This document shows positions 1 to 64,000 of a stretch of 64,000 nt of DNA, piece after piece. Source of the DNA: Bacilli bacterium (lineage in GTDB: Bacteria; Bacillota_I; Bacilli_A; RF39; UBA660); assembly GCA_017432665.1 (NCBI GenBank), contig JAFRIS010000014.1, positions 4,383-68,382 of the forward strand, given 5' to 3'. Below the pieces are notes generated by a model that saw nothing but the letters and a program-made list of their open reading frames with translations, had not been told where the DNA came from and did not search any database. Both the position numbers and the translations under genes were made by a program. How positions within the stretch are numbered: position 1 is the first letter of the stretch; every line of letters starts with the position of its first letter.

Positions 1-1
1 T

Positions 2-673
2 GATAAAACTAATAATAGTTATGATAGTGTAATTAATGTATTTAAAGATAGGGAATATACTAAAGAGTTAATTAATAAATATTGGTTTTTGACAGATAAA
101 ATTTTGGATAAAAATATTTATTATCCATTAGAAGGATATTTATTCCCTGATACATATCATTTTGAAAACAAAGACGTAGAAGTGAAAGAGATAATTGATA
201 AAGTATTGGAAGAAACTGATAATAAACTTAGCGAATATAGGGATGAATTATCTAAAGATCCACATTACTATATGACTATGGCTTCAGTTGTTGAACTAGA
301 AGGAACTAATACTACTAATAGGAAGATGATAGTAGGCATCTTTAAAAATAGAATGTCTTCTGGTATGAACATGGGTAGTGATGTTACTACATACTATGCA
401 TTGCAAAAATCTATGAATCAGGATTTAGCAAGTTCTGAATTCCTAGTAGATAATCCATATAATACAAGATCAGTTAATATGATTGGTAAAATGCCAGTAG
501 GACCTATTTGTAGTAGTAGTTTATCTAGTATTGATGCTAGTTTACATCCGACAGATAGTGATTACTTGTTCTTTGTAGCTGATAAACATGGTAATATTTA
601 CTATACTAGAACTAATGCAGAACACGATAAGAAAGTAGCAGAAATTAAAGAAAAAGGAGATTGGATTTGGTAA
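2..673 (+). CDS. mltG: Endolytic murein transglycosylase MltG/YceG, C-terminal part. The 5' end lies outside the window.
   Basis: The reading frame is open from the window edge. The conserved YYPLEGYLFPDTY motif is present. A yrrM-like methyltransferase follows, as in Bacillus yrrL-yrrM synteny. Confidence 0.8.
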   Translation, partial: DKTNNSYDSVINVFKDREYTKELINKYWFLTDKILDKNIYYPLEGYLFPDTYHFENKDVEVKEIIDKVLEETDNKLSEYRDELSKDPHYYMTMASVVELEGTNTTNRKMIVGIFKNRMSSGMNMGSDVTTYYALQKSMNQDLASSEFLVDNPYNTRSVNMIGKMPVGPICSSSLSSIDASLHPTDSDYLFFVADKHGNIYYTRTNAEHDKKVAEIKEKGDWIW

Positions 674-688
674 TCCAAGTACAATAAT

Positions 689-1279
689 ATGTTAAGCAAT
701 GATTTAATTAAAAATATGAAAGATTATGCTAAAGCAAATAATGTTCCTATTATGACTGAAGGAGGAATGCATTATTTACTTAAGTATATTAAGAAAAATA
801 AAATTAAAAACATCTTAGAAGTAGGGACAGCCATTGGTTATTCTGCTATTATGATGTGTGGAGTATCAGAGGATATTAAAGTAACTACTATCGAAAGAGA
901 TGAAAAGAGATATTTAGAAGCTATTAAAAATATAAAAAAAACTGGCTTAGAAGATAGAATACATTTAATATATAATGATGCTTTAAATGTTAGATTAGAT
1001 GATAAATATGATTTGATTTTTATTGATGCAGCTAAAGCCCAAAATAGAAAATTTTTTGAAAGATTTGAACATAATTTAATTGATGGAGGTACTATTATTA
1101 CTGATAATATGAATTTCCATGGATTAGTAGATGAAGAAGTAGAAGCTAGTATTAGTAGAAATCTTAGACAATTAGTTAGAAAAATAAGAGAGTATCGTGT
1201 CTATTTAGAAGAAAATCCTAAATATGATACAGAATTCTTAGATACAGGGGATGGAATGGCTATTAGTGTTAAAAAGTAG
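689..1279 (+). CDS. SAM-dependent O-methyltransferase of the YrrM / caffeoyl-CoA OMT family
   Basis: 196 aa with the class I methyltransferase motif EVGTAIGYSA and an acidic DAAK segment. It sits immediately after mltG. Confidence 0.75.
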   Translation: MLSNDLIKNMKDYAKANNVPIMTEGGMHYLLKYIKKNKIKNILEVGTAIGYSAIMMCGVSEDIKVTTIERDEKRYLEAIKNIKKTGLEDRIHLIYNDALNVRLDDKYDLIFIDAAKAQNRKFFERFEHNLIDGGTIITDNMNFHGLVDEEVEASISRNLRQLVRKIREYRVYLEENPKYDTEFLDTGDGMAISVKK

Positions 1280-1645
1280 GTGATAAAATGCAAATACTTA
1301 GTTGTAGTAGAACTTTAGGTACTTGCTGTAGCGATGGAGGATTAGTAGTATTATTGGATATTACTAGGAGAGTATTAAATATTATTCAATTAATTGTTCC
1401 AATTATTCTAATCATAGGAGCAACTATTGGTTTAACAAAACTAGTAATTAATCCTGAAGAAAAGAATGGGCAAAAGAAAGTAATTAATAGTTTTATTGCC
1501 GCTGTAGTAGTATTTATGATTCCAACAATAGTTAATGCGATGTTGGGAATAATGCCTAATAGTTTTAGTTTAAAAGCATGTTGGGATCAAGCTAAGCATA
1601 AAGCAGAAATAGCTAGGACTAGTAAAGCAAGATATATTAATCCTT
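1278..1645 (+). repeat. Direct repeat copy 1, about 368 bp, covering the RBS plus the 5' third of hydrolase paralog A
   Basis: It differs from copy 2 (2912-3279) at about 7 positions, i.e. about 98% identity. Similarity decays downstream. Confidence 0.85.
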
Positions 1646-2139
1646 ATGGTGATAAAGAACCATCTTCGATATTACCTAAACCAGAAGAATATGATGATAG
1701 TGAAAGAAAAACACCTTCATCAGGAGGTTCTACTTGGACAGGTGGAACTGTAACTGGTGAACAGATAATTGCTTATGCAAGTCAATTTCAACATAAAGGC
1801 TATAAAAAAGGATGTGGCTGGAAGGGAGAACCACCAGGAGAACCAACTTCATGTATCGGTCTTGTTGTTGGAGTTTATAGACATTTTGGAATCAAGGTAG
1901 ATTGTACAAATGATCCTAATAAGTATTTAAATAATCCAACAAAGTACACTGTTGTTACAAATGCTCCTCATCGTCCAGGAGATATAGTTCTTTATGAAGG
2001 ACATTATGCAATGTTAACTGGTAATGGAGATCAAATAATTCACTCAACCAGTGGTTCTAATGGAACACATTATAGTAATAGTTATAAAAAATCAAGTCAA
2101 AAATTATTAGGTATCGTACGTGTTAATGGTGTTCAATAG
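1288..2139 (+). CDS. Membrane-anchored cell-wall hydrolase: N-terminal 2-TM VirB2/TrbC-like hairpin domain fused to an NlpC/P60 cysteine peptidase domain (paralog A)
   Basis: The C-terminus has Cys (SCIGLVVGV) and His (HRPGDIV, HYAML) arranged as in NlpC/P60. The N-terminal 120 aa are homologous to the 101-aa protein at 23400 and end in the same CW(D/N)xAK motif. The RBS is AGGTGA. Confidence 0.7.
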   Translation: MQILSCSRTLGTCCSDGGLVVLLDITRRVLNIIQLIVPIILIIGATIGLTKLVINPEEKNGQKKVINSFIAAVVVFMIPTIVNAMLGIMPNSFSLKACWDQAKHKAEIARTSKARYINPYGDKEPSSILPKPEEYDDSERKTPSSGGSTWTGGTVTGEQIIAYASQFQHKGYKKGCGWKGEPPGEPTSCIGLVVGVYRHFGIKVDCTNDPNKYLNNPTKYTVVTNAPHRPGDIVLYEGHYAMLTGNGDQIIHSTSGSNGTHYSNSYKKSSQKLLGIVRVNGVQ

Positions 2140-2147
2140 GAGGGGTT

Positions 2148-2906
2148 ATGAATAGGTTTATAAAAGGAATAAAAAAGAAGTTTTATCGCTTGGATGAAAA
2201 AACTCAAAAGTCAATTATTCTCTTAGGGGCTGTTATTTTGATGACTTTAATAGTATTACTTAGTAGCCTTGAGAGAAGTAGTGATAATTTCAAAAATATT
2301 AAAAGAGATAAGAATAACTATTTAGTTTATTCAAAAGTAGAAAAGGCAGATAAGACATATCCAAAATATGTTCCAGATATTAATATAAAGTCTAATACTA
2401 TTGACCAAGTAAATGCAGATATAGATAATTATGTAGCTAATTATCTTAATACTGACAAGGCACTTGTTACTTATGAATATAGTATTAATGGAATTATTTT
2501 ATCTGTAGTTATTAAGGTAATGGATTATCAAAAAGAATATGCTCCAGAGATTGATTTTAAAACTTATAATATTAATTTAGATACTAAAGAAGTAATATCA
2601 GATCAAAGTCTATTAGAATTATTTCAAATAGATGAAGTAAAAGTTGGTAGTATTCTTGAGGCGTATTTTAAAAATTATTATGCTGAATTAGTTAAAGAAA
2701 AGTACTACGAACCAAGTGAATGTGATTATCAATGCTTTTTAGGTTATCGTGGTATTAATAATTACACAGATAATGTTCATTACTATGTAAAAGAAGGGAA
2801 TTTAATAGCTTATAAACCATTTGTCTTCTATTCAATATTTAATGATGAAGAATACTTTAAAGCAGAGCACTTTGAATTTTTATTAGTAGAGACAGAAAAA
2901 AATTAA
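2148..2906 (+). CDS. N-terminally anchored hypothetical protein lying between the two hydrolase paralogs
   Basis: 252 aa with a single N-terminal TM and a beta-rich C-terminal part. It is unique within the window. A DUF4163/DUF3298-like (RsiV-like) fold is possible but unverified. Confidence 0.45.
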   Translation: MNRFIKGIKKKFYRLDEKTQKSIILLGAVILMTLIVLLSSLERSSDNFKNIKRDKNNYLVYSKVEKADKTYPKYVPDINIKSNTIDQVNADIDNYVANYLNTDKALVTYEYSINGIILSVVIKVMDYQKEYAPEIDFKTYNINLDTKEVISDQSLLELFQIDEVKVGSILEAYFKNYYAELVKEKYYEPSECDYQCFLGYRGINNYTDNVHYYVKEGNLIAYKPFVFYSIFNDEEYFKAEHFEFLLVETEKN

Positions 2907-2911
2907 TCTCG

Positions 2912-3279
2912 AGGTGATAAAATGCAAATACTTAGTTGTAGTGGAACTTTAGGTACTTGCTGTAGTGATGGAGGATTAGTAGTATTATTGGATATTACTA
3001 GGAGAGTATTAAATATTATTCAATTAATTGTTCCACTTATTCTAATCATAGGAGCGACTATTGGTTTAACAAAACTAGTAATTAATCCTGAAGAAAAGAA
3101 TGGGCAAAAGAAAGTAATTAATAGTTTTATTGCCGCTGTAGTAGTATTTATGATTCCAACAATAGTTAATGCGATGCTGGGAATAATGCCTAATAGTTTT
3201 AGTTTAAAAGCATGTTGGGATCAAGCTAAGCATAAAGCAGAAATAGCTAGAACTAGTAAAGCAAGATATATTAATCCCT
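2912..3279 (+). repeat. Direct repeat copy 2, about 368 bp
   Basis: Near-identical to 1278-1645. The offset between copies is 1634 bp. Confidence 0.85.
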
Positions 3280-3770
3280 ATGGAGATATTAAAACAACAT
3301 CAATATTACCTAAACCAGAAGAATATGATGATAGTGAAAGAAAAACATCTTCATCAGGAGGTTCTACTTGGACAGGTGGAACTGTAACTGGTGAACAAAT
3401 AGTAGCTTATGCCATGCAATTTAAAGGAATGGGATATAGGTTGGGTTGCCATTGGAATGGAGAACTTCCATATCAAAATGCATCTTGTATTGGCTTTATC
3501 GTTGGATTATATAAACATTTTGGAATAAAAGTACCATGTACTGAAGATACGGATATGTATCTAAAAGATCCAAGTAAGTTTACAGTGGTTACTAATGGAC
3601 CACATCGTCCTGGTGATATTGTAATATTTGATGGTCACTATGCAATGTTGACAGGCAATGGAAATGAAATAATTCATTCAACAAGTACTGATGGAATTAT
3701 AGTATCTAGTAATTATCTAAAGTCTGGACAAAGTGTTTTGGGTATTGTTCATGTAAATGTTGTCCAATAG
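2922..3770 (+). CDS. Membrane-anchored cell-wall hydrolase, VirB2-like hairpin fused to NlpC/P60 (paralog B)
   Basis: The N-terminal 125 aa are nearly identical to paralog A. The C-terminal NlpC/P60 domain is divergent (SCIGFIVGL, HRPGDIV, HYAML). Confidence 0.7.
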   Translation: MQILSCSGTLGTCCSDGGLVVLLDITRRVLNIIQLIVPLILIIGATIGLTKLVINPEEKNGQKKVINSFIAAVVVFMIPTIVNAMLGIMPNSFSLKACWDQAKHKAEIARTSKARYINPYGDIKTTSILPKPEEYDDSERKTSSSGGSTWTGGTVTGEQIVAYAMQFKGMGYRLGCHWNGELPYQNASCIGFIVGLYKHFGIKVPCTEDTDMYLKDPSKFTVVTNGPHRPGDIVIFDGHYAMLTGNGNEIIHSTSTDGIIVSSNYLKSGQSVLGIVHVNVVQ

Positions 3771-3855
3771 TATTTTCTAGATAATAATGTATATGATAGG
3801 AAAGGTAACTTTCTTTTCTTTTTGTTTTGTAATATAATATCGTAGAGGTGTTCTT

Positions 3856-4704
3856 ATGAAATTATTAATAGAACCAAGTACTAAAAACAATTTATATAGT
3901 GATTATGCAGATGGCATTATTTTGCCTCTAGAAAATTATGCGGTCGAAAGTATAATTTCTTTTTCACTTGCTGAAATAAAAAAAATTACCAAGAATAGCG
4001 ATTGTGAAGTATTTATTAAAATTAATAAGAATTTACTTAATGAAGATATAGATGATTTAACTAATATTTTAAAAGAGTTGGATAAATTAAATATAACAGG
4101 TATTTTCTTTTATGATTTAGCAGTTCTAGAATTAAAAAATGAATTAAAATTAAAAACTGATTTAGTTTGGAATCAAACTCATATGGTTAATAATTATCGT
4201 ACTTGTGATTATTACTTTAATCATGGAGTTAAGTATGCTTTACTTGGAAAAGAAATTACTTTAGATGAAATAATTGAGATTATTAATAAGAGTAAAATAA
4301 CTAGTATTGTTGAAGTGGTAAGTAAGCCTAGTGTAGCTTTTTCTAAGAGAAAGTTAGTAACTAATTATTATAAAGATTTAGGAAAAACTGTTTCTAATGA
4401 TATTATTGTTAAAGAAAAGATTACTGACAGTAATTATGAGTTTATAGAGGATAATAATGGTACCAGTATTTTTTTAGATAAGATTACTAATGGTACTGTT
4501 ATTATTAAAGAATTATATGATAATAATTGTCAGTATATTATTTTTAAAGAGTATGGAATAAATGATTTCAAAGAATTAGTCATTGATACTATGAATTATA
4601 TTAGAAGTCATTGTGAAGATGAAAGATATGTTTCAAAATATTCAAAGTTAGGGGATAGTACAAATTTCTTTTTTAAGAAAACTATTTATAAGGTGAAGAA
4701 ATGA
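3856..4704 (+). CDS. Peptidase U32 family protein (YrrN-like)
   Basis: 282 aa. It sits upstream of, and is translationally coupled (ATGA overlap) to, a clear U32 peptidase, as in the yrrN-yrrO arrangement. Confidence 0.55.
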   Translation: MKLLIEPSTKNNLYSDYADGIILPLENYAVESIISFSLAEIKKITKNSDCEVFIKINKNLLNEDIDDLTNILKELDKLNITGIFFYDLAVLELKNELKLKTDLVWNQTHMVNNYRTCDYYFNHGVKYALLGKEITLDEIIEIINKSKITSIVEVVSKPSVAFSKRKLVTNYYKDLGKTVSNDIIVKEKITDSNYEFIEDNNGTSIFLDKITNGTVIIKELYDNNCQYIIFKEYGINDFKELVIDTMNYIRSHCEDERYVSKYSKLGDSTNFFFKKTIYKVKK

Positions 4705-5888
4705 AAAAAATAGAATTATTATCTCCTGCAGGAGACTTAGAAAGATTAAAAGTAACTCTTTTATATGGTGCAGATGCAGTTTATATTGGAGGAGAAAAAT
4801 ATAATTTAAGAGCTAATGCTAATAACTTTAATTTAGAAGAAATAAAAGAAGCTTGTAGTTTTGCACATAATTTAGGGAAAAAAGTACATTTAACTTTAAA
4901 TATAGTTTTCCATAATGAAGATATGTCTGGAGTAGAGGAATATATTAATGATGCAGTATCTGCAGGAATAGATGCTTTTATTGTTAGTGATCCATTTATA
5001 ATAAACTATATTAAAAGTAATTTTCCTAGGGTGGAAGTACATTTATCTACTCAAAATTCAACTAGTAATTATAAGGCTATAGAGTATTTTGAACATGAAG
5101 GTATTGATAGAGTAGTACTTGCTAGAGAACTTTCTAAAAAACAAATAAAAGAAATAATCGATAAAGTACATTGTGATATAGAAGTATTTATTCATGGTGC
5201 TATGTGTACTTGCTTTAGTGGTAGATGTGCTTTATCCAATTATGTTACTAATAGAGATGCCAATAGAGGTGGCTGTGCTCAAGTATGTCGTTTTGCTTTT
5301 GAAAATGGTAATAATAAAGAATTTACTATGGCCTTAAAAGATATGAATATGGCTGAATATATTGGTGATTTAATAGAAATAGGAGTTCGTAGTTTAAAAG
5401 TAGAAGGTAGAATGCGTTCTCTATATTACTTAGCTACTGTCATAGGTACTTATCGTGAAATAATTGATAATTATTATGCTGGTACTTTAGATGATGATAA
5501 GATGGAAGTTTTCCAAGAAAGATTAGATAGAGTAGCTAATAGAGAAACATCTACGCATTATTTTATGAAAGAAGCAGATTATACGGATCAATATTATTCA
5601 GGAAGAAGTGAAGTGTCTAATCAAGACTATTTAGGACAGGTAATTTCCTATGAAAACAACCTGCTAAAGTTTTATGAAAGAAACTACTTTGAAGTAGGAG
5701 ACTTAGTAGAAGTCTTTACTCCTCAAGGAATTCATTTTGCTTTTGTAGTAGAAGAATTATTTGATGAAGATATGAACAAAATGGATGTAGCTAGACATCC
5801 GGATAATATATATTATTTAAAAGTAGATAGTGATATTCAAATACCAGAATATTCAATGATAAAAATAGTTGAAAGAAAAAATAATTGA
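4701..5888 (+). CDS. Peptidase U32 family (collagenase-like, YrrO/PrtC-like)
   Basis: 395 aa with the U32 signature region FIHGAMCTCFSGRCALSNY and an EGRMRS segment. Confidence 0.75.
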   Translation: MKKIELLSPAGDLERLKVTLLYGADAVYIGGEKYNLRANANNFNLEEIKEACSFAHNLGKKVHLTLNIVFHNEDMSGVEEYINDAVSAGIDAFIVSDPFIINYIKSNFPRVEVHLSTQNSTSNYKAIEYFEHEGIDRVVLARELSKKQIKEIIDKVHCDIEVFIHGAMCTCFSGRCALSNYVTNRDANRGGCAQVCRFAFENGNNKEFTMALKDMNMAEYIGDLIEIGVRSLKVEGRMRSLYYLATVIGTYREIIDNYYAGTLDDDKMEVFQERLDRVANRETSTHYFMKEADYTDQYYSGRSEVSNQDYLGQVISYENNLLKFYERNYFEVGDLVEVFTPQGIHFAFVVEELFDEDMNKMDVARHPDNIYYLKVDSDIQIPEYSMIKIVERKNN

Positions 5889-5896
5889 GGTGCCAA

Positions 5897-7492
5897 ATGA
5901 AAAGGATTAATATTTTAAATTTAATATTTAGTATTTTTTTATCTATTTCAATAAATTTAAAATTGGTTATTGATAAGAATTTAGATTATTTTATTAAGAA
6001 ATTTCATATAGATATTATGTTTATAATAAAAGTAATCTTATTGAGCATCTTAATTTATTTTTTATTAAAAGTATTATTCCTTTTATTTGATAAAATACCT
6101 CTTAAAAACAAAAAATTAATATTAGACAAAAAAAAGACTATTTTAATATTCATAAGTATTTTTATAACATCAATGTTATATTTAATAGTTTATTACCCTG
6201 CGACATTCTTAAATGATACATTGTACATGTTATATGGACCTCTACATAGAGGAAGTCCTATAATTTATGGGATATTTATGTCAATACTTTTCTTTTCTTT
6301 AAAAAGTTTTGTTACTCCAACAATTGCTGTGTTTATTATGTCAATTATTCAAGCAATAGTTGCAAGTATTATTCTTACTTATGTAATTACTTGGTTCAAC
6401 AAAAGATTTAATAATGAAATACTAACTATTATCCTAATATGTTATTATGTGTTTATGCCTATTATAGCCAGTTATAATATAGCTCTAAATAAAGATAGTC
6501 CGTTTTCTTTAATGATATTATTGTTCTTTGTCTTTATATTTGAAATAGTTGAATCTAAAGGTAAGGTTTTAACTGATAAAAAGTTCTTATTAAATATCTT
6601 CTTAGCATCTATTTTCGCATCATATATTAGAAATAATGGTTTGTTTGTAGTATTAACATCATTATTAATTGTTTTTTCTATTTATGGATTTAAAAAATAT
6701 AGAAAGCAAAGTCTAATTGTTTTGTCATTAGTAGTTATGTTTTCTTTTGTTCCTCCAATCGCTTCTAAGTTATTGCATGCTGAACATTTAAAAAGAGAGT
6801 GGTATACTGTTCCTATTCAACAAGTAGGATATCTTGGTAAATATCATTCAAATAGATTAACAGACGAAGATTATAAAGTGTTATCTAAGTTTATTAATAA
6901 TCCTAAAAAGACATTAAAAAAACATTATGATGTGTTTACTGTTGATGAATTAAAATTTAATAAAAATTTTGATAGATATAAATTCAATGACTATTCAAAA
7001 GAATTTTTACATTTGTGGATTAGTAAATATCCAAATAATATTTCTCCATATACTAAGAGTTATTTATTAAATAGTTATCATTTGTGGTCTATTAATAAGT
7101 TTGATAGATCACAAAGTGTTATTTATGGCACAGCTGTTTTTGGTATAAAAAAGAGTAGACATATTTATCATAAAGAGATATTACCTAAAAATATTCAAGA
7201 AAAACTATTGAGATTCTATTATAAAACATGTGTTTATTTGAATCCTGCTGCTTGTTTTATTCTCTTATTAATAATTAATTTATATGCTTTAGAGAGAAAG
7301 AAAAAAGACATAGTTGTTTTGAGTGTTCCACTATTATCATTATGGTTTGTCTTAATACTTGGTTCACCATATTCATCTGCTTTAAGATATATGGCTCCAT
7401 ATATTTATATTTTACCTATATTAATGTTATATACATTTAAAATAACAAGAAAGGATGTTAGAAATGGATTATCTAGAAAAAGCAAAAAATAA
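5897..7492 (+). CDS. Polytopic integral membrane protein of unknown function
   Basis: About 10 predicted N-terminal TM helices followed by a soluble C-terminal domain. The ATG at 5897 follows a GAGGTG RBS. Confidence 0.5.
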   Translation: MKRINILNLIFSIFLSISINLKLVIDKNLDYFIKKFHIDIMFIIKVILLSILIYFLLKVLFLLFDKIPLKNKKLILDKKKTILIFISIFITSMLYLIVYYPATFLNDTLYMLYGPLHRGSPIIYGIFMSILFFSLKSFVTPTIAVFIMSIIQAIVASIILTYVITWFNKRFNNEILTIILICYYVFMPIIASYNIALNKDSPFSLMILLFFVFIFEIVESKGKVLTDKKFLLNIFLASIFASYIRNNGLFVVLTSLLIVFSIYGFKKYRKQSLIVLSLVVMFSFVPPIASKLLHAEHLKREWYTVPIQQVGYLGKYHSNRLTDEDYKVLSKFINNPKKTLKKHYDVFTVDELKFNKNFDRYKFNDYSKEFLHLWISKYPNNISPYTKSYLLNSYHLWSINKFDRSQSVIYGTAVFGIKKSRHIYHKEILPKNIQEKLLRFYYKTCVYLNPAACFILLLIINLYALERKKKDIVVLSVPLLSLWFVLILGSPYSSALRYMAPYIYILPILMLYTFKITRKDVRNGLSRKSKK

Positions 7493-8579
7493 TTTTTTAA
7501 ATAATGAAAAGTATTTAAGCGAATATGCTTGTTTTGATAAAGATGCGATTAGATTAAAAGAAGATAGTCCTGATATTCGTCCAGAGTTTTTTCATGATAT
7601 AGATCGTATTATTCATTCTTTGTCATATACTAGATATTTAGACAAGACACAAGTGTTCACAAGAGAAGAAAATGATCATATTAGTAAACGTATTACTCAT
7701 GTTCAATTAGTCAGTAAAATAGCTCGTACTATTGGTAGAGCATTGTCTCTAAATGAAGATTTAATAGAAGCTATTGCTTTAGGGCATGATATTGGTCATA
7801 CTCCTTTAGGACATTCCGGAGAAGCTATCTTAAATGAAATATCACTAGAAGAATTAGGGGAATATTTTGCTCATAATATTCAAAGTGTCAGACATTTAAT
7901 GTTAGTAGAAAATCATGGTAACGGACTAAACCTTACCATTCAAGTATTAGATGGTATTATGTGCCATAATGGAGAAATGTTAGATTCGAAATATACTCCT
8001 GTTAAGAAAGATAAAGATGAATTCTTAAAAGAGTTTAATGATTCATATAAAGATATAAAGAAAGCTAATAAGAATCATCCAATGACTTTAGAAGGTTGTG
8101 TGGTTAGAATAAGTGATATTATAGGTTATATTGGTAGAGATATTGAAGATGCTATTAGAATAGGTAAAATTAAAAGAGAAGACATTCCTAAGGATATTAT
8201 TGATGTCTTGGGTTCTACTAATAAAGATATTGTTAATACAATAATTATTGATATTATCATTAATAGTATGGATAAGCCATATATTAAGATGAGTGATGAT
8301 GTTTATAAGGCTTTAATTAATTTAAAGAACTTTAATTATAAGCATATTTATAGTAAAAGTATGACAAGAGAAGAACTTACTAAATATAGTTTAGGCATGA
8401 GAAAAATCTATGATAGATATTTAGATAGTCTTACTAATAATAATCAAGAAAGTATTATTTATCACTTTCTAAAAGGAATGAGTGATACTTATTTGAATAA
8501 TACTAGTGATAAGCGTAAAGTAATTGACTTTATTGCTGGCATGACAGATGAAATGTTTATTAGAGAAATAAGCAAGTAA
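7455..8579 (+). CDS. HD-domain phosphohydrolase, dGTP triphosphohydrolase-like
   Basis: HD motif (GHDIGHTPLGH). The start could instead be the ATG at 7464. Confidence 0.7.
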   Translation: MLEMDYLEKAKNNFLNNEKYLSEYACFDKDAIRLKEDSPDIRPEFFHDIDRIIHSLSYTRYLDKTQVFTREENDHISKRITHVQLVSKIARTIGRALSLNEDLIEAIALGHDIGHTPLGHSGEAILNEISLEELGEYFAHNIQSVRHLMLVENHGNGLNLTIQVLDGIMCHNGEMLDSKYTPVKKDKDEFLKEFNDSYKDIKKANKNHPMTLEGCVVRISDIIGYIGRDIEDAIRIGKIKREDIPKDIIDVLGSTNKDIVNTIIIDIIINSMDKPYIKMSDDVYKALINLKNFNYKHIYSKSMTREELTKYSLGMRKIYDRYLDSLTNNNQESIIYHFLKGMSDTYLNNTSDKRKVIDFIAGMTDEMFIREISK

Positions 8580-8593
8580 AACTTGCTTTTTTT
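8572..8593 (+). terminator. Rho-independent terminator after the HD-domain gene
   Basis: Hairpin GCAAGT-aaa-ACTTGC followed by a T7 run. Confidence 0.6.
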
Positions 8594-8602
8594 GTGATTT
8601 TG

Positions 8603-8611
8603 TGTTATAAT
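8603..8611 (+). promoter_or_regulatory. Candidate extended -10 element (TGtTATAAT) for greA
   Basis: Exact TGnTATAAT match about 120 nt upstream of greA. An 8-bp-arm palindrome CATGTTAA..TAACATG at about 8676-8698 lies in the leader. Confidence 0.35.
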
Positions 8612-8730
8612 ATGCCTACTTTTTTCCTCAGAAATATTTGGAAAAAAACTATTGAATTAAAAATAATAGTGTGATATACTATGACATGTTAATATGCTAA
8701 CATGGTAATTACACAGAAGAGGTGATTTAA

Positions 8731-9201
8731 ATGGGAAATAAAAATACCGTATATTTAACTCAAGAGGGGTTAGAAGAGTTAAAGAAGGAATTAGATGACT
8801 TAATTAATGTACAACGTCCAGAAAATATACAAGCCATAAAAGAAGCAAGATCATTAGGTGATTTATCTGAAAATGCTGAATATGATGCTGCTAGAAATGA
8901 ACAAGCTCAAATTGAGAGTAGAATTAAACAATTAGAGAAAATGCTTGAAAATGTTTCTATTATCGCTGAAGTTTCAACAGATAAAGTAAGTATTGGTAAT
9001 ACTGTATCTATTAAATATGTTGATGACGATGAAGAAGATGAATACAAGATTGTTGGTTCACAAGAAGCAGATCCTTTTGAAGCAAAGATTTCTAATGAAA
9101 GCCCTATTGCTCAAGCTTTATTTGATCATAAAGTAGGGGATGTTGTAACAGTAGAAAGCCCTAATGGAAGTTATGATATTGAAATAACTGAAATTAAATA
9201 A
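8731..9201 (+). CDS. greA: Transcription elongation factor GreA
   Basis: 156 aa with an N-terminal coiled-coil and a C-terminal FKBP-like domain. The characteristic LSENAEYDAA motif is present. Confidence 0.9.
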   Translation: MGNKNTVYLTQEGLEELKKELDDLINVQRPENIQAIKEARSLGDLSENAEYDAARNEQAQIESRIKQLEKMLENVSIIAEVSTDKVSIGNTVSIKYVDDDEEDEYKIVGSQEADPFEAKISNESPIAQALFDHKVGDVVTVESPNGSYDIEITEIK

Positions 9202-9205
9202 TTAA

Positions 9206-9232
9206 CTTATTCTGAAGAGAATAAGTTTTTTT
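9206..9232 (+). terminator. Rho-independent terminator after greA
   Basis: CTTATTCT-gaag-AGAATAAG followed by a T7 run. Confidence 0.7.
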
Positions 9233-9316
9233 ATGCAAAAATATTAATATTCTGCTTTTAAATTGTTGAAAAGTATAGTATACTTATTTATGATGATAAT
9301 AGGGAGAGTGTCGTAA

Positions 9317-10861
9317 ATGATTATTCGTAAACCATATGCATTCCTTATCAAAAACTTTAGAAAAGTTCACGCAGTATTACTACTTATAAGTTTATATGTA
9401 TTGTTTAAACTATTAGATGTAAGTAGTTTTATTAGTGATTTTATGAGTTTTGGTATTTATGATTATTCTAATAATCCAATTGGCAAGCATGTTACTATAT
9501 TTTTACATGTTGCAATTTTTGTGTTGTTAGTTGGCAGCTTCTTTCTAGTATTATTATTAAAAAGAAAAGAAAAACCATGGAAAATATATTTAGTCCCAAT
9601 AATTGAATATGTTGCTTTATTCCTGGTGTTAGGAATGATTACTAGTTTCTTTAATCATTTTAATAATGGAATCGCAACTACTGATGTTCGTTTATCAAGA
9701 GATTTATTAGTTATACTTATTTTAGGTAATTTTGCTACTATAGGTATTTTTGGTATGCGTTTATTAGGCATGGATATTAATAAATTTAATTTCGCTTCTG
9801 ATGAAGAATTCTTAGAATTAGCTGAAGAAGATCGCGAAGAAGTAGAATTAAGAGTAAAAATTGATAAAAATATTTTTATTAGATTATATAATCGAACTGT
9901 TAGAAATCTAAATTATTTCTACTTAGAGCATAAAAGATTATGTAATTCTTTTTTTGGAATTATTGGTTTAGTACTATTAGCTGTAATTGCTAAAACTATT
10001 TTTGTCACTAATAAAAGTTATAATGAAGGTGATTTTTATTCAGCTAATGGTTATACCATTAAAATTAATAAGTCGTATTTTACAGATAAAGACTACAAAG
10101 GAGAAATAATTTCTAAAGATAGTAACTTTGTAGTTGTTGATTTAACTATTACTAACAATGCTGAGTCTAGAATAATTAAACTAGATAATTTTCACTTAAA
10201 AACAGGAGTTAGTGATTTTACTACTACTAGAAAGACTTATGAAAAGGAGTTTCAAGATTTAGGAACTACTTATAACGAAAAGAAAGAATTAAAAAGAGAG
10301 GAAACTGCTCAAATAATTATTGTTTTTAAAGTAGCTAAAGAATTGAATAAAGATAATTTTGCCCTTTTTTATCAAGAGGGTACAGGAACACTTAGAAAAA
10401 TTAAATTAAATATTACTGATATTAGTGAAATAAAAGATAAAGGAATTGTTAAAATTGGAGAGAATTTAACTCTTAAATTAAAAAGAAAAGAAACGATTTC
10501 TTTAGATAGTTATGCTTTTACTGATAAAGTTACTTATCCGATTAGAAAATGTAATACAGAAAAGTGTGTTATAGAAAAGGTTTCCTATAATGCAACCAAA
10601 GGAAATAAAGTCTTAAAAGTAGACTTTGCTTCAGATAATTTTGAAGGCAAAGACATGGTTGACTTTTGTGCTGATTATGGTAAAATAAATTATATAGATA
10701 ATAATAAGATGGAACATTCCGTAGAGTTTAAATATCCTTTCCAAAATCAAGCTATTGGAAAGACTCTTTATACTCTTGTCCCTGATGAGGTTGTGAAGTC
10801 TGAAACATTGGAATTTGTCTATGTAATTAGAAATGAAAAGTATACTTATAAGTTGAAATAA
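9317..10861 (+). CDS. Membrane protein with 4 N-terminal TM helices and a beta-rich extracytoplasmic C-terminal domain
   Basis: 514 aa. The C-terminal region is of the DUF4352-like type (unverified). It is the first gene of the long co-directional block. Confidence 0.45.
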   Translation: MIIRKPYAFLIKNFRKVHAVLLLISLYVLFKLLDVSSFISDFMSFGIYDYSNNPIGKHVTIFLHVAIFVLLVGSFFLVLLLKRKEKPWKIYLVPIIEYVALFLVLGMITSFFNHFNNGIATTDVRLSRDLLVILILGNFATIGIFGMRLLGMDINKFNFASDEEFLELAEEDREEVELRVKIDKNIFIRLYNRTVRNLNYFYLEHKRLCNSFFGIIGLVLLAVIAKTIFVTNKSYNEGDFYSANGYTIKINKSYFTDKDYKGEIISKDSNFVVVDLTITNNAESRIIKLDNFHLKTGVSDFTTTRKTYEKEFQDLGTTYNEKKELKREETAQIIIVFKVAKELNKDNFALFYQEGTGTLRKIKLNITDISEIKDKGIVKIGENLTLKLKRKETISLDSYAFTDKVTYPIRKCNTEKCVIEKVSYNATKGNKVLKVDFASDNFEGKDMVDFCADYGKINYIDNNKMEHSVEFKYPFQNQAIGKTLYTLVPDEVVKSETLEFVYVIRNEKYTYKLK

Positions 10862-10871
10862 GGAGATATTT

Positions 10872-12653
10872 ATGAGTGATGCACTAAAGGATAAAATGAA
10901 GATAGCTATTACTGCAGCTATCATTGGGTTGTTTATTTGGTTTTTAGTTGTCTCTCCAATGATTACTTTTCATCGTAATGAAAAGAAAGTAGAAGAAGCT
11001 GCTAAAAGATATTTTGATCTTTATAGTAATGAGCTTCCTACGGGTGAGAGAGTAAAGACTGTTAGCTTAATAACGCTATATGATAAAGCCTTTATGAAGG
11101 AAGATGTTTATATACCATATACTAAAAAAACTTGTTCGGTTAATGATAGCTGGGTAAAAGTTAGAAAAGTAAATGGAGAATATAAATATTATACTTACTT
11201 AAAATGTGGAGTGTTAAACTCAACTGTCGATCATAAAGGACCAGAAATAAAATTATATGGTGATGAAGAAATGACAGTTAATAGAGGAGAGAAATACAAA
11301 GAACCGGGTGTTAAGAGTGTGGTTGACAACTCTGATGGTAAAATGAGTCTTGAATCTGTAACGGTCAAGGGTAAAGTTGATACATCTGAGATAGGAACTT
11401 ATGATGTTCAATATGTTGCGTTTGATTCATTGAGTAATAAAACTGTCGTTACTAGAACAGTTACAGTTGTTCAAAAATTAGGACCGACAGTTAAGAAAGC
11501 TACAGGAAATGTTGATTATTATGTTGGGGATGCTGACAACAATTATATTTATTTCTCTAATATGTTATTTAGAATAATAGGATCAAATGGTAATAATGTT
11601 AAAATCATTGCTGATAAAGATATTGCTAATGTTAATTATGAAGGTATTGATGAATGGTTTAAATATTATGAAAAGCATTTAACAGATGAGGCTAAGAAAT
11701 TAATTGTTAAGTCTAAGTATTGTGATATGGGTCTATCAAAGGGTACTACTGATACTACTCAATGTAATCATTATGGGACAGAAAAGAACTTTGGATTAAT
11801 TTCAATTGATGAAATTAACAAAGCTACACCAAAGGGTGAAAACAGTTTCTTGATGCCTGAGACGGTATCGTGGATAGCTAATATTAAAAATGCAGAAGAG
11901 GCTTATACAGTTATAGTATTTTCTGAGAGTGCTACAGAATATTCTAAGAAACATAATTATGGTGTACGACCAGTTATAACTATTGATGGAGAAACATTAA
12001 TAAAATCTGGTGATGGTACTGAAGAAAAACCATACATTTTAACTGATTATAAGAAAGTAAAGAAGAATACAGAATTAAACAAGAGATATCCTGGAGAATA
12101 TATTACTTATGGAGGAGTTACTTGGAGAATAATTGAAACTAATAGTGATGGAACTACTAAAGTAATATGTGATGAAGAATTGGCTGATGGTGATAATTAT
12201 CTTACTTTTGCTGATCCTGAAGGACTAAAAAATCACATCTATAATCCGGAAAAGAAAGATAATGTTGGATATTTTGTTAATAATCATTCTAGTGAATATA
12301 TAGATACAGGTTATTTTGTAACACATGAAATAAAGGTTCCTATTTATGAAAAAGAACCAATGTATAAAAAAGAAGTAGAAACTAAGAAATATACTGTTAA
12401 ACTATCAGCGCCAAATATGTATGAAATGTTTAGTGCTAGTCCAGCTAAGACATTCGTAGAATCTTATGGATTAATTAATTCTTCAAAAGATGCGATTGAA
12501 AATCCAGGAGTAGATAATGACGGTGTTGTTCTATATAGTTATGAATCAACAAATTATCAATATGGTGTACGACCAGTTGCTTATTTTGATAAGAGAGTTG
12601 TAATAAATGGTGGTAAAGGTACTGAAAATAGTCCTTTCAAAGTAGAAAAGTAG
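10872..12653 (+). CDS. N-anchored surface protein with an Ig-like DUF5011 domain and repeated GVRPV...GxGT..PY modules
   Basis: N-terminal TM. DUF5011-like segment (GPEIKLYGDEEMTVNRGEKYKEPGVK...GTYDVQYVAFDSLSNKTVVTRTVTVV). The YGVRPV motif occurs twice. It is a paralog of 34649-35902. Confidence 0.6.
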   Translation: MSDALKDKMKIAITAAIIGLFIWFLVVSPMITFHRNEKKVEEAAKRYFDLYSNELPTGERVKTVSLITLYDKAFMKEDVYIPYTKKTCSVNDSWVKVRKVNGEYKYYTYLKCGVLNSTVDHKGPEIKLYGDEEMTVNRGEKYKEPGVKSVVDNSDGKMSLESVTVKGKVDTSEIGTYDVQYVAFDSLSNKTVVTRTVTVVQKLGPTVKKATGNVDYYVGDADNNYIYFSNMLFRIIGSNGNNVKIIADKDIANVNYEGIDEWFKYYEKHLTDEAKKLIVKSKYCDMGLSKGTTDTTQCNHYGTEKNFGLISIDEINKATPKGENSFLMPETVSWIANIKNAEEAYTVIVFSESATEYSKKHNYGVRPVITIDGETLIKSGDGTEEKPYILTDYKKVKKNTELNKRYPGEYITYGGVTWRIIETNSDGTTKVICDEELADGDNYLTFADPEGLKNHIYNPEKKDNVGYFVNNHSSEYIDTGYFVTHEIKVPIYEKEPMYKKEVETKKYTVKLSAPNMYEMFSASPAKTFVESYGLINSSKDAIENPGVDNDGVVLYSYESTNYQYGVRPVAYFDKRVVINGGKGTENSPFKVEK

Positions 12654-12661
12654 GTGATAGA

Positions 12662-13474
12662 TTGGATAAGAAAAGAAAAAGAAAAGGGGAAAAAGTTGAT
12701 ATCTTATCAATAATAATGCTCCTGTTACTGATTGCGATCGGAACATTGGCATTTGAATTAAAAAATAGTACTGACTATCAAACTCAATCTAGAGAGTTAG
12801 AAATAAAAGAAGCTCAAAATAATGATAATAATGATAAAAAGACGGTTGGATGGTTAAGAGTTCAAGGAACAAATATCGATCTTCCTATAATATATGCGCC
12901 ATTTTACGATTTCGCATATGAAACGGGTAATTTTGCTTGGACTGAGGCAGATTTTAAAGAATTAAACAATATTGTTTATATTACTGGTCACAATATTAAA
13001 AATATGTCAGCTAGACCACTGATTGCTGATGAAAGTCATGATCGATTTGAGCAGCTAATGAGTTATGTATATGTTGAATTTGCTAAAGAAAATCAATTTA
13101 TTCAATATACATTTAATGGAGAAGATTATTTATATAGAATCTATTCAATTGCTTTTATTGATGAATCTGATATAGATATGTATAACAGAGGAGAATATAC
13201 TAAAGATGATATGAACCGATTTATCAAAACTACTAATGAGAAGAGTATCTATAAATATGATGTAGATGTTAATAATGAAGATAAATTTATTTCATTAAAT
13301 ACATGTACGAATATGTTTGGAGAAAGTGAAAATATTCGTATAACTATAAACGCTAGACTTGTTCGAGACGATGAAAAAGCAAAACTTGCTCAAGTAAAAA
13401 AATCTGAGCAATATAGAATCATAGATAATATTATGGAAGGTGGAGATTCTGATGAAGAAACAGATGAAGTTTAA
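12662..13474 (+). CDS. srtB: Class B sortase
   Basis: Basic N-terminus followed by a TM. VGWL, ITGHN (His), ISLNTCT (Cys) and RITINARLV (Arg) align with the S. aureus SrtB catalytic residues. TTG start after an AGGTGA RBS. Confidence 0.75.
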   Translation: MDKKRKRKGEKVDILSIIMLLLLIAIGTLAFELKNSTDYQTQSRELEIKEAQNNDNNDKKTVGWLRVQGTNIDLPIIYAPFYDFAYETGNFAWTEADFKELNNIVYITGHNIKNMSARPLIADESHDRFEQLMSYVYVEFAKENQFIQYTFNGEDYLYRIYSIAFIDESDIDMYNRGEYTKDDMNRFIKTTNEKSIYKYDVDVNNEDKFISLNTCTNMFGESENIRITINARLVRDDEKAKLAQVKKSEQYRIIDNIMEGGDSDEETDEV

Positions 13475-16469
13475 AAAAGGAATTATAGGGGTTGCAGTAA
13501 TCATTATTGCTGCGGTAGTATTCTTTTCAGCAAAGTCTATGAACAAAGTTGTAGCAGCTAATAATTCTTGCAATAATGCTACAGAATTACAACAATACTA
13601 TAACTTAGCATATGATTGGTCGAATGATGACAAAAAGTTAATTCTCACGACTAAACACGGTAGTTTTAGAATGATTGCAATAAGCCATCCTGAATACTTT
13701 ACAAATACTTTTACTAAAGATTCAGATGGGTACTATAAGATAGATAATGCAAAAGGAACAATTGATAGAGATCATAAACTTACATTGACGATTAAGGATG
13801 TTTCAAGTTTAAATATTCAAAATGAAGATTATGGATTTACTATGAGACTAGCATTATCAGAAAATGATAGTGTAAAAGGATGCCTTTCAATGGCAGAGTT
13901 CAACAGAACTCATTCAGGAGCAACTTTTGAGTCTGGATTAATTGAAATTGAACTTCCAAAGAGTAGTATTACTGCTGGTGGAGCACCTGGTGTTGATAAT
14001 AGTAATTATAATAGAGCTTGTTTGGCTCTAAGAGAAGGAAAAGATCCAACAGGAAAGATTAATGTTTCTGGTGTTAATTATTTAAAATTATATAACGCTA
14101 GTTATCGTGAAGATTATAAAGCATTAGTTCCAAGTTGTTGGCAAGCAAAAGTTTCTAACCCATTTGAAGAAAATGAAATGATTGAAATAATTCGTATCGC
14201 TTTATCATCAACGTATGAACAACATCATTTATCAGTAGGTGAAGGTGATACCGACGGTGGAACTGCTTGGTTAATCAATTTCGATAATGTAGTTAAAGCA
14301 GCTAAAGAAGAAGATAAAACTGCTAAGACTAATAAAGAAAAACATGTATTCTATACTGATGGAAAAAGAAATTTCTTTACTGCTAAAAAAGGTACAAAAG
14401 TATTTGAATTTGGTAATAAAGATAAAAATGTTGGTATAGGAATGAAATGTAGAATTAAGGCTAATTCAGAGGAGAGAGCTACTTTAGATTATTCTAATTT
14501 ATTAGAACATAGTGGAGTAGATTCTAGTGGTAATCCAATTTATAACATTAATGCTAATACTCAACATTATTATGCATGGAATGAATTGATTGAAACAGTT
14601 ACTTATAAATGGAATTACACTAAAGGAAATAGTTTATCAGATAAAAAGAAAACAGAAGTAGTAAATGCTTGTACTAGAATTTGTGAAGAAGCTGTAGAAG
14701 TTAAATATGGACCTCCAGTTGCTTCTAAAGCAGGATTATGTTTTGAATATCAAGTACAAGTAACAAGTAGAGTTAAATGTAAAGCAATAATTAATGCTAA
14801 ACCTCCAAAAGAACCTAAGGTATGTGAACCAAATCCTAAATGTAATAATGTGCCTGGTTATATTCACCAAGCTGGTGGTAATGAAGAATTTGCAGCATGT
14901 ATCCATGAATGTGATGGTGGAAAATACACTAAAGCATGTAGTGATGCTTGTTATGCAGAAGTATATGAAGGTGCTGATAATAAAACAGCAGCTCGTATAG
15001 ATACAGCTAGAACTGAGCAATTAGGATTAAGCAGTGCCTGGTTTAAAGGATATTACAAGTGGAGTGGCGGATCTATTCAATGGGTAAGTCAAGGAAAGAA
15101 AAATACTTATGCTAGATATTATAAACTGTTTGAATATGGAAAAACTTCAAGAGATCATGCTGGTTATGCTGGTAAACAATATAGACCGGTTAATGGATTT
15201 AAACGTAGGATTAAGCCAACTCGTTGTAAAGATAGTTGTTATTTTAGAGGATGTAGTCAAACTCAATATCTAAATAAAGATGAGGCGCATGAAGATTACA
15301 TCAGTAACTTAAAGAAATATAATGCAGCTATTGCTAAATGTAAGGCTAGTGCTTCATGTACAACAAAAACAGCTACATTTACAATTAAAACTGATTATAA
15401 GAGCGGTAATGGACAAACTGTAACAGTTGATTATCCTTATACAGGAAATACTCCTACAACTCCAGAAACATTAACAAGTAGTGATAATGCTAATAATTGT
15501 CATAATCCTGGTAATGTTACAAAAGATAAAGATATTATCTTAAAATATGCTGGATGTTATGCTAAATGTGGTCAAGGACTTCAATATCAAAGTAGATGGA
15601 GTTTCCCAGGATCATGGATTAACAAAAAGACTGGAGAACTTTCATTTGTACCAAAGAATGGAACAGGATGGACTGAAAAAGATGATAAGTTCTGTATTCC
15701 ATTAGATGCTCAAGACGTTAATTCTAAGTGGTGGAAATACTATTATGCATTATATAATGCAAATCATGTTACTTCATATAATACTACTCAAGCAGCTATT
15801 GCAAACTGTATAAGTCTTCTTCCAGAAACAGTTGCTAGTGTTACAGAAAGCGACATTGATAAATGGAATATTAAAGGTTCTACTAGAAACTTTGGATATT
15901 ATGGATGGAACTTTGATATATCTTGCTTCTATGCATTGAATACTAAGTTGAATAAAACGACAACAACTACTACAGAATATACAAATAGTTGTGTTCCAAA
16001 CAATCCACAATCTGCATACAAAATTAGAACGGTTGATTTGAAGAACATGTTCCCAGATAATAGCAAAGCTTCTGGAGCACGTGAACCAGGATTCAACTGG
16101 TCAAGCAATGCCAATATCTTAGCAAGCAATGGTAAGGTAGAGCCTAATCAACAAGTTATGCCTTCAGTATATGCTCAAAAAGTTCAAAGTGAAGGTTATA
16201 ATATTTACAACAACAATAATATTGATTATGAATTTGAATTAACAAAAGAAATGATCAAAAATATAAAAGGAAATGATAGAAATTACACTAATTTCACAGG
16301 TAACATGGTTACTCGAAATGGTATGGTTTCATATCAAAGTGATGTTATTAGAAAAGGAGCGTTTGCTTCATCTAGTAATAAAGTAATGAATACTGCGGCT
16401 ATTGGATGTAACAATGTAGAAAACTACAGAAGTGCAGTATGTAGCAATATACAAGAGGAGGGGAAATAA
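13452..16469 (+). CDS. Large Cys-rich secreted protein (about 1005 aa) with a signal peptide
   Basis: MKKQMKFKKGIIGVAVIIIAAVVFFSA signal peptide and more than 40 Cys. There is no C-terminal LPXTG/NPQTN sorting signal and no C-terminal TM. It lies between the sortase and the Tad genes. Confidence 0.6.
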   Translation: MKKQMKFKKGIIGVAVIIIAAVVFFSAKSMNKVVAANNSCNNATELQQYYNLAYDWSNDDKKLILTTKHGSFRMIAISHPEYFTNTFTKDSDGYYKIDNAKGTIDRDHKLTLTIKDVSSLNIQNEDYGFTMRLALSENDSVKGCLSMAEFNRTHSGATFESGLIEIELPKSSITAGGAPGVDNSNYNRACLALREGKDPTGKINVSGVNYLKLYNASYREDYKALVPSCWQAKVSNPFEENEMIEIIRIALSSTYEQHHLSVGEGDTDGGTAWLINFDNVVKAAKEEDKTAKTNKEKHVFYTDGKRNFFTAKKGTKVFEFGNKDKNVGIGMKCRIKANSEERATLDYSNLLEHSGVDSSGNPIYNINANTQHYYAWNELIETVTYKWNYTKGNSLSDKKKTEVVNACTRICEEAVEVKYGPPVASKAGLCFEYQVQVTSRVKCKAIINAKPPKEPKVCEPNPKCNNVPGYIHQAGGNEEFAACIHECDGGKYTKACSDACYAEVYEGADNKTAARIDTARTEQLGLSSAWFKGYYKWSGGSIQWVSQGKKNTYARYYKLFEYGKTSRDHAGYAGKQYRPVNGFKRRIKPTRCKDSCYFRGCSQTQYLNKDEAHEDYISNLKKYNAAIAKCKASASCTTKTATFTIKTDYKSGNGQTVTVDYPYTGNTPTTPETLTSSDNANNCHNPGNVTKDKDIILKYAGCYAKCGQGLQYQSRWSFPGSWINKKTGELSFVPKNGTGWTEKDDKFCIPLDAQDVNSKWWKYYYALYNANHVTSYNTTQAAIANCISLLPETVASVTESDIDKWNIKGSTRNFGYYGWNFDISCFYALNTKLNKTTTTTTEYTNSCVPNNPQSAYKIRTVDLKNMFPDNSKASGAREPGFNWSSNANILASNGKVEPNQQVMPSVYAQKVQSEGYNIYNNNNIDYEFELTKEMIKNIKGNDRNYTNFTGNMVTRNGMVSYQSDVIRKGAFASSSNKVMNTAAIGCNNVENYRSAVCSNIQEEGK

Positions 16470-16472
16470 TAT

Positions 16473-16961
16473 ATGAACAAAGGAATTTTAACAGTAGGAA
16501 TTATCCTTCTTAGTGTAATTGCATTAGTTTTAATAAATGTATTAACAAATTATTCTACAGGTAGTGAGTTAGATTACTATTTAGTAAAAGAAACAACAGA
16601 CGCTGCTATGGAAGATGCAATTGATATTTCTTATCTAAGAACATGCGGTGTCTATCGATTAGATAAAGAAAAGTTCGTAGAGAGCTTTCTTTATCGATTC
16701 GTCGATAGTGTAGATACAACTAGAGGTTATACTATTGGTTTTTATGATATTAACGAAGTACCACCAAAGGTTAGTGTAAAAGTTGATTCATTAACGGCGT
16801 TAACTTTTAAAGCTAATACAGGAAATGGAGAAGAAGATATCGAAGGAAACATTAGTACTAGTTATGATGCTATACTTGAATCTAAGTATTTAACAGATTT
16901 ACCTACAGAAGAAGGAATGCAGAGTAAAACAAGTGATGCTTGTAAGGCTGTAAAAGGATAA
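16473..16961 (+). CDS. Small N-anchored protein with a prepilin-like N-terminus (MNKG-ILTVGIILL); possible pseudopilin
   Basis: 162 aa with a short basic leader ending in Gly followed by a hydrophobic stretch. It sits in the Tad locus. Confidence 0.4.
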   Translation: MNKGILTVGIILLSVIALVLINVLTNYSTGSELDYYLVKETTDAAMEDAIDISYLRTCGVYRLDKEKFVESFLYRFVDSVDTTRGYTIGFYDINEVPPKVSVKVDSLTALTFKANTGNGEEDIEGNISTSYDAILESKYLTDLPTEEGMQSKTSDACKAVKG

Positions 16962-16982
16962 TAAGGAAGGTGAGAGGATAAA

Positions 16983-17801
16983 ATGGGAAATTTAAGTACA
17001 AGCTTTAAAAAATTTATGCAAAACAAAAATACAGTTACTGTAGTAGGAGTTATTGCAGCAATCTTCGTATTATATATTGCATATACAATGAGAATAAACA
17101 AAGCGATAAATCCAATTGTTGTTCCTTATGCATCTGAACAGATACCTGCAGGAACTCAAATAACTGAATCAATGGTTGATACTAGAGAAGTACCACCTGC
17201 AATGTTAAAGGGTGATGTAATTCAAAATAAGAGTGAAATCATTGATAAATATTCAGCTGCTGATGTAGTTATTCCAGAAGGAAGTTTATTCTACAAAAGA
17301 GCAGTAGTTGAAAAAGAACAATTACCTGCTAATATCATATTAGACTATCCTAAAGGATATGTACTATATAATTTACCAGTTGATATTTCTGATACTTATG
17401 GTAACTCAGTATATCCAGGTAACTATATTGATATTTGGTTAAAAGCTGTTTATAAAATAGCTGATGAAGAAAAACCAACTGCTGAAGAAAAAGCAAATGC
17501 TAATAAGATTATGTATGGTAAATTAATATCTAACATTCAAGTATTAGCAGTTAAAGATGGTTCTGGTAGACCAGTATTCCAAAATATAGATGAAGAAAGA
17601 GTACCAGCAATGATTGTATTTGCTGTACCAGAAGATATTTATACATTGCTTTCTAAAGCAAGTTACATGAGAACTTATGATACTGATATCGTATTAGTTC
17701 CAACGAATGAAAGTGTTAAAGATGAACCAGGAGAACTAGAAATTAGTAGTGAACAACTAAAAGAATGGATCAATGAAAACACTTATTGGACAGAACATTA
17801 A
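16983..17801 (+). CDS. cpaB: Flp pilus assembly protein CpaB/RcpC (SAF domain)
   Basis: N-terminal TM followed by SAF/CpaB-like domains. It lies immediately upstream of the TadA ATPase. Confidence 0.7.
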   Translation: MGNLSTSFKKFMQNKNTVTVVGVIAAIFVLYIAYTMRINKAINPIVVPYASEQIPAGTQITESMVDTREVPPAMLKGDVIQNKSEIIDKYSAADVVIPEGSLFYKRAVVEKEQLPANIILDYPKGYVLYNLPVDISDTYGNSVYPGNYIDIWLKAVYKIADEEKPTAEEKANANKIMYGKLISNIQVLAVKDGSGRPVFQNIDEERVPAMIVFAVPEDIYTLLSKASYMRTYDTDIVLVPTNESVKDEPGELEISSEQLKEWINENTYWTEH

Positions 17802-17840
17802 AATAAAGAAAAAAAGAAAGAATAAAGGGATGTGAGCTCA

Positions 17841-19235
17841 ATGAATGAAAACATATTTGACAAATTAGACTTCGGACCATTTCGTTCGTTATTAGATAAC
17901 GATGATATTACCGATATTTCATATGATAACAATGGACAGATATGGATTCGTTCATTGACTCAAGGATCTTTGCGTGTTGAAGTTGAAGGGGCAACTCCTG
18001 AATTCGTTGAGAAGTTGGCCTTTCAATGTTCCAACGTAATGGGAACAACATTTAATAATGCTAAGCCATTCCTAGATGCTGAATCTGCTGAGTTACGTAT
18101 GAATTTCGTACATCAGTCAATTGCAACTAATGGAATAGCACTAGTTATTCGTAAAACTCCGGCTAAGATTAGATTGGAGAAAGAAAAACTAATTCAAGAA
18201 GACTATTTTACTCCAGCTATACATGACTTTTTAATAAAATGTGTTGAAGGTCACTGTAATATAATGGTTGCTGGAGAAACTGGTTCTGGTAAAACAGAAT
18301 TTGTTAAATATTTAGCTAGTCACACAAAGACTAATGAAAAAATAATAACTATTGAAGATACATTAGAGTTGCACTTAGATAAAATCTTCCCACAAAGAGA
18401 TATAGTTGCAATGAAAACTAACAATGTAGCTTCATACTCAGACGTGTTAGTTACTTGTATGCGTCAGAATCCGAAGTGGATTCTATTATCAGAAGTTCGT
18501 TCTGCAGAAGCTGTTTCTGCTGTACGTAACTCTATTTCATCAGGACATAACATCTTATCAACTATCCATGCCGATAAGGCATCTGCTATACCATATCGTT
18601 TATATTCATTAATGGAAACAGACTTGGATGTTCACCAATTTTTAACGACAATTTATCGTTATATTCAATTAGGTGTCCATATCAAAGCTTTCTATAGTAA
18701 AGAATATGGAAAATTCCATCGTGAATTAGATGAGGTTTCAGAATTCTATGTTGATGATGAAAATGTACCTAGATCAAGAATTATTTATCAAAAAATCTTT
18801 GGTAAACCAATAATGTGTAAGCCTAGTGCTCATTTGGTTGAATATCTTGAAAATCAAAATATTGAAGTTCAAAGTATAATCAAAGATTTACCTGATGAAT
18901 TACCACTTACTGAAGTAATTCAAGAAGGGGAACAAGAATTAGAAAATAACGGTTCTGTTACACAAGAATCGAATAATACAAAAGAGGTTAAGCAACCCGA
19001 GGCTGCTCCGACAGTAGCTCAACAATCACAACCACCACAAGCACAACCTGCACCTGAACCACAAATGGTACAAGGGCAAGCTGCTAGTGAACCAGTTGTT
19101 GCTAATGGAGATGTTCAAATGGCAGCTCCAGTAGTAAACTCAGTGGTTGATAATAAGGCTGCTCAACCACAAGTTGCAGGAGCTCAAGCACCGGTTGCTG
19201 CTCCACAACCTAATATAACTAAATTAGAAGGATAA
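17841..19235 (+). CDS. tadA: Tad/Flp pilus ATPase TadA/CpaF (VirB11/GspE superfamily), with a C-terminal Pro/Gln/Ala-rich tail
   Basis: Walker A GETGSGKT, Asp box and His box region (ILSTIHA). A C-terminal tail of about 90 aa is PQA-rich. Confidence 0.85.
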   Translation: MNENIFDKLDFGPFRSLLDNDDITDISYDNNGQIWIRSLTQGSLRVEVEGATPEFVEKLAFQCSNVMGTTFNNAKPFLDAESAELRMNFVHQSIATNGIALVIRKTPAKIRLEKEKLIQEDYFTPAIHDFLIKCVEGHCNIMVAGETGSGKTEFVKYLASHTKTNEKIITIEDTLELHLDKIFPQRDIVAMKTNNVASYSDVLVTCMRQNPKWILLSEVRSAEAVSAVRNSISSGHNILSTIHADKASAIPYRLYSLMETDLDVHQFLTTIYRYIQLGVHIKAFYSKEYGKFHRELDEVSEFYVDDENVPRSRIIYQKIFGKPIMCKPSAHLVEYLENQNIEVQSIIKDLPDELPLTEVIQEGEQELENNGSVTQESNNTKEVKQPEAAPTVAQQSQPPQAQPAPEPQMVQGQAASEPVVANGDVQMAAPVVNSVVDNKAAQPQVAGAQAPVAAPQPNITKLEG

Positions 19236-19249
19236 AAGGAGTTGAGGAT

Positions 19250-20152
19250 ATGTATTTAACAGAGTTATTTATTATAGCCGCTTTTGTTCTTGCTATTTAC
19301 TTATATCGTAATTATAAAGGTGAACATGTTGGGAAGTATATAGTAGGGCAAGTTCAAGGTATGTATGACAGATTTTCTCCATATTCTTTTAAAGTAGTTC
19401 GTGAAAAGACTAAGCAATTAGGACAAGAATATACACCTAGACAATATACTATCCAAGTTACTTTATTTGCATCATTTGCAGCAGTAGTAACATACTTATA
19501 TTTTTATAATTTAATAATAAGTATAATTTATGCCTTAATTGCAGTATCATTTGTACCTTATATAACATATTTAAGATGTAAAAAAGTATATTCAGAATTC
19601 TTATTTGAGCAAGTTCAAGTATATACATCAAATACTATTATGGAATTTGCTACTACACAATCATTTGTTAAAGCCCTTGAAGGTGTTGCTAATTCTGGAG
19701 TATTAGAAGATCCAGTACTTAGCGACGTTAGACAAATGATTACAATGAGTTATGATAATGGTACTATTGATGAAGCATTAGAATATATGAGTAAATTATA
19801 TCCTTACTATATAGTTAAGAATATGCACCAATTATTCTTACAAATTACTAAAGAGGGTGCTCAAAACTCTGCTGATTCATTAGAAAATATGCAATTAGAT
19901 ATTGATATGCTTGTAGAGAGCGTTTATCGTGATAGAATTGAAAGATCTTCTTTCCACAAGAACTTCTTAACATTTGGTATTACGTTATACTTGATGGTTA
20001 TGTTAGTTCAATACTTACTAGGAAGAGAAACTTATTTAGTATTGTTAGAGCGATGGTATATTCAGTTATTAATGCATGGTGTTTTAATAATAAATACTTA
20101 TTTCCTTTTAAAAGGAGAAAAATATTATAATGAGAATGTAGGTGCTGAATAA
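19250..20152 (+). CDS. tadB: TadB-like pilus assembly inner-membrane protein (T2SS F domain)
   Basis: 300 aa with N-terminal and C-terminal TM segments around a cytoplasmic domain. It directly follows tadA. Confidence 0.65.
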   Translation: MYLTELFIIAAFVLAIYLYRNYKGEHVGKYIVGQVQGMYDRFSPYSFKVVREKTKQLGQEYTPRQYTIQVTLFASFAAVVTYLYFYNLIISIIYALIAVSFVPYITYLRCKKVYSEFLFEQVQVYTSNTIMEFATTQSFVKALEGVANSGVLEDPVLSDVRQMITMSYDNGTIDEALEYMSKLYPYYIVKNMHQLFLQITKEGAQNSADSLENMQLDIDMLVESVYRDRIERSSFHKNFLTFGITLYLMVMLVQYLLGRETYLVLLERWYIQLLMHGVLIINTYFLLKGEKYYNENVGAE

Positions 20153-20955
20153 TGGAGATATTAGTAGTAGGAGCAATTATTTTATTTATCTTAGTTTATA
20201 ATAATACAATTGATAAAGATAAATTCTTTGCTGATAATCAAAAGTACCTAGAAGCTCTAAAAGAAGATGATTATCAATTCTTAGTATATGCTAGATATGG
20301 TGAAGATGTAGATATTAATCAACTATATTCAAAAAGAGTCTCTACAGCATTTATTGCTTTCTTGGTTGTATTAGTATTAACTATATCTAACAATAGTTCA
20401 TATGAAATAATCAATTCACAATTTTTCTTAAACTTAGTGTTGGCTTTAGTAGTAGCAGCAGGAGCTTTTAAATTACCTTATATACAATTAAAAGGTTATT
20501 ATAAGCAACATTTACATGAAATAGATGTAATGCTACCATACTATTTAAAGAGTTTGGAAATCTTAATTCAACACTATACTGTACCGGTTGCTATTGGTAA
20601 GTCAATAGGGGATGCCCCAGATATCTTTAGACCAGGATTAAGAAGAATGATTGATAGAATAAATTCTGGAGATGCAACAGTAGATCCATATATGGAATTT
20701 GCTAATACATATCCAGTTAGAGACTCAATGCGAATGATGCGACTTTTATATCGTTTAGGTATTGGTTCTCAAGAAAGAAAACAAGAAAGACTTATGATGT
20801 TTTCTAGAACAGTGTCAAGTTTACAGAACAAAGCCAGAGAAACAAAGTATAAAGAAAGACTTAATCATATGGAAAGTCAAACTATGATAATGCTTGTTGT
20901 AACTGGTGCTGGAGTTATGGTTATAATCTTAATTTCAATGATGATGATGTTCTAA
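20152..20955 (+). CDS. tadC: TadC-like pilus assembly inner-membrane protein (T2SS F domain)
   Basis: 267 aa with the same architecture. Its start codon overlaps the tadB stop (TAATG). Confidence 0.65.
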   Translation: MEILVVGAIILFILVYNNTIDKDKFFADNQKYLEALKEDDYQFLVYARYGEDVDINQLYSKRVSTAFIAFLVVLVLTISNNSSYEIINSQFFLNLVLALVVAAGAFKLPYIQLKGYYKQHLHEIDVMLPYYLKSLEILIQHYTVPVAIGKSIGDAPDIFRPGLRRMIDRINSGDATVDPYMEFANTYPVRDSMRMMRLLYRLGIGSQERKQERLMMFSRTVSSLQNKARETKYKERLNHMESQTMIMLVVTGAGVMVIILISMMMMF

Positions 20956-21044
20956 TATGTAAAAAATCACATTAAAAAGTTGTTTAAAAATAATAGTTTT
21001 GATATAATTAATATAGATAGATTGTAGAAAGGATGGGATAATTA

Positions 21045-21212
21045 ATGAAAGCAGCTACAGGAGAATTAAACTTAACTGTAATTACTTTGATTGCAATTGG
21101 AGCAGTAATAGCATTCTTTTGGTTTATGTGGCCAAGTATTAAAAACAGTATTGCTGGACAATGGAATGATGCCTCAGGAAATACTCGTACTAGACATAGT
21201 TCTACTAACTAA
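21045..21212 (+). CDS. Flp/Fap-type pilin, 55 aa (not in the ORF track)
   Basis: Protein MKAATG-ELNLTVITLIAIGAVIAFFWFMW... with a short leader ending in Gly followed by a hydrophobic helix. RBS AAAGGATGGG lies 7 nt upstream. Position between tadC and the tadE-like genes. Confidence 0.55.
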   Translation: MKAATGELNLTVITLIAIGAVIAFFWFMWPSIKNSIAGQWNDASGNTRTRHSSTN

Positions 21213-21234
21213 TTAATTAAGGGGTGAATGTTAA

Positions 21235-21690
21235 ATGCAAGAGGCTTTTGGCGGACTTTTAAATATATTTATTATCGTAATGTTTATTATAATTGTTGAA
21301 GGAATACTTGCATTTACCGTTAGCTATACTAAAGCCTTTAGGATGAAAAATTATGTCATATCTGTCATAGAACAATATGAAGGGTCCGGATGCTTTTGTG
21401 ATGGAGGGACTGCGTGCAAAGATAAGATATATCAACATGCAGATCAAATTCATTATAAACCAACGGCATTACAATGTCATAACGGAGCTAAATCTGTTGA
21501 TGGTTTATTTTGTGTTAGTACTACTGGAAGTGCTCCAGAAGGTATGAATAGTAGCACTAATAAGTATTATAGAATTGTAACTCAAGTTGATATTAATATT
21601 CCAATTATAAATAACATAATGGGGCTTGAGTTTTTTCAAGTGTCTGGAGATACAAGACTTATAAATTTGCAATCCGCAGGAGATTGCTAA
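21235..21690 (+). CDS. TadE-like pseudopilin
   Basis: Prepilin-like N-terminus MQEAFGG-LLNIFIIVMFIIIV. It is a paralog of the next gene. Confidence 0.55.
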   Translation: MQEAFGGLLNIFIIVMFIIIVEGILAFTVSYTKAFRMKNYVISVIEQYEGSGCFCDGGTACKDKIYQHADQIHYKPTALQCHNGAKSVDGLFCVSTTGSAPEGMNSSTNKYYRIVTQVDINIPIINNIMGLEFFQVSGDTRLINLQSAGDC

Positions 21691-21712
21691 TAAGCATTTA
21701 AGAGGTGATTAG

Positions 21713-22234
21713 ATGAGAGACGCTTTCGGTGGTGCGATAAACATTTATATTATAGTAGTGTTCATTGTTTTTGCTTTGGGATATATGGCTTTTAATGTTA
21801 ATTATACTAAGGCGTTTCGTATGAAAGACAAAATTATCTCCGTATATGAAAAATATAAAGGAGATTGTGATTCGGCTCATTGTGAACAAGAAATTATAGA
21901 TTATGCTGATCAAATAGGATATCAACCAGATATTATCGATTGTTTATCAGGAGAATCATTACGACCAAGTCGTGATAAGCTATATTGCGTAAAAGGTGTA
22001 AGAATAGCAAGGGGTAATCCAAAACCTGGACAAGTAGATGATATGGAAACTAAGTGTTATTATCATATTGTAACTAGAATAAATATTTCAATTCCAATTA
22101 TTGAAGCTATTTTTAGAACGCCTGGTACTGATGAAAATGGTAATCGTGTTGATGGTGCTACAAGAATTGAAGCATTTTATGTATCAGGGGATACTAAAAC
22201 AATAACACTTTCAAAGGATAAAAAAACTTGTTAA
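21713..22234 (+). CDS. TadE/TadF-like pseudopilin
   Basis: Prepilin-like N-terminus MRDAFGG-AINIYIIVVFIVFA and the shared NYTKAFRMK motif. Confidence 0.55.
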   Translation: MRDAFGGAINIYIIVVFIVFALGYMAFNVNYTKAFRMKDKIISVYEKYKGDCDSAHCEQEIIDYADQIGYQPDIIDCLSGESLRPSRDKLYCVKGVRIARGNPKPGQVDDMETKCYYHIVTRINISIPIIEAIFRTPGTDENGNRVDGATRIEAFYVSGDTKTITLSKDKKTC

Positions 22235-22265
22235 TGACAAAGAGAATAAATAGAGGTCGATAATA

Positions 22266-23345
22266 ATGAATGTAATCATAGCGAATGAACAACAAAATCA
22301 ATTGGCTAATTTAGACATAGATATCATTAAGAGTATTAATGGTGTTTTTGCCGTCTCAGAAATTATTGATAATTTTAAAAATTTTTTCTATAGCAAAATG
22401 ATTTTAGATGTTACCGCTATTAAGGATTACACAGATGTTAAGACATATGATACTTTAATTAAAGGTTTAGAAGCAGATAAACTTATCTTTCTATTACCTG
22501 AAGGTAGTACTTTATGTACACCTAGGTTTTTAAGTCAATTAATAAAAATAGGTATTTATAACTTTACTACTAATTTGAATGGTATAAAGGTTTTGGTAAA
22601 AAAATCTAATACATTGAAAGATGTGGAAAGCATTTTAAAAATGGCTGAGCCAAAACCAGAAGTTAATGCTTCGGAAAATGTAAATAATAGTGTAAATGAA
22701 AACGTCAATAATAATATTGATATAGAGAACACTCCAGTTCCAAGTGCACCTCAAGATATTGCTCCAAAAGCTGATGGAACAACGGTCATTGGGTTTAAAG
22801 GAGTAACTGAAAGTGCGGGTGTCACGACATTTATTTACATGTTAAAAAAAGAACTAATTATGACTTATGGTTCAGAAAAAGTATTAGCTATTGAAATAGG
22901 AAAAACTGATTTTTCTTTGTTCAATGATCCAAATATGATAAGTAGTGAAGAAACAAGAATAAAAGAAGATTTAGCTCGTAATTCTGATAAAAATATTATT
23001 CTTGTTGATTTAAATAATTGTCATGATACTAGTTTCTGTAATGATATAGTTTATTTGCTAGAACCTAGTACGATTAAATTAAACAAATTAGTTAGAAATA
23101 ACAAAATTATTTTTAGTAAATTAGTTGATCAAAAAGTTGTTTTAAATAAAAGCTTATTATTAACTAGTGATATATCTGATTTTGAAAAAGAATCAGGATT
23201 AAAGGTATTTTATAATATGCCACCGTTAGATGAAAGAAAGAAAAATGAAATTATTACGGATTTTTTAGTTCGTTTAGGATTACTTAACGGTAGTACAAAA
23301 AATGATAGTGCTTCAGGCAAGATATTTGGCTTGTTTAGGCGCTGA
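22266..23345 (+). CDS. TadZ/CpaE-like protein with a degenerate P-loop
   Basis: 359 aa. The N-terminal domain is followed by a MinD/ParA-like region in which Walker A is degenerate (KGVTESAGVTT instead of KGGVGKTT). Confidence 0.4.
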   Translation: MNVIIANEQQNQLANLDIDIIKSINGVFAVSEIIDNFKNFFYSKMILDVTAIKDYTDVKTYDTLIKGLEADKLIFLLPEGSTLCTPRFLSQLIKIGIYNFTTNLNGIKVLVKKSNTLKDVESILKMAEPKPEVNASENVNNSVNENVNNNIDIENTPVPSAPQDIAPKADGTTVIGFKGVTESAGVTTFIYMLKKELIMTYGSEKVLAIEIGKTDFSLFNDPNMISSEETRIKEDLARNSDKNIILVDLNNCHDTSFCNDIVYLLEPSTIKLNKLVRNNKIIFSKLVDQKVVLNKSLLLTSDISDFEKESGLKVFYNMPPLDERKKNEIITDFLVRLGLLNGSTKNDSASGKIFGLFRR

Positions 23346-23399
23346 TTTGTTTGACAAAACAATTTATTGATATTATAATGTTGGAAAGGAGATGTATTT

Positions 23400-23705
23400 A
23401 TGAATGATGCTTGTTGGGGATTATTACCAATCGTAAGAGTTATAGTTGCTGCAATGAAAGTAGTTACAATTGTTATTCCAATTGCTTTGATTGTTTTTGG
23501 TACTATTGATTTAGGAAAGGCAGTTATTGCCAGTGAAGAAAAAGAAGTAAAGGCTGCACAAAAGAGATTAATTCAAAGATTTATTTATGCTGCACTTGTA
23601 TTCTTCGTACCAACTTTAGTTTATTTTGCAATGAACCTAGTTGCTAAAGGTGAAGGCGAAGGGGATACTAATAGTTGGCGTGGTTGCTGGAACGCTGCAA
23701 AATAA
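23400..23705 (+). CDS. VirB2/TrbC-like 2-TM hairpin protein, 101 aa
   Basis: Two hydrophobic helices separated by a charged loop and ending in CWNAAK. It is homologous to the N-termini of the hydrolase paralogs at 1288 and 2922. Confidence 0.5.
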   Translation: MNDACWGLLPIVRVIVAAMKVVTIVIPIALIVFGTIDLGKAVIASEEKEVKAAQKRLIQRFIYAALVFFVPTLVYFAMNLVAKGEGEGDTNSWRGCWNAAK

Positions 23706-23800
23706 CAAAAAAATGTATGTAAAGAATAGTAATTTCATTGCTATTTTTTTTATGTAATGATATACTTAATATGATATATTATATACATTGGAGTGGTAAT

Positions 23801-24253
23801 ATGAAAAAGAGTTTCTTAATAGTTTTAATCATAATGGTAACTGTATCATTTTTTACTCCTGTAAATGTAATTGCATTAAGTAGTAATAATGAGAAACACA
23901 TATTAGCCAATACTCAAAAGGCTAATTCAAATGTTTCTGTTGATGGATATGATCAAGAACAAAATTGTAGTTCATTGCTAGGTGATCCTACTGATGAAAA
24001 TTCTGTTGCTTGGTTAATTCAAAAACTTTTAAATTATGTTCAAATAATTGGACCATTACTTGTAGTTATTTTAAGTAGTATTGAATTTGCTCAAGTTATT
24101 ATTAAAAGTGATGATGAAGCAATGGCAAAAGCTACTAAGAAATTAACAACTAGATTAATCTTAGCAGCAAGTTTGTTTTTCTTACCAATTATAGTATCAG
24201 CATTATTAAATGTTTTTGGTTTAACAACTGACCCTACATGCGGGCTTAGATAG
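23801..24253 (+). CDS. TrbC/VirB2-like pilin-type protein with a signal peptide
   Basis: ATG at 23801 follows a GGAGTGG RBS. Signal peptide MKKSFLIVLIIMVTVSFF. The mature part has two hydrophobic helices separated by a KSDDEAMAKATKK loop. Confidence 0.5.
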   Translation: MKKSFLIVLIIMVTVSFFTPVNVIALSSNNEKHILANTQKANSNVSVDGYDQEQNCSSLLGDPTDENSVAWLIQKLLNYVQIIGPLLVVILSSIEFAQVIIKSDDEAMAKATKKLTTRLILAASLFFLPIIVSALLNVFGLTTDPTCGLR

Positions 24254-24267
24254 AGAGGTGGAAGTTA

Positions 24268-26496
24268 GTGTTTTCTGAAACAGATTTAAGACCTCAAAGC
24301 ACCTTGCGAGATATGGGTAGAACACTATTTTCAAGTATTGATAAAGCTATCTATGGTTTATTAGGTATTTCTTATCAACTTTTCTTTAGTGTGGCATCTG
24401 CGGATATTTTTAGTACAGGTGTTATAGTTAACTTTTTCCAAAGAATCCAAGTGATCATTGGAATTTTTGTGTTGTTTCAATTAGCTATGACTGTCCTAAA
24501 AGGAATTGTTGATCCTGATAGTTTTACAGATTCTAAGAATGGGGCAGCTAACTTATTCAAAAGAATTGCTACTGCTCTAGTTATGCTAGCGATGGTTGTA
24601 CCTATTAATATTCCTTCTGCTAGTAATGAGTATGAAAAACAAATTAATAATAATGGTCTTTTATTCGGAACATTATATTCATTACAATATAGAATTTTAA
24701 ATAATAATACTATTGGAAAAGTAGTAATGGGTGTTAAAGACAATTCAGAAAGTAGTAATGAATTAGTAGGAATGAATGATGATAACTTTAAGCATTCTTC
24801 TGATATCTTTGTTTCTACGGTATTAAAAGGATTTTATAGAATCAACTTAATTCCAGCAGAGGATAGAAAAGAAAAGAATACTAACGGAAAAGAAGATGAT
24901 CAAATCAGAGCTTATAGAGTTTGTAAAGATATTGATCAAAAGATAATTGATGAGTATAAAAAAGTGGATTCTGATCCAGGTAAAATTATAGATGTTGTAA
25001 ATGTTACTTGTAGTGCAGATCCAGCTTTAACAGGTAAAAGTTTAATAAGTTCAATTGGTGAAAAACTTTATGCCTTTACATACATGCCAGTTGTTTCATT
25101 GATAATGGGTGGTATATTCGTAGTTATTTTACTAGGATTCTGTGTAGAGGTAGCAATTCGTGCTATTAAATTAGCAATACTTCGTTTATTGGCACCAATT
25201 CCAATTATTAGTTATATGGATCCAAAAGGTTCAAAAGATAGTTCTTTTGATGCTTGGGTAAAGGCAGTGACTTCTACATATTTAGATTTATTTATTAGAA
25301 TAGCATCTGTTTATTTTGTAATATATATGATTCAACAAATGTTAGCAAATGGTATTTCTACTAACAGTACAGGAGTATTAAAAACATTCACAGTATTATT
25401 TATCTGGATAGGTTTATTCTATTTTGCTAAAGAAGCTCCTAAGTTTATTAAACAAGTATTAGGAATGAAAGAAGATACAGGAGGCTTATTCAGTGGAGTT
25501 GGAAAACTTCTTGGCATAGGTGCAGCTGGTGCTGGAGTAGTTAGTGGTGCTATTTCATCAGGAGTTGCTTATGGTGGCAAAGGAGTTGGAGGAGTTGCAA
25601 AAGGTATTGGTGCAGGAGCTCTCGGCGCTATTGGTGGAGGTTTCAATGCTGGTAAAACTTTATGGAAACAAGACAAACCTAATGCTGGAGCCGTAATGGC
25701 AGCTAATAGAGCAAGGGCAACAAAGACTTATGCAAATGCTGCTGATGAATCCACTCCTTGGGGTAGATTTGTTGCAGGAGCCCAAAATAATCTTGGACTT
25801 AAAAATAAATATGATAAAATGGAAGAACAAATTAAGTACTATGGAGCTTCAAAAGATGCATTGTCTCGAATAACTAATGCTTTTGATAGCAATGGTGATT
25901 ATAAAGTTCAAGCTAATGATGACTTCTTTGCTAAGTTGTTAGAGACTGGTTCTAAAAAAGGTCATGATTATAAAATAACAGCTAAAGGATTAGAGGATAG
26001 AGATGGTCAATTAGTATTAGCTAGAGGACAAAGTTACAGTTTAAAAGATTTGAACGATAGAAATAATATGTTCTCATCATCAACAGACGGTGTTATGAAA
26101 GATGCTTTGGACGAAGCTAAGAAACAAGCTCAAAGTATGAGATTTGAAGATCTTAAAGAATTTGCTGATACACCTAAAGGTCGTGAACAACTTGTTCAAA
26201 AGATTCAAGAGTCTGCACTTAACGGAACAAATGAATGGACTCAAAATGATCTTATTGCTTACGATGCGGCAACAACTATTTACCATGTTGGTACGAAGTA
26301 TTCTGATGAGCCATTCTTTGCGGACTTCAAAGGAAAAAGCTTTGATGATAGATCTGAACACGGTATTAAATTTGGACATTATAAGAAAGGTGCTAGTAAT
26401 GCAGGTAGATCTGCTGAGCAAATTAAAAATAGTCCAGGGTACTTTGAAGCTAAAGCAAATGCTGCTAGAGCTGAAGAAAGTAATAAGAGTAAGTAG
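24268..26496 (+). CDS. VirB6/TrbL-like polytopic T4SS channel protein (TcpH/PrgH-like) with a Gly-rich cytoplasmic C-terminal domain
   Basis: 742 aa with 6 or more TM helices. The position between the VirB2-like and VirB3/VirB4 genes supports the call. GTG start. Confidence 0.55.
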   Translation: MFSETDLRPQSTLRDMGRTLFSSIDKAIYGLLGISYQLFFSVASADIFSTGVIVNFFQRIQVIIGIFVLFQLAMTVLKGIVDPDSFTDSKNGAANLFKRIATALVMLAMVVPINIPSASNEYEKQINNNGLLFGTLYSLQYRILNNNTIGKVVMGVKDNSESSNELVGMNDDNFKHSSDIFVSTVLKGFYRINLIPAEDRKEKNTNGKEDDQIRAYRVCKDIDQKIIDEYKKVDSDPGKIIDVVNVTCSADPALTGKSLISSIGEKLYAFTYMPVVSLIMGGIFVVILLGFCVEVAIRAIKLAILRLLAPIPIISYMDPKGSKDSSFDAWVKAVTSTYLDLFIRIASVYFVIYMIQQMLANGISTNSTGVLKTFTVLFIWIGLFYFAKEAPKFIKQVLGMKEDTGGLFSGVGKLLGIGAAGAGVVSGAISSGVAYGGKGVGGVAKGIGAGALGAIGGGFNAGKTLWKQDKPNAGAVMAANRARATKTYANAADESTPWGRFVAGAQNNLGLKNKYDKMEEQIKYYGASKDALSRITNAFDSNGDYKVQANDDFFAKLLETGSKKGHDYKITAKGLEDRDGQLVLARGQSYSLKDLNDRNNMFSSSTDGVMKDALDEAKKQAQSMRFEDLKEFADTPKGREQLVQKIQESALNGTNEWTQNDLIAYDAATTIYHVGTKYSDEPFFADFKGKSFDDRSEHGIKFGHYKKGASNAGRSAEQIKNSPGYFEAKANAARAEESNKSK

Positions 26497-26513
26497 AGGG
26501 AGTGTGATAATGA

Positions 26514-26837
26514 ATGTATGATCAATATTTGATACCTGCTAATACTAAACGAGGGCGTTTAATATTAGGCTGGTTTAGACCATTTGATTTAGCATTATTT
26601 GGTACTGGAATACTGATTTCACTTATCATGCTTGCTTTCTTACAGTTTGATGATATTGTATCAGTAATTGTTGGATTAGCACCTGCATTGATTACTGGGT
26701 TTTTGGTCATGCCGGTTCCTAATTACCATAATATGTTGAATATAATAATGGAAGCATATGAATTTTTGACTAATCGTCAAAGATATGAATGGAAAGGTTG
26801 GTGTTATAAAAGTGTCAGCAAAAAAACAAAGCGGTAA
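26514..26837 (+). CDS. PrgI/VirB3-like small 2-TM protein
   Basis: 107 aa with two TM helices. It sits immediately upstream of and overlapping VirB4, the canonical VirB3 position. Confidence 0.55.
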   Translation: MYDQYLIPANTKRGRLILGWFRPFDLALFGTGILISLIMLAFLQFDDIVSVIVGLAPALITGFLVMPVPNYHNMLNIIMEAYEFLTNRQRYEWKGWCYKSVSKKTKR

Positions 26838-27375
26838 TACTAGTAGTAGATTTACTGAAGACTGGTTACCAGTAAGAGCTATTCAAAATAATATGATTAT
26901 TACTAAAAATAATTATAAAGTTGGTGGAGTAAAGATTTCTCCTCGTAATATATTTATTTTGGACCCTGATACTCAAAATAATATTTTGATAGGACTTAGA
27001 AATTTTTATAACACAATAGATTATGAATTCTGGTTAATAGTAGCAGATAGACCAGTTGATATATCTGTTTATATGTCACAAATGCAATTGCTACTTAATG
27101 AAACTAATTCACCAGCAATTCGTAAATTAATTATGCAAGATATTGAAAAGGGTGAAACATTCATCCGTAACAATATAGTTGATACAGAATACTACTTTAT
27201 GTTTAGGAGTAAAAATGTTGATGAATTGCAAAAGAGGATTCGTCAAATGATTAATGGACTTGCGACTTGTGGTCTTAATGCTTCTATGATTAGTAATTCT
27301 GATTTAAGATTAGTTCTAGAGAACTTCTTGAATGGTGGTAATACTACCGAGTTTGGAACGGTGATGCCTCTATGA
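26785..27375 (+). CDS. VirB4-family N-terminal domain encoded as a separate ORF (split or frameshifted VirB4)
   Basis: 196 aa resembling the N-terminal domain of Tn916 Orf16/TcpF-type VirB4. It ends in an ATGA overlap with the ATPase ORF. The true start is uncertain (GTG at 26812 is possible). Confidence 0.55.
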   Translation: MNGKVGVIKVSAKKQSGNTSSRFTEDWLPVRAIQNNMIITKNNYKVGGVKISPRNIFILDPDTQNNILIGLRNFYNTIDYEFWLIVADRPVDISVYMSQMQLLLNETNSPAIRKLIMQDIEKGETFIRNNIVDTEYYFMFRSKNVDELQKRIRQMINGLATCGLNASMISNSDLRLVLENFLNGGNTTEFGTVMPL

Positions 27376-29171
27376 GTACAAGTTTAAGAGGACAATTAGC
27401 TCCTAAAGGATTACATTTTAATCATAGTGACTTTGTTATTAGTGATAAATATGCAACTATTTTAACAGTTGTTTCTTATCCTAAATACATTATGCCAGGA
27501 TATTTATCAACACTTACTAATATGTCAGGTATTAAAGTAGTTGTTAAACATATCCCAGTTCCTTGGGGAGATATGGCAAAGATGTTAAATAAGCAAGTTG
27601 CTGAATTAAAAGAAAGATATCAAAATGAAAAAGACCAAACTGTTCGTGAAAGAATTAGACAAGATGCTGAAAGTTTGGAATACTTTACTTCTATGTTAGC
27701 AGGATCACAAGCTAGAATATTTGATTTTCAAATGCATATTATGATTACTGCTGATACTAAAGAAGAATTAGAATTAAAGAAATTGAATGTTAAGAATTAC
27801 CTTGATTCAATGGAATTAAGAGCTATTTCACTTCGTTTTGAACAAGAGAAAGTATTAAAATCAATTCTTCCAATATTCCCAGATAGGGATACTCAAGAAT
27901 TAGAATCAAGAATTGGTACTCCGATTCCTTCAGTTACTATCGCAGCAATGTATCCATTTATCTTCGATAGTATTAAAGATCCAGGATTATCTACATTACT
28001 TGGAGTAGATTTCTCTGGAGGAGTAATTCTATTCAATCAATTCTTATATAAAGTTCGTAAGGAAACTAATAGAAATAATGCTAATATGATTATTCTAGGT
28101 ACTTCTGGTTCTGGTAAATCTACTGCAGCTAAGTTGTTACTTAGAACTCATATTCGTAATGGATGTCAAATAGTTATAATCGATCCAGAAGATGAGTTTA
28201 GAGAATTAACTCGTACTTATGGAGGAGATAGTGTTGATATTGGAAAAGGTGGAGAATTTGGACTTATTAATCCCCTTGAAATAGTTATTGATGCTGATGA
28301 AGAAGAAATTAAACAAGGTTTAGGTTATACAGTTTTAACTAGGACTTTGCAATTCTTAAAAGCATTTATGAAGTATTATGATCCTTCTATAGAAGAAGCT
28401 GTACTTACTATGTTTTCTGAAATAGTACAAGATACTTATAGGAGATTTGGTATAGACTTTACAACTGACTTTTCTAGGTATACATCAGAGGATTATCCGA
28501 CATTTAGTGATGTATACGCAACTATTAAAGGAAGACTTATGTCTATGACTGAACAAACTCAAGAAAGAGAAATTATGGAAAAACTTGAGTTAAAAGTAAG
28601 ACCTATTGTTAATGAATTGAAATTTTACTTTGATGGTCATACTACTATTAGTAAAGGTAGTGACTTCATGGTATTTAATATTAAAGAGTTAATGAATAGT
28701 GATTCTACTATTAAGAATGCTTTGTTCTTCAGTGTTTTAAAATATGCTTGGGGTCTATGCTTAGACTTCAATGTTGATACAGTCTTAATGGTTGATGAGG
28801 CTCATGTTTTGTTAGGTGATAATAATGCACTTGGTGCTGACTTCTTAGCCCAAGTTCAAAGACGTGCTCGTAAATATAATACTGGTACAGTTATTATTAC
28901 ACAGCAACCTAGTGATTTCTCAGATCCAGCTGTTATTACACAAGGTAAAGCAATCTTTGATAACTCTTCTTATTACTTAGTAATGGGTCTTAAAAAGCAA
29001 GCTGTCGAAGATTTGTCATTACTTATTGATTTAAATGAAAGTGAGAAAGAAAGCATTAAACATTATTCTCAAGGTGAAGCATTATTCGTATGTGGTCACC
29101 GTCGTATGAGAATAAATGTAGCTGTTACGCAAGAAGAATTGGATTCCTTTGGAAGTGGAGGAGGATTCTAG
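27372..29171 (+). CDS. VirB4-family T4SS ATPase (TcpF/PrgJ/Orf16-like), C-terminal ATPase part
   Basis: Walker A GTSGSGKST and Walker B LMVDEAHVLL. 599 aa. Confidence 0.85.
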   Translation: MSTSLRGQLAPKGLHFNHSDFVISDKYATILTVVSYPKYIMPGYLSTLTNMSGIKVVVKHIPVPWGDMAKMLNKQVAELKERYQNEKDQTVRERIRQDAESLEYFTSMLAGSQARIFDFQMHIMITADTKEELELKKLNVKNYLDSMELRAISLRFEQEKVLKSILPIFPDRDTQELESRIGTPIPSVTIAAMYPFIFDSIKDPGLSTLLGVDFSGGVILFNQFLYKVRKETNRNNANMIILGTSGSGKSTAAKLLLRTHIRNGCQIVIIDPEDEFRELTRTYGGDSVDIGKGGEFGLINPLEIVIDADEEEIKQGLGYTVLTRTLQFLKAFMKYYDPSIEEAVLTMFSEIVQDTYRRFGIDFTTDFSRYTSEDYPTFSDVYATIKGRLMSMTEQTQEREIMEKLELKVRPIVNELKFYFDGHTTISKGSDFMVFNIKELMNSDSTIKNALFFSVLKYAWGLCLDFNVDTVLMVDEAHVLLGDNNALGADFLAQVQRRARKYNTGTVIITQQPSDFSDPAVITQGKAIFDNSSYYLVMGLKKQAVEDLSLLIDLNESEKESIKHYSQGEALFVCGHRRMRINVAVTQEELDSFGSGGGF

Positions 29172-29193
29172 AAAATAGTTAGGTGGTGATGTT

Positions 29194-31449
29194 GTGGCAT
29201 ATCGTGCGAGTAGAAAAAATGAACCAACTACAGAAAGAGATCAAACTAATGCTGAAGCAGTAAAGCATGCTGCTGATGTTGCCCAACATTCGGCTAATCC
29301 TTATGTTAAAGCTGCAGGTACAGCAGTTAATGTAGGGGATAAATTAACTGGTGGGAGAGTTAGTAATAAATTAGGTTCTGCTCTTAGTAATTCTCCTATT
29401 GAAAGAATTAGTAGAAGAGCAGATAATAGTAACATGCTTGAGCGATTAAGGAAGAATAATCCTATAAATAATCCAAATAATCAAGCAAAAGAAAATGAAG
29501 AGAATGTTGAGAATTCAGGAGGAGATAAAAAAGAATCTTCTCCTTCTTCGGGTACTAAGAAAGATGAAAGATCTAGTTCAGATGCAAAGGCTGACTCAAG
29601 ACCCTCAAATAAAAGCGAAAAGGATGAAAAAGACGATAAATCTAGCAATGGAGATTCAAAAATAAAAGCTAAAGTAAGAAGAAGACTAATTATTATAGCC
29701 ATTGCTTTAGTGGGAATATTATTGTTTGTATTAGTTATTATTTCAGCAATTTCAACGCTTTTAGGAGCTCTAGGAGTGTTTGATGATGCTTTAGGTATTA
29801 GTAGTTTTACTGGAGGTAGTACTGGGAATACTAACTATACTGTCACTTCACAAGATCAAGCAGATTTTTATCAAAGAGTTAGTGATGTAGAAATGGATTT
29901 TTTGTCTAAGGGACAAAAAGTTGATTCTTTAAAAATAGTTGCTGTTTATCATATTTTAAAAGAAAATGGTGCTAAAATTAGTTATTCTACTATGACTGAA
30001 AGTGATATTAGGGATATTGCTAGTTCAATGCTAAATGGTGGAATATATGATGAAGCAACATTTAAAAAGAATTTACAGAATAGTATTATTCCAAAGTATT
30101 TGCCTAATTCTACAGTTCAAGAGAGAAGAAATATGGCAAATGGTGTTTTAAAATATGTTGATAATTATTATGAATTTATTAATGAAGAACCACCTAGTAC
30201 TTATAATAACTGTGTTAGTTCTGGTAGTTGTACATATGATATTAAAGGTTATTATATAGGTGGAAAGGGTAATTTAACTCAGAATATTCAAGTATCTGAT
30301 TTATATGTTAGATTGATGCAATGTGGTACTGCTAATGGACATAATTACGGAGGTACATTTGGGCAACCACTTGCTGGAGAAGAATTAGTTCCTTTTGAAA
30401 AATATATTCTAGGAGTTGCTTATCAAGAGATTGGTACTGGTGCTCCAGCAGAGGCCATTAAAGCTCAAATGGTTGCTGCTAGAAGTTATATTTTAGCTAG
30501 ACATGCAGATATGGGTGGCTGGAGAACTTTAAAGAAAGAGTCGGGTAAATGGATTTTACAAGCGGCATCTTGTACTCAAGATCAAGTTTATTGTAATCCT
30601 GATAAAGGTTGTTCAGCATCTGATGGTCAATGGGGACAAGTTTATAGTGGGCAAGGACATGCTGGTAAGCTATCTAAAAATCCATTACCTCAAAGTTCAC
30701 CACTTCGCACTTATGCTAACCAAACTAGTGGAGAAGTACTTACAAATAGCAAAGGATATATTGTTTATAGTGGTTATACACAAACTGAACAAACTAAAAT
30801 GATATCACTTGCTAATCAAGGTTTTTCATATAAACAAATCTTATTACAAATATATAATCAAGGAAGTAGAAACTATGGTGCTACAGCAATAACAAAAGCG
30901 GCTTGTAGTAGTGGCTCATCAGTTAACTGTGGAAGTTCTACAGGAGCTTTTGCTAGTTGGAAACAAGCGGGGGCATCATGGTCTAATGTTAGAATGGGTA
31001 ATAGTGGAAGAACCATTGGACAAATCGGATGTTTAGTTACTTCTATTTCAATGTTAATTGTTAAGAGTGGAGTTCAAACTACGATAGCTAACTTTAATCC
31101 AGGTACTTTTGTACAATTTTTAAATAATAATGGTGGTTTTGATGGATATGGTAATTTACAATACGGACCTATCAGTAAAGCAGCACCATCATTTAGATGG
31201 GTTGATCAAATAGACATAAGTGGCATGAGCAGGGAGCAGAAACTTAATACTATTAGAAATTATCAAAATCAAGGATATTATATGGCTGCTGAAGTAGCTA
31301 CTAGTGGACAACACTGGGTTGCTATAGATTCAGTAAATGGTAATTCAATTAAGATTATGGATCCAGGTTCAAATGTTACTGATTTATGGGGTAGTGGCAA
31401 ATATACTCCACAAAGTACTAGAACATTGAATATATTTAGAGTTGGTTAG
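29194..31449 (+). CDS. T4SS-associated peptidoglycan hydrolase: disordered N-terminus, TM, SpoIID/LytB-like domain and C-terminal CHAP/NlpC-like Cys-His domain
   Basis: SpoIID signature EAIKAQMVAARSYILAR. C-terminal Cys (GQIGCLVTSI) and His (GQHWVAIDSV). GTG start after an AGGTGGTGA RBS. Confidence 0.65.
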   Translation: MAYRASRKNEPTTERDQTNAEAVKHAADVAQHSANPYVKAAGTAVNVGDKLTGGRVSNKLGSALSNSPIERISRRADNSNMLERLRKNNPINNPNNQAKENEENVENSGGDKKESSPSSGTKKDERSSSDAKADSRPSNKSEKDEKDDKSSNGDSKIKAKVRRRLIIIAIALVGILLFVLVIISAISTLLGALGVFDDALGISSFTGGSTGNTNYTVTSQDQADFYQRVSDVEMDFLSKGQKVDSLKIVAVYHILKENGAKISYSTMTESDIRDIASSMLNGGIYDEATFKKNLQNSIIPKYLPNSTVQERRNMANGVLKYVDNYYEFINEEPPSTYNNCVSSGSCTYDIKGYYIGGKGNLTQNIQVSDLYVRLMQCGTANGHNYGGTFGQPLAGEELVPFEKYILGVAYQEIGTGAPAEAIKAQMVAARSYILARHADMGGWRTLKKESGKWILQAASCTQDQVYCNPDKGCSASDGQWGQVYSGQGHAGKLSKNPLPQSSPLRTYANQTSGEVLTNSKGYIVYSGYTQTEQTKMISLANQGFSYKQILLQIYNQGSRNYGATAITKAACSSGSSVNCGSSTGAFASWKQAGASWSNVRMGNSGRTIGQIGCLVTSISMLIVKSGVQTTIANFNPGTFVQFLNNNGGFDGYGNLQYGPISKAAPSFRWVDQIDISGMSREQKLNTIRNYQNQGYYMAAEVATSGQHWVAIDSVNGNSIKIMDPGSNVTDLWGSGKYTPQSTRTLNIFRVG

Positions 31450-31457
31450 GTGATAAT

Positions 31458-32231
31458 ATGTGGAAAAGATATGTTCCGTTAATAATTGTTATGATTATTG
31501 TAGGAGTGACAATGTTTCTCCTATATGGATTAGACTCATTACGCCGAGAAAAGTATGAAACAGCCATAGTAGTTGGTGATAATACATCTTGGATATATAA
31601 GAAAAAAAGATGGATTAAAGTTAGTAGTGCTAATGCTTTTGAAGATTTAAATTGGAAAAATTTTGAAGTATATGAAAATAACGAAAGAGTTGGATCATAT
31701 AACTTATGGCATGATGATAAATGGTATGTTTTTGATGACAAAAGAAATGCCATTAATATTGAAGGTGAAATGTTAGCATATCGTTCTAATTATGATATTA
31801 CTATGGATGAATTTAGTAAGGAAGAAATTACTGATAATACTTACGTTAATACTGTTTTAACCGATCATAATTTATCGAATGATAATAAGTTTACTACTTC
31901 TTATAAGACTAGTGTGGATATTGATCACGACGGTAGTCTTGAAGAGTTTTATGTTATAAGTAATGTGTTTCCTCTAAATTTTCAACCAGAGAAGATTTTC
32001 TCATTTGTATTTATGGTAAAAGATGAAACAATCTATTATTTATATGAAGATGTTGCAGATTATAGAGTTTATGCAGGATGTTCTCCAGATATAATTACTT
32101 TTATTGATGCAAATGCTGATAATAATGATGAATTAATAGTTAGTTGTTTTCAATATAGTAATTTAGGGAGAGTAGATATGTTATATAACTTTAATGGAGA
32201 AAACTTTAAAATATTAATTTCTAATCAATAA
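31458..32231 (+). CDS. N-anchored protein in the VirB8/TcpC position (unverified)
   Basis: 257 aa with a single N-terminal TM. The call rests on position only. Confidence 0.3.
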   Translation: MWKRYVPLIIVMIIVGVTMFLLYGLDSLRREKYETAIVVGDNTSWIYKKKRWIKVSSANAFEDLNWKNFEVYENNERVGSYNLWHDDKWYVFDDKRNAINIEGEMLAYRSNYDITMDEFSKEEITDNTYVNTVLTDHNLSNDNKFTTSYKTSVDIDHDGSLEEFYVISNVFPLNFQPEKIFSFVFMVKDETIYYLYEDVADYRVYAGCSPDIITFIDANADNNDELIVSCFQYSNLGRVDMLYNFNGENFKILISNQ

Positions 32232-32287
32232 TTAATGACAGTTTTCAAAAGTTAAGTTATAATATATACGAGAAAGAAGGGACAAAT

Positions 32288-34633
32288 ATGAAGTTTAGGT
32301 TTAGAGCTGATCCAGATGATTTACTTATCTTTGGTGTATTTGCTGGTTTTTTGCTTTTTATAGTAGCTTTAGTAGTATCAAATTTACATACTATGTCAGC
32401 TGATGGACACTTATCTGGACTAAATCCATTTCCAGCTTTTGCTCCAGATATGATTTTATCAACACTTGCTTTATATTTATTAGTATTGCTTGGCTTGTTT
32501 GCTAGTGTTAGTTCTATGTTTTTTGAAAGAGAAGAAGGACTTGGTATAAGAGCTAGTAAAAAAGATAAGGGTTATTCTAGATGGGCTAAGGCAAAAGAGA
32601 TTCAAGAAGAATTAGAACGTGTTGAAATTAACATGAAAAGTAGTAGAGCTGCTGGGATACCATTATTAATTAATGAACAAGAAATGTGGGTTGATAACGG
32701 AGAATACCATTCTTTAGTAATTGGTGCTACTGGTTCTGGTAAAACTCAAACAGTAGTATTACCTATGGTACATAGTTTAGCTAAGGCAAAAGAGTCAATG
32801 ATTATTACCGATCCTAAAGGTGAAATTTATGAAAAGACTTCTAATATGCTTAGAGCTCGTGGATATCAAATATTATTACTAAATTTCCGTGATCCTCAAA
32901 ATGGTAATGCTTGGAATCCAATGACTTTACCATATCAAATGTATAAATCTGGTAATCAAGATAAAGCAATAGAGTTATTAGATGACTTGGCTTTAAACAT
33001 CTTATATGATGAATCAAATAAAAATGCTGATCCATTCTGGGAAAAAACATCTGCGGATTACTTTTCTGGAGTAGCACTTGGATTATTTGAAGATGCTAAA
33101 GAAGAAGAAATTAATATTAATAGTATTTCTCTTGCTACTACAGTAGGTGAAGAGAAATTTGGTGGATCTACATATATTAAAGAATATTTTGCTGGTAAAG
33201 ATCCTAATAGTGCCGCAAGTATTAATGCTTCAAGTACTATTATGGCTCCTAGTGAAACAAAGGGAAGTATTTTATCAGTATTTAAACAAAAAGTTAAATT
33301 GTTTGCTTCTCGTGAAAACTTATCTGAAATGTTAAGCTATAGTGATATTGATTTAGAAAGTATTGGAGAAAAGCCAACTGCAGTATTTATTGTTATTCAA
33401 GATGAAAAGAAAACATATCATTCATTAGTTACAATATTATTAAAGCAAATATATGAAACTTTAATTAGAGTTGCTCAAAGACATGGTGGTCAGTTACCAG
33501 TAAGGACAAACTTCTTATTGGATGAGTTTGCTAATATGCCGCCATTAAAAGATGTTACAACTATGATTACAGCTGCTCGTTCTCGTAAAATTAGATTTAC
33601 AATGATTATTCAAAACTTTGCTCAATTAGATGATGTTTATGGTAAAGAAGAGGCAGAGACTATTAAAGGTAACTGTGGTAATATTGTTTATTTGATTACT
33701 ACTGAATTAAAAGCCTTAGAAGAAATATCTAAAATGTGTGGAGAAGAAAAGTCTAAAAAAGATGATAAAACGGCTTCAACACCATTAGTTACAGTTTCAG
33801 ACTTACAGAGAATGAAACAGTTTGAAGTAATTATTTTACGTATGAGAAAGCAACCTTTTAAGACTAAGTTCACACCATACTTTAAGCTTAATTGGGGAGC
33901 AAAATATCCTCCTGCAAAATATCCATCTCGTAAGAAAGAAGAAGTTCATACTTTCGATATAAAAGAATTTGTTAAAACACAAAAGAAAAAGAAGTTATTA
34001 GAGATGATGAATGCAGCAGATGATAGAGATAGGGAAATATCTATGTCTGGAGGAATGATAAGAGAGAATCCATTTGCTGATCAATTACCTCCTGCTTTAA
34101 GAGCAGCTAGGGAAGAGAATAGGATAGAAAGACCAGCTAGAGAAGAAATTCCTAGTTTCTTACGTAGACCTGTTACTGAAGAAAAAGAAGATGAAGATCG
34201 AGATATTAAAGTTCCAACTAGAACTACTAAGATTCCTGATTTTGAAACATTTAAAAGAGAAATGGAATCAACAGATATTGGCTTCAATCCATTTGAAAAT
34301 ATGGTTAGTAAGCCAGCACCTATGACTAAATTAGATGATGAAGATGATGATGACTCTGATGGTGGATTAGACTTTGATGTCGATGAACTAGTTAAGAAAA
34401 TAGATGCTAAGATTGCTGAATTAGAAGCAGAAGAACAAAGAGCTAAAGAGGAAGAAGAAAAAGCTAAGAAAGAAGAAGTTAAAGAACAACAAGAAACTGC
34501 ACAAGAAGTTGAAATTAATAGTATTAATGAAATTACTCAAGATAAACCAGAAGTTACTTCAAAACCAGTTAATTTGAATTTAGATGATGATACTGAAGAT
34601 GATGACTTCTTTGATGATTTCTTTGATAATTAG
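32288..34633 (+). CDS. Type IV coupling protein (VirD4/TraG/TcpA family) with a long acidic C-terminal tail
   Basis: Two N-terminal TM helices, Walker A GATGSGKT and a C-terminal tail of about 250 residues rich in E/D/K. Confidence 0.8.
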   Translation: MKFRFRADPDDLLIFGVFAGFLLFIVALVVSNLHTMSADGHLSGLNPFPAFAPDMILSTLALYLLVLLGLFASVSSMFFEREEGLGIRASKKDKGYSRWAKAKEIQEELERVEINMKSSRAAGIPLLINEQEMWVDNGEYHSLVIGATGSGKTQTVVLPMVHSLAKAKESMIITDPKGEIYEKTSNMLRARGYQILLLNFRDPQNGNAWNPMTLPYQMYKSGNQDKAIELLDDLALNILYDESNKNADPFWEKTSADYFSGVALGLFEDAKEEEININSISLATTVGEEKFGGSTYIKEYFAGKDPNSAASINASSTIMAPSETKGSILSVFKQKVKLFASRENLSEMLSYSDIDLESIGEKPTAVFIVIQDEKKTYHSLVTILLKQIYETLIRVAQRHGGQLPVRTNFLLDEFANMPPLKDVTTMITAARSRKIRFTMIIQNFAQLDDVYGKEEAETIKGNCGNIVYLITTELKALEEISKMCGEEKSKKDDKTASTPLVTVSDLQRMKQFEVIILRMRKQPFKTKFTPYFKLNWGAKYPPAKYPSRKKEEVHTFDIKEFVKTQKKKKLLEMMNAADDRDREISMSGGMIRENPFADQLPPALRAAREENRIERPAREEIPSFLRRPVTEEKEDEDRDIKVPTRTTKIPDFETFKREMESTDIGFNPFENMVSKPAPMTKLDDEDDDDSDGGLDFDVDELVKKIDAKIAELEAEEQRAKEEEEKAKKEEVKEQQETAQEVEINSINEITQDKPEVTSKPVNLNLDDDTEDDDFFDDFFDN

Positions 34634-34648
34634 AAAGGGAGATGAATT

Positions 34649-35902
34649 ATGAGTTTAAAAGAGAATTTAGTAACTCATCCAGATGAAGAAGAAGACACTA
34701 GCGAAGATATGGAAATAGAAGTAGACCAGTTATCTGATGATACCAAGTCTAGTTCATCTGATAGTGCTGCTAAAAGTAAAATGATGAAGTTTATGGGAAT
34801 AATTTTAATAATAACAATTTTATTATTAGTAGTATTATTTATTCTTTCTTATGCTTCACCTAAAACTTATACTTATGAAGAAATAGAAGAAGTTCTTAAG
34901 AAAGCAGCAGTTAGTTATTTTAAAGATCATCCAGAAAGTTTACCTCAAAATGAAGGTAGTATTATTGAGATTGATTCAAGTAATTTAGTAGCTGAAGGAA
35001 AAATGAAAGAATTATCTGAATATGTTAAAGATGATGTTACTTGTACTGGTACAGTTCAAGTAGAATTAGCTGGTAGTAAATATCTATATACACCATATTT
35101 AAATTGTGGAGAAACTTATGCTACTGTTGAACTTTATAAAAAGATAATTGATAATGGGGTAGTAAGTTCTGGATATGGTTTATATGCTAATAGAGGTAGT
35201 TATGTTTATAAGGGTGAGGAAGTAAATAACTATGTTAAATTAGATAATAATTTATGGAGAATAGTTAAGATTACTCCAAATAATAACATTGTACTTATTT
35301 CTAATGAATTAGTTGGATATGGTAATACATGGGATGATCGTTATAACGAAAATAAGACATATGAAGCAGGCATTAACCAATATAGTCTTAGCCGTATCCA
35401 TGATTATTTAGATAAGATTTATGGTCATCCTAGTAAAGCTGAAGAAGATAGAGAAAATATCCTTTCTGCAGAAGATAAGACTAAGTTAGTTTCTTTTGAT
35501 TTATGCGTAGGTAAGAGAAGTCAAAAGAGTGAAGGAAAAGATAATGCTATTGAATGTTCTCAAAAAATGCGTAATCAAAAAATTGGTTTATTAACAGTAG
35601 CTGATTATATGAATGCTAGTTTGGATCCTAACTGTAAAACTACTGTTTCTAAGACTTGTGAAAATTATAATTACTTAGCTCAAGTAAATTCTTGGTGGTT
35701 AATTACTGCTGATAAAGATGATAATTCACAAGTATATGAAATTAGTCAAAGTGGTAAAATAGTTAGTCAGCCAGCATCTACTTATACAGGAGTTAGACCT
35801 GTAGTATATCTAAATAGTAGAGTACTATATAAAGGTGGAAAAGGTACTTTGAAAAAACCATATAATTTATCAGAAATATCAGAAGATGAAAAGAAAAAAT
35901 AG
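34649..35902 (+). CDS. N-anchored surface protein, paralog of 10872-12653 (GVRPV...GGKGT..PY module)
   Basis: Acidic N-terminus, then a TM, then TGVRPVVYLNSRVLYKGGKGTLKKPYNL near the C-terminus. It is the last gene of the block. Confidence 0.55.
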   Translation: MSLKENLVTHPDEEEDTSEDMEIEVDQLSDDTKSSSSDSAAKSKMMKFMGIILIITILLLVVLFILSYASPKTYTYEEIEEVLKKAAVSYFKDHPESLPQNEGSIIEIDSSNLVAEGKMKELSEYVKDDVTCTGTVQVELAGSKYLYTPYLNCGETYATVELYKKIIDNGVVSSGYGLYANRGSYVYKGEEVNNYVKLDNNLWRIVKITPNNNIVLISNELVGYGNTWDDRYNENKTYEAGINQYSLSRIHDYLDKIYGHPSKAEEDRENILSAEDKTKLVSFDLCVGKRSQKSEGKDNAIECSQKMRNQKIGLLTVADYMNASLDPNCKTTVSKTCENYNYLAQVNSWWLITADKDDNSQVYEISQSGKIVSQPASTYTGVRPVVYLNSRVLYKGGKGTLKKPYNLSEISEDEKKK

Positions 35903-35930
35903 GAATCTATGTAAAATAGATTCTTTTTTT
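35903..35930 (+). terminator. Strong rho-independent terminator closing the block
   Basis: GAATCTAT-gtaaa-ATAGATTC followed by a T7 run. Confidence 0.75.
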
Positions 35931-35957
35931 GATATAATAATCTAAGAAGGTGGTTAT

Positions 35958-36536
35958 GTGGATATTGTTAATGCAATAATTGAATATAGTACTAATTTCA
36001 TATCCACAGGAGGAGTTCTATTTGGGTTTTTCTTAGTCTTTATAGAATGCTTTATTCCAATCCTGCCTTTAGGAGTCTTTGTAGCTTTAAATGTTAATGC
36101 TTTTGGTTTTGTCCTAGGTATAATTATTTCTTGGTTAGCTACTTCTCTAGGTAGTATTGTTTGTTATTTGTTATTTGTCTTTATCGATCAAAAGACGACA
36201 GAAAAATTATTTAAGAAAAAGACAATTAGAAAGATTCAAAAGGGAATAGATAAGTTTGATAAAATTTCTTTTACCCAATTAGTATTATTAGTTACTTTAC
36301 CTTTTACTCCATCATGTTTAGTTAATATACTATGTGGTTTGGCAGGAATGAAGAAGAAAAAGTTTATTGCTTCTATCTTAATAGGTAAAGTATTTTCTAT
36401 TACATTTTGGGCCTATATTGGTAAAAGTTTAATTGAGAGTATTACAGATTTTAAATCGATTATCTTTATTGGTATAGCTTTATTATTAGCTTATCTAATA
36501 TCTAAATTAGTTAGTAAAAAATATGAAATAGAATAG
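35958..36536 (+). CDS. DedA/TVP38/TMEM64-family membrane protein
   Basis: 192 aa polytopic protein with the VTT-domain pattern. Confidence 0.65.
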   Translation: MDIVNAIIEYSTNFISTGGVLFGFFLVFIECFIPILPLGVFVALNVNAFGFVLGIIISWLATSLGSIVCYLLFVFIDQKTTEKLFKKKTIRKIQKGIDKFDKISFTQLVLLVTLPFTPSCLVNILCGLAGMKKKKFIASILIGKVFSITFWAYIGKSLIESITDFKSIIFIGIALLLAYLISKLVSKKYEIE

Positions 36537-36546
36537 AGGTGTTATT

Positions 36547-37620
36547 ATGATAGATATAGTTATTATAATTTTATTAGTAATATTAATTATTATTGGAGTT
36601 ATCTCTTTATTTAAAAATATTAATGAAGCTCATATTACTGATAGATTAAGTAATCTAGAACTTAATATGATGAAAGAAATGGGTGACTTTAAAACAGATA
36701 TTACTCGTAATTTTAATGATGATTTTAATAAGTTAAATACCCAAATGGAAAAACGTCTTATGATGATTAATGACAAAGTTAATGAAAGACTTGATCAGAA
36801 TTTCGAAAAGACTAATAAGACATTTATGAATGTCATTGAAAGATTATCTAAGATTGATGAAGCTCAGAAGAAAATAGATAATTTATCTACTGATATTGTT
36901 AGTCTTCAAAGCATTTTAACAGATAAAAAGACTAGAGGTATCTTTGGAGAAGTTAATTTAAAACATATATTAGTAAGTGTCTTTGGAGAGAAAAATGATG
37001 ATATTTATCGTCTTCAATATACTCTTAGTACTGGGGTAATTGCTGATTCAGTGTTATTTGCTCCTGAACCATTAGGTACTATTTGTATTGATTCTAAATT
37101 TCCGTTAGAGAATTATCAAATGATGGTTGATAAAAAATTACCTGCTGAAGTTAGAGATAATTATGAAAAGAAGTTTAAACAAGATATGAAAAAGCATATA
37201 GATGCAATTAGTGATAAATATATTATTTCCGGAGAAACAACTGATCAAGCTATTCTTTTCTTACCAGCAGAAGCAATATTCGCAGAAATAAATGCTTATC
37301 ATCCAGAAATAATTAATTATGCATATCGTAAAAAGGTATGGATTACTAGTCCAACTACATTAATATCTACTTTAACAGTAATTGAAATGATTATTAAGAA
37401 TATTGAAAGAGATAAATATACATCTATTATTCATGAAGAATTAAATAAATTAGGATTAGAATTTGCTAGATATAAAGAAAGATGGGATAAACTAGCTCAT
37501 AGTATCCAAACAGTTAATAAAGATGTAGAAAGTGTACATATTACTACTGAGAAGATTTCTAAGAAATTTGAAAGTATTAATAAAGTAGATGTAGATAAAT
37601 TAATAGAAGAAAAAAAATAG
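36547..37620 (+). CDS. rmuC: DNA recombination protein RmuC
   Basis: N-terminal TM, long coiled-coil and a C-terminal RmuC domain. Confidence 0.7.
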   Translation: MIDIVIIILLVILIIIGVISLFKNINEAHITDRLSNLELNMMKEMGDFKTDITRNFNDDFNKLNTQMEKRLMMINDKVNERLDQNFEKTNKTFMNVIERLSKIDEAQKKIDNLSTDIVSLQSILTDKKTRGIFGEVNLKHILVSVFGEKNDDIYRLQYTLSTGVIADSVLFAPEPLGTICIDSKFPLENYQMMVDKKLPAEVRDNYEKKFKQDMKKHIDAISDKYIISGETTDQAILFLPAEAIFAEINAYHPEIINYAYRKKVWITSPTTLISTLTVIEMIIKNIERDKYTSIIHEELNKLGLEFARYKERWDKLAHSIQTVNKDVESVHITTEKISKKFESINKVDVDKLIEEKK

Positions 37621-37621
37621 A

Positions 37622-38632
37622 CTATTTATAATAGTCTATTTTCATTGCCTTACGAACTTTTTTCATAGTTTCTTCTGCTTTTTTCTTTGCGGCTTCAGTA
37701 CCATCTTTTAATACCTTATCTACTTCTTCAGGATGTTCATCATAGTATTTTCTTCTTTCTTTAATTGGTTGTAGGAACTCTTTCATTGCTTCAATAAGTT
37801 CCTTTTTACATTGAACACATCCACGTTCACCTTTTTTACATTCACTACATATCTTTTTTACATTTTCATCTTTGTTTACTAATTTATGATAGTAATAAAC
37901 CATACATACATCTGGGTCTGCTGGATCATCTTTTTTAATCTTATTAGTATCAGTTAAGGCACCCATTATTTTCCTCTTAATAGTTTCATCATCATCTACT
38001 AAGAAAATAGCATTTCCTAAACTTTTACCCATCTTTTCATTACCATCTAATCCTTTGACTCTAGTTGTTTCACTTAATACTGCTTCTGGTTCTACTAAAG
38101 TATCTCCATAAATAGCATTAAATTTTCTAACTATTTCACGACATTGTTCAATTAAAGGTACTTGATCATCTCCAACTGGAACTAATTCACCTTCAAAAGC
38201 AGTTATATCAGCTGCTTGTGATACAGGGTATCCTAAGAAACCATAAGTAATACTTTCTCCTTCATTGCCAAATAATTCTTTCTTTTGAGCTATTTCAGTT
38301 TTAATAGTAGGATTTCTTTGTAATCTAGATACAGTTACTAAATTACTAAAGAAAACAGTTAATTCAGCTATTTCTGGTATTTGAGATTGAATAAACAAAT
38401 GTACATTTTCTGGTTCTATTCCAATAGCTAATAAATCTTTAGCTATTTCATATGTATTAGTTCTTACTTTATCAGGATTATCAAAATTATCAGTTAAAGC
38501 TTGAACATCAGCAATCTCTAAAAAGAAGTCATAATCATATTGCATCTTAACATAATTTTGTCCTGCTCCAAACAAGTGTCCTAAATGTAAATTACCAGTA
38601 GGTCTCAAACCGGTAAGAATTGTCTTTTTCAT
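37622..38632 (-). CDS. trpS: Tryptophan--tRNA ligase
   Basis: HIGH region TGNLHLGH and KMSKS-region KMGKS. 336 aa, the typical TrpS length. Confidence 0.9.
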   Translation of the reverse strand: MKKTILTGLRPTGNLHLGHLFGAGQNYVKMQYDYDFFLEIADVQALTDNFDNPDKVRTNTYEIAKDLLAIGIEPENVHLFIQSQIPEIAELTVFFSNLVTVSRLQRNPTIKTEIAQKKELFGNEGESITYGFLGYPVSQAADITAFEGELVPVGDDQVPLIEQCREIVRKFNAIYGDTLVEPEAVLSETTRVKGLDGNEKMGKSLGNAIFLVDDDETIKRKIMGALTDTNKIKKDDPADPDVCMVYYYHKLVNKDENVKKICSECKKGERGCVQCKKELIEAMKEFLQPIKERRKYYDEHPEEVDKVLKDGTEAAKKKAEETMKKVRKAMKIDYYK

Positions 38633-38651
38633 AAAAATTCACTCCTTCAAA

Positions 38652-39257
38652 CTATTTTAACACATTATTTAATAAATTTATAAAAATATTTGGATAATAT
38701 AAAAATAAAAATCCAAAGCCAATACCACATAGTGCTCCTAGTAAATGTCCATCATGATATACTTTTTTATTTCCATGAAGCAATCCGTCTTTTAATTCAG
38801 TAGTTACATAGAATAAAAATATTAATACTAAAGTAAGTGGAATTTTACCTTCAGCTATATTAGAAAAGGAACTAAGTACTATTAACATGTAAACATTACC
38901 ACTGGCTCCTAGGATAGTATAATCACTAAATATAATATTATATAAACCAATTATTAATGAAGTAATTAGTAACATAGCAAGTAAATTAATACTACCATAT
39001 TTTTCTTCTATCATTGGTCCTATTAAAAGTATATATAAAAAATTACTAACTAAATGACTCCAATCTTTATGACCAATACTATGGGTAAATAATCTTACAT
39101 AAGTAAGAGGATTTAAGGGGGAACTTCGATAACTACTAAATAGTAGCTTGTTAGTTTTACCTCTAGTAATTGTATTAAGAAGCCAGGCACCCAATGATAC
39201 TAATAGATAAGTTATAATAACTTGTGAATTATAATCAAATTTAATATTCATATTCAT
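38652..39257 (-). CDS. Rhomboid-family intramembrane serine protease
   Basis: GASG serine motif and a downstream His (HLLGALCG) within TM helices. 201 aa. Confidence 0.75.
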   Translation of the reverse strand: MNMNIKFDYNSQVIITYLLVSLGAWLLNTITRGKTNKLLFSSYRSSPLNPLTYVRLFTHSIGHKDWSHLVSNFLYILLIGPMIEEKYGSINLLAMLLITSLIIGLYNIIFSDYTILGASGNVYMLIVLSSFSNIAEGKIPLTLVLIFLFYVTTELKDGLLHGNKKVYHDGHLLGALCGIGFGFLFLYYPNIFINLLNNVLK

Positions 39258-39351
39258 ACCTTCTTTTAATCATTATAAAAGTATTATACAAGATAAATTG
39301 TATTTTTTGAAGAAGTATGTTATTATATACAGTACTTTTAGAGGTGATATT

Positions 39352-39774
39352 GTGGAAAAGAAGCGTATTAGCGATTTTTCGGCAGAAGAATTAGAGGTGT
39401 TTTTAGATTTTGCTAAACAGTATAACACTGTTGCTGGAATAAAGGGCAATTTACTTGGGCTAATTTATGAAAAAGCAAATGGAATTGAAAAAGAATGGCC
39501 TACATTTGAAGAAAAAGAAATTGAAAAATGGGATCAAAGATATCTTCCATATCATATGTATCCTCAAGATGGAAGATTACTAGAAGAGTTTAATATTAAT
39601 AGTTTAGATGAATTAGCTGATGCAAATTTAGATGAAATTATGGATATTGTTTCAGAAACTTTTATAGATTTTAAATATTTTCCTGATAGGAAAGCAGAGA
39701 CAAAAGAACGTTTTGAATCAATTGTTAAAGAATATAAAAAAGAAAAGAACGATATAGATGGAAAAGCAAAATAA
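39352..39774 (+). CDS. Hypothetical protein
   Basis: GTG at 39352 preceded by AGAGGTGA. The annotated ATG at 39298 lacks an RBS. Confidence 0.4.
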   Translation: MEKKRISDFSAEELEVFLDFAKQYNTVAGIKGNLLGLIYEKANGIEKEWPTFEEKEIEKWDQRYLPYHMYPQDGRLLEEFNINSLDELADANLDEIMDIVSETFIDFKYFPDRKAETKERFESIVKEYKKEKNDIDGKAK

Positions 39775-40990
39775 ATACTTGGAGTTGAAAGCTAAACTTA
39801 AAGATATTAAAGATAATGATGAAAGTTTGAATGAAGTTGATAGAAACCTAATAGGTCAAGTTTTAACCTTATTAGAAGTAGATAAGGTAAATAAACTTAG
39901 TAAATATACTGTTAATAAGAGTGATACTGCAAAAGTATTAGATATAGTTAGTCAATCTATTGCGGGATATAGAATTTATCTTGATAATTTAATCGATGGT
40001 GATCATAAAGTTATCTATATAAATGAATATCGTGAGATAAAAAGTAGATTAGAAAAATTAAATGAACTTAGAAACGAAATAGAAGATTATTGTAGTGTAC
40101 AAACCATAAAATATGAAAATTGGTATGAAGAACTATTATATGAAGTAAAAGAATCATTAATTGGTAATCCAGCTTCTTTATTGTTTGAAAGATTAATGAG
40201 TATAAAAGATGATCCTGATACCGAGAATATATATGATGCGTTAGAAAATCAAAAGTTCTATGTTGATCTAAAAAAATCTATTAACATTGATAGAGAGAAG
40301 AAAAAGAATTTAAAGATAATAGAATTATGTGAAGATATTATATCTTATAGAAATACTTTAAGGGAAAATGTAAAAAAACTTGTTGAATATAATCAATTGT
40401 ATGCTGAATTAACAAGCAAAGTAAATGTTGAATCAATTGAAGAACTAAAGCAGAAAAAAGAAAGACTACAAAAGTGCAATAAAGATTTATTATCTTCTGG
40501 ATTATCTAATTTATTATTAGGTTTAAATACAAATTTAAAACTAGCACTAAATAGAAGTAACACACCATTAACTATTTATCTACAAGACGTGAAAAATGAA
40601 TATGATTTAATTACTTATTTTATTGAAGTAAAAGAGTTGCATGATAGATTATATCAGTATATAAATAGAGGTTTTATTTTTGAAGAAATGTATTTAATGA
40701 ATACTGCTGACCCTACAGCTTTAACTATAACAAATACTGACAAAGAAGTAGCTAGATTGTTAGTAAATTTTGCTAATGAAGATGGTAGCCCTTCATTAAA
40801 AACAATGTTAGTAGAAATGATTTTAGCTATGGAAACTACACCTATTGAAGATATGAATGTCAATGAAAGAGAATTCATTAATATGGAAAAACATTTATCA
40901 AAAAAGAGTCAAAATGAAGTTAATGAGTTTTTTGAAAGATATACAAATATAATGAATAGTAATGAAAAGGAAAGCGTAAATACTAAATAG
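39758..40990 (+). CDS. Hypothetical coiled-coil protein
   Basis: 410 aa, helical and charged. No recognisable catalytic motifs. Confidence 0.4.
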   Translation: MEKQNKYLELKAKLKDIKDNDESLNEVDRNLIGQVLTLLEVDKVNKLSKYTVNKSDTAKVLDIVSQSIAGYRIYLDNLIDGDHKVIYINEYREIKSRLEKLNELRNEIEDYCSVQTIKYENWYEELLYEVKESLIGNPASLLFERLMSIKDDPDTENIYDALENQKFYVDLKKSINIDREKKKNLKIIELCEDIISYRNTLRENVKKLVEYNQLYAELTSKVNVESIEELKQKKERLQKCNKDLLSSGLSNLLLGLNTNLKLALNRSNTPLTIYLQDVKNEYDLITYFIEVKELHDRLYQYINRGFIFEEMYLMNTADPTALTITNTDKEVARLLVNFANEDGSPSLKTMLVEMILAMETTPIEDMNVNEREFINMEKHLSKKSQNEVNEFFERYTNIMNSNEKESVNTK

Positions 40991-41098
40991 TATTTACTTT
41001 TTTTGTCAACAAACTGTCAAGTAACTTAATTAAAAAGATATTTAGTGTTTATAAATAACATAAATGTGTTAGAATACTTGTTTATTGGGGTGATAAAA

Positions 41099-41974
41099 AT
41101 GGAAATATTTGATAAATTTTGTAGACATCTAAGTAAGATAACAACTATTAATGAAAAAATAATTTCGGTTGTTTTATTAACGATTATTACTTTAATCTTT
41201 TTCGCAATAGTTAAAAGAATTATTACATGGTGTATTAAAAGAAAAATGACTGGTAGAGGAGAATATGTAGTTAATCATTCACTTAATGTTCTTGTCAGTG
41301 CTTTTGAAGTTATTTGTTTAATTGCAATTTTTAGTGAATACATTCAAAGCATGATGACTTTAATATCAGTAGTCTCTGCAGCAATAACAATCGCTTTAAG
41401 AGAAGTTATTGTAAATTTCTTTTGTGGTATTTATATAAAGACAAAAAAACCTTTTAAAGTAGAAGATAGAATTCAAGTAAATGATATAAAAGGTGATGTT
41501 ATGAATACATCAATATTATCATTTGAAATATTAGAGGTATCCACAAAAGAAGAGAATGGACAATCTACAGGTGTAGTAGTAACTTTCCCTAATTCAATTA
41601 TTTTTACAACTCCTGTTAAGAATATTAATAAGGGATTTAAATATATTTGGGATGAATTAATTGTTAAAGTAGAACTTGATAGTGATTTAGTAAAGAACAA
41701 ACAAGAAATATATAAAATAGTAAATAATTTAGATGATATTAAGAGTATTCCTCGTAAAATGAAAAATCAAATCGCTGATGTTAATACTACTAATAGAGTG
41801 TATTTTAATCAATTTGATCCGATGATATATACTAGAATAGTTGATAATCATGTTGAATTAACAGTTAGATATTTAATTCATCCAAAAAAAGCTAGGTATG
41901 TAGAAAGTGTTATTTGGAATAAAATATATTTAGCGTATAAAGATGAAAAAATCAATTTATATACTGGGGCATAA
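41099..41974 (+). CDS. Small-conductance mechanosensitive channel (MscS family)
   Basis: 3 TM helices followed by the MscS beta domain (DRIQVNDIKGDVMNTSILSFEILEVST). Confidence 0.7.
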   Translation: MEIFDKFCRHLSKITTINEKIISVVLLTIITLIFFAIVKRIITWCIKRKMTGRGEYVVNHSLNVLVSAFEVICLIAIFSEYIQSMMTLISVVSAAITIALREVIVNFFCGIYIKTKKPFKVEDRIQVNDIKGDVMNTSILSFEILEVSTKEENGQSTGVVVTFPNSIIFTTPVKNINKGFKYIWDELIVKVELDSDLVKNKQEIYKIVNNLDDIKSIPRKMKNQIADVNTTNRVYFNQFDPMIYTRIVDNHVELTVRYLIHPKKARYVESVIWNKIYLAYKDEKINLYTGA

Positions 41975-41985
41975 CTCCGGTTTTT

Positions 41986-42014
41986 TTGACTGGCTATAAT
42001 AAATATGGTATAAT
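41986..42014 (+). promoter_or_regulatory. Sigma-A-type promoter TTGACT-N17-TGgTATAAT
   Basis: Near-consensus -35 and an extended -10. It implies the downstream CDS starts at the ATG at 42039, not 42015. Confidence 0.6.
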
Positions 42015-42038
42015 ATGTCTCCAATTAGGGATGATAGA

Positions 42039-42845
42039 ATGAAAAGTATATTTAATGAAAAAAGATATTTGAATGGAGATAGTGAAGCTTTAGAAGAATT
42101 TAAATTATTGAGAGAAGAACACCTAGAAGAACAAGCTAAAGATTTTAAAAAATATCGTTGGACAATTGCTAGATACAATGCGTTTTTAGATGAGTTAGCT
42201 AGTGAACTTGAAAAATATAATTTAAGTGGTCCATTAGAGTATTCAGTATTTTTAAATTATATTTTAGATGATGGTTATTTATCAAATAATTGTAAGTTTA
42301 AACACAGAGAGAGTAGTAAAGAAATTACTGGTAAATTAGGGGTAAATGTTGTTTTAGGTGAAGGTTGTTGCCGCAATATTAGTGAGTTTCATAGAGATCT
42401 CTTTAAAAAACTTGAGCTTACAAGTATGCCTTTTTATTGTTATCAAGGATTTGGGAGAGGTATTAATAAACCTGCTAATCATGTTATTAATTTAATTGAG
42501 CATAAAGATAATATCTATGGTATAGATTTACATAACCATAGTCGTTTATATCATTTTAAAAAACCGTTAGTAATGGAGTTAATTTCTTTTATTGAAGATG
42601 GTAAATTAACCTATAAACCATATTATGGATTAATAGTAGATGGTGACAGTTTAGAAAATATTAAACGTAATATTAAATTGTTTGAGGAATGTTCTAAAAT
42701 GAGAACTATTGGATCTTTTTCGTATAATGATGTTGTCAAACATTATGCTAAAGAAATGTTAGAAAGCAGAAGAAAAGATTTAATTCAATTTGACGAAAAA
42801 ACAAAGAAATTAAAAATGAAAATTGCTTCAGGGTTAAATAAATAG
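42039..42845 (+). CDS. Hypothetical protein
   Basis: The ORF follows the promoter above and an AGGGA RBS. No recognised motifs. Confidence 0.45.
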   Translation: MKSIFNEKRYLNGDSEALEEFKLLREEHLEEQAKDFKKYRWTIARYNAFLDELASELEKYNLSGPLEYSVFLNYILDDGYLSNNCKFKHRESSKEITGKLGVNVVLGEGCCRNISEFHRDLFKKLELTSMPFYCYQGFGRGINKPANHVINLIEHKDNIYGIDLHNHSRLYHFKKPLVMELISFIEDGKLTYKPYYGLIVDGDSLENIKRNIKLFEECSKMRTIGSFSYNDVVKHYAKEMLESRRKDLIQFDEKTKKLKMKIASGLNK

Positions 42846-42947
42846 TTATGATAGAGATTTTTCTCTATCTTTTTATTTGTATTTTTAGCACTCGTAGTTG
42901 ACAACTGCTAAAAAGAGTGCTATAACTAATTCTAGGAGATGATTTTA

Positions 42948-44828
42948 ATGGCAAAACAAGAGTTTAAATCAGAATCAAAAAGATTATTAGATTTAATGAT
43001 TAATAGTATTTATACAAATAAAGATATTTTCTTAAGAGAATTAATTAGTAATGCTAGTGATGCTTTAGATAAATTGTATTATCGTAGTTTAACTGACAAA
43101 AAAATTAAAGTTAAGAAAGATGATCTAGCAATCAGTATTGAATTTAATAAAAATAAAAGAACTTTAACTGTTAGAGACAATGGTTGTGGTATGACTAAAG
43201 AAGAATTAGAAACTAACTTAGGAACAATTGCTAAGAGTGGAACATTAGCTTTTAAAGAGAATATGTCTAATGATGAAAAAGCTAATATTATTGGACAATT
43301 TGGAGTTGGCTTTTACTCATCATTCATGGTTAGTGACAAAATTACTGTTAAATCACTAAGTGTTGATAGTGACGAAGCCTATACCTGGGAAAGTGAGGGA
43401 GTAGATGGTTATACTATCAAAAAATGTAAAAAAGATGATGTTGGTACTGAAATAACTCTAAAGATAAAAGAAGATAATGAAGAATTTGAATATTCTAAAT
43501 ACTTAGATGAATACGAATTAAAGAATTTAATTAAGAAATATTCTGACTATATCAGTTTTCCAATTATGATGGAAGTAACTCATCATGAATTAGTTGATGA
43601 AGAAAAGAAAAAATATGAAGATCATAAGGAAATAGAAACAATTAATAGTATGATTCCATTATGGAAAAAGAATAAGAGTGAAGTAAGTGATGAAGACTAC
43701 GAAAACTTCTACATGGATAAGTTTAGTGATTATGATAAACCACTAAAAGTAATTGCCTCATCAGTAGAAGGTATGACATCTTATAAAGCTTTATTATTTA
43801 TACCTAGTCATGCTCCATATGATTACTATACTCAGGAGTATGAAAAAGGATTAGCTCTATATTCTAATGGCGTAATGATTATGGAAAAATGTGCTGATTT
43901 ATTACCTGATTATTTTAGTTTTGTAAAAGGTGTAGTTGATAGTGAAGATTTAAGTTTAAACATATCTCGTGAATTACTACAAGAGTCAAATAGTTTGAAA
44001 TTAATAGCTAAAAACATTGAAAGTAAAATTCGCAAAGAATTAGAAACTATGTTAAGAGAAGATAGAGAAAACTATAATTCATTCTTTAAAACTTTTGGAG
44101 TTCAATTAAAATATGGGGTATATAATAATTTTGCTCAAGATAAAGATAAATTGAAAGATTTGATTATGTTCTACAGTGCAAAAGAAGAAAAATTAATTAC
44201 TATTGCTGAATATATTTCTAATATGCCAGAAGATCAAGTTAATATTTATTATGCATCTGGTTCATCTGTTGAGAAAATCAATTCTTTACCACAAGTAGAA
44301 CAAGTATTAGATAAAGACTATGATATTTTATATTTAACTGAATATGTTGATGAATTCTGCATTACTGCTCTTCAGGAGTATGAAGGAAAGACGTTTATCA
44401 ATGTTAGTGATGGAAGCCTAGATTTAGAAAGTGAAGAAGAAAAAGAAGCATTAAAACAAGTTAATAAAGATAATAGTGATTTATTAAAGGCTATGAAAGA
44501 AGAGTTAGCCGATGTAGGGGAAGTACGCTTTAGTAATAAATTAAAGACCCATCCAGTATGTTTGACTACTAAAGGTGATGTATCTATTGAAATGCAAAAG
44601 GTATTTGATGCTATGCCAAATGATTTAGGTATTAAGGCTGATACCGTATTAGAAATAAATGAAAAACATCCAATTAGTGATAAATTAAAAGAATTATATA
44701 AATCTGATAAAGATGAGTTTGTTAAATATACTAAGATACTGTACAGTGAAGCTAAAATGATTGCTGGTCTTCCTATAGATAATCCTACTGAAATAAGCAA
44801 ATTAATTTGTGATGTAATATCAAAATAA
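42948..44828 (+). CDS. htpG: Chaperone HtpG (Hsp90)
   Basis: GHKL ATPase N-terminal motifs (ELISNASDALDK, GQFGVGFYS). About 626 aa. Confidence 0.9.
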   Translation: MAKQEFKSESKRLLDLMINSIYTNKDIFLRELISNASDALDKLYYRSLTDKKIKVKKDDLAISIEFNKNKRTLTVRDNGCGMTKEELETNLGTIAKSGTLAFKENMSNDEKANIIGQFGVGFYSSFMVSDKITVKSLSVDSDEAYTWESEGVDGYTIKKCKKDDVGTEITLKIKEDNEEFEYSKYLDEYELKNLIKKYSDYISFPIMMEVTHHELVDEEKKKYEDHKEIETINSMIPLWKKNKSEVSDEDYENFYMDKFSDYDKPLKVIASSVEGMTSYKALLFIPSHAPYDYYTQEYEKGLALYSNGVMIMEKCADLLPDYFSFVKGVVDSEDLSLNISRELLQESNSLKLIAKNIESKIRKELETMLREDRENYNSFFKTFGVQLKYGVYNNFAQDKDKLKDLIMFYSAKEEKLITIAEYISNMPEDQVNIYYASGSSVEKINSLPQVEQVLDKDYDILYLTEYVDEFCITALQEYEGKTFINVSDGSLDLESEEEKEALKQVNKDNSDLLKAMKEELADVGEVRFSNKLKTHPVCLTTKGDVSIEMQKVFDAMPNDLGIKADTVLEINEKHPISDKLKELYKSDKDEFVKYTKILYSEAKMIAGLPIDNPTEISKLICDVISK

Positions 44829-44850
44829 GATCATTTGATCTTATTTTTTT
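44827..44850 (+). terminator. Rho-independent terminator after htpG
   Basis: AAGATCA-ttt-GATCTT followed by a T run. Confidence 0.6.
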
Positions 44851-44920
44851 ATAATTAGTATCTTTTATTTTTAATATTTATTTGTTATACTATACTATAG
44901 ATAATAGAGGGTGATTAGTG

Positions 44921-46897
44921 ATGCTAGGAAAAATAGAAGAAATAATTGATAATAGCGTAACTATAAAACTAGATATTGATATTACTAAGCAACCAAACTT
45001 AGCAAATCTTCATGTTGTTTTTGAAGACGGAGGTCCTAAAAAGATAGTTGCTGAAATAGCTAGTGTTACTATAACGCATATGAAAACTAACATTGTTGGA
45101 GAAATTAGGGACAATGTTTTTGCTCCTGGTTCAAATGTTAAACCTAAGTTTAGCGCTACTGTAAGATTAATAAAAGTTGAAGAACTAGAACTAATCTTTG
45201 GAAAACAATCCTTGGAATTTGGATATACTAATTTAGGAACAAGTAATGTTTATGAAGGATATAAAATTAATGTTGGTATGAACGAGTTCTTCAACAAACA
45301 TTTCTCTATCATGGGAGTATCTGGTTCTGGTAAGAGTTGTACTGTTGCATCAGTTATTCAAAGACTGTATTTAGAGAATCCAAATCCACCAATTAATTCA
45401 TCATTATTTTTCTTCGATGCATATGGTGAATATACTAGTGCCTTTGGAGGAATTCATGCTAAGAATCCTAATGTTATTTATAAATCATATACAACTAATG
45501 TATCTGATCCCAATACAGAATTATTAAGAATACCACCTTGGTTATTAGATGTAGATGATTTAGCTTTATTATTAGATGTTGATTCACCAGCGCAATTACC
45601 GATTATTGATAAAGCTTTAAAATTAGTTTCAATCTTAACTGGTAATAGTGATAGTGTTATTAAGAGAAAAAATGATATTATTGCTAGAGCCCTACAAGAT
45701 ATCTTATTAAGTGGTAAAGATTCTACTAAGATAAGAGACCAAGTAGTCGGAGTATTAACAAAGTTTAATACAGAAACATTAAATTTAAATAGTAAAATTG
45801 TTCAACCGGGTTATGTTAGAACATTAAAGCAATGTTTATATATAGATAAAACTGGTAAAATGCAAGAAATGGAATTAGTAGTAGAATTTGTAGGGGGATA
45901 TATCCTTGATGAACAGTTTGATATTCCAGAAAGCGATTTAAATAAATATTATAGCTTAAGTGATCTAGAATTAGCTATGGAATTTTCATTAGTAAATGAA
46001 GGTATATTAAAGAGTGATAAAGTATATGATTCAGCTAATGTATTAAATGTTCGTCTACATACTTTAGCTACTGGTGATAATAGAAACTATTTCAGTTATC
46101 CTGATTATGTAACTAAAGATGAGTATATAGAATCATTAGTTTTTGATAAGAAAAGTCTTAAAAGAGCTCAAATAATTAATTTTAATATTAACTATGTTGA
46201 TGATAGAATTGCTAAAGCAATTACTAAAATTATATCTAGAATGCTATTCTTAAAAGTAGCTGATTTAAATCCTAGAGGTAGTAGAGCTTTTCATATAATT
46301 ATTGAAGAAGCTCACCGTTATGTTCAAAATGACTCTGATGTTGATGTAATTGGTTATAATATATTTGAAAGAATTTCTAAAGAAGGTCGTAAATATGGAG
46401 TATTCTTAGGATTAATAACTCAAAGACCCGAAGAATTATCTAGTACTTGTGTATCACAATGTGCTAACTTCATAATACTTAGAACTATTCATCCAAATGA
46501 TTTACAATATATTAAAGATATGGTACCTAATATTACTCAAGAAATTGTTTTACAACTTAAGAATTTGAAACCAGGTAATTGTATTGCCTTTGGATCTGCA
46601 TTTAAAGTACCTACTTCTCTGTATATTAATAAGCCAGACCCTGAACCATTATCAAGTGACGTTGATTTGAAAAAGGTTTGGTATCAAGCACCAGCAGAAC
46701 CTATTATGCGTAATGTATCTACTATGGCACCTAGGCTAGAAAATGCTAGTAGTGTTCAAGATTTAATGGCTCAACAAATGGCTAGTGAACCTACAGCTAA
46801 TAGATTTATTCCAGAAGGAATAGGAGATATTAGACAAGATAGTCAAGTAGATAATACACAACCAATTTTACAAATTAATAACAATTTAGAGGTGTAA
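44921..46897 (+). CDS. HerA/DUF87-like P-loop ATPase
   Basis: N-terminal barrel-like domain, Walker A GVSGSGKS and Walker B IIEEAHR. 659 aa with no partner nuclease nearby. Confidence 0.5.
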   Translation: MLGKIEEIIDNSVTIKLDIDITKQPNLANLHVVFEDGGPKKIVAEIASVTITHMKTNIVGEIRDNVFAPGSNVKPKFSATVRLIKVEELELIFGKQSLEFGYTNLGTSNVYEGYKINVGMNEFFNKHFSIMGVSGSGKSCTVASVIQRLYLENPNPPINSSLFFFDAYGEYTSAFGGIHAKNPNVIYKSYTTNVSDPNTELLRIPPWLLDVDDLALLLDVDSPAQLPIIDKALKLVSILTGNSDSVIKRKNDIIARALQDILLSGKDSTKIRDQVVGVLTKFNTETLNLNSKIVQPGYVRTLKQCLYIDKTGKMQEMELVVEFVGGYILDEQFDIPESDLNKYYSLSDLELAMEFSLVNEGILKSDKVYDSANVLNVRLHTLATGDNRNYFSYPDYVTKDEYIESLVFDKKSLKRAQIINFNINYVDDRIAKAITKIISRMLFLKVADLNPRGSRAFHIIIEEAHRYVQNDSDVDVIGYNIFERISKEGRKYGVFLGLITQRPEELSSTCVSQCANFIILRTIHPNDLQYIKDMVPNITQEIVLQLKNLKPGNCIAFGSAFKVPTSLYINKPDPEPLSSDVDLKKVWYQAPAEPIMRNVSTMAPRLENASSVQDLMAQQMASEPTANRFIPEGIGDIRQDSQVDNTQPILQINNNLEV

Positions 46898-46992
46898 ATC
46901 AAAGTGTAATTCATTAAGAATTACTTTTGATTTTTATAGAAGTATGATAGAATAAAATAGAATTATAATGTTTAGTAATGGAGGATATTTGT

Positions 46993-47418
46993 ATGAAAGA
47001 TAAATTAAAAGGTTTATTTGGAGGAGAAGAAACTACTGATGTAGCAGGAGAAGAAGGGTACTATACAACTAGTCGTGAAGAGTTTCACGAGAAAAATGGT
47101 ATTGCTGGTTCTAAGATGATGTTACTAGAACCACGTGCTTATTCTGAGAGTCAACAAATTGCTGATTATTTAAAGAATAGAAGTGCTGTAGTAGTAAATT
47201 TAAAGAGAGTAACTCCAGATCAAGCTAAAAGAATAGTAGATTTCTTATATGGAACTATCTATGCTATTGGTGGAGATATCCAAAAATTAGGAGGAGGAAT
47301 ATTCTTATGTACTCCTAATAATGTAAATGTTGAAGGTACTATTAGTGATGAGAATGGATCAGCTAAATCTTCAAAAGGTAAAAAAGAAGTAAAGGATGAC
47401 GAAGAAGATTTCTTTTAA
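46993..47418 (+). CDS. sepF: Cell division protein SepF
   Basis: Core DUF552 region ([20 protein letters not shown]). The ATG at 46993 follows an RBS. Confidence 0.7.
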
Positions 47419-47448
47419 AAACTAGCGTATTCATTTTGAGGTGATTAT

Positions 47449-47883
47449 ATGGAAAAATTTAGTTATGAAACTAATGGATATAATCGTAGTGAAGTAAATC
47501 AGTTTATTAGTGATGTAATTAGAGAAACAGAGGGAATAATTACTAAAGTAAAAAACCAAAGTAATGAAATAGAAGAATTAAAAAAAGAATTAGAACACTA
47601 TAAAAAATTAGAAAATGCTTTAAACAATGCGGTTATGAAGGCAGATGAAGCAAAAGCTGATATTACAAGATTAGCTAATGAAGAATCTGATTTAATTATT
47701 AGAGAAGCTAAAACTAATGCTTCTAGAATTGTTAATGATGCATTACTAAGAGCTGAAAAATTAGAAAATGAACGTGAAACTTTAGAAAGAAATATGAAAA
47801 TCTTTAAAAGAAAACTAAAGTTAATTATTGAACAACAATTAGCAGTAGTAGATGAAATAGAAATATTGGAAATAGAAGAATAG
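47449..47883 (+). CDS. divIVA: DivIVA-domain protein
   Basis: N-terminal DivIVA motif (GYNRSEVNQFI) followed by a coiled-coil. Location in the sepF...ileS region matches the Bacillus division cluster. Confidence 0.7.
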   Translation: MEKFSYETNGYNRSEVNQFISDVIRETEGIITKVKNQSNEIEELKKELEHYKKLENALNNAVMKADEAKADITRLANEESDLIIREAKTNASRIVNDALLRAEKLENERETLERNMKIFKRKLKLIIEQQLAVVDEIEILEIEE

Positions 47884-47898
47884 TTAAACTATTCTTTT
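47878..47898 (+). terminator. Hairpin plus T-run after divIVA
   Basis: GAATAGTT...AACTATTC followed by TTTT. Confidence 0.45.
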
Positions 47899-47919
47899 CA
47901 ATTGACATAGCTCTTATAA

Positions 47920-48150
47920 ATATGTTAAACTAATGCAGAAAGCAAGTGCGAAAGACGGAAGTATTTGAAAGTTTATAGAGAGTTCTCGGTAGGTGGAAGA
48001 GAATAACAAGTATAGTATTTCGAATCACTTTCAAGTGCGATTTATGGATAAGATAAATACGGTAACGCGTTATAGTTTCAGAGTATAAATAAAGGTGGTA
48101 CCACGACAATTTCGTCCTTTTGGTAGCCATCTTTTTGTTTTTTTAGAATA
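47920..48150 (+). promoter_or_regulatory. T-box riboswitch leader, likely with an Ile specifier (AUC-A)
   Basis: T-box sequence AAAGGTGGTACCACG at 48091-48105. Terminator TGGTACC...GGTAGCCA followed by a T run at 48131-48146. Stem I region has AGAGA and GNUGNA-like elements, with GAAUCAC at about 48021-48027. Confidence 0.6.
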
Positions 48151-48162
48151 AGAGGTGGATTT

Positions 48163-49110
48163 ATGACATTTAATGTTTTTTTATTAGTATTTGGATTTGT
48201 TATATTAATTAAAGGTGCAGATTTTTTTGTAGATGGAGCTAGTTCTATCGCAGCTAATTTAAAAGTGTCGAAGATGCTAATTGCTTTAACGATTGTATCT
48301 TTTGGTACTAGTGCTCCTGAATTGGCAGTTGCTATTAAAGCTATAAGTGCTGGTAATGGAGATATAGTATTAGGTAATGTTATTGGTAGTAATACCTTGA
48401 ATATTTTATTAATAGTAGGAGTAAGTGCATTTGTACATTCCTTGACTGTTAAGAACAATACAGTAAAAAAAGAATTGCCAATTACAATGTTAATTACTAC
48501 TTTATTTGGAGTATTGTTATTGGATAATGTTTTTGATAAAAGCATGATAAATAATTTTTCTAGATCAGACGGAATAGTATTATTGTTATTCTTCAGTGTG
48601 TTTTTGTATTATTTAATTTCTATGTCTAGAAATAAAATTGATGAAGATGAAACGGCACCAATGCCAGTATGGAAATCAATTCTATATACTGTGTTAGGTT
48701 TAACTGGTATAGTTTTAGGTAGTAATTTTGTGGTAGATTCAGCTACTTATTTAGCTACCGCTTTAGGAGTAAGTGAAAGAATGGTAGCTTTAACAGTAAT
48801 AGCTTTTGGTACAAGTTTACCTGAATTAGTTACTAGTGTATCTGCTACTCGCAAGGGAGAATATGATATTGCAATTGGTAATGTAGTAGGAAGTAATATA
48901 TTCAATATAGGTATAGTTTTAGGAATACCAGTTACTATCTTTGGTGGAGTAGGAAGAATTAGTTTTAGCTATATAGATATTATAGTAATGGTTATTACAG
49001 CAGTATTATTGTTTATCTTTTCATTTAATGATCGAAAAGTATCAAGAACAGAAGGAATTATATTCTTAATAATATTTGTTGTTTATTATGGTTATATATT
49101 GATGAACTAG
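48163..49110 (+). CDS. Na+/Ca2+ exchanger family (CaCA, YrbG-like) membrane antiporter
   Basis: Two alpha-repeat signatures (GTSAPELAVAI and GTSLPELVTSV). 315 aa. Confidence 0.75.
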   Translation: MTFNVFLLVFGFVILIKGADFFVDGASSIAANLKVSKMLIALTIVSFGTSAPELAVAIKAISAGNGDIVLGNVIGSNTLNILLIVGVSAFVHSLTVKNNTVKKELPITMLITTLFGVLLLDNVFDKSMINNFSRSDGIVLLLFFSVFLYYLISMSRNKIDEDETAPMPVWKSILYTVLGLTGIVLGSNFVVDSATYLATALGVSERMVALTVIAFGTSLPELVTSVSATRKGEYDIAIGNVVGSNIFNIGIVLGIPVTIFGGVGRISFSYIDIIVMVITAVLLFIFSFNDRKVSRTEGIIFLIIFVVYYGYILMN

Positions 49111-49122
49111 AGGAGTGATAAA

Positions 49123-52100
49123 GTGAAGTTTAAAAAATTAGATCAAGGAAAAATTAACGAAGTAGAAAAAAAATATAGTGAGTATTGGGAAAAGAATAAA
49201 GTTTTTGAAAAGAGTATTAAAAATCGTAAAGATAGTGAAAACTTTGTCTTCTATGATGGACCAGCTACTGCGAATGGAATGCCTGGTATTCATCATATGA
49301 TGGCTAAGTTATTAAAAGATACTGTATGTAAATATAAAACTATGCAAGGATATCGTGTAGTTAGAAAAGTTGGTTGGGATACACATGGATTACCAGTAGA
49401 AGTTCAAGTAGAAAAAGAATTAGGCTTTAATGGTAAAGATGATATTGAAAAATATGGTATCAAAGAATTTAATCAAAAATGTCGTGAAAGTGTTTGGAAA
49501 AATGAAGAATACTTTACTAGGTTTACTAGAGAAATGGGACAATTTATTGATTTAGAAAATCCATATGTTACTTATGATAATAATTATATTGAAACTGAAT
49601 GGCATATCTTAAAAAAAATCTTTGATGACGGTTTTATTTATGAAGGATTAAAGATAGTACCTTGGTGTCCACGTTGTGGTACAGGGCTTGCTTCTCATGA
49701 AGTTGCTCAAGGATACAAAGAAATATCTGTTAATACAGTATATGTACCATTCAAAGCTAAAGATGAGGAAAATACTTATTATTTAGCTTGGACAACTACA
49801 CCTTGGACATTACTTTCTAATGTTGCTTTAGTAGTTAATCCTAATGAAACTTATATCAAAGCCTTATCAAAAGGATATAACTTTATCTTAGCTAAGGCTT
49901 TAGCAGATAAAGTACTAGGAGAAGACTATGAAATAGTTAAAGAGTTCAAAGGTAAGGAATTAGAATATCGTGAATATGAACAATTAATTCCAGAATTAAA
50001 GACTCCAAAAGATAAAAAAGCATTCATCGTTGGATGTGGTGACTATGTTACTATGGAAGATGGTACTGGAGTAGTTCATACAGCTCCTGCTTTTGGGCAA
50101 GATGACTATGAAGTTGGTTTAAAATATGACTTAGCTATGTTAAATCCGGTAGGAGAAGATGGATGCTTTACTGAAGGTCCTTGGAAAGGTCGTTTAGTAG
50201 TAGATCCTGCCTTAGAATTAGATATTATTAAGTATTTAGCAGAGAATGATAAATTATTTAAGAAACAAAAGATGAACCATGATTATCCACATTGTTGGAG
50301 ATGTAAAACACCATTAGTTTATTACTCAAAACCATCTTTATATATTAAGACAACTGCTAAGAAAGATGAAATAATAGCCGAAAATAATAAAGTTAATTGG
50401 TTCCCAGATTATGTTGGAGAAAAAAGATTTGGCAACTGGTTAGAAAACATGAATGATTGGGCTATTTCTAGAAATAGATATTGGGGTACACCAATCCCTC
50501 TATGGAAATGTGAATGTGGTCATCAGGAAATGATTGGTTCACGTAAAGAATTAGTAAAAAGAGCAATTGAAGATATTGATGAGACTATCGAATTACATAG
50601 ACCATATGTTGATGATGTTCATATTAAATGTCCACATTGTGGAAAAGAAATGACTAGAATTCCAGATGTAATTGACTGTTGGTTTGATAGTGGAGCTATG
50701 CCTTTTGCGCAATATCATTATCCATTTGAAAATAAAAAACTATTTGAAGAACAATATCCAGCAGACTTTATCTGTGAAGGAATTGATCAAACTCGTGGAT
50801 GGTTCTATTCATTAATAGTTATATCGGTATTTATGACTGGTAAATCTCCATATAAAAATGTTTTAGTAAATGATTTATTATTAGATAAATATGGACAAAA
50901 GATGCATAAGTCTCGTGGAAATGCTATCTCACCATTTGAAATAATGAAAGAATATGGCGCAGATACAGTAAGGTTTTATATGTTACATGCATCTCCAGTA
51001 TGGACTCCATTAAAATTTGATGTAGATGGATTAAAAGAAGTTTATTCAAAATATATTTCAACATTTAAGAATGCTTATTCATTCTTTGAAATGTATGCAA
51101 ATGCTGATCATATAGATCCAAGAGAATATGATATTCCAGTTAAAGATAGAGAACTAATTGATAGATGGTTAATATCTAAATTGAATAAGTTAATTAAGAA
51201 TATAAATGAAGCTTATGCTGAATATGATTTAAATAAAGCAGCTAAGTTAATAGTACCTTTCTTAAATGATGATTTATCTAATTGGTATATTAGAAGTAAT
51301 AGAAGAAGATTCTGGGATTCAGAACTTACTGAAAGTAAAAAGTGCGTATATTTAACTATGTACGAAGCATTAGTTACTTTATGTAAAATATGTGCTACTA
51401 TGACTCCATTTATGACTGAAGAAATCTATCAAAAATTAACTGGAGAAAAATCAGTTCATTTAGCTGATTTCCCAGTGGAAAATACTGACTTAATTGATGA
51501 AGCAGTAGAAGAAAGAATGGACTTAGTAAGAGATGTATGTTCATTAGGTAGATTTGCAAGAGAAGAAGTAAATATCAAAGTACGTCAACCAATTAGTAGT
51601 TTAATTTTACCTAAGAGTGATGAAATGATTATTGGTGATTTATTGCCAGTAATAGAGGAAGAATTAAATGTTAAAGAAGTAGTATTTAAACCTGATATGA
51701 CAGACTATCTAGAGTATATTGTTAAACCTAACTTTAAAGTTCTAGGAAAAGAATTAGGACCTAAGATTAAGGAGTTACAAGAAACATTAAATAAACTATC
51801 TTCTAGTGAAATAGCTAAAATAGCTGAAGAAGGTTTAACTATTAAACTAGCTGGAGAAGACTTTGAACTTAACGAAGAAAATACATTAATTTCTATTAAA
51901 CAGAAAGAAGGTTATGCTTCTACTTCTAATAATAGAACAATAGTAGTACTTGATACTGAACTTACTGAAGAATTAATTTTAGAAGGACTTGCTCGTGAAT
52001 TTGTACGTAAAGTACAATCACTTCGTAAAGAAGCAGATTTTGTAATTACTGATCATATTAAAGTTTACTATAATGGTACTGATCAAATAGATAAGATGTT

Positions 52101-52230
52101 AGAACTTTATAAAGATTATGTAATGGGAGAAGTACTTGGTGATGAATTAATTAAAGATGTTGGTTTAAAAGATAAATATAAATGTGAACTTAATGATGAA
52201 GAAGCATATATAAAAGTAGAAAGAGTATAA
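49123..52230 (+). CDS. ileS: Isoleucine--tRNA ligase, type 2 (long, eukaryote-like form)
   Basis: 1035 aa. Editing and anticodon-binding regions are recognisable. The signature motifs are atypical (GIHH in place of HxGH; KMHKS). Confidence 0.9.
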   Translation: MKFKKLDQGKINEVEKKYSEYWEKNKVFEKSIKNRKDSENFVFYDGPATANGMPGIHHMMAKLLKDTVCKYKTMQGYRVVRKVGWDTHGLPVEVQVEKELGFNGKDDIEKYGIKEFNQKCRESVWKNEEYFTRFTREMGQFIDLENPYVTYDNNYIETEWHILKKIFDDGFIYEGLKIVPWCPRCGTGLASHEVAQGYKEISVNTVYVPFKAKDEENTYYLAWTTTPWTLLSNVALVVNPNETYIKALSKGYNFILAKALADKVLGEDYEIVKEFKGKELEYREYEQLIPELKTPKDKKAFIVGCGDYVTMEDGTGVVHTAPAFGQDDYEVGLKYDLAMLNPVGEDGCFTEGPWKGRLVVDPALELDIIKYLAENDKLFKKQKMNHDYPHCWRCKTPLVYYSKPSLYIKTTAKKDEIIAENNKVNWFPDYVGEKRFGNWLENMNDWAISRNRYWGTPIPLWKCECGHQEMIGSRKELVKRAIEDIDETIELHRPYVDDVHIKCPHCGKEMTRIPDVIDCWFDSGAMPFAQYHYPFENKKLFEEQYPADFICEGIDQTRGWFYSLIVISVFMTGKSPYKNVLVNDLLLDKYGQKMHKSRGNAISPFEIMKEYGADTVRFYMLHASPVWTPLKFDVDGLKEVYSKYISTFKNAYSFFEMYANADHIDPREYDIPVKDRELIDRWLISKLNKLIKNINEAYAEYDLNKAAKLIVPFLNDDLSNWYIRSNRRRFWDSELTESKKCVYLTMYEALVTLCKICATMTPFMTEEIYQKLTGEKSVHLADFPVENTDLIDEAVEERMDLVRDVCSLGRFAREEVNIKVRQPISSLILPKSDEMIIGDLLPVIEEELNVKEVVFKPDMTDYLEYIVKPNFKVLGKELGPKIKELQETLNKLSSSEIAKIAEEGLTIKLAGEDFELNEENTLISIKQKEGYASTSNNRTIVVLDTELTEELILEGLAREFVRKVQSLRKEADFVITDHIKVYYNGTDQIDKMLELYKDYVMGEVLGDELIKDVGLKDKYKCELNDEEAYIKVERV

Positions 52231-52332
52231 CTCTTTCTTTTTTTTGTGCTTTACACTGTAAAGTACAATATTACTGCGTATTTCTAGAAATCAAGAATAA
52301 GCGATGTTAGAATATAATAAAGAAGGTGTTTT

Positions 52333-53214
52333 ATGAAAAAACTAATAGAAAACAAAGAAAAAGTAAAGACAATTATAATAATTATATTATTAATAGTGAT
52401 TGCCTTTTTATGTTTAAGAGTTAATTTTGAAAAAAGTACTGTAGCTAGATATAGAGATAAGTTGAATGAAAAAAGATGCCCTAGTATTAATCATACTAAT
52501 AGTAATTCAACAATTGAAGATACAACGCCAGAAAATAATAACGGAGTTGTAGAAGATTCGCAAGAAGAAAAAACAAAATATGAAAAGATATTAGAAAGAT
52601 ATACTTTTGGAGATTCTCATTTTGATAATTGGTTATCTATATTATTTAAAGAGCAACTTAATGATAAAAACAAACTTTATATAACGCTAAACAATAGTTA
52701 TCTAATAAGAGAAACTACTAGCTTAAAATGTAAAGAGTTACTTCCTAATTTAAATATTGAAGATGATAGAAATTCAGAAAGTATTAAAGTTGATGGCAGA
52801 ACTGCCTATTGCGAGGCTACCAACTCTTATTACGATTATGAAAAGCTAAATGCTGAATATCATAGTCTATTTGGTAAATCATCTGATTTGCCTAAAATAA
52901 AAGGAATTGTTTCTTTTAGTAACATTTCAGAATACTATCCTCCAGTTGCCTATAGTGATAAAATGGGTGGATATGTCAATTTAAGCTATCGTGGTGGTGG
53001 AATAAGAGGGCCTAATAAATTTTATAAAATTGTTGATACTAAAGAAGAAGAAAACAAACTTACTATTGAAATTAAATATAAAGAATTACCTGAACCTAAA
53101 CATATGAGTGATGATGAATTTGAAGAAATGTTTAATGATGAGAGTTTGAAGAAGTATCGTTTCAATTTTGAAAAAGATTCCTATAAGTATTATTTAAAAA
53201 GTATAGATGGTTAA
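52333..53214 (+). CDS. Hypothetical N-anchored protein
   Basis: 293 aa with a single N-terminal TM. Confidence 0.4.
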   Translation: MKKLIENKEKVKTIIIIILLIVIAFLCLRVNFEKSTVARYRDKLNEKRCPSINHTNSNSTIEDTTPENNNGVVEDSQEEKTKYEKILERYTFGDSHFDNWLSILFKEQLNDKNKLYITLNNSYLIRETTSLKCKELLPNLNIEDDRNSESIKVDGRTAYCEATNSYYDYEKLNAEYHSLFGKSSDLPKIKGIVSFSNISEYYPPVAYSDKMGGYVNLSYRGGGIRGPNKFYKIVDTKEEENKLTIEIKYKELPEPKHMSDDEFEEMFNDESLKKYRFNFEKDSYKYYLKSIDG

Positions 53215-53224
53215 TAAACAAACA

Positions 53225-53251
53225 AGAAAGAATTAGATTCTTTCTTTTTTT
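53225..53251 (+). terminator. Rho-independent terminator
   Basis: AGAAAGAAT-tag-ATTCTTTCT followed by a T6 run. Confidence 0.65.
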
Positions 53252-53293
53252 GCTAAGTTATTGTAAAATATTAGTGTATTATAGGAGGTATTT

Positions 53294-54037
53294 ATGAAAA
53301 ACATAGTTGCCTTAGTAACTGGCAGTAATCGTGGTATTGGTAAAGCCTGTGTAGAAGAATTTGCTAAAGCAGGAGTAAATGTTGTAATTAATTATTGTCA
53401 TCATGAGAGTGAAGCAAAAGAATTAGAAAAGTATATTAAAGAAACATACAAAGTAAAAGTACTAACTATTAAGTGTGATGTCTCTAATGAAGAAGAAGTA
53501 GAACAAATGACTAATACCATTATTGATACTTTTGGTGGAATAGATATTTTAGTTAATAATGCTGGAGTATGTAGAGATAGTTTATTATTAGATAAGAATA
53601 TTAAAGAATTTAAAAGAATACTTGATGTTAATATTATTGGTACTTATCTATGTAGTAAATATGTTGGTAAAGCTATGTTACATGCTAAGAAAGGTAAAAT
53701 AATTAATATTAGTAGTACTAATGCTCTTGATACTTTTTATCCTGAGAGTTGTGACTATGATGCTTCTAAAGCAGGAGTTATTTCTTTAACTCATAACTTA
53801 GCTCGTGAATTTGCTCCATTTATTAATGTTAATTGTGTTTGTCCAGGATGGGTAAATACTTCTATGAATAAAGATTTAAGTTTAGAACAAATTAATAAAG
53901 AAAAGAAAAAAATATTATTAGGAAGAATGGCTGAAGCAGATGAAATAGCTAAAGTAGTAGTTTTCTTAGCTAGTTCTAAAGCTAATTATATAAATGATTC
54001 TATAATTCGTGTTGATGGTGGAAAATTTAATGGATAA
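53294..54037 (+). CDS. SDR-family oxidoreductase, FabG-like 3-oxoacyl-ACP reductase
   Basis: TGSNRGIG cofactor motif, NNAG, and the catalytic YDASK. Confidence 0.75.
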   Translation: MKNIVALVTGSNRGIGKACVEEFAKAGVNVVINYCHHESEAKELEKYIKETYKVKVLTIKCDVSNEEEVEQMTNTIIDTFGGIDILVNNAGVCRDSLLLDKNIKEFKRILDVNIIGTYLCSKYVGKAMLHAKKGKIINISSTNALDTFYPESCDYDASKAGVISLTHNLAREFAPFINVNCVCPGWVNTSMNKDLSLEQINKEKKKILLGRMAEADEIAKVVVFLASSKANYINDSIIRVDGGKFNG

Positions 54038-54068
54038 GTAGTATAATATGCGAGAAGGGAATGATCAG

Positions 54069-55313
54069 ATGAATATAGACAGTAAAGTAATAGAACTAGT
54101 TAATTCATGTGAAAAGTCTTGTCTAGAAGAATTTAAGAAAATAGATGAGTTGTGTGACTATAATAGTTTAAAAGTATTAACTGCTTTTCATAATAATGAA
54201 GTAACTGAATCCGCTTTTAATTCAACTACTGGTTATGGATATCATGATTATGGTAGAGAAAAAATTGAGTGTATATTTAGAGATGTTTTAGGTGCAGAAG
54301 ATGCTTTAGTTAGAAGTCAATTTATTTCTGGTTCGCATGCTTTAAATGTTTGTTTCTTTGGACTTCTTCGTCCAGGAGATATATTACTTAGTATTAGTGG
54401 TAAACCATATGATACTCTAGATCAAGTAATTGGTATTAAAGATAATCCAAGTTCATTAAAAAGTTTTGGAGTTGAATATCATCAAATTGAATTAGTTGAT
54501 GATGACTTTGATTATGATAGTATTAAAGATTTTATAAGTAATAATAAAGTTAAAGTAATAGAAATACAAAGAAGTAAAGGTTATTCTACTAGAAAAAGTC
54601 TTAGTTTAGAAAAACTAGAAAAAGTAATTAAAATGATTAAAGAAATAGATAAAGATATTATTATTATGGTAGATAACTGTTATTGTGAATTTGTGAGTAA
54701 GAAAGAACCTACTTCAGTAGGTGCAGATATTATAGTTGGTTCTTTAATCAAGAATTTAGGTGGAGGTATAGCTCCTAATGGAGCTTATATTGCTGGTAGA
54801 CATGATTTAGTTGAATTATGCGCTGAAAGATTAACACTTCCTGGAGAAGGTAGAGAAGTAGGACCTACTTTAGGTATTAATAAGAGTTTATTACAAGGTA
54901 TTTATATGGCTCCTAGTGTAGTTGCTTCCTCACTTAAAACTGCTGTTTTAACAAGTAAAGTATTAAGTGATTTAGGATATGAAGTAGATCCTAAATATAA
55001 TGAAGAAAGAGTAGATATAGTTCAAAATATTATTTTCAAAGATCCTAATAAATTAATAGAGTTTACTAGAGGTATTCAACAAGGATCTGCTATTGATTCT
55101 AATGCTTTAGTTGAACCTAGTGATATGCCTGGTTATGAAGATAAAATAATTATGGCTAGTGGTTCATTTACTCAAGGATCATCAATAGAGCTATCTTGTG
55201 ATGGACCATTAAGAGAACCATATATTGCTTATATGCAAGGATCAATAACTTATAATTACGGAAAAATTGGTTTAATGAAAGCCGTTGATAGATTAGTGAA
55301 GGAGGTAAATTAA
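54069..55313 (+). CDS. Methionine gamma-lyase family / aluminium-resistance (YnbB-like) PLP-dependent protein
   Basis: Family-typical N-terminal segment and a PLP-fold region. The ATG at 54069 follows an RBS. Confidence 0.65.
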   Translation: MNIDSKVIELVNSCEKSCLEEFKKIDELCDYNSLKVLTAFHNNEVTESAFNSTTGYGYHDYGREKIECIFRDVLGAEDALVRSQFISGSHALNVCFFGLLRPGDILLSISGKPYDTLDQVIGIKDNPSSLKSFGVEYHQIELVDDDFDYDSIKDFISNNKVKVIEIQRSKGYSTRKSLSLEKLEKVIKMIKEIDKDIIIMVDNCYCEFVSKKEPTSVGADIIVGSLIKNLGGGIAPNGAYIAGRHDLVELCAERLTLPGEGREVGPTLGINKSLLQGIYMAPSVVASSLKTAVLTSKVLSDLGYEVDPKYNEERVDIVQNIIFKDPNKLIEFTRGIQQGSAIDSNALVEPSDMPGYEDKIIMASGSFTQGSSIELSCDGPLREPYIAYMQGSITYNYGKIGLMKAVDRLVKEVN

Positions 55314-55913
55314 ATGGATTATTTAGAATACTTACCTAATTTAGATATACCACCTTCTTTTTTAATAGTATTATTGCTAATGTTGTTATTTTTGGGCATA
55401 GTTATGTTTGTTGCAAGTATTCTTTCAGTTATTGGAAAATGGACAATGTTTAAAAAGGCTGGTAAAGATGGTTGGGCTGCGATAATACCTATTTATGATT
55501 TAGTAGTATTGTGCCAAATTTCTGGAGTTAATCCTTGGTGGATTGTAATCCTTATTGTCAGTAGATTGGCGGGTGGAGTATTTCCAATACTAGGGTTTTC
55601 TCTAGCTGTTATAACTTCTATATATTTTAAAATTATTTTATATGTTAGTATAGCTCGAAGTTATGGAAAAAGCGATGCCTATGCAATAGGAATATATTTC
55701 TTAAGACCATTTTTCTTCTTTGCTTTAGGTGTAGGTAGTAGTAGATATCAAGGAGCAAATCCGCTTAAAGATACAGTTTTAGAAGCGGTGGGTATTAATC
55801 CTCAAACAGAGTCAACAGTAGAAAAGGATGAAAATACTATTTGCAAAAACTGTGGAGAACAAAATTTAAAAAGTTCAAAATTCTGTACTAGTTGCGGAAA
55901 AGAATTAAAGTGA
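55314..55913 (+). CDS. Membrane protein with a C-terminal zinc-ribbon (CxxC...CxxC)
   Basis: 4 TM helices, then CKNCG...CTSCG at the C-terminus. Confidence 0.5.
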   Translation: MDYLEYLPNLDIPPSFLIVLLLMLLFLGIVMFVASILSVIGKWTMFKKAGKDGWAAIIPIYDLVVLCQISGVNPWWIVILIVSRLAGGVFPILGFSLAVITSIYFKIILYVSIARSYGKSDAYAIGIYFLRPFFFFALGVGSSRYQGANPLKDTVLEAVGINPQTESTVEKDENTICKNCGEQNLKSSKFCTSCGKELK

Positions 55914-55928
55914 TATAGTTAAAAGTAC

Positions 55929-55957
55929 TTGAAAAATAAGTACTTTTATTGTATAAT
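55929..55957 (+). promoter_or_regulatory. Sigma-A-type promoter TTGAAA-N17-TATAAT for the tRNA
   Basis: Near-consensus hexamers with a 17-nt spacer. The -10 ends about 20 nt before the tRNA 5' end. Confidence 0.55.
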
Positions 55958-55976
55958 TATATTCGTCAGTTGATAT

Positions 55977-56053
55977 GTCTGCGTAGCTCAGCTGGATAGA
56001 GCAATCGCCTTCTAAGCGATCGGTCAGGCGTTCGAGTCGCCTCGCGGACACCA
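55977..56053 (+). tRNA. tRNA-Arg (anticodon TCT), with encoded CCA
   Basis: Folded by hand. 7-bp acceptor stem with one G-U pair, D-arm GCUC/AGCUGGAUA/GAGC, anticodon loop CUUCUAA, T-loop TTCGAGT and 3' ACCA. Confidence 0.9.
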
Positions 56054-56064
56054 TATTGACTAAG

Positions 56065-56090
56065 AAACGACCTGAAGGTCGTTTTTATTT
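56065..56090 (+). terminator. Rho-independent terminator after the tRNA
   Basis: AACGACC-tgaa-GGTCGTT followed by a T run. Confidence 0.7.
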
Positions 56091-56142
56091 TGTTTCTTGT
56101 TTTTTGTCAATGTTATAGATATAATAAGTCTAGGTGATATAT

Positions 56143-57150
56143 ATGAAAGTTCTTTTATACACTGAAGGAGAAAAAACTTTTTCTAAAAGTGGTTTAGGTA
56201 AAGCTATTAAGCATCAAATGAAAGCTTTAGAGAGTCAAGGAATAGAATATACTACAAATATTAAGGATAAAGATTATGATATTATTCATATAAATTTCTA
56301 TGGACCTAAATCAGTACATATGGCTAAAAAAGCTCATAAGGAAGGTAAAAAAGTAGTTTATCATGCTCATAGTACCGAAGAAGACTTTAGAGGAGGATTT
56401 ATCTTTTCTAAACAAATAGCTCCATTATTTAAAAAGTGGTTAATTAGGTGCTACAACCTAGGAGATGTAATAGTTACACCAACACCATATTCTAAACGTA
56501 TATTAGAAGGCTATGGTATTAAGAAAAAAATCTATGCTATATCTAATGGTATTGATCTTGAAACTTTTAAGCCTAATAAAGAATTAGGAAAATCTTTTAG
56601 AGAAAGATATAAACTTAAAGCAGATGATAAAGTAATTATTGGAGTAGGTTTATATATTAGTAGAAAAGGTATAGTAGACTTTGTAGAATTAGCTAAAAGA
56701 TTACCAGAATATAAATTTATTTGGTTTGGATATAGTCCTTTAAGTGCCGCAACAAAAGATGTTCGAAAAGCAGTTAATACAAAACTTCCTAATCTACAAT
56801 TTCCAGGTTATGTAGAACAAAAAGATATTATTGGTGGTATGAATGGTTGTGATGTTTATATCTTCCCAACATTCGAAGAAACAGAAGGTATTCCAATAAT
56901 TGAAGCTTGTGCTTGTAAAGCAAATGCTATTGTTAGAGATATACCAATATTTGAAGAATGGTTAGAAGATGGCAAAAATGTTTACAAAGCTAAAGATGTA
57001 AATGAATTTGAAGAGAAAATTAAAAAAATAATTAATAAAGAATTACCACCATTAGGAGAAAAAGCTTATAAAGTGGCTGCGGATAGAGATATTAAGAAAG
57101 TTGGAGAACAGTTGAAAAAAGTTTACACAGAAGTGTTAACTAAAATGTAA
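56143..57150 (+). CDS. GT4-family glycosyltransferase
   Basis: C-terminal GT4 motif (EGIPIIEACACKANAI...D). The ATG at 56143 follows an AGGTGA RBS. Confidence 0.75.
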   Translation: MKVLLYTEGEKTFSKSGLGKAIKHQMKALESQGIEYTTNIKDKDYDIIHINFYGPKSVHMAKKAHKEGKKVVYHAHSTEEDFRGGFIFSKQIAPLFKKWLIRCYNLGDVIVTPTPYSKRILEGYGIKKKIYAISNGIDLETFKPNKELGKSFRERYKLKADDKVIIGVGLYISRKGIVDFVELAKRLPEYKFIWFGYSPLSAATKDVRKAVNTKLPNLQFPGYVEQKDIIGGMNGCDVYIFPTFEETEGIPIIEACACKANAIVRDIPIFEEWLEDGKNVYKAKDVNEFEEKIKKIINKELPPLGEKAYKVAADRDIKKVGEQLKKVYTEVLTKM

Positions 57151-57176
57151 AAATCATTATTAAATAATTTCTAGTA

Positions 57177-57204
57177 TTGACAAATTTCAAAAATATCTTA
57201 TAAT
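57177..57204 (+). promoter_or_regulatory. Consensus sigma-A promoter TTGACA-N16-TATAAT firing into an ORF-poor region
   Basis: Perfect -35 and -10 hexamers. No convincing CDS lies downstream for about 650 bp. Confidence 0.55.
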
Positions 57205-57858
57205 GAAAATACAAACTAGTATTGTATGAGTAACTGATAATAAAGAAGAAAAGTTTATTGTTTAATTACGATTACTATTATTATTGTTGTTAGAACGATA
57301 TAGTTTATATTAAATATTTTCATTAATTTTTAATTAATTTCTTTATTTAATATGTTTATGCTATATTACTAATAATATTTTTTAATAAGGATAGTTGTGA
57401 TAATAGTAAATTTTTTGTATAAAAATATCGGCCTTGTATATTCTATAGATTTAAAATTATCAAGACTAGTTTGGTACAATTTTTTTGGAGAAAGACAACT
57501 TCAGAATGAGTTATACATGATTACTGATAATAGTTATGTATATATAAAACTCGGATTTAGATCTTTGGATATAAATCTTATTGAATATTCTAATAGATAT
57601 TTTGCTTTGATTAATCGGAGAAATTGAGGTTAATGATTTTGAGCGGAAAAATCTTGTTCGCTATTAGAAATAAGAATTGTATTTGGGGAAGGAAAACCCC
57701 ATAATGATAATAGATGAAACAATCAACGATTTGTTGAAATCTATCTAAACAAACCAATAATATTACTTTTTTATCAGAAAATAATATTATCTACAAAATA
57801 TATTAGTCATATATTTTTAAAAGTATGAAAACATCGTTGATTTCATATTTTTTTTTGT

Positions 57859-57886
57859 GCAAAAAAAACATCACTTAGTGATGTTT
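57859..57886 (-). terminator. Rho-independent terminator for the SEDS gene (hairpin overlapping its stop codon)
   Basis: AACATCAC-tta-GTGATGTT with an A8 run on the plus strand, i.e. a T8 run on the minus strand. Confidence 0.6.
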
Positions 57887-59012
57887 ATTTATATTTATAG
57901 GTTCTATTCTTTTTGATGGATATATTTAATAATATTCCAACTATTAACATATATGATAATAAGCTACTACCTCCATATGATACAAAAGGTAGAGTAATAC
58001 CCATAATTGGTAACAGGCCTACAGTCATACCAATATTTTGTACTTGCTGAAAGATAATCATTCCTAAGATACCAGAGATAATAAATTTATCAGTATCTTC
58101 TATTTTTTTTCTAGCTAAGAGAATGATTTGAATATCTAAGTAAAAGATAATACTAAGTAGAATAATAACTCCAATCAAACCGAAATTAGAGGCATATACA
58201 GCGAAGATAAAATCAGTAGATGATTCAGGAAAATAGATAGGGGTTTTATTATACCCATGACCAAATAAACCAGCTGATCCAATAGCTGCTAAAGCGTTTT
58301 CTAATTGTAATCCAGAACCATTTTGCCAATTGAAAATTCTATCTAAACGATAATAAATAGATGTACCAAATACTTTGATAAAGATATTTTCTTTTAAGAA
58401 ATATAGTCCTAAAACAGAACTAACTATAATTATTAATAAAGAGATTGCCCCTATAAACCATCTTATTCTGATACCACTAGTAAACATCATAGAAAAATAA
58501 ATAATTAAATAAATTAAAACAGCTCCTGTATCTGGTTGTAAAAAAGTTAAAATAGATGGTATTAAAACAACACCAACTGTCTTTAAGATAAAAATAAATT
58601 CTTCTTTTATGGTTGGATTTTTATAATCACTTCTAAAATTATGAATCATAGTAGCTAGTATTAGCATAATAAATATTTTCATAAATTCACTTGGTTGAAA
58701 ACTGCCAATTCCTGGTATAGTAAACCAACATCTACTGTTATTAATTGGGGTCCCAAAGAATAATAATAGTAATAATAATATATTTCCAATTATATATAAA
58801 GGCCAAGATAAGTTATATAAATACTGATTTTTATATTTACTTAAAAAAATTACTAAAATCCAGCCAATTATGTACCAAATTGCTTGCTTTAAAGCTAAAT
58901 TACCTAAATTAGGAGAGGTATAAGTTAAAGCACTATTGATAGTAAAAATACTAATTATTGATAATAAAATAATTGGAACTAGTATTTTGTAATTAATTTT
59001 ATAGTTTTTCAC
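57885..59012 (-). CDS. SEDS-family peptidoglycan glycosyltransferase (FtsW/RodA/SpoVE)
   Basis: About 10 TM helices and a conserved SEDS periplasmic loop (QPSEFMK). Confidence 0.8.
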   Translation of the reverse strand: MKNYKINYKILVPIILLSIISIFTINSALTYTSPNLGNLALKQAIWYIIGWILVIFLSKYKNQYLYNLSWPLYIIGNILLLLLLFFGTPINNSRCWFTIPGIGSFQPSEFMKIFIMLILATMIHNFRSDYKNPTIKEEFIFILKTVGVVLIPSILTFLQPDTGAVLIYLIIYFSMMFTSGIRIRWFIGAISLLIIIVSSVLGLYFLKENIFIKVFGTSIYYRLDRIFNWQNGSGLQLENALAAIGSAGLFGHGYNKTPIYFPESSTDFIFAVYASNFGLIGVIILLSIIFYLDIQIILLARKKIEDTDKFIISGILGMIIFQQVQNIGMTVGLLPIMGITLPFVSYGGSSLLSYMLIVGILLNISIKKNRTYKYK

Positions 59013-59152
59013 AAGATACCTCCTTCGTTAATATTATACCAAATTATATATAAAATAAAAGTGTAAAGAAAGTGTATATATTGCTTAATTTGTTGAAAAT
59101 TATACAATAAAAATGTAAAATTAATTTATAAGATAGTATGGAGGTGAGTAAT

Positions 59153-59455
59153 ATGGCAGTACATGTTACGATGGAAACATTAAAAGAATGGAATTCACAA
59201 GTTAGTGTTGGACTTGCAGATTATAAGCAAGCTATGCAAAAAGTAGAAAGAGTAGTTAATCAAGTAAAAGATGGAGACATTGCAGGAGATCCAGCTACAG
59301 CTTTTGAAAATGAATATGAGAAAGTTCGTGACTTTTTACTTGTGCAAATTCCAAATAAATTTCAAGAAGTAATCGAATTGATTGAAGGAAAAGAAAAAGA
59401 GTTAGATAAGACTATTGAAAGTATTAATAGTAGAACTAACTGGACTGCGAGATAG
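59153..59455 (+). CDS. Small alpha-helical protein, about 100 aa (WXG100-like / LXG-associated helical partner-like)
   Basis: Helical and of WXG100-family size, but without a canonical W-x-G. It is the first of three small genes ahead of a large protein. Confidence 0.35.
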   Translation: MAVHVTMETLKEWNSQVSVGLADYKQAMQKVERVVNQVKDGDIAGDPATAFENEYEKVRDFLLVQIPNKFQEVIELIEGKEKELDKTIESINSRTNWTAR

Positions 59456-59469
59456 TAAGGGAGGATATT

Positions 59470-59748
59470 ATGGGACAAATAACTGTACAAGAAGGGCGTT
59501 CTTATCAAGATGCTCAAGATTTAAAAAATATTGTAGCAAGAGCAAGAGCAGATGCTGAAGACTTATTAGAAAAAGTAAAGAAAATAGTTAATTCAGATTT
59601 ATCTTTAAATTGGGCTGATGAAGAATTAGAAAACTGGAAAAAGTTTGCTGAAACTGATATGGAACAAGTTTTTGCTAGTGTAACTTCAGGAGCTCAATCA
59701 TTAGAATCAGCTATTGAAGAAGCACTTAAATATAGTAAAGGCCAATGA
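59470..59748 (+). CDS. Small alpha-helical protein, 92 aa (WXG100-like)
   Basis: Helical hairpin-sized. NWADEE lies at the mid-point. Confidence 0.35.
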   Translation: MGQITVQEGRSYQDAQDLKNIVARARADAEDLLEKVKKIVNSDLSLNWADEELENWKKFAETDMEQVFASVTSGAQSLESAIEEALKYSKGQ

Positions 59749-59839
59749 TGAAAATATACATTGCAATGCAATGTATAGGAAAGATAGGAAATCTTTCTAT
59801 TTTTCCTATGCATTGAATTTAATAAAAGGAGATGATAAT

Positions 59840-60202
59840 ATGGTGGATCCTATAGAAGGAGCACGAAATGCTAATTTAGATGTGGATTATCCATCTATTA
59901 AACAAAAGGGGTATAGAGTAAAAGAAGCTGCAAGAGATGGTTTTAAAGCCGCAGCTAATAAACTTGAAAGTATTGATACTGGTGAAAAAACGACTGAGAA
60001 ATTAGGTTTTATACGAATTAATGATCATACTATGAAGCCTATGCTAGACGATGCTGCAGATATTATTAAAGGTTTGAAGAATAGTGTGTATGATCCTATT
60101 AATCAACTTGTGGATCATGCAGAACAAGTGCATGATGAACTTCAAAGAAGATATAATGAAGAAGCAAAAGCAGCAAAAGAAAATAACGGAGTTGCAGCTT
60201 AA
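59840..60202 (+). CDS. Hypothetical small protein, 121 aa
   Basis: The ATG at 59840 follows an AAAGGAGATGA RBS. The annotated upstream start lacks an RBS. Confidence 0.35.
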   Translation: MVDPIEGARNANLDVDYPSIKQKGYRVKEAARDGFKAAANKLESIDTGEKTTEKLGFIRINDHTMKPMLDDAADIIKGLKNSVYDPINQLVDHAEQVHDELQRRYNEEAKAAKENNGVAA

Positions 60203-60220
60203 TAAAAAGGAGGTTAAAAG

Positions 60221-63217
60221 ATGGGTTTTAAATCTTGGCTAACAGGTCGTTCTGAAATATATGCTGATGAAGACAAAGTAAATGGTCTTGTTACAGAAAT
60301 AGAAGCAGTTAGAACTGGTGATTTGGAAAAAGTTCGTGATGATATAGCAAGTGCAGTAAGAGATTTAAATGCATGTACTGGATTTCAAGAGTATGTATCT
60401 AATTCATTAAGTGCGGATTCTTTTGATACTATTGTTGACGCTGCAGGAGATACAATTGATAAGCTTGTATCAGTTATAAACGGAAATATGGAAGATATAA
60501 AAGCTTATTCAGAAGCTGGTACCGGAAAAAGAATACTTGCTACTGGATTAATGGGTCTTGCCAAATTTGGTGAAGGTGTTTTATCTGTTGGCGAAGAACT
60601 AGGTGATGGAGTTGTTTCAATCGTTGGTTGGTTAGCACCAAAAGATTCAGGTCTAGAAAAGTGGTGCACAAAAGCTGTTGAAAAGAAAGTGGCACATGGA
60701 ATATTTAATAAACTATATTATCAAACAAAATTATCAAAAGCTTCATATTTTACTGAGGATAGTGCTTTAGCAGGAGCATGTCTTATTGGTGGAAAAGCTT
60801 ATGGATACCTATGGGCTGGTGGATTCTTATCTGAGACAAAACTTGCTGGCTTAGTCGGTAAAACGAAACTAGCAAAGAAAATTGTAAATTTAAAAATAGC
60901 CTCTAATTCCACATGGGCAGCTACAGCAGTAGCTGCTGTCGGTGGAGCTGGTGTTGGTACTGAGATAGGATTAGATAAAGGATATTCAATAAATAAAGCT
61001 TTTGGAAAAGAAGGATTAAAATATGCAGGTATCCAAGGTGGACTTGCTTTCCTTGGAGGTAAAGCTGGGGAACGTTCATCTAGAAGTGCTCTAATAAAAG
61101 AACAGGATGATATTATAAAATCTTCTGAAGCCGAAATAAGAAAGATAACAGGTAATGAAACAACGGAGAGTGTTGATGATATTATAAAATTTACTGAGGA
61201 AGAAGCAAAGTTTTCAGGAGCGAGTGGCGAAGTTGCAAAAGTCGAAAAAATGAAACCACTTATTGAAAAAAGAGCTGGGGCTATTGCAGAAAGAGAAAGA
61301 CTTAACGGCACTAAATTGGCTGATTATGAAGGATATACAGATTCTGCTACTAGATCTGGACAAAATGCCGCTAAGAAGTTAAATAGTAAAACTAATAACT
61401 TGTTTAAAAGAAAAGGAGCAGGAACTGTAGCAGCAGAGAATGTAGATGATGCCGCTGCTAAGGCAACTCCAGAAACTCCTCCTGAAGGATCAGCAGAACC
61501 TCCAGCTAATGCAGAAGGCACAGGTACTAAGGCCACTAAAGGTGGTAAAGGTACTAAGGCTACTACTTCTACTGAACCAACACCTGTAGTTTCTGAAACG
61601 GGTACTGAAGCAGGAGCAGCAACTGCCGCAGAAGGAGGACCATCGGTGGCGTCTGGAACTGGAACAGCTGCAACTAAAACTACAAGAAAGATTGGGATTT
61701 TCAAGAAGAAGCCTGCCACAACTACAGCTTCTGAAGTAGCAGATGGTGCTACTGCTGATGCAAAAGCTGCTGTTGGTTCTGGAAAACGAAGATTACTTGG
61801 AAACGGAGAACCTAGAGAACCTATTACAAATAGAGGAAAAATAAAAGCAACAAAAGCTAAACTTGAAGAAGCTAGAGTGGCTGAAACAAGTGCAAATAAT
61901 GAATGGAGAACAGCAAAGGGAGAATTAAAAGATTCTGATGTTGTATTAACTAGAATTTCGGATCGCTTACCTGATAAAGTTAAATCAATTGTTAAGGGTC
62001 CAAGAGAAAAAGTAATCAACTTTGAAAATGCAGAACAAGCGGCTGCTAATGCAGGAAAGAGAGTTAAAGATCTTGAACAAGAATTGGCAAATTTAGAAGC
62101 AAAAACATTGAAGAATAGAGCTAGTGCTTTTGTTCATACTAGTCCAAAAGAACATCTTGAAAATCTTGGAAAAGGAATAGTAGAAACAGTTACTAGTCCA
62201 GCGGCGCCAGGAGTGGCAGCTACTGTGGCATATACTACTATTAGTGAGGCAAATAAAGTAAGTCCACTTATGCCAAAAATTGGTGAAAATAATCCTTCAA
62301 CTGATGATGCTTCTGCTGATACATCAGATACATCTAGTACATCTGATACTAGTACATCAGATACAAGTTCAAATGATAATGGAACTACAAATAATGATGG
62401 AGGATATAACGATTATAGCAATAACGGCGGAGGTGGAGGAGGATACGACACCAGTGGTGGTGATCAATATGTTCCACCTTCTAATCAAGAAAATACTGAG
62501 AATACAGAAAATACAGAAAACAATCAAAATAATGAAAATCAGGAATCAGTAGAAGAAGTTACACCAAGTGAAGAAGAAAACAACAATGAAAATACAGAAA
62601 ACAATCAAAATAATGAGAATACAGAAAATACGGAAAACACAGAAAACAATGAAAATACACAAAATAATACTGAGGGCAATAATAATACAAGTAATCAGGA
62701 TCCTGTAGTAATTCATACTGGAGGAGGAACATCTGAAGGAGATGGTTATGTTCCAGCATATTCAGGAGATTCATACGAGCCAGTTGTTGAACCAGAACCT
62801 GAGCCTGAACCAGTTGTTGAACCAGAAGAACCAACTGAAGATCCAGAAGTTCTTGAACCTGATGATCCAATTATAGAGTCAGATCCAGAAATTAATAAGA
62901 TACCTGTATCTCCTGATACTGATACTAATAAGAAGTCTGGAAGTTCAGTTATTCCAATTGCTGCTGGATTAAGTGCAGCTGCAGCTGCAGGTTTAGGAGC
63001 AAAAGCTTACATGGATCATAAACGTAATAATTCTGATGAAGAAGATGATGAATTTGAAGCAGATTCATGGGATGAAAATGAAGAAGTAAATGATTACTAT
63101 GCTGGTTCATCAGATAGCGATACATTTGATGATGACGATGAGTATCTTGCTCACGAGCCAATTGTAACAGAGAAATATGATGCTAGAACAAATGATGAAC
63201 TAGCAGATTTACAATAA
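60221..63217 (+). CDS. Large (998 aa) repeat-rich protein: helical N-terminal domain, Gly-rich middle, Thr/Ser/Glu/Asn low-complexity region, C-terminal TM and acidic tail. Candidate T7SS-type (LXG-like) effector or surface protein.
   Basis: There is no N-terminal signal peptide. Tandem ENT and EPEP repeats are present. A C-terminal TM (VIPIAAGLSAAAAAGLGA) is followed by an acidic tail. It is preceded by small helical proteins and followed by a DUF4176-like gene. Confidence 0.45.
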   Translation: MGFKSWLTGRSEIYADEDKVNGLVTEIEAVRTGDLEKVRDDIASAVRDLNACTGFQEYVSNSLSADSFDTIVDAAGDTIDKLVSVINGNMEDIKAYSEAGTGKRILATGLMGLAKFGEGVLSVGEELGDGVVSIVGWLAPKDSGLEKWCTKAVEKKVAHGIFNKLYYQTKLSKASYFTEDSALAGACLIGGKAYGYLWAGGFLSETKLAGLVGKTKLAKKIVNLKIASNSTWAATAVAAVGGAGVGTEIGLDKGYSINKAFGKEGLKYAGIQGGLAFLGGKAGERSSRSALIKEQDDIIKSSEAEIRKITGNETTESVDDIIKFTEEEAKFSGASGEVAKVEKMKPLIEKRAGAIAERERLNGTKLADYEGYTDSATRSGQNAAKKLNSKTNNLFKRKGAGTVAAENVDDAAAKATPETPPEGSAEPPANAEGTGTKATKGGKGTKATTSTEPTPVVSETGTEAGAATAAEGGPSVASGTGTAATKTTRKIGIFKKKPATTTASEVADGATADAKAAVGSGKRRLLGNGEPREPITNRGKIKATKAKLEEARVAETSANNEWRTAKGELKDSDVVLTRISDRLPDKVKSIVKGPREKVINFENAEQAAANAGKRVKDLEQELANLEAKTLKNRASAFVHTSPKEHLENLGKGIVETVTSPAAPGVAATVAYTTISEANKVSPLMPKIGENNPSTDDASADTSDTSSTSDTSTSDTSSNDNGTTNNDGGYNDYSNNGGGGGGYDTSGGDQYVPPSNQENTENTENTENNQNNENQESVEEVTPSEEENNNENTENNQNNENTENTENTENNENTQNNTEGNNNTSNQDPVVIHTGGGTSEGDGYVPAYSGDSYEPVVEPEPEPEPVVEPEEPTEDPEVLEPDDPIIESDPEINKIPVSPDTDTNKKSGSSVIPIAAGLSAAAAAGLGAKAYMDHKRNNSDEEDDEFEADSWDENEEVNDYYAGSSDSDTFDDDDEYLAHEPIVTEKYDARTNDELADLQ
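62488..62680 (+). repeat. Imperfect tandem 9-nt repeats (GAAAATACA/G and variants) encoding (ENT/ENN)n
   Basis: The repeats are visible directly in the DNA and lie inside the 998-aa gene. Confidence 0.7.
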
Positions 63218-63232
63218 AAAGGAGGAAAAATA

Positions 63233-63562
63233 ATGGAAGAGAAATTTTTACCTATCGGGACAGTTGTAATATTAAAAGGCGGACGAAGAGAATTAATGAT
63301 TATGAGTTATTGTGTTATGCCTGATGGACAAGGTTATGACAAAAATGGAGAAATTGATGTAAATGGAAAAATGTTTGATTATGGAGCATGCTTTTATCCA
63401 GAAGGAATGTTGACAAGTGATCAAATGTTTGTCTTCAACCATGATCAAATTGAAAAGATTTGCTTTAAGGGTTATGAGACAGATGCTCAAAAAGAAATAT
63501 CTCAAATTCTAATTGGTGGAATGGAAGAAATGGAAAAAGAGAAAAAAGAAAGTCAAGAATAG
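63233..63562 (+). CDS. DUF4176-like protein
   Basis: 109 aa. N-terminal MEEKFLPIGTVVILKGG is the typical start of the DUF4176 family, which is frequently linked to Firmicute T7SS loci. Confidence 0.5.
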   Translation: MEEKFLPIGTVVILKGGRRELMIMSYCVMPDGQGYDKNGEIDVNGKMFDYGACFYPEGMLTSDQMFVFNHDQIEKICFKGYETDAQKEISQILIGGMEEMEKEKKESQE

Positions 63563-63620
63563 ACTTTCTTTTTATTTGAATGATTAGTATAATATAGTTA
63601 GATGATTATAGGAGGTTACT

Positions 63621-64000
63621 ATGGCAAGTGTAGATTGGATTACTTGGAAAACAGATGCTAAAGAATTAATTAATTCTGAACAAATAGAAGAAGTTTTAAC
63701 AAAAAAAGCAAATGTTTTCAATAATAGTATTAATAATGTTTATAATAGTATTAAAATTGAAACAGAAAAAGGCGGACTAAATAAAGAATCTTTGTCTATT
63801 AATGGAGAATCTCCTAGTAATATTGCCGCTAATAAGATTTTGAAAAGAATAGAAAATATAAAAGTACTAATGGATAAATTTAATAATAAAATTAGTACTC
63901 AAGTAGCTGAACAGAAGAAAATAGAAAAAGAACAGTTAATAACTGCAATTGAAGAAAAAATAGATGAACAGGAAAGAATATTACAAAATACAATGTCTTT
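63621..64000 (+). CDS. Partial ORF running off the window (N-terminal 126 aa), helical; possible LXG-type N-terminus
   Basis: ATG at 63621 follows an AGGAGGT RBS. The frame is open to the window end. It is not in the ORF track. Confidence 0.4.
   Translation, partial: MASVDWITWKTDAKELINSEQIEEVLTKKANVFNNSINNVYNSIKIETEKGGLNKESLSINGESPSNIAANKILKRIENIKVLMDKFNNKISTQVAEQKKIEKEQLITAIEEKIDEQERILQNTMS

Follow-up and report, generated by a model that had tools for sequence, protein, structure and literature searches.

Two cell-wall hydrolases encoded by an uncultured, low-GC lineage of Bacilli are ordinary in enzyme type but have an unusual, undescribed build, in which a membrane hairpin derived from a type IV secretion system (T4SS) pilin would serve as the anchor. 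We favor, with a probability of roughly 60%, the reading that this hairpin is a general anchor and export module recruited from a pilin, and that the enzymes it carries are the cell's own wall-remodeling tools and not dedicated T4SS parts. The features on which the argument draws lie within the whole stretch of DNA that was analyzed (64,000 nucleotides; hereafter, the window):

1278-1763 (+): 5' module copy 1 (ribosome-binding site, hairpin, and linker of hydrolase A), ~98% identical to 2912-3397
1288-1602 (+): hairpin of A, matching PF18895 at 28.2 bits and the pilin family by hhalign
1288-2139 (+): hydrolase A, 283 aa, with hairpin (residues 1-105), linker (106-150), and NlpC/P60 domain (~151-283)
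1644-1668 (+): divergent patch within the repeat, residues 119-127, differing at 9 of 25 nt
2148-2906 (+): partner gene between A and B, 252 aa, a single-pass membrane protein
2912-3397 (+): 5' module copy 2, belonging to hydrolase B, at a constant offset of 1634 nt from copy 1
2922-3770 (+): hydrolase B, 282 aa, with an A-like architecture and Pfam matches
23400-23705 (+): stand-alone VirB2-like hairpin protein, 101 aa, scored by profile as a homolog of the hydrolase N-domain
23738-24253 (+): second hairpin protein, 171 aa, with a signal-like N-terminal extension

In hydrolases A and B, an N-terminal two-helix membrane hairpin is joined through a disordered linker to an NlpC/P60 domain whose Cys-His-His triad is intact. 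The pairing of hairpin and NlpC/P60 domain, which the original prediction had recognized, is confirmed by matches to PF18895 (T4SS_pilin) and PF00877 (NlpC/P60) and by AlphaFold2, which in A places helices at residues 17-54, 59-88, and 94-111, disorder at 113-150, and a catalytic domain with a pLDDT of about 90. As single sequences, A and B score 22.8 and 24.4 bits against PF00877, borderline with respect to the cut-off of 23. The profile of the hydrolase family matches solved NlpC/P60 domains with an E value of 3.8e-10 (MepS at 5e-9), and Foldseek matched the catalytic domain of A to MepS, SAV0400, and Cg1735 with probabilities of 0.99-1.0. Across 50 aligned family members, H239 never varies, and at least 90% keep C189 and H252. 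Both proteins are predicted to cut peptidoglycan as endopeptidases of the NlpC/P60 (C40) type. The catalytic part of B is 64% identical to that of A and represents an ancient type distinct from A's.

Profile comparisons indicate homology between the hydrolase hairpin and the VirB2-like pilin encoded at 23400. Residues 24-84 of A and B exceed the PF18895 gathering cut-off of 26.6 bits (28.2 and 27.7, respectively); the proteins at 23400 and 23738 fall below it (17.4 and 18.7 bits), and spurious GPCR matches accompany these scores. BLASTP aligned the hydrolase hairpin with the 23400 protein over 95 aa at 33% identity (E 5e-16). The proposed homology also survives profile-profile comparison: hhalign aligned hairpins taken only from fusion proteins with the pilin family over 89 columns (probability 99.2%, E 1.5e-19), and the alignment includes shared non-hydrophobic motifs, namely EEK in the loop, FxxP, and a terminal CWxxAK. 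Reciprocal hmmsearch within the window recovered four hairpin open reading frames only (A, B, 23400, and 23738), with E values reaching 1e-15 to 1e-17 and all remaining frames at 8e-4 or weaker; the 23738 protein matches the hydrolase hairpin with E 3e-10 in BLASTP and 4.7e-14 in hmmsearch. The CW(D/N)xAK motif said to end all three proteins is indeed present in each, and it forms the C-terminus of the 101-aa protein (GCWNAAK), but in A and B (ACWDQAK) it closes the hairpin part only. In A, Cys6, Cys13, and Cys14 precede the first helix and Cys98 follows the second, and the invariant residues of the hairpin are C6, G11, C13, C14, Q34, P38, L41, P79, and C98. The 23400 protein has matches in at least 688 database clusters, the 120 listed being 65-99% identical; all 34 aligned members of its family have C5 and C96. 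Searched against PDB sequences, two family profiles recovered no VirB2, TraA, or TrbC pilin up to an E value of 10, a search limited by the difficulty of linking short hydrophobic proteins by sequence.

Divergence along the two hydrolase genes is sharply non-uniform. A near-identical block begins at the ribosome-binding site (1278, AGGTGATAAAATG), shows 6 mismatches across 1278-1643 (98.4% identity) and a single mismatch across 1669-1763, and then gives way to about 65-70% identity up to the stop codon. The original prediction gave this block the correct identity of ~98% but too short an extent, ~370 bp; it spans about 486 bp and comprises the ribosome-binding site, the hairpin, and the linker. 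Synonymous divergence between A and B rises from 0.045 in the hairpin to 1.16 in the catalytic part, and the catalytic domains pair with orthologs across species (A with L003_1, 93%; B with L003_2, 90%; L003_3 with L012, 92%), which together argue for the recent conversion of the 5' module that had been proposed and rule out recent whole-gene duplication. Diversifying selection on the hydrolase domain, raised as the other possibility, is not supported, since orthologous catalytic domains retain 90-93% amino acid identity to those of another species, with a dN/dS of 0.06.

Hairpins within one genome are 95-98% identical (in the window, the three copies of L003, and L006), against 55-66% between species, and A and P0002 differ at 53 positions, 44 of them within residues 1-149. 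In the metagenome loci L021, L034, and L047, hairpins are 90-100% identical and the rest of the protein is 38-51% identical; L052 has hairpins 76-82% identical between genes with unrelated catalytic domains. Homogenization is not universal, as hairpin identity in L088, L022, L077, and L018 lies at background, about 50%. The patch at 1644-1668 encodes GDKEPSS in A and GDIKTTS in B. P0001, an A-type protein from another strain, carries the B state at this patch and I39L but no other difference, and the patch marks a conversion-tract polymorphism between strains. At least five catalytic types occur, combined differently among species. These comparisons show that recurrent gene conversion keeps the 5' ~486 bp nearly identical within each genome, this module diverges quickly between species, and the catalytic domains are old paralog types under strong purifying selection. 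Homogenization within genomes could reflect selection for a common, genome-specific partner and not neutral conversion.

The three-gene module (1278-3770) is flanked by a yrrM-type O-methyltransferase gene and two U32 genes, within a housekeeping string ordered ireB-ruvX-DUF1292-mltG-yrrM-[module]-U32-U32 in which tRNA-modification genes adjoin the hydrolase genes. The module does interrupt the mltG-yrrM-U32-U32 order, as had been noted, but the insertion is old and not recent. The module occupies the same yrrM/U32 site in all related metagenome-assembled (MAG) species retrieved and at some 30 metagenome loci, with flanking housekeeping proteins as little as 57% identical, and it has no match in plasmid and phage collections. 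For these reasons, we consider the hydrolase locus an old, vertically inherited core locus whose insertion is fixed in the whole lineage.

The gene between the hydrolases, previously described as unique, is a conserved companion. It adjoins a hydrolase gene in 11 of 13 distinct related loci scored by HMM (the exceptions being L015 and L018) and in about 30 metagenome loci, and the adjacency is kept at an unrelated genomic location (L013). One partner gene accompanies one to three hydrolase genes, upstream or downstream of them; it is missing from L015, L018, and most fusion loci outside the mltG site. AlphaFold2 modeled the protein with a pLDDT of 87.8 and a transmembrane helix at residues 17-47. 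Foldseek searches of the PDB with its ectodomain returned 3cyg (E 5.4e-6, TM 0.40-0.52), the RsiV-lysozyme complex 5jen (E 3.7e-4, TM 0.39-0.47), and the DUF3298 structures 3s5t and 4e72; overall, the matches range from E 5e-6 to 7e-2 and TM 0.25-0.5, a moderate similarity. On this model, the partner is a membrane protein whose ectodomain is RsiV-like (DUF4163/DUF3298-type). None of its 43 homologs, for which the only organism name given by the source is "Bacilli bacterium," has a precomputed Pfam domain, and scanning the family alignment against Pfam produced no credible match. The anti-sigma N-terminal domain is absent from the partner, with only about 16 residues preceding the transmembrane helix, and no sigma-factor gene lies in the neighborhood.

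Beyond this locus, these bacteria widely reuse the hairpin as the N-terminal module of diverse envelope enzymes. A profile built from fusion-only hairpins yielded 5,638 representatives. Among 95 long matches, the C-terminal domains include NlpC/P60 (38; best PF00877 E value 1.4e-28), C39-like (9), CHAP (6), C70 (5), M23 (3), glucosaminidase (3), Amidase_5 (3), S11 DD-carboxypeptidase (2), YkuD (1), and GDSL (1), and 57 of the 95 match the T4SS_pilin family. The enzymes joined to the hairpin thus range from wall hydrolases to DD-carboxypeptidase, L,D-transpeptidase, and esterases. The fusion proteins are roughly 270-450 aa long, tandem arrays of two to five such genes exist, and the genes for P0050, P0051, and P0251 stand among housekeeping genes. 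Across 80 metagenome hairpin loci, no VirB4, VirD4, TrbL, or TadA homolog was found within 10 kb.

The conservation of the catalytic types, the homogenization of the 5' module, and the reuse of the hairpin across envelope enzymes underlie our preference for a general module. In place of a signal peptide or plain anchor, the hairpin would carry each NlpC/P60 enzyme. We infer that the hairpin inserts so that its two ends lie on the outside, that Cys98 forms a disulfide with the conserved cysteines near the N-terminus and so staples it, and that the catalytic domain is held at the outer face of the membrane on a disordered leash of roughly 45 residues. RsiV binds lysozyme, a peptidoglycan hydrolase, directly (PMC5014341); because its fold is known for binding such an enzyme, the partner's ectodomain may bind the tethered hydrolases and restrain or position them. 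Against the hairpin being a mere anchor, it keeps the pilin-specific Q34, P38, P79, CW motif, and paired cysteines. A functional link to the T4SS is plausible, given that this system and its pilins lie ~20 kb downstream and that the Tad/T4SS cluster is syntenic elsewhere (L016/L017).

The foremost competing explanation, and the role originally predicted, is that A and B are accessory hydrolases of the T4SS/Tad apparatus. The hairpin would dock each enzyme to the membrane's pilin pool or VirB6/TrbL platform, and in a VirB1-like role, peptidoglycan would be cut exactly where an envelope-spanning apparatus or pilus is built. The pair does lie 19.6 kb upstream of the pilin/VirB6/VirB4/VirD4 cluster, consistent with the ~20 kb noted before; the hydrolase locus and a T4SS/Tad cluster near which we detected no relaxase gene share one conserved chromosomal stretch. 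Within this cluster, the small two-helix proteins of 23400 and 23738 are encoded next to T4SS genes: the 23400 gene, whose product shares with the hairpin its conserved cysteine pairs and CW motif, lies directly upstream of the second hairpin gene, followed by TrbL/VirB6, a VirB3-sized protein, and VirB4. This Tad/T4SS cluster has a syntenic counterpart in a second species, where a hydrolase (P0024) and a pilin (P0064) may share a contig. In comparisons that draw on different species, pilins are 65-80%, TrbL 68%, and the hairpin 55-66% identical, compared with 96-97% for core ATPases; exposed T4SS parts thus evolve faster than the core ATPases, as does the hairpin, and its homogenization within genomes fits a shared docking partner. 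However, the cluster already encodes its own wall enzyme, a 751-aa protein with a SpoIID domain (29194-31449), and the hydrolase genes lie outside the cluster in every locus examined, here in a housekeeping string beside tRNA-modification genes. The fusion of the hairpin to many wall enzymes, of which DD-carboxypeptidase and L,D-transpeptidase do not fit a hole-punching role, and the 0 of 80 loci with nearby T4SS genes leave the accessory role unsupported, and we judge it unlikely.

We find it far less probable that A and B are antibacterial effectors, displayed on a pilus or delivered by the T4SS, with the hairpin as trafficking domain and the RsiV-like protein as immunity. This idea draws on a layout in which a shared N-module precedes enzymatic C-termini that vary, beside a gene for a small membrane protein whose fold is of a hydrolase-binding type; on tandem arrays with differing C-termini and the varied combination of catalytic types among species; and on relaxase-less T4SSs with VirB2-like pilin arrays, which are essential in epibiotic Patescibacteria (PMC12102498, PMC12857230). 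The pattern of conservation is nevertheless the reverse of that in polymorphic toxins, with a conserved catalytic part and a variable N-module; the biosynthetic or trimming domains S11 and YkuD are not toxins; the would-be immunity gene is missing from many fusion loci; and searches of the module gave no PADLOC or mobile-element hits. Finally, that the hairpins merely resemble 23400 in composition, as two hydrophobic helices, and that the repeat arose simply by recent tandem duplication, a view that could cite the sub-cut-off Pfam scores with their GPCR matches and the failure of either profile to match solved pilins, is refuted by the hhalign and reciprocal HMM results, the contrast in dS, and the cross-species pairing of catalytic domains.

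Among known systems, the NlpC/P60 enzymes MepS/Spr of E. coli and CwlO/LytE of B. subtilis share the catalytic fold and Cys-His-His triad of A and B, whose family profile matches MepS, Spr, CwlO, and LytE structures. CwlO works tethered at the membrane, as A and B are predicted to do, and known NlpC/P60 enzymes are placed by signal peptides, a lipobox, LysM or SH3 domains, or FtsEX. In A and B, by contrast, the anchor is a pilin-type hairpin with conserved cysteines, and the genes are paired with one for an RsiV-like protein. The VirB1-like hydrolases (PrgK of pCF10, TraG of pIP501, CwlT of ICEBs1, Orf14 of Tn916, and TcpG of pCW3) are likewise membrane-associated wall hydrolases, often of CHAP or NlpC/P60 type and found in T4SS-carrying bacteria, and the family profile matches the Tn916-like Orf hydrolase structures 4hpe and 9ubf at E values of about 1e-5. 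The genes for these enzymes belong to transfer clusters of mobile elements, and a plain transmembrane segment forms the N-terminus of the proteins, whereas A and B are chromosomal and about 20 kb from a relaxase-less T4SS with a SpoIID-domain enzyme of its own.

PF18895 pilins are known from Patescibacteria, whose relaxase-less T4SS has them in arrays of 2-11 genes (PMC12102498). Recent reviews state that Gram-positive T4SSs lack VirB2 except in Patescibacteria and that a pilus has yet to be demonstrated in a monoderm T4SS (PMC12857230). The hairpin resembles these pilins in passing the Pfam cut-off, in its tandem paralog arrays, and in the company of a T4SS without a detected nearby relaxase. 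The Patescibacteria pilins are small, stand-alone proteins encoded next to virB4, whereas here the hairpin is the N-domain of an enzyme encoded away from the T4SS, and the host belongs to a Bacilli lineage and not to Patescibacteria. RsiV and the DUF4163-DUF3298 structures (5jen, 3cyg, 3s5t, and 4e72) have an ectodomain fold in common with the partner protein, which differs from RsiV in having no Pfam match, no cytoplasmic anti-sigma domain, and no adjacent sigma-factor (sigV) gene. Concerted evolution of 5' modules in tandem paralogs and the gene organization of polymorphic toxins both recall the sharp boundary seen here between a homogenized 5' block and diverged 3' cassettes, of which several types are combined in different ways among species; unlike strain-variable toxins, the 3' cassettes here are conserved orthologous types under purifying selection.

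Our analysis shows that hydrolases A and B are a pair of NlpC/P60 enzymes anchored in the membrane by a pilin-derived domain, that they have a conserved RsiV-like partner, and that gene conversion between them is restricted by domain. Their genes lie in the following arrangement.

Genes surrounding the hydrolase pair
89–673, + strand, mltG, 3′ end
689–1279, + strand, yrrM-type O-methyltransferase
1288–2139, + strand, hydrolase A, 283 aa, PF18895 and NlpC/P60 matches
2148–2906, + strand, 252-aa ORF
2922–3770, + strand, hydrolase B, 282 aa, PF18895 and NlpC/P60 matches
3856–4704 and 4701–5888, + strand, two U32 peptidase-family genes

From mltG to B, intergenic gaps are all ≤16 nt, and 85 nt then precede the first U32 gene. 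No terminator-like site occurs on the + strand across 1–7080, which is compatible with a single long transcript and proves nothing; promoter-like sites do not exceed chance expectation.

Each hydrolase begins with a two-helix membrane hairpin that matches T4SS_pilin (PF18895) at residues 24–84 above the curated cut-off of 26.6 bits (A, 28.2; B, 27.7). The Pfam NlpC/P60 match is borderline (A, 22.8; B, 24.4; cut-off 23 bits), and a profile of 50 family sequences removed doubt over the identity of the catalytic domain by matching solved NlpC/P60 domains (E 3.8e-10); it also matched MepS, Spr, CwlO, LytE, and Tn916-type Orf hydrolases. An AlphaFold2 model (mean pLDDT 74.6) places helices at 17–54, 59–88, and 94–111, a disordered stretch at 113–150, and a catalytic domain (pLDDT about 90) that superposes on MepS, SAV0400, and Cg1735. 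In an alignment of 50 family members, the putative catalytic residue H239 never varies, and Cys189 and His252 are each retained by at least 90% of the sequences. An NCBIfam scan returned no match for the hydrolase, the 252-aa partner, or the pilin, and NCBI labels hydrolase-type proteins "C40 family peptidase," nothing more. We ruled out a lipoprotein reading of the LGTC motif from the sequence, as it has no signal-peptide h-region upstream.

The original prediction, that this hairpin is homologous to the stand-alone 101-aa VirB2-like pilin at 23400–23705, survived the profile-profile comparison meant to refute it. By BLASTP, residues 1–122 of A match this pilin with 33% identity over 95 residues (E 5e-16), in an alignment extending to the terminal CW(D/N)xAK, and the 171-aa protein at 23738–24253 likewise matches the hydrolase hairpin (E 3e-10). 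Aligning a fusion-only hairpin profile with one built from 34 stand-alone pilins gave an hhalign probability of 99.2% (E 1.5e-19, 89 columns). When all six frames of the window were searched with hmmsearch, strong matches to these two profiles were limited to A, B, and the proteins at 23400 and 23738. The next-best match, to residues 58–119 in the N-terminal membrane region of TrbL (24268–26496), was weak (E 8e-4) and may be compositional or a distant internal hairpin. Solved VirB2, TraA, and TrbC pilins matched neither profile; we apply the label "VirB2-like" on the basis of the Pfam family, the two-helix hairpin, and the location of the two stand-alone genes directly upstream of T4SS genes, namely those for TrbL_4/VirB6, a VirB3-sized protein, a split VirB4, and VirD4. 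Four cysteines never vary in the hydrolase family, three of them (C6, C13, and C14) preceding helix 1 and one (C98) following helix 2, and two (C5 and C96) never vary in the pilin family. Given that the catalytic domain must be extracellular and follows two membrane helices, we infer that the hairpin adopts an N-out/C-out topology and is closed by a disulfide.

The resemblance between A and B is non-uniform along their length, as had been predicted. From the ribosome-binding site (1278) as far as 1643 the two genes are nearly identical, with 6 mismatches; a divergent patch follows (1644–1668, 9 of 25 nt differing), then a stretch up to 1763 with a single mismatch, beyond which identity falls to about 65–70%. 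This block of about 486 bp corresponds to the hairpin and linker. For A versus B, the Nei-Gojobori estimate of synonymous divergence rises from 0.045 in the hairpin to 1.16 in the catalytic part; because protein-level selection cannot remove synonymous differences, the 5′ block must have been copied between the genes. Comparisons with related loci from other genomes, including the three-gene locus L003, agree.

Amino acid identities of catalytic domains and hairpins
Catalytic domain, A versus L003_1: 93%
Catalytic domain, B versus L003_2: 90%
Catalytic domain, L003_3 versus L012: 92%
Catalytic domains, across paralogue types: 50–66%
Hairpin, A versus B in the window: 98%
Hairpin, among the three genes of L003: 97–98%
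Hairpin, inside L006: 95%
Hairpin, across species: 55–66% (about 70% DNA identity)

The alternative offered in the original prediction, diversifying selection on the hydrolase domain, is contradicted by dN/dS values of 0.06–0.10 between orthologues and 0.22 between paralogues. By region, orthologue dN/dS is 0.06 in the catalytic part, 0.28 in the hairpin, and about 0.7–1.0 in the linker. Conversion is ongoing. In another strain, the A-type protein (P0001) departs from A at just five positions, residue 39 (I39L) and residues 123–126 (KEPS to IKTT), and carries the B state at every one of them. Metagenome loci at the same mltG site show hairpin identities of 100% (L021), 97% (L034), and 90% (L047), with 38–51% in the rest of the protein. 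Some tandem arrays are partly homogenized (L052, L072, L074, and L087; hairpins 67–82%). Others (L088, L022, L077, and L018) are not homogenized: their hairpins, at about 50% against a between-locus median of 43%, are at background identity and rule out universal concerted evolution. Between orthologues (window 1288–1602 versus L003:8923–9237), synonymous divergence is higher in the hairpin (about 1.07) than in the catalytic part (0.63); the 5′ module could occasionally be replaced from other paralogues or genomes. The locus offers a clean natural case of domain-restricted gene conversion, in which anchor and linker are homogenized per genome and old catalytic types are preserved across species.

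In B. subtilis, yrrL (mltG), yrrM, yrrN, and yrrO form an uninterrupted run, and on this basis the predicted interruption of synteny by the hydrolase genes is real; it now reads as an ancient, lineage-wide feature, found at the same site across species. The conserved order is YceG/MltG, O-methyltransferase, a module of one to three hydrolase genes plus the 252-aa gene, U32, U32, HD, GreA, surface proteins, and sortase. This string was present in every related MAG species fetched, with flanking proteins down to 57% identity, and at about 30 of 80 metagenome loci. The genome-contig search used a pattern drawn from the catalytic domain and returned 7 loci; the metagenome scan used an 8-sequence hairpin alignment. 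The hydrolase genes comprise at least five catalytic types, and their order relative to the 252-aa gene ("mid") varies: A-mid-B in the window, A-B-mid-C in L003, and elsewhere mid-hydrolase, hydrolase-mid, or mid-hydrolase-hydrolase. Such variation in order and copy number is the expected product of unequal exchange between identical 5′ modules. Recent mobile insertion is ruled out by the shared site across species and the lack of any plasmid or phage match, and the ORFs scanned from 5.9 to 44.8 kb (all but the 55-aa ORF at 21045–21212) contained no integrase or relaxase domain. PADLOC found no match, and we dropped a defense-system reading. Between GreA and the Tad genes, the surface-protein block (9317–16469), which has a sortase gene, encodes proteins of 514 aa, 593 aa (with a bacterial Ig-like domain), and 1009 aa; it is syntenic across species and fast-evolving (45–72% identity). 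In metagenome loci (L066 and L068), several small hairpin genes that stand alone also have Ig-like homologues close by.

The intervening 252-aa gene, previously described as unique, instead encodes a conserved partner, recurring in the mltG-site string and, in an unrelated locus, 3′ of the distant hairpin-enzyme gene P0050 (34% identity, E 1e-35). None of its 43 homologues carries a precomputed Pfam domain, the aligned family yields no credible Pfam match, and the sole organism name on record is "Bacilli bacterium." AlphaFold2 models a single-pass membrane protein (pLDDT 87.8) whose ectodomain resembles 3cyg (E 5e-6), lysozyme-bound RsiV (5jen, E 4e-4), and DUF3298 structures. RsiV directly binds a peptidoglycan hydrolase (PMC5014341), and together with the RsiV-like fold this motivates, but does not prove, a role as keeper or regulator of the hydrolases. 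The partner lacks a cytoplasmic domain, and no sigma-factor gene lies in its neighborhood, so it is not an anti-sigma factor.

The stand-alone pilins belong to a larger chromosomal assembly.

Secretion and pilus genes
16473–34633, Tad + T4SS super-cluster, chromosomal, conserved

It contains genes for DUF5411, CpaB, and TadA, a pair each of TadB/C-like and TadE-like genes, and a Flp-like ORF of 55 aa, together with genes for both hairpin pilins, TrbL/VirB6, VirB4 (split), a protein with a SpoIID domain, and VirD4. Beyond the scanned ORFs, that is, past 44.8 kb, lie ordinary genes. In another species the cluster is syntenic, with 97% identity for VirB4, 96% for VirD4, 92–95% for TadB/C, 80% and 65% for the pilins, and 68% for TrbL; the machine is therefore chromosomal and conserved, rather than a recent mobile element. 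VirB4 is encoded by two ORFs, an N-terminal one of 196 aa (26785–27375; TraC-like, NCBIfam VirB4_plasma) and a 599-aa ATPase ORF (27372–29171), which overlap by ATGA, and because the same split (185 + 599 aa) recurs in L016 and L017, it is real gene organization rather than an assembly error. Between VirB4 and VirD4, the 751-aa SpoIID protein (29194–31449; domain at residues 398–517) is the cluster's own candidate wall-remodeling enzyme, although SpoIID would be an unusual choice for a VirB1 equivalent. The 55-aa ORF (MKAATGELNLTVITLIAIGAV...), between TadC-like and TadE-like genes, appears to be the Tad system's Flp-type prepilin; at its position in L016 and L017, a 49-aa gene is called.

We favor, with a probability of roughly 0.6, the reading that the hairpin is a generic anchor and that the enzymes remodel the cell's own wall. 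Searching 1.84 billion representatives with the fusion-only profile recovered 5,638 proteins at E ≤ 1e-3 and 697 at E ≤ 1e-10. The hairpin has become a widespread N-terminal module, heading envelope enzymes that number in the thousands. The C-terminal domains of 95 long matches included NlpC/P60 (38), Peptidase_C39_2 (9), CHAP (6), C70 (5), M23, glucosaminidase, and Amidase_5 (3 each), S11 DD-carboxypeptidase (2), and YkuD, GDSL, and others (1 each). On metagenome contigs, hairpin-enzyme genes occur in tandem, two to five per array, and share a linker motif, Y-I-D/N-P-Y ... Y-E-K-G. The arrays at L052:516–7552 (four genes) and L088:6027–10984 (five) bear unrelated C-terminal domains (C39-like, SGNH, NlpC/P60-like, YkuD, and others without assignment), and three hairpins of L052 are 76–82% identical despite unrelated catalytic parts.

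That A and B are dedicated T4SS accessory enzymes is unlikely: the hairpin does retain pilin-specific motifs, and its homogenization could reflect a shared docking partner, but neither the range of enzymes fused to it nor gene context lends support. Within the fetched flanks, none of 80 metagenome hairpin loci had a homologue of the window's VirB4, VirD4, TrbL, or TadA, all three individually inspected fusions sit among housekeeping genes, and the hairpin had no match in plasmid or phage collections. Appreciably less probable is that the hairpin targets wall enzymes into the pilin assembly pathway of a T4SS and its pilus-like conduit. Under this long-shot proposal, the enzymes would share the pathway used by the VirB2-like pilins of the chromosomal, relaxase-less Gram-positive T4SS and would be carried at or along the conduit, opening the producer's own thick wall to make way for the apparatus or breaching that of a partner cell, and the RsiV-like protein would act as a keeper preventing self-damage. 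Were it true, it would define a class of pilin-enzyme fusion without described precedent (our literature search found no paper describing a pilin-hydrolase fusion) and count as indirect evidence for a VirB2-type structure assembled by a Bacillota T4SS. An effector and immunity-protein relationship between A/B and the 252-aa partner is very improbable.

The cluster and the widely reused hairpin together provide a handle on how wall hydrolases are positioned and restrained in reduced-genome Bacilli, and on the role of pilin-like proteins in single-membrane bacteria. In these uncultured gut and rumen Bacilli, VirB2-type pilins lie beside VirB6, VirB3, and VirB4, and no relaxase gene was detected in this conserved chromosomal cluster. 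The system thereby resembles the T4SS of Patescibacteria, likewise relaxase-less and with VirB2-like pilins, there in arrays. Reviews from 2025 describe Gram-positive T4SSs as lacking VirB2-type pilins, with Patescibacteria the sole exception (PMC12857230, PMC12102498); this Bacilli lineage looks like a second monoderm case of VirB2-like T4SS pilins.

Follow-up and report, generated by a model that had tools for sequence, protein, structure and literature searches.

A Tad-like module joined to a type IV secretion system lacking a relaxase gene in a conserved chromosomal locus of RF39 bacteria

The window analysed in this study, a stretch of 64 kb from an RF39 member of the Bacilli, carries a single co-directional run of 23–24 genes on the forward strand (positions 9317–35902; ORF survey), with intergenic spacing ranging from -53 to +95 nt. 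The co-directionality and the small or overlapping gaps agree with the original prediction, albeit the number of genes had been put at about 27. Surface and sortase-like genes come first and are followed by a Tad-like module, two VirB2-like genes, and genes for VirB6, a split VirB4, a SpoIID hydrolase, VirD4 and a DUF6273 protein (Table 1). The terminal hairpin expected at the end of the block proved to be real; it was missed by the consensus terminator scan as its stem contains only two G-C pairs. No terminator was found between the Tad-like and type IV secretion system (T4SS) halves in the promoter/terminator scan of the block. The promoter preceding the first VirB2-like gene is kept at 11–12 of 12 positions in 56 of 67 related loci, and the promoter-like site ahead of virD4 scores 10–11 of 12 in 45 of 54. 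Because of these conserved promoters inside the block, we do not equate the co-directional run with a single transcription unit.

Table 1. Genes and signals of the block, with positions in the window.
Feature	Position	Strand	Properties
514-aa membrane protein, first gene of the block	9317..10861	+	5 predicted TM, beta-rich extracellular part
593-aa surface protein	10872..12653	+	N-terminal TM, PF16403 Ig-like domain (E 2.9e-17), DUF6273-like C-terminal repeats
Sortase-like protein	12662..13474	+	Borderline Pfam match (26.7 bits, cut-off 26.6)
Secreted Cys-rich protein, ~1005-1009 aa	13440..16469	+	29 Cys; putative adhesin or tip protein
DUF5411 protein	16473..16961	+	E 4e-43
CpaB/RcpC-like SAF-domain protein	16983..17801	+	N-terminal TM; SAF E 3e-5, RcpC E 9e-5, below cut-off
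Secretion ATPase, FlaI/CpaF/VirB11 superfamily	17832..19235	+	T2SSE E 1.5e-27; likely start 17841
TadB-like platform protein	19250..20152	+	GspF/PilC cytoplasmic fold, 4 TM
TadC-like platform protein	20152..20955	+	Paralogue of TadB-like gene (hhalign probability 94%, E 1.2e-7)
55-aa single-helix pilin-like protein	21045..21212	+	Conserved MKAATGELNLTVITLIAI N-terminus
Two paralogous minor-pilin-like proteins, 151 and 173 aa	21235..22234	+	41% identity, E 2e-36
TadZ/CpaE-like protein	22266..23345	+	Receiver-like N-domain, ParA/MinD-fold domain
Sigma-70-type promoter before first VirB2-like gene	23351..23379	+	Perfect TTGACA-17-TATAAT
VirB2-like pilin a, 101 aa	23400..23705	+	Two hydrophobic helices flanking DLGKAVIASDEKEVK loop
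VirB2-like pilin b, 150 aa from given start	23801..24253	+	Signal peptide, variable N-region
VirB6/TrbL-like polytopic channel protein	24268..26496	+	TrbL_4, 8e-9
107-aa protein, putative VirB3/PrgI position	26514..26837	+	Two TM
Split VirB4, two genes	26785..29171	+	196-aa N-domain and 599-aa ATPase, 4-nt overlap
751-aa cell-wall hydrolase	29194..31449	+	TM, SpoIID/LytB domain (8e-11), C-terminal Cys/His region
257-aa bitopic protein, VirB8 position	31458..32231	+	
Promoter-like site ahead of virD4	32235..32263	+	ATGACA-17-TATAAT
VirD4-type coupling protein	32288..34633	+	2 N-terminal TM, acidic C-terminal tail; PF02534 T4SS-DNA_transf 1.6e-58
417-aa DUF6273 surface protein	34649..35902	+	Partial paralogue of 10872..12653
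Terminator-like hairpin, then T7 (U7 in RNA)	35901..35930	+	-11.6 kcal/mol, z -4.8

The proposal that paralogous surface proteins bracket the locus was borne out for the 593-aa and 417-aa proteins, which have a DUF6273-like domain in common (24% identity, E 6e-8). The former is indeed a surface protein, but its Ig-like domain matched PF16403 in place of the DUF5011 named before. Neither the 514-aa protein nor the Cys-rich protein had a family match in the profile searches. The upstream half (514-aa, Ig-like, sortase-like, Cys-rich and DUF5411 genes) is kept in two related loci (L087 and L088), in which the 514-aa gene likewise opens the block and the Cys-rich orthologues are 904–991 aa long. 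What had been labelled a class B sortase matched the sortase family at the borderline, and no LPXTG-type substrate is evident within the block. The DUF5411 gene, absent from the earlier gene list, adjoins SAF/ATPase genes on a Priestia plasmid as well.

The Tad-like module resembles Tad/Flp (type IVc) systems in that it encodes a TadA/CpaF-type secretion ATPase, a pair of paralogous single-domain platform proteins with the GspF fold (TadB and TadC), a TadZ/CpaE-like protein with a receiver-like domain and an atypical ParA/MinD domain, a CpaB-like SAF protein (a label that holds weakly), a pilin of ~55 aa and two minor-pilin-like paralogues. The NCBIfam scores of the ATPase are ambiguous (VirB11 112, TadA-type 104 and FlaI 97 bits), and its closest solved structures are those of FlaI (72 bits), CpaF (69 bits) and VirB11 (55 bits). 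The TadZ-like protein carries a degenerate Walker A motif (xHAGATT); it is the sole otherwise unassigned cytoplasmic protein of the block and is not a relaxase. On the other hand, the platform proteins are too diverged to match Pfam T2SSF, and the 55-aa protein has no Pfam or NCBIfam match, its conserved MKAATGELNLTV N-terminus lacking the EY of the G/XXXXEY processing motif found in Flp. The minor-pilin-like pair shares an N-terminal MxxAxGG motif, a hydrophobic helix and six Cys, and has no TadE match in Pfam. ‘Flp-like’ and ‘TadE-like’ are labels suggested by size, topology and position. No scanned ORF of the window matched Peptidase_A24, the family of the prepilin peptidase TadV/CpaA. With neither this peptidase nor the Flp motif found in the window, the Tad-like unit may not build a filament and could act solely as a VirB11-like energiser.

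The downstream half encodes VirB4, VirD4, a VirB6-like channel and a cell-wall hydrolase, the components by which a Gram-positive (MPF-FATA-like, pLS20-type) T4SS is recognised. The two VirB4 pieces, starting at 26785 and 27372, match positions 90–277 and 295–891, respectively, of one NCBIfam model, and VirB4 was hit by both VirB4_plasma (3.6e-105) and CD1110 (4e-52) of NCBIfam. The split is kept in all related genomes, pLS20 and p32. VirD4 shares 28–32% identity with CD1115-family VirD4 proteins of Bacillus and Clostridioides plasmids. The VirB2-like label gained support from a scan of 18 aligned sequences (17 pilin a and b proteins from the window and related loci plus the TrbC/VirB2 protein of p32), 11 of which matched PF18895 (best E 2e-6). 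Of the SpoIID and CHAP domains proposed for the hydrolase, SpoIID was recovered, but CHAP was not in Pfam, the C-terminal Cys/His region being CHAP-like by eye only. The labels ‘VirB3-like’ and ‘VirB8-position’ are again suggested by size, topology and position: orthologues of the 107-aa protein gave single weak TcpE/PrgI matches and no significant family or PDB match, and the 257-aa protein gave none, orthologues included. Outside the block (1288..3770, forward strand), we observed two 81%-identical proteins in which a VirB2-like pilin N-domain is fused to an NlpC/P60 endopeptidase, with a 252-aa TM protein lying between them.

As expected from the original prediction, no relaxase or integrase family was matched in profile searches of the window ORFs of at least 90 aa. 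tblastn searches with MobP2 of pLS20 and p32 and with the Priestia replication-relaxation protein gave no match in the window, nor in any of more than 80 related loci. Neither an integrase gene nor a flanking tRNA/att signature was found, and the only tRNA gene of the window lies 20 kb off. A relaxase could be encoded outside the window, or belong to a type not yet recognised. The flanks are indeed housekeeping in nature, with genes for an HD dGTPase and GreA upstream, and dedA, rmuC, trpS and a rhomboid gene downstream.

A VirB4 scan of contigs representing one genome per species yielded 582 confirmed stretches. The best 80 of the 582 (80–97% amino acid identity) belong to MAGs of gut Bacilli, Tenericutes, Mycoplasma sp. 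CAG:877, Ca. Faecimonas and Ca. Onthousia; CAG-877 (Ca. Faecimonas) has been placed in the order RF39 (PMC8035907). Essentially all of these 80 loci keep the gene order from CpaB to DUF6273 and then dedA-rmuC-trpS, and related loci always occupy the same chromosomal neighbourhood, with no relaxase or integrase present. The median identities (VirB4C 85.5%, ATPase 77%, TadB-like 75%, VirD4 71.5%) are comparable to those of the flanking rmuC (82%) and trpS (77%), and pairwise distances of VirB4 and rmuC co-vary (Mantel r 0.51, reached in 0 of 999 permutations). Every block gene is intact with dN/dS below 1, the values being 0.03–0.19 for the ATPases and platform proteins and 0.09–0.65 for the other genes, highest in those for the hydrolase, VirB8-position and DUF6273 proteins. 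The locus is held under purifying selection. Shared gene order, housekeeping-level conservation and dN/dS below 1 together indicate that the block is vertically inherited and is not an integrative conjugative element (ICE). A conventional or decaying ICE might be suspected from the G+C content of the block (0.30–0.34), slightly above that of the flanks (0.25–0.27), and from the plasmid-borne nature of all its closest characterised relatives. Nevertheless, this explanation is already largely refuted and has become very improbable, as the original prediction had anticipated for a conventional ICE, since the same chromosomal neighbours recur in dozens of species and both mobility genes and an integration signature are lacking.

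These relatives are the conjugation operons of the pLS20 family in Bacillus and the pMG1/pHT-beta-like operon of Enterococcus faecium p32. Both carry a FlaI/CpaF/VirB11-type ATPase gene followed by genes for two ~265-aa membrane proteins, as well as genes, after the ATPase, for a ~120-aa protein with an N-terminal TM and mini-proteins of ~47 aa. They also share a VirB2-like gene (annotated TrbC/VirB2 in p32), VirB6 (the pLS20_p028 family), a DUF5592 protein at the VirB3 position, VirB4 with its N-domain encoded separately in a preceding gene of ~190–205 aa, a hydrolase, VirD4, and large adhesins upstream. Identities to the plasmid counterparts are 37% for the ATPase (36.7% to gene 37 of pLS20), 28% for VirD4 and 24% for VirB4. 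The 55-aa pilin-like protein takes the position of pLS20 gene 41, and plasmid counterparts of the minor-pilin-like proteins gave weak DUF4320 matches. In the pLS20 literature, gene 37 is described as VirB11 and genes 38–47 as unknown (PMC8557374). The plasmids differ from the chromosomal RF39 locus in possessing a MobP2 relaxase, primase, and partition and replication genes, in placing VirD4 before VirB6 and not at the block end, and in having a lytic transglycosylase/C40 hydrolase and not a SpoIID type. TadZ-like, CpaB-like and DUF5411 genes occur in the RF39 block and on the Priestia plasmid, whereas pLS20 has no such annotation; on the Priestia plasmid, genes for a relaxase and a coupling protein adjoin the Tad-like module, and no VirB4 is annotated in the stretch examined.

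The pairing of Tad-like and T4SS genes is not unique to this locus, its layout being shared by pLS20 and the E. faecium plasmid. The premise that Firmicute T4SSs lack a VirB11 ATPase and a pilus does not hold, as the pLS20-family and pMG1-like operons carry the ATPase together with TadB/C-like and small-protein genes. Nor is a Tad filament required as a stand-in for a missing T4SS pilus, as had been proposed, since the block encodes VirB2-like pilins of its own, and a strong, conserved promoter precedes the first of their genes. Because a known plasmid MPF type already contains the module, the ‘hybrid’ was inherited and not assembled in this locus. Alternatively, the locus could simply hold two neighbours, an adhesive Tad-type pilus and a T4SS independent of it. 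The promoter opening the T4SS half, by which the two halves might work independently, is consistent with such an arrangement, as is one exceptional locus (L034) in which a UDP-galactopyranose-mutase-like gene precedes the T4SS half in place of the Tad-like half. We consider two independent systems improbable, because the halves are adjacent in 66 of the 67 related genomes reaching far enough upstream, in line with the co-occurrence expected from the original prediction, and are paired within Bacillus and Enterococcus operons too, because no terminator separates them, and because distances of the ATPase and VirD4 co-vary (Spearman 0.63).

We favour, with a probability of roughly 0.6, a domesticated and vertically inherited RF39 machine, derived from a pLS20/pMG1-type mating apparatus and used for contact-dependent transfer. 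In the plasmid module type, a Tad-like type-IV-filament unit is already combined with a VirB4/VirB6/VirD4 translocon, and the relaxase and all mobility genes would have been lost in RF39. Contact with neighbouring cells may be made by the Ig-like/DUF6273 and Cys-rich ~1000-aa surface proteins and by a short filament, which the Tad-like motor may assemble, or which may consist of the VirB2-like pilins, or both. An opening in the wall would be made by the SpoIID-type hydrolase, the membrane channel would comprise VirB6, split VirB4 and the VirB3-like and VirB8-position proteins, and VirD4 would choose the cytoplasmic cargo. The outcome would be contact-dependent transfer or exchange of macromolecules with neighbour cells, without transfer of a mobile element. 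As no DNA-processing enzyme is encoded in the window, the machine probably serves cell-to-cell contact together with transfer and not mobile-element spread.

The cargo might instead be chromosomal DNA exchanged between RF39 cells, with no dedicated oriT/relaxase or an unrecognised one. In mycoplasmas, chromosomal transfer proceeds via an ICE-encoded TraE/TraG pore. Among curated families, VirB4 scored best against the Mycoplasma ICE VirB4 family (352 bits versus 177 for the CD1110 type), and the VirD4 coupling protein has been retained and conserved. One contig (L004) is identical to the window (100%) downstream of ~28.3 kb but 40–90% identical upstream; this mosaic is consistent with one strain having received part of the locus from another by homologous replacement, yet it could have arisen through chimeric metagenome assembly at virB4, which is highly conserved. 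One review lists VirB4/VirD4-only systems that move chromosomal fragments (PMC12857230). Nevertheless, no relaxase, DDE transposase or DNA-processing gene occurs in the 64 kb, and housekeeping-tight retention across the whole order would have no clear reason, so that we regard DNA exchange as unlikely.

A DNA-uptake (competence) machine, comparable to Helicobacter ComB, archaeal Ced/Ted or the Flp-pilus-dependent transformation of Micrococcus, would be consistent with a pilus-type module and the lack of a relaxase. In M. luteus, transformation is reported to be supported by Flp pili (PMC4322843), and conjugation-like import systems are reported from archaea (PMC9905601). Import of nucleotides or DNA could also profit an organism with a reduced genome. 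However, the ComB uptake system is not known to use VirD4, whereas the VirD4 retained in the RF39 locus is well conserved and ends in an acidic C-terminal tail; its presence favours export or exchange over ComB-type uptake. A review has a heading ‘Systems lacking VirD4 homologs’ and a legend that mentions exogenous DNA uptake (PMC12857230). In addition, no ComEC/ComEA-type gene is found in the block, and the essentiality of the Saccharibacteria T4SS is independent of comEC (PMC12857230). Uptake is therefore a rather remote explanation.

Returning to contact-dependent transfer by a domesticated machine, the closest concept, by analogy, is the relaxase-less chromosomal T4SS of Patescibacteria, which in Saccharibacteria has VirB2-like pilins and is essential for epibiotic forms (PMC12102498; PMC12857230). 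Southlakia epibionticum is likewise a monoderm with a reduced genome and a chromosomal, lineage-wide T4SS, comprising an MPF-FATA-like VirB4/VirB6/VirB3/VirB8/VirD4 set, several PF18895 VirB2-like pilin paralogues and no relaxase (features as defined in PMC12102498). The likeness is drawn from these gene features and concerns another phylum. Patescibacteria possess separate type IV pilus loci, whereas in RF39 the T4SS locus itself includes the Tad-like module; a secretion-ATPase/TadB-C/TadZ module within a T4SS locus is described in neither paper (PMC12102498; PMC12857230). Moreover, essentiality and the epibiotic lifestyle have been demonstrated in Saccharibacteria, whereas the RF39 locus is known from its genes.

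Among the uncultured lineages with small genomes that inhabit animal and human guts, RF39 is one of the most widespread. Its genomes are highly reduced, with many auxotrophies (PMC12306168), and we hypothesise that RF39 depends on partner cells, a lifestyle that the transfer machine would support. It is attractive to speculate, albeit we are doubtful, that this dependence rests on a fixed, order-wide Tad-filament/T4SS machine that attaches to cells and exchanges or extracts macromolecules. If this is the case, a conjugation machine would have become a lifestyle organelle in a monoderm for a second, independent time after Patescibacteria; it would be the first such organelle with a type-IV-filament motor as an integral part, and its own VirB2-like pilins would include some fused to an NlpC/P60 wall-cutting enzyme. 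According to a review, the PAPI-1 island and the thin pilus of IncI R64 likewise combine a type-IV-filament machine, used for contact in liquid, with T4SS ATPases (PMC12857230), but these are relaxase-bearing mobile elements of diderm bacteria, and their pilus is of type IVb and not Tad-like.

All substantial ORFs of the block, which runs from surface and sortase-like genes through a Tad-like half to a T4SS half, lie on the + strand with intergenic gaps of -53 to +95 nt, bearing out the predicted co-directional run of tightly spaced or overlapping genes. The predicted number of about 27 genes is to be lowered to 23 ORFs, or 24 if both VirB4 pieces are counted singly. The window is AT-rich (25-34% G+C), and its GC skew is positive throughout. 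Family searches (Pfam and NCBIfam) of the block recovered the Ig-like surface protein (PF16403), the T2SSE ATPase, VirB6 (TrbL_4), VirB4, VirD4, the SpoIID hydrolase and the DUF6273 protein, in agreement with the original prediction; the sortase match was borderline and that of the SAF/RcpC (CpaB-like) protein was weak. A DUF5411 gene absent from the predicted list was found, and the CHAP part ascribed to the hydrolase was not detected. The surface proteins bracketing the block are related, as a DUF6273-like domain is common to both. No block protein carries an LPXTG-type sorting signal at its C-terminus. The flanks are housekeeping genes as predicted (DUF6020, HD dGTPase and greA upstream; dedA, rmuC, trpS and rhomboid downstream), and so are the remaining genes of the window (HtpG, IleS, SepF, DivIVA, FtsW/RodA and others).

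Features of the window and their positions
Position	Feature	Remark
1288-3770	Two tandem paralogues, 283 and 282 aa	81% identical; PF18895 pilin N-domain fused to NlpC/P60 endopeptidase
9317-35902	Block	
9317-10861	514-aa protein	First block gene
12662-13474	Sortase-like gene	No obvious substrate
13491-13516	Terminator-like match, + strand	Within 5' end of Cys-rich gene
22266-23345	359-aa protein	TadZ-like
23351-23379	Promoter TTGACA-17-TATAAT	Perfect; in 54-nt gap before first VirB2-like gene
23400-23705	VirB2-like pilin B2a	
23801-24253	VirB2-like pilin B2b	
31458-32231	257-aa protein	VirB8-position
32235-32263	Promoter ATGACA-17-TATAAT	Before virD4
35901-35930	Terminal hairpin	-11.6 kcal/mol, z = -4.8, then seven T
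44918-46897	659-aa HerA/DUF87-type ATPase gene	Amid housekeeping genes downstream of htpG
59138-63562	Region of higher G+C (0.33-0.38)	Small ORFs, 998-aa protein with no family match, DUF4176 protein

Among solved structures, the block ATPase is nearer to FlaI and CpaF than to VirB11. The two paralogues encoded after the 359-aa gene, B2a and B2b, each have two hydrophobic helices flanking a conserved charged loop, and PF18895 (T4SS_pilin) was matched by 11 of 18 aligned sequences (best E 2e-6), the 18 being 17 B2a/B2b sequences from the window and related loci plus the TrbC/VirB2 of the Enterococcus faecium plasmid p32. Some relatives (L067, L071-L073, L081 and L082, at about 5.1-7.1 kb) carry three VirB2-like genes in the block, not two; the number of pilin paralogues thus differs between genomes, a variation also reported in Patescibacteria. 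The labels "Flp-like" for the 55-aa protein and "TadE-like" for two paralogues with 41% identity are tentative: size and topology fit, with neither a Flp motif nor a family match. The labels VirB3 and VirB8, based on position and topology, are tentative too. Pfam searches with 43 orthologues of the pilin-like proteins and of those in the VirB3 and VirB8 positions, together with the C-terminal region of the window hydrolase, gave isolated weak matches only. Profile searches against PDB sequences with the TadB-like, TadC-like, TadZ-like and VirB8-position families yielded nothing useful, so that fold comparison was needed for them. In an exhaustive search of representatives, the TadB-like profile picked up fragments for the most part, and a single distant full-length match with weak T2SSF similarity.

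The T4SS module appeared to be relaxase-less, as had been predicted: no relaxase, integrase, replication or partition family matched anywhere in the window, and tblastn queries with a replication-relaxation protein and with the MobP2 relaxases of the Bacillus plasmid pLS20 and of p32 had no match, either in the window or in the more than 80 related loci covered. Two proteins were considered as hidden relaxases and rejected, as the 359-aa protein has a TadZ fold and the 514-aa protein is a polytopic membrane protein.

Exact-protein look-ups placed the locus on three metagenome contigs with identical neighbours, and the ATPase, the TadB-like protein and the 359-aa protein each have thousands of close gut-metagenome relatives, named, where a name is given, 'MAG: Bacilli bacterium'. 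A scan for VirB4 across contigs representing one genome per species yielded 582 confirmed stretches. The top 80 of these (80-97% identity) belong to gut MAGs sampled from humans, ruminants, rabbits, mice and chickens, one closed 1.52-Mb chromosome among them, and carry one of the labels Bacilli, Tenericutes, Mycoplasma sp. CAG:877, Ca. Faecimonas and Ca. Onthousia; CAG-877 (Ca. Faecimonas) has been placed in the order RF39 (PMC8035907). When every window protein was placed on related loci, a single gene order was found to be kept wherever a contig reaches: CpaB, ATPase, TadB-like, TadC-like, pilin, two minor pilins and TadZ-like in the Tad-like half, then two VirB2-like, VirB6, VirB3-position, VirB4N, VirB4C, hydrolase, 257-aa, VirD4 and DUF6273 proteins in the T4SS half, with dedA, rmuC and trpS directly following. 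The upstream half of the block is also kept in two further species. The split of VirB4 is present everywhere, plasmids included, and a frameshifted pseudogene was therefore rejected.

Median identities of the core (VirB4C 85.5%, ATPase 77%, TadB-like 75%, TadC-like 73%, VirD4 71.5%) equal those of the housekeeping genes rmuC (82%) and trpS (77%), and exposed parts fall to 40-48%. dN/dS is below 1 in every gene, being 0.03-0.19 in the ATPases and platform proteins and 0.09-0.65 in the other block genes, with the top values in the hydrolase, VirB8-position and DUF6273 proteins. Pairwise distances of VirB4 and rmuC co-vary (Mantel r 0.51, 0/999 permutations). On this sequence evidence, the gene order, housekeeping-like identities, dN/dS values and co-variation indicate a vertically inherited, functional chromosomal system and not an ICE. 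The idea that an ICE had landed next to a Tad locus already in place was rejected in view of the conserved context and of the matching synteny on plasmids; together with the absence of mobility genes, this upholds the prediction that the block is no conventional ICE, a reading we place last of five and regard as essentially excluded. That two independent systems happen to be adjacent ranks third: in 66 of the 67 loci reaching far enough upstream, the Tad-like half adjoins the T4SS half, which argues that the halves belong together, the exception being L034 (1-6100), in which the T4SS half is preceded by unrelated genes, including a UDP-galactopyranose-mutase-like one, with no Tad-like half there.

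Among plasmid proteins, the ATPase is best matched by those named 'VirB11' in an E. faecium plasmid and in pLS20-type plasmids of Bacillus subtilis; for VirD4 the best matches are coupling proteins of the CD1115 type, from plasmids of Bacillus thuringiensis, Clostridioides and Clostridium. The general statement in the original prediction that Firmicute T4SSs lack a VirB11 ATPase is thus too broad. On the whole the observation is borne out and its interpretation upheld in part, in that the block is no ICE and its halves belong together. The pLS20-type and p32 conjugation regions share the architecture of the block, so the pairing of Tad-like and T4SS genes is not unique to it: an adhesin is followed by the ATPase, two ~265-aa membrane proteins with weak full-length T2SSF similarity (E 0.19 and 0.41), a 120-aa protein with an N-terminal TM and 47-aa mini-proteins, TrbC/VirB2 (p32), VirD4, VirB6, DUF5592, a separate ~200-aa protein and then VirB4, and a hydrolase. 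On a Priestia plasmid, Ig-like, DUF5411, SAF, ParA-like, CpaF/VirB11, T2SS-F and DUF4320 genes lie next to those for a relaxase and a coupling protein. The shared layout implies that the Tad-T4SS union is older than the RF39 locus. The pLS20-type and p32 regions possess a MobP2 relaxase and a primase, whereas the RF39 block lacks both; what is particular to the latter is its chromosomal fixation without any DNA-processing gene. In the pLS20 family, the VirB11 homologue has been called unusual for Gram-positives and genes 38-47 are listed as unknown (PMC8557374); the RF39 locus lends functional context to these genes, which spread in Bacillus and Enterococcus.

In the literature, the block comes closest in concept to the chromosomal T4SS of Patescibacteria, a relaxase-less, MPF-FATA-related system that has several VirB2-like pilins and is essential to the epibiotic growth of a Saccharibacterium (PMC12102498; PMC12857230). 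A 2025 review treats it as unique among monoderms and describes VirB2-type pilins as absent from Gram-positive T4SSs, Patescibacteria excepted (PMC12857230). In contrast to this picture, the RF39 block puts VirB2-like pilins in a Bacilli lineage, paired with a Tad-like motor, in a system without relaxase that is conserved like housekeeping genes across many gut species. The block is a variation on known kinds, on the one hand the MPF module of pLS20 type and on the other a co-opted T4SS like that of Patescibacteria. Our full-text literature searches found no paper tying RF39 to T4SS, pili or conjugation, descriptions of the lineage being limited to reduced genomes and many auxotrophies, and the locus is apparently undescribed so far. 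It is of biological interest because it is both apparently undescribed and order-wide in an abundant uncultured gut lineage. It offers a concrete handle on the cultivation resistance of RF39, via possible partner dependence, and a natural experiment in the domestication of conjugation machines.

The components and their conservation are shown, as are the lack of mobility genes and a relationship to a conjugative MPF type; how the block may work can be sketched as follows. Adhesin-like proteins and a short filament would make cell contact; the FlaI/CpaF-like ATPase, the TadB/C-like platform and the TadZ-like organiser would assemble the 55-aa and minor pilin-like proteins or, alternatively, power the translocon in the manner of VirB11. 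The wall would be opened by the SpoIID hydrolase, the channel would be built from VirB6, the split VirB4 and the proteins in the VirB3 and VirB8 positions, and VirD4 would recruit cargo. We infer, as the first-ranked reading, contact-dependent exchange supporting a dependent lifestyle. Relaxase-independent exchange of chromosomal DNA comes second. The best curated VirB4 match is of a Mycoplasma ICE type, and L004, a contig from another sample, is a mosaic when compared with window 22229-44633 (100% identical from about 28.3 kb on, 40-90% upstream) with its breakpoint inside virB4; either the pilin/VirB6 part was replaced by homologous recombination between strains, which would favour DNA exchange, or the contig is a metagenome assembly chimera. 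DNA uptake, fourth in rank, fits less well, since the retention of VirD4 argues for export or exchange over a ComB-like uptake.

Of 67 related loci, 56 score 11-12 of 12 for the first of the two sigma-70 promoters listed, and most loci have the second, a near-consensus site; in dozens of species both keep their place and sequence. No intergenic terminator-like site was found within the block. Nested transcription units are therefore probable, and the pilin and T4SS genes are probably strongly expressed, judging from these motifs; the conserved internal promoters leave a single operon undemonstrated. The terminal hairpin, folded directly after a consensus terminator scan had missed it, is real together with its T tract, although "strong" overstates it because it has two G-C pairs only.

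The pilin-NlpC/P60 tandem sits about 5.5 kb upstream of the block. Its pilin domain passes the Pfam cut-off and is homologous to the VirB2-like proteins of the block, with 33% identity to the first of them, and the two genes flank one for a 252-aa TM protein with no family match. A metagenome scan for the fusion returned two short contigs only, L091 and L092, both with the same tandem. One may speculate that a wall hydrolase borne on a pilin, with a partner that might act in immunity, would suit a machine breaching the walls of neighbours. Near the far end of the window, the region of higher G+C includes a DUF4176 protein, a family that in Firmicutes has links to type VII secretion and to loci for polymorphic toxins.

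Follow-up and report, generated by a model that had tools for sequence, protein, structure and literature searches.

The ORF at 12662-13474 of the 64-kb window (the whole stretch of DNA analysed here) encodes a genuine, membrane-anchored class-B-type sortase, and this sortase and the Cys-rich secreted protein encoded next to it belong permanently to a pilus/secretion machine of conjugative origin on RF39-type chromosomes and are inherited together with it. We suggest that the sortase is dedicated to its own gene cassette and acts there by means of a non-canonical signal. This is the best explanation of the sequence comparisons, and we give it about an even chance of being correct. The features of the locus are listed in Table 1.

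Table 1. Genes, motifs and promoter elements of the locus, in window positions.
Feature	Position	Strand	Description
Promoter-like site	9266-9294
Polytopic membrane protein, 514 aa	9317-10861	+	First head-cassette gene; beta-rich extracytoplasmic C-terminal half
Ig-like protein, 593 aa	10872-12653	+	N-terminal anchor, Ig-like domain, DUF6273-like modules
[E/Q/K]-L-P-T-G motif of the Ig-like protein	11031-11045		Juxtamembrane, aa 54-58
Sortase, class-B-type	12662-13474	+	270 aa, TTG start; K/R tail at N-terminus, TM helix 14-34, His110/Cys215/Arg226, C-terminal extension
His110	12989-12991		In ITGHN
Cys215	13304-13306		In LNTCT
Arg226	13337-13339		In NIRITINAR
Cys-rich protein, Sec-secreted	13452-16469	+	1005 aa, 29 Cys, signal peptide with V-x-A site
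[C/V]-N-N motif of the Cys-rich protein	16404-16415		Near C-terminus
DUF5411 protein, 162 aa	16473-16961	+	Pfam DUF5411 E 4e-43; N-terminal hydrophobic segment; last gene of duplicated cassette
CpaB/RcpC-like protein, 272 aa	16983-17801	+	N-terminal TM; SAF, RcpC, TIGR03177 matches all sub-threshold
[L/P]-V-P-T-N-E-S tail of the CpaB-like protein	17694-17708		Conserved; C-terminal, 30 aa before end
VirB11/TadA-type secretion ATPase	17832-19235	+	T2SSE E 1.5e-27
Two polytopic membrane proteins, TadB/TadC position	19250-20152, 20152-20955	+
Flp-sized pilin, 55 aa	21045-21212	+	N-terminus MKAATGELNLTVITLIAI, invariant
Two pilin-like proteins (151, 173 aa; MxxAFGG N-termini) and a 359-aa protein of unknown function	within 21045-23345	+
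Sigma-70 consensus	23351-23379		Perfect
T4SS block	23400-35902	+	Two VirB2-like pilins, VirB6/TrbL-like protein, small VirB3-position protein, VirB4, SpoIID-domain wall hydrolase, VirD4 coupling protein, 417-aa DUF6273 surface protein

The first-pass annotation had called the sortase from the SrtB-like spacing of its catalytic residues, and the call is borne out by fold and alignment. The ORF barely exceeds the cut-off of the Pfam Sortase model (26.7 bits, cut-off 26.6) and stays well under that of TIGR03064 srtB (52.4 bits, cut-off 153.75); its sequence matches solved SrtB chains (E 4e-12 to 1e-9). Its AlphaFold model (pLDDT 91.6, pTM 0.84) has the SrtB fold, and Foldseek matches it to SrtB of Clostridium perfringens, Staphylococcus aureus and C. 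difficile and to the class B pilus sortases 4y4q and 3psq (E 1e-13 to 1e-10, target TM-score 0.63-0.79). The His/Cys/Arg triad is intact and in canonical positions, and careful alignment of 100 homologues reveals no loss of the catalytic His or Cys, both of which are invariant. By spacing, Arg226 corresponds to Arg233 of S. aureus SrtB, in the segment RIVVVAK. The K/R-rich N-terminal tail followed by a single TM helix places the catalytic domain, by prediction, on the extracytoplasmic side, and the enzyme of the window is probably active.

The best sequence and structure matches are the wall-anchoring class B sortases, i.e. S. aureus SrtB, which acts on IsdC (NPQTN), and SrtB of C. difficile and C. 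perfringens ([S/P]PxTG). They share with the window protein the fold with SrtB-specific helices, the N-terminal membrane anchor, the His and Cys and, in the window protein, the Arg, yet identity is only 20-27%. Unlike them, the RF39 family has its own C-terminal extension (~35 aa in the window protein, with a strand at 245-247, a helix at 251-258 and an acidic tail) and an insertion after the catalytic His, does not conserve the canonical Arg, and in the window is accompanied by no nearby cognate protein that combines a sorting motif, a TM segment and a charged tail. The class B pilus-polymerising sortases Spy0129 of Streptococcus pyogenes and SrtG1 of S. pneumoniae PI-2 are structural neighbours (3psq, 4y4q; target TM-score 0.68-0.76) and are likewise encoded inside a filament-assembly operon. 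However, their substrates are Cna-type pilins with C-terminal sorting signals, whereas the RF39 pilins are type IV/Tad-like with N-terminal hydrophobic helices.

The sortase family was found in ~190 genomes of uncultured gut Bacilli, and all those that could be placed belong to the order RF39. In ~80 loci examined, which were collected by sortase similarity, a fixed gene order recurs downstream of greA: membrane protein, Ig-like protein, sortase, Cys-rich protein, DUF5411, CpaB-like protein, ATPase, pilins, T4SS. Around the sortase, virtually every one of them shows exactly this arrangement, as do two loci collected independently via the Cys-rich protein. In 78 of 81 loci the sortase gene directly follows the Ig-like gene, and the 514-aa membrane protein gene, whose product has just a faint Pfam match (DUF4352), occupies the same position in 74 of 81. 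In the window the first 23 nt of the Cys-rich ORF coincide with the end of the sortase gene, and the two genes overlap or abut in relatives (8, 8 and 14 nt in loci L001, L002 and L084).

In five loci (L039, L040, L045, L059, L064) the unit of Ig-like, sortase, Cys-rich and DUF5411 genes, sometimes including the 514-aa membrane protein gene, occurs as a tandem duplication followed by just one CpaB/ATPase core, and both sortase copies keep the His and Cys. Between copies, identity is 39-61% for the sortases, 37-50% for their Cys-rich partners and 68-99% for DUF5411 (four pairs: L039, L040, L045, L059). Median identity to the window protein across related loci is 42% for the sortase, 75-77% for the ATPase/platform proteins and 88% for GreA; the sortase evolves at the pace of the exposed, variable proteins. 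The idea that the sortase might be a remnant is refuted by the invariant His and Cys, the strict synteny of the ~80 loci and the intact sortase in each duplicated cassette. Against dedication to the cassette, tight linkage and co-duplication are also expected for any gene that merely lies in the middle of such a segment.

The surrounding genes had been described as a Tad pilus locus with a T4SS. Tad-like genes do lie beside T4SS genes, but this is not a classical Tad locus: the best NCBIfam matches of the ATPase are to VirB11 (112 bits) and the TadA family (104 bits), both under their cut-offs, the CpaB matches are sub-threshold, the two membrane proteins in the TadB/TadC position have no T2SSF match in Pfam, and a prepilin peptidase is missing. 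On sequence comparison the block is one conjugation-type architecture, common to plasmids of the Bacillus cereus group, and the genes downstream of the head cassette are only Tad-like. Conjugation regions resembling the RF39 block (PMC9673590) are carried by pE81-53, with DUF5411, and by pAW63, pXO2 and pBT9727, with VirB11, VirB4 and VirD4. The plasmid regions and RF39 have in common a large secreted protein, DUF5411, a CpaB-like protein, a T2SS/T4P/T4SS-family ATPase, two membrane proteins and small pilin-like proteins, followed by T4SS genes. The CpaB-like protein, ATPase, VirB4 and VirD4 are homologous to their plasmid counterparts (23-30% identity), with VirB4 and VirD4 of the window similar to those of pBT9727, and the DUF5411 family adjoins the CpaB-like gene in B. 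cytotoxicus pE81-53. From Clostridia, too, DUF5411 has been reported, in Tad-like loci that are uncharacterised (PMC9523054).

The plasmids also encode a relaxase and have genes for replication and partition, whereas the RF39 version is chromosomal and its T4SS block contains no relaxase. Of the plasmid head genes, one encodes a wall-binding protein with an SLH domain and the other a protein of 852 aa that contains only 9 Cys. A sortase, an Ig-like gene and a Cys-rich form of the large protein are all absent from pE81-53 and pBT9727. Because the plasmid homologues lack all three, these additions appear together in RF39. The presence of a sortase here was rightly flagged as unexpected, and no precedent for a sortase in such a pilus/T4SS context was found in the literature searched. 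PrgB of pCF10 is a sortase-dependent adhesin of a Gram-positive conjugation machine (PMC12857230), but it has a canonical LPxTG and uses the host housekeeping sortase, whereas in RF39 the sortase is in the operon and a canonical signal is missing. By analogy, the RF39 block can be likened to the T4SS of Patescibacteria, also a reduced-genome lineage, which is chromosomal and relaxase-less with VirB2-like pilins (PMC12102498, where the word sortase does not occur). Equally by analogy only, the Kil Tad pilus of Myxococcus has interchangeable tip complexes and works with a needleless T3SS (PMC12075869, whose abstract mentions no sortase), and so, like the RF39 block, pairs a type IV filament with a second secretion machine and variable or multiple head or tip modules.

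The C-termini of all window ORFs of at least 60 aa were scanned for a motif with a hydrophobic segment and then a K/R tail behind it. No classical sorting signal was found among them and, as first reported, the large proteins starting at 10872, 13452 and 34649 have none. The target is most likely not a normal sortase substrate. All motif candidates were found post hoc and are weak; chance alone would be expected to yield a loose class-B-like pattern ~1.9 times in the window proteins, which total 18.7 kaa. One of them, the [E/Q/K]LPTG of the Ig-like protein (Pfam Bact_surface_Ig-like, E 3e-17), is present in ~90% of its orthologues and in both duplicated copies and is replaced by LPQNEG in the paralogue at 34649. 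It resembles the [E/Q]VPTG signal of Spy0129 and SrtG1, but follows an N-terminal anchor and so has the reverse topology.

A search for homologues of the Cys-rich protein found no more than 195, and every one whose context was examined sits in this type of locus. Neither it nor its homologues have a Pfam domain, a PDB sequence search gave no match, and its AlphaFold model (pLDDT 80.6) matched no fold in PDB or BFVD. Conservation is concentrated in the C-terminal ~600 aa, the N-terminal ~400 aa being variable, and 23 of the 29 Cys, including CX3C pairs, are conserved. The protein itself contains neither an anchor nor a pilin segment, and the earlier proposal that the sortase may anchor it through a non-canonical signal is still the leading candidate. 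We suggest that the sortase was recruited into a fast-evolving head cassette (Ig-like anchored protein, sortase, Cys-rich protein, DUF5411) and became a fixed part of it. This cassette stands at the head of a chromosomal, relaxase-less, conjugation-derived apparatus of VirB11/TadA-type ATPase, pilins and T4SS that is conserved in RF39-type gut Bacilli. From its extracytoplasmic, membrane-tethered position it would act on a protein of its own cassette via a signal without the usual C-terminal membrane anchor. Its most likely job would be to retain the Sec-released Cys-rich protein covalently on, or join it to, the apparatus or the wall; alternatively, it may cut the adjacent Ig-like protein at the juxtamembrane ELPTG.

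The main rival, which we consider unlikely, is that the protein is instead the housekeeping class B sortase of the lineage, which anchors classical substrates encoded elsewhere and owes its place in the operon to an accident kept by reduced-genome synteny. Its nearest sequence relatives outside RF39 are "TCTR" class B sortases of Oscillospiraceae (e.g. Hydrogenoanaerobacterium saccharovorans; 120-165 bits to the family profile), which share GHNxxNxSxxP, MF/RFxQL, TCTR and part of the C-terminal extension. Since these are stand-alone genes among housekeeping genes, the ancestor was probably a general sortase. Unlike the RF39 proteins, they have long N-terminal linkers, keep both Arg positions (signature TCTR...QRFVVMARL) and lack pilus/T4SS linkage. 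The full triad of the window sortase would suit a general role, and, according to a published report, srtA/B and a wall of peptidoglycan are retained in RF39 (PMC10868615). In two relatives a protein with a classical signal lies near the locus (SPVTG in L066, IPNTL in L063) with no other sortase within the stretch fetched. However, L049 has a separate conventional SrtB (24% identical) beside a protein ending in PPNTG, and therefore classical substrates in the lineage can have their own enzyme. In ~1.6 Mb of related loci only the two classical substrates and this one truncated PPNTG protein were seen, and none in the 64-kb window. The loss of the canonical Arg in most family members, the very fast evolution relative to housekeeping neighbours and the diverged yet intact sortase in each duplicated cassette also speak against a housekeeping role.

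A further possibility, which we regard as distinctly unlikely, is that the protein is not a transpeptidase: it would work mainly as a hydrolase or sheddase, or else help to assemble the disulfide-rich protein as a chaperone without catalytic activity, much like SipA, the inactive signal-peptidase homologue of streptococcal pilus assembly. The canonical Arg is kept as Arg in only 11% of the family (16% with Lys counted) and is H, Q, E or S in most members, and for this reason the chemistry of most members is uncertain. The family-specific extension and insertion point the same way, as does the ELPTG of the Ig-like protein, where cleavage after an N-terminal anchor would release rather than anchor the ectodomain. 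Against this, the invariance of His110 and Cys215 argues for retained thiol chemistry, the window sortase keeps Arg226, and in 81% of members the second residue after the Cys is an Arg or Lys, which could replace the canonical Arg.

We find it very improbable that the sortase anchors the machine to the wall via the CpaB-like ring protein, which would be cut at [L/P]-V-P-T-N and linked to peptidoglycan or neighbour subunits, so fixing the apparatus in the wall of a bacterium that lacks an outer-membrane secretin. V-P-T is present in 72 of 73 orthologues, past the CpaB homology region and near the C-terminus of an N-terminally anchored extracytoplasmic protein, and resembles the class B motifs [E/Q]VPTG and NPQTN. 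However, the homologue from a sortase-less Bacillus plasmid has an equivalent tail (PVASGES, within IIPVASGES...WIQ), so that the tail is ancestral and does not track the sortase. Moreover, the Thr can be followed by N, S, D, A or G, the sequence downstream is conserved, unlike a leaving group, and the CpaB-like gene remains single-copy where the sortase is duplicated. Finally, processing of the prepilin-like proteins, as first proposed, with the sortase removing the invariant leaders MKAATG/E and MRDAFG/G (ending T-G or G-G) in place of a prepilin peptidase, none of which is encoded in the locus or the window, is almost certainly not its function, given that it is polytopic aspartyl proteases, acting on the cytoplasmic side, that remove class III leaders and the sortase domain is predicted to lie outside the membrane, that the plasmid homologues manage without a sortase, and that a related contig has an N_methyl pilin gene nearby, suggesting a Com-type peptidase elsewhere in these genomes.

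The sortase of the head cassette is a class B enzyme, as the first-pass annotation had proposed from its catalytic His, Cys and Arg. The ORF scores just above the cut-off of the Pfam Sortase family (PF04203; 26.7 against 26.6 bits) and far below that of the SrtB equivalog TIGR03064 (52.4 against 153.75 bits), and in sequence searches solved SrtB chains match it at E 4e-12 to 1e-9 with the GHN and TC motifs aligned. An AlphaFold model that rests on 100 homologues (pLDDT 91.6, pTM 0.84) has the beta-barrel fold with the SrtB-specific helices. In Foldseek, all top 19 matches of this model are class B sortases (E 1e-13 to 3e-8, target TM-score 0.60-0.79), including the wall-anchoring SrtB of C. 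perfringens, S. aureus, C. difficile and B. anthracis and the pilus enzymes of S. pneumoniae and S. pyogenes. In alignments, His110 (GHN) and Cys215 (LNTC) fall on the catalytic residues of SrtB, and neither is lost in any of 100 homologues. At the position of the catalytic Arg, the start of strand beta-8 about 10 residues past the Cys, the window sortase has Arg226 (NIRITINAR), which by spacing is the equivalent of Arg233 of S. aureus SrtB (RIVVVAK). The earlier suggestion that the sortase is a remnant is rejected.

Features of the window around the sortase gene and elsewhere, with their coordinates
Feature	Coordinates	Strand	Description
Pilin-hydrolase fusion, first copy	1288-2139	+	283 aa; N-terminal VirB2-like T4SS_pilin, C-terminal NlpC/P60
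Pilin-hydrolase fusion, second copy	2922-3770	+	282 aa; paralogue of the first copy
514-aa membrane protein	9317-10861		first gene of the locus
Ig-like protein	10872-12653		head cassette
Sortase	12662-13474	+	270 aa; K/R-rich N-terminus, one predicted TM helix (residues 14-34), sortase domain
Cys-rich protein	13452-16469	+	1005 aa, 29 Cys, signal peptide ending V-V-A
DUF5411 protein	16473-16961		head cassette
CpaB-like protein	16983-17801		core
VirB11/TadA-type ATPase	17832-19235		core
Two membrane proteins	from 19250 and from 20152		core
55-aa pilin	21045-21212	+	gene of a size that escapes annotation
Sigma-70 promoter	23351-23379	+	perfect consensus (TTGACA, 17 nt, TATAAT)
T4SS block	23400-35902		starts with first VirB2-like gene
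DUF6273 surface protein	from 34649		417 aa; paralogue of the Ig-like protein
HerA/DUF87-type ATPase	44918-46897	+	659 aa
998-aa ORF	60221-63217	+	no Pfam match

A word-indexed search returned 135 close homologues of the sortase (246-279 aa), for which the only name in any source is "class B sortase [Bacilli bacterium]". An exhaustive profile search at E up to 1e-30 gave 142 clusters, about 90 of which are of the 250-280-aa type; beyond these lie longer proteins (290-560 aa) with the motifs GHNxxNxSxxP, MFxQL and TCTR...QRFVVMARL, which are the "class B sortases" of Oscillospiraceae. In two genomes the Oscillospiraceae genes stand alone among housekeeping genes (hrcA-grpE-dnaK, cob genes, rplM-rpsI), and the nearest relatives of the family are therefore ordinary-looking sortases unlinked to pili. 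These relatives keep Arg at both the canonical position and Cys+2. Across the RF39-type family the canonical position is occupied by H (23%), Q (16%), E (16%), S (14%) or R (11%), and Cys+2 is R or K in 81% of sequences; the clade of the window has the reverse arrangement, with N217 at Cys+2 and R226 at the canonical position, and ten family sequences have neither of these basic residues. The family also carries an insertion past the catalytic His with invariant N114 and P119 and a near-invariant S116 (98%), and a C-terminal extension of ~35 residues, for which the confident model shows one strand, one helix and then an acidic tail.

In a scan of one genome per GTDB species, 196 stretches encode a relative of the sortase. 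The listed records derive from uncultured gut Bacilli, except two titled Gastranaerophilales and Muribaculaceae, and are labelled Bacilli, Tenericutes, Mycoplasmatota, Erysipelotrichaceae, Mycoplasma sp. CAG:877 or Candidatus Faecimonas. The last of these names corresponds to the GTDB genus CAG-877, which belongs to RF39 and has genomes near 1.4 Mb in size at 28% GC (PMC8035907), and RF39 bacteria are predicted to retain a peptidoglycan wall and srtA/B (PMC10868615); the window encodes ftsW, an mltG-like yceG, sepF and divIVA. Gene order is near-fixed in 81 related loci and runs from greA through the 514-aa membrane protein, the Ig-like protein, sortase, Cys-rich protein, DUF5411 and CpaB-like protein to the ATPase, two membrane proteins, the 55-aa pilin, two pilin-like proteins, a 359-aa protein and the VirB2-like pilins. 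Two loci reached via distant homologues of the Cys-rich protein (29-37% identity) have the identical order, with the sortase present. The median identity to the window proteins in related loci is 88% for GreA, 75-77% for the ATPase and the two membrane proteins, 48% for the Ig-like protein, 41-43% for the pilin-like proteins, 42% for the sortase and 32% for the Cys-rich protein.

The region is low in GC (about 29%) and consists of a long series of plus-strand genes. Intergenic gaps are minimal, a promoter-like site lies ahead of 9317, a perfect sigma-70 consensus lies directly 5' of the first VirB2-like gene, and no convincing terminator was found between these two promoters; together, this suggests that 9317-23345 is one operon and that the T4SS genes form a second transcription unit from 23400. 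The ~26-kb apparatus as a whole (9317-35902) is chromosomal, is flanked by greA and by VTT/rmuC/trpS, and follows greA also in distant RF39-type genomes (L001-L085, related loci fetched by similarity).

The second unusual protein of the cassette is the large secreted Cys-rich protein, the description of which holds up: its signal peptide and its Cys residues are evident, and its ORF overlaps the sortase gene by 23 nt. We found only 195 homologues, none with a Pfam domain and one named in any source (as "hypothetical protein"). Twenty-three Cys are conserved, several of them in CX3C pairs (407/411, 483/487, 496/500 and 592/596 in the 1005-aa numbering), which fits extracellular disulfide-stapled helices. 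Conservation is poor over the N-terminal ~400 residues and good over the C-terminal ~600, as in surface proteins whose distal part varies. Its predicted structure (AlphaFold, pLDDT 80.6, pTM 0.66) had no significant fold match in the PDB or BFVD. Once the signal peptide is removed the protein has neither a membrane anchor nor a pilin-like segment, and it must therefore be retained by binding to a partner or by covalent attachment.

The strongest argument that the sortase serves the head module comes from five related genomes (L039, L040, L045, L059 and L064) in which the unit of Ig-like protein (in some cases), sortase, Cys-rich protein and DUF5411 is present in two tandem copies (for example at 8162-20564 of L040), with or without the 514-aa membrane protein, and a single CpaB-like/ATPase core lies 3' of both. 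The His and Cys are intact in both sortase copies. Within a genome, the copies are 39-61% identical for the sortase, 37-50% for the Cys-rich protein and 68-99% for DUF5411 (four pairs, from L039, L040, L045 and L059). The sortase therefore belongs to a variable, exchangeable head module and not to the conserved core, although linkage alone could also give this pattern. Two genomes have DUF5411 copies that hardly differ (99% identity) next to sortase and Cys-rich copies that are strongly diverged, which suggests that cassettes are exchanged by recombination with DUF5411 as a homology arm.

With moderate confidence, we favor a probably active sortase that is dedicated to the cassette. The signal that it uses would be non-canonical and would carry no membrane anchor, and its likely partner would be the Cys-rich protein, once released by Sec, or the adjacent Ig-like protein. 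The main rival, which we consider unlikely, is that the enzyme is the housekeeping sortase of the lineage and is kept in place by synteny: the stand-alone genes of Oscillospiraceae are of the ordinary kind, whereas the rival has to accommodate two catalytically intact copies ahead of one core.

A cognate substrate of a class B sortase was taken to have a motif of the NPxTN or [S/P]PxTG type together with a hydrophobic stretch and a charged tail, and is usually encoded nearby. The earlier observation that no sorting-signal substrate is visible was confirmed: none of the ORFs of at least 60 aa in the 64-kb window ends in a sorting motif with a hydrophobic segment and a K/R tail, and classical sorting signals are likewise absent from the apparatus among all ORFs of the window and of the 81 related loci. 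Those that do occur in relatives are sporadic, lie outside the apparatus and are not conserved: L066 has SPVTG, a TM segment and KTKKSKS, and L063 has a Cna-B-type protein with IPNTL, a TM segment and RRYHQY. The third such locus, L049, encodes at 2524-4232 (plus strand) a conventional 214-aa SrtB, with 24% identity to the window sortase, and after it a secreted protein of 353 aa that ends in ...IIPPNTGID; this signal seems truncated just past the motif, perhaps through a frameshift or a fault in the assembly.

Among non-canonical candidates, the best is [E/Q/K]-L-P-T-G in the Ig-like protein (residues 54-58, about 22 residues past the N-terminal TM helix). It is kept in about 90% of the orthologues and in the duplicated copies checked, and it is similar to [E/Q]VPTG, the motif that class B pilus sortases use; the gene adjoins that of the sortase and has no plasmid counterpart. 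The motif may instead be a structural turn, as is suggested by LPQNEG at the same position in the paralogue at 34649; in 3 or more orthologues V or L replaces the T. The N-terminal domain of the Ig-like protein matched nothing in the PDB. It also counts against the candidate that ELPTG follows the anchor, so that cleavage there would release the ectodomain. A non-transpeptidase role of the sortase, as a sheddase or a chaperone, is doubtful, less probable than that of a housekeeping enzyme.

Two further segments are disfavored because sortase-less plasmid homologues have equivalents of them. The conserved [L/P]-V-P-T-N-E-S of the CpaB-like tail, 30 residues from the C-terminus, corresponds to PVASGES with a similar W-containing tail in the plasmid homologue, and W-I-N-N-K-T-G-E of the Cys-rich protein aligns with YVEKFSGN; several RF39 members have also lost the T or G of these candidates. 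That the sortase anchors the CpaB-like ring to the wall, acting on the CpaB-like tail, is improbable. EVPPK of DUF5411 lacks T-G and was rejected. The Cys-rich protein also has an invariant [C/V]-N-N 1-38 residues from its C-terminus, but no known sortase motif looks like it. By chance alone, the 18.7 kaa of the window should contain a loose class-B-like pattern about 1.9 times, and all motif candidates are therefore weak and none is evidence by itself; co-variation of sortase active-site type with motif variants gave no signal beyond phylogeny. Processing of the prepilin-like proteins by the sortase, also proposed in the first-pass annotation, is disfavored by the inferred membrane orientation and is highly improbable.

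Which machine carries the head was assessed from its components. The ATPase matches T2SSE (E 1.5e-27), and its best NCBIfam models are VirB11 (112 bits) and the TadA family (104 bits), both below their cut-offs. The CpaB-like protein exceeds the cut-off for SAF (25.0 against 21 bits) and falls below those for RcpC (22.7 against 28.8) and TIGR03177 (32.4 against 71). T2SSF has no match in the two membrane proteins even at E up to 5, and their assignment to TadB/TadC is by position and size only. The 55-aa pilin has MKAATG/ELNLT without EY and thus departs from the Flp signal G/XXXXEY, and the 64-kb window encodes no TadV/CpaA prepilin peptidase. Membership of the block in the Tad family is weak, given the lack of T2SSF and of a prepilin peptidase, the non-canonical pilin and the sub-threshold CpaB matches. 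The first 18 residues of the 55-aa pilin (MKAATGELNLTVITLIAI) are nearly identical in 65 sequences, each position but one being at least 90% conserved; a conserved N-I-S sequon is next and the C-terminal tail is variable.

Parts of Gram-positive conjugative T4SS are present, namely VirB4 (AAA_10/TraG P-loop), VirD4 (T4SS-DNA_transf, E 2e-58), a VirB6-like protein (TrbL_4) and a wall hydrolase (SpoIID). The relaxase and mobile-element context of such a system is missing: domain searches found no relaxase, integrase or replication gene in 9317-35902, and the locus has the same chromosomal position in distant relatives. Homologues of the CpaB-like protein are encoded on 365 plasmids of the B. cereus group. 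On pE81-53 of B. cytotoxicus the order is SLH-domain protein, 852-aa "conjugal transfer protein", DUF5411, CpaB-like protein, AAA ATPase, T2SS/T4P/T4SS ATPase, two membrane proteins, small proteins, relaxase-type genes, TcpD and TcpE. Gene order is comparable on pBT9727, a plasmid of the pAW63/pXO2 family with known homologues of VirB11, VirB4 and VirD4 (PMC9673590), and its ATPase, VirB4 and VirD4 are homologous to those of the window. On the basis of this synteny and homology, the RF39 locus is best read as a domesticated relative of the Gram-positive conjugation architecture. A tblastn search of plasmids with DUF5411 found nothing, and a plasmid search with the sortase found distant ordinary srtB genes only.

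These plasmids lack a sortase at the place where RF39 has one. The plasmid protein of 852 aa carries a signal peptide but no more than 9 Cys, against the 29 of the RF39 protein. Weak motif matches between the two are limited to a collinear pair, WSxPxT..K..G and R...FP...GWNW, of which the second lies on positions that are invariant in the Cys-rich family. The RF39-specific additions are the 514-aa membrane protein, the Ig-like protein, the sortase, the Cys-rich remodelling of the large protein and its C-terminal extension of ~46 residues. At the head of the pE81-53 module (L086, 9323-10789) a protein that has three SLH domains and a linker of PEEKPNTGGEVK repeats binds the wall non-covalently, and the RF39 sortase gene may be an alternative to it for tying the head to the wall. 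The T4SS of Patescibacteria, which is needed for epibiotic life (PMC12102498), resembles the RF39 apparatus in being chromosomal and relaxase-less. The interchangeable tips of the Kil Tad pilus of Myxococcus (PMC12075869) are another suggestive parallel to the RF39 system.

More speculatively, RF39 bacteria might use a domesticated conjugation/type IV filament machine in which a sortase lineage with a relocated active-site Arg, acting on a signal without membrane anchor, couples a disulfide-rich tip or adhesin of novel fold covalently to a pilin-like adaptor or to the wall, or releases it, so that the exchangeable head would be built by a sortase. If so, a type IV/Tad-like filament or T4SS would for the first time include a step that depends on a sortase, and this would indicate a contact-dependent lifestyle, i.e. 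attachment to or exchange with other cells, for a reduced-genome gut lineage.

Sortases and type IV/Tad-type filaments are regarded as two separate routes to Gram-positive surface fibres. Reviews describe Gram-positive conjugation systems as lacking pili and as dependent on sortases of the host, which process LPxTG adhesins (PMC12857230). Here, about 190 genomes of uncultured gut Bacilli have a sortase gene as a fixed part of such a machine, the placeable genomes being RF39, a group common in animal and human guts, and the gene travels with a 1000-residue disulfide-rich protein without a relative of known structure. The enzyme family is known; its fixed place within a machine of the type IV filament/T4SS kind, the lack of a canonical signal and the shift of the Arg are undescribed in the literature searched, in which there was no prior account of a sortase-Tad link, of RF39 secretion systems or of DUF5411. 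The identity of the substrate would define a new sorting signal, explain how a variable head is mounted and give a handle on how unculturable RF39 bacteria contact other cells. Should the enzyme be merely the housekeeping sortase of the lineage, the finding shrinks to an unusual gene position.

Three other features of the window deserve mention. The two paralogues that join a T4SS_pilin domain (about 28 bits, above cut-off) to NlpC/P60 are an unusual pilin-hydrolase fusion, which is also encoded upstream of greA in the distant relatives L084 and L085. The 998-aa ORF lies in a patch of raised GC content (0.38, with about 0.29 around it). Its product has an N-terminal domain that is helical, long tracts of low complexity (Ala/Thr/Gly and Asn/Glu/Thr) and a single TM segment close to the C-terminus, and could be a secretion-associated or surface protein. 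Finally, the HerA/DUF87-type ATPase is encoded directly upstream of sepF and divIVA, an unusual neighbor for cell-division genes.
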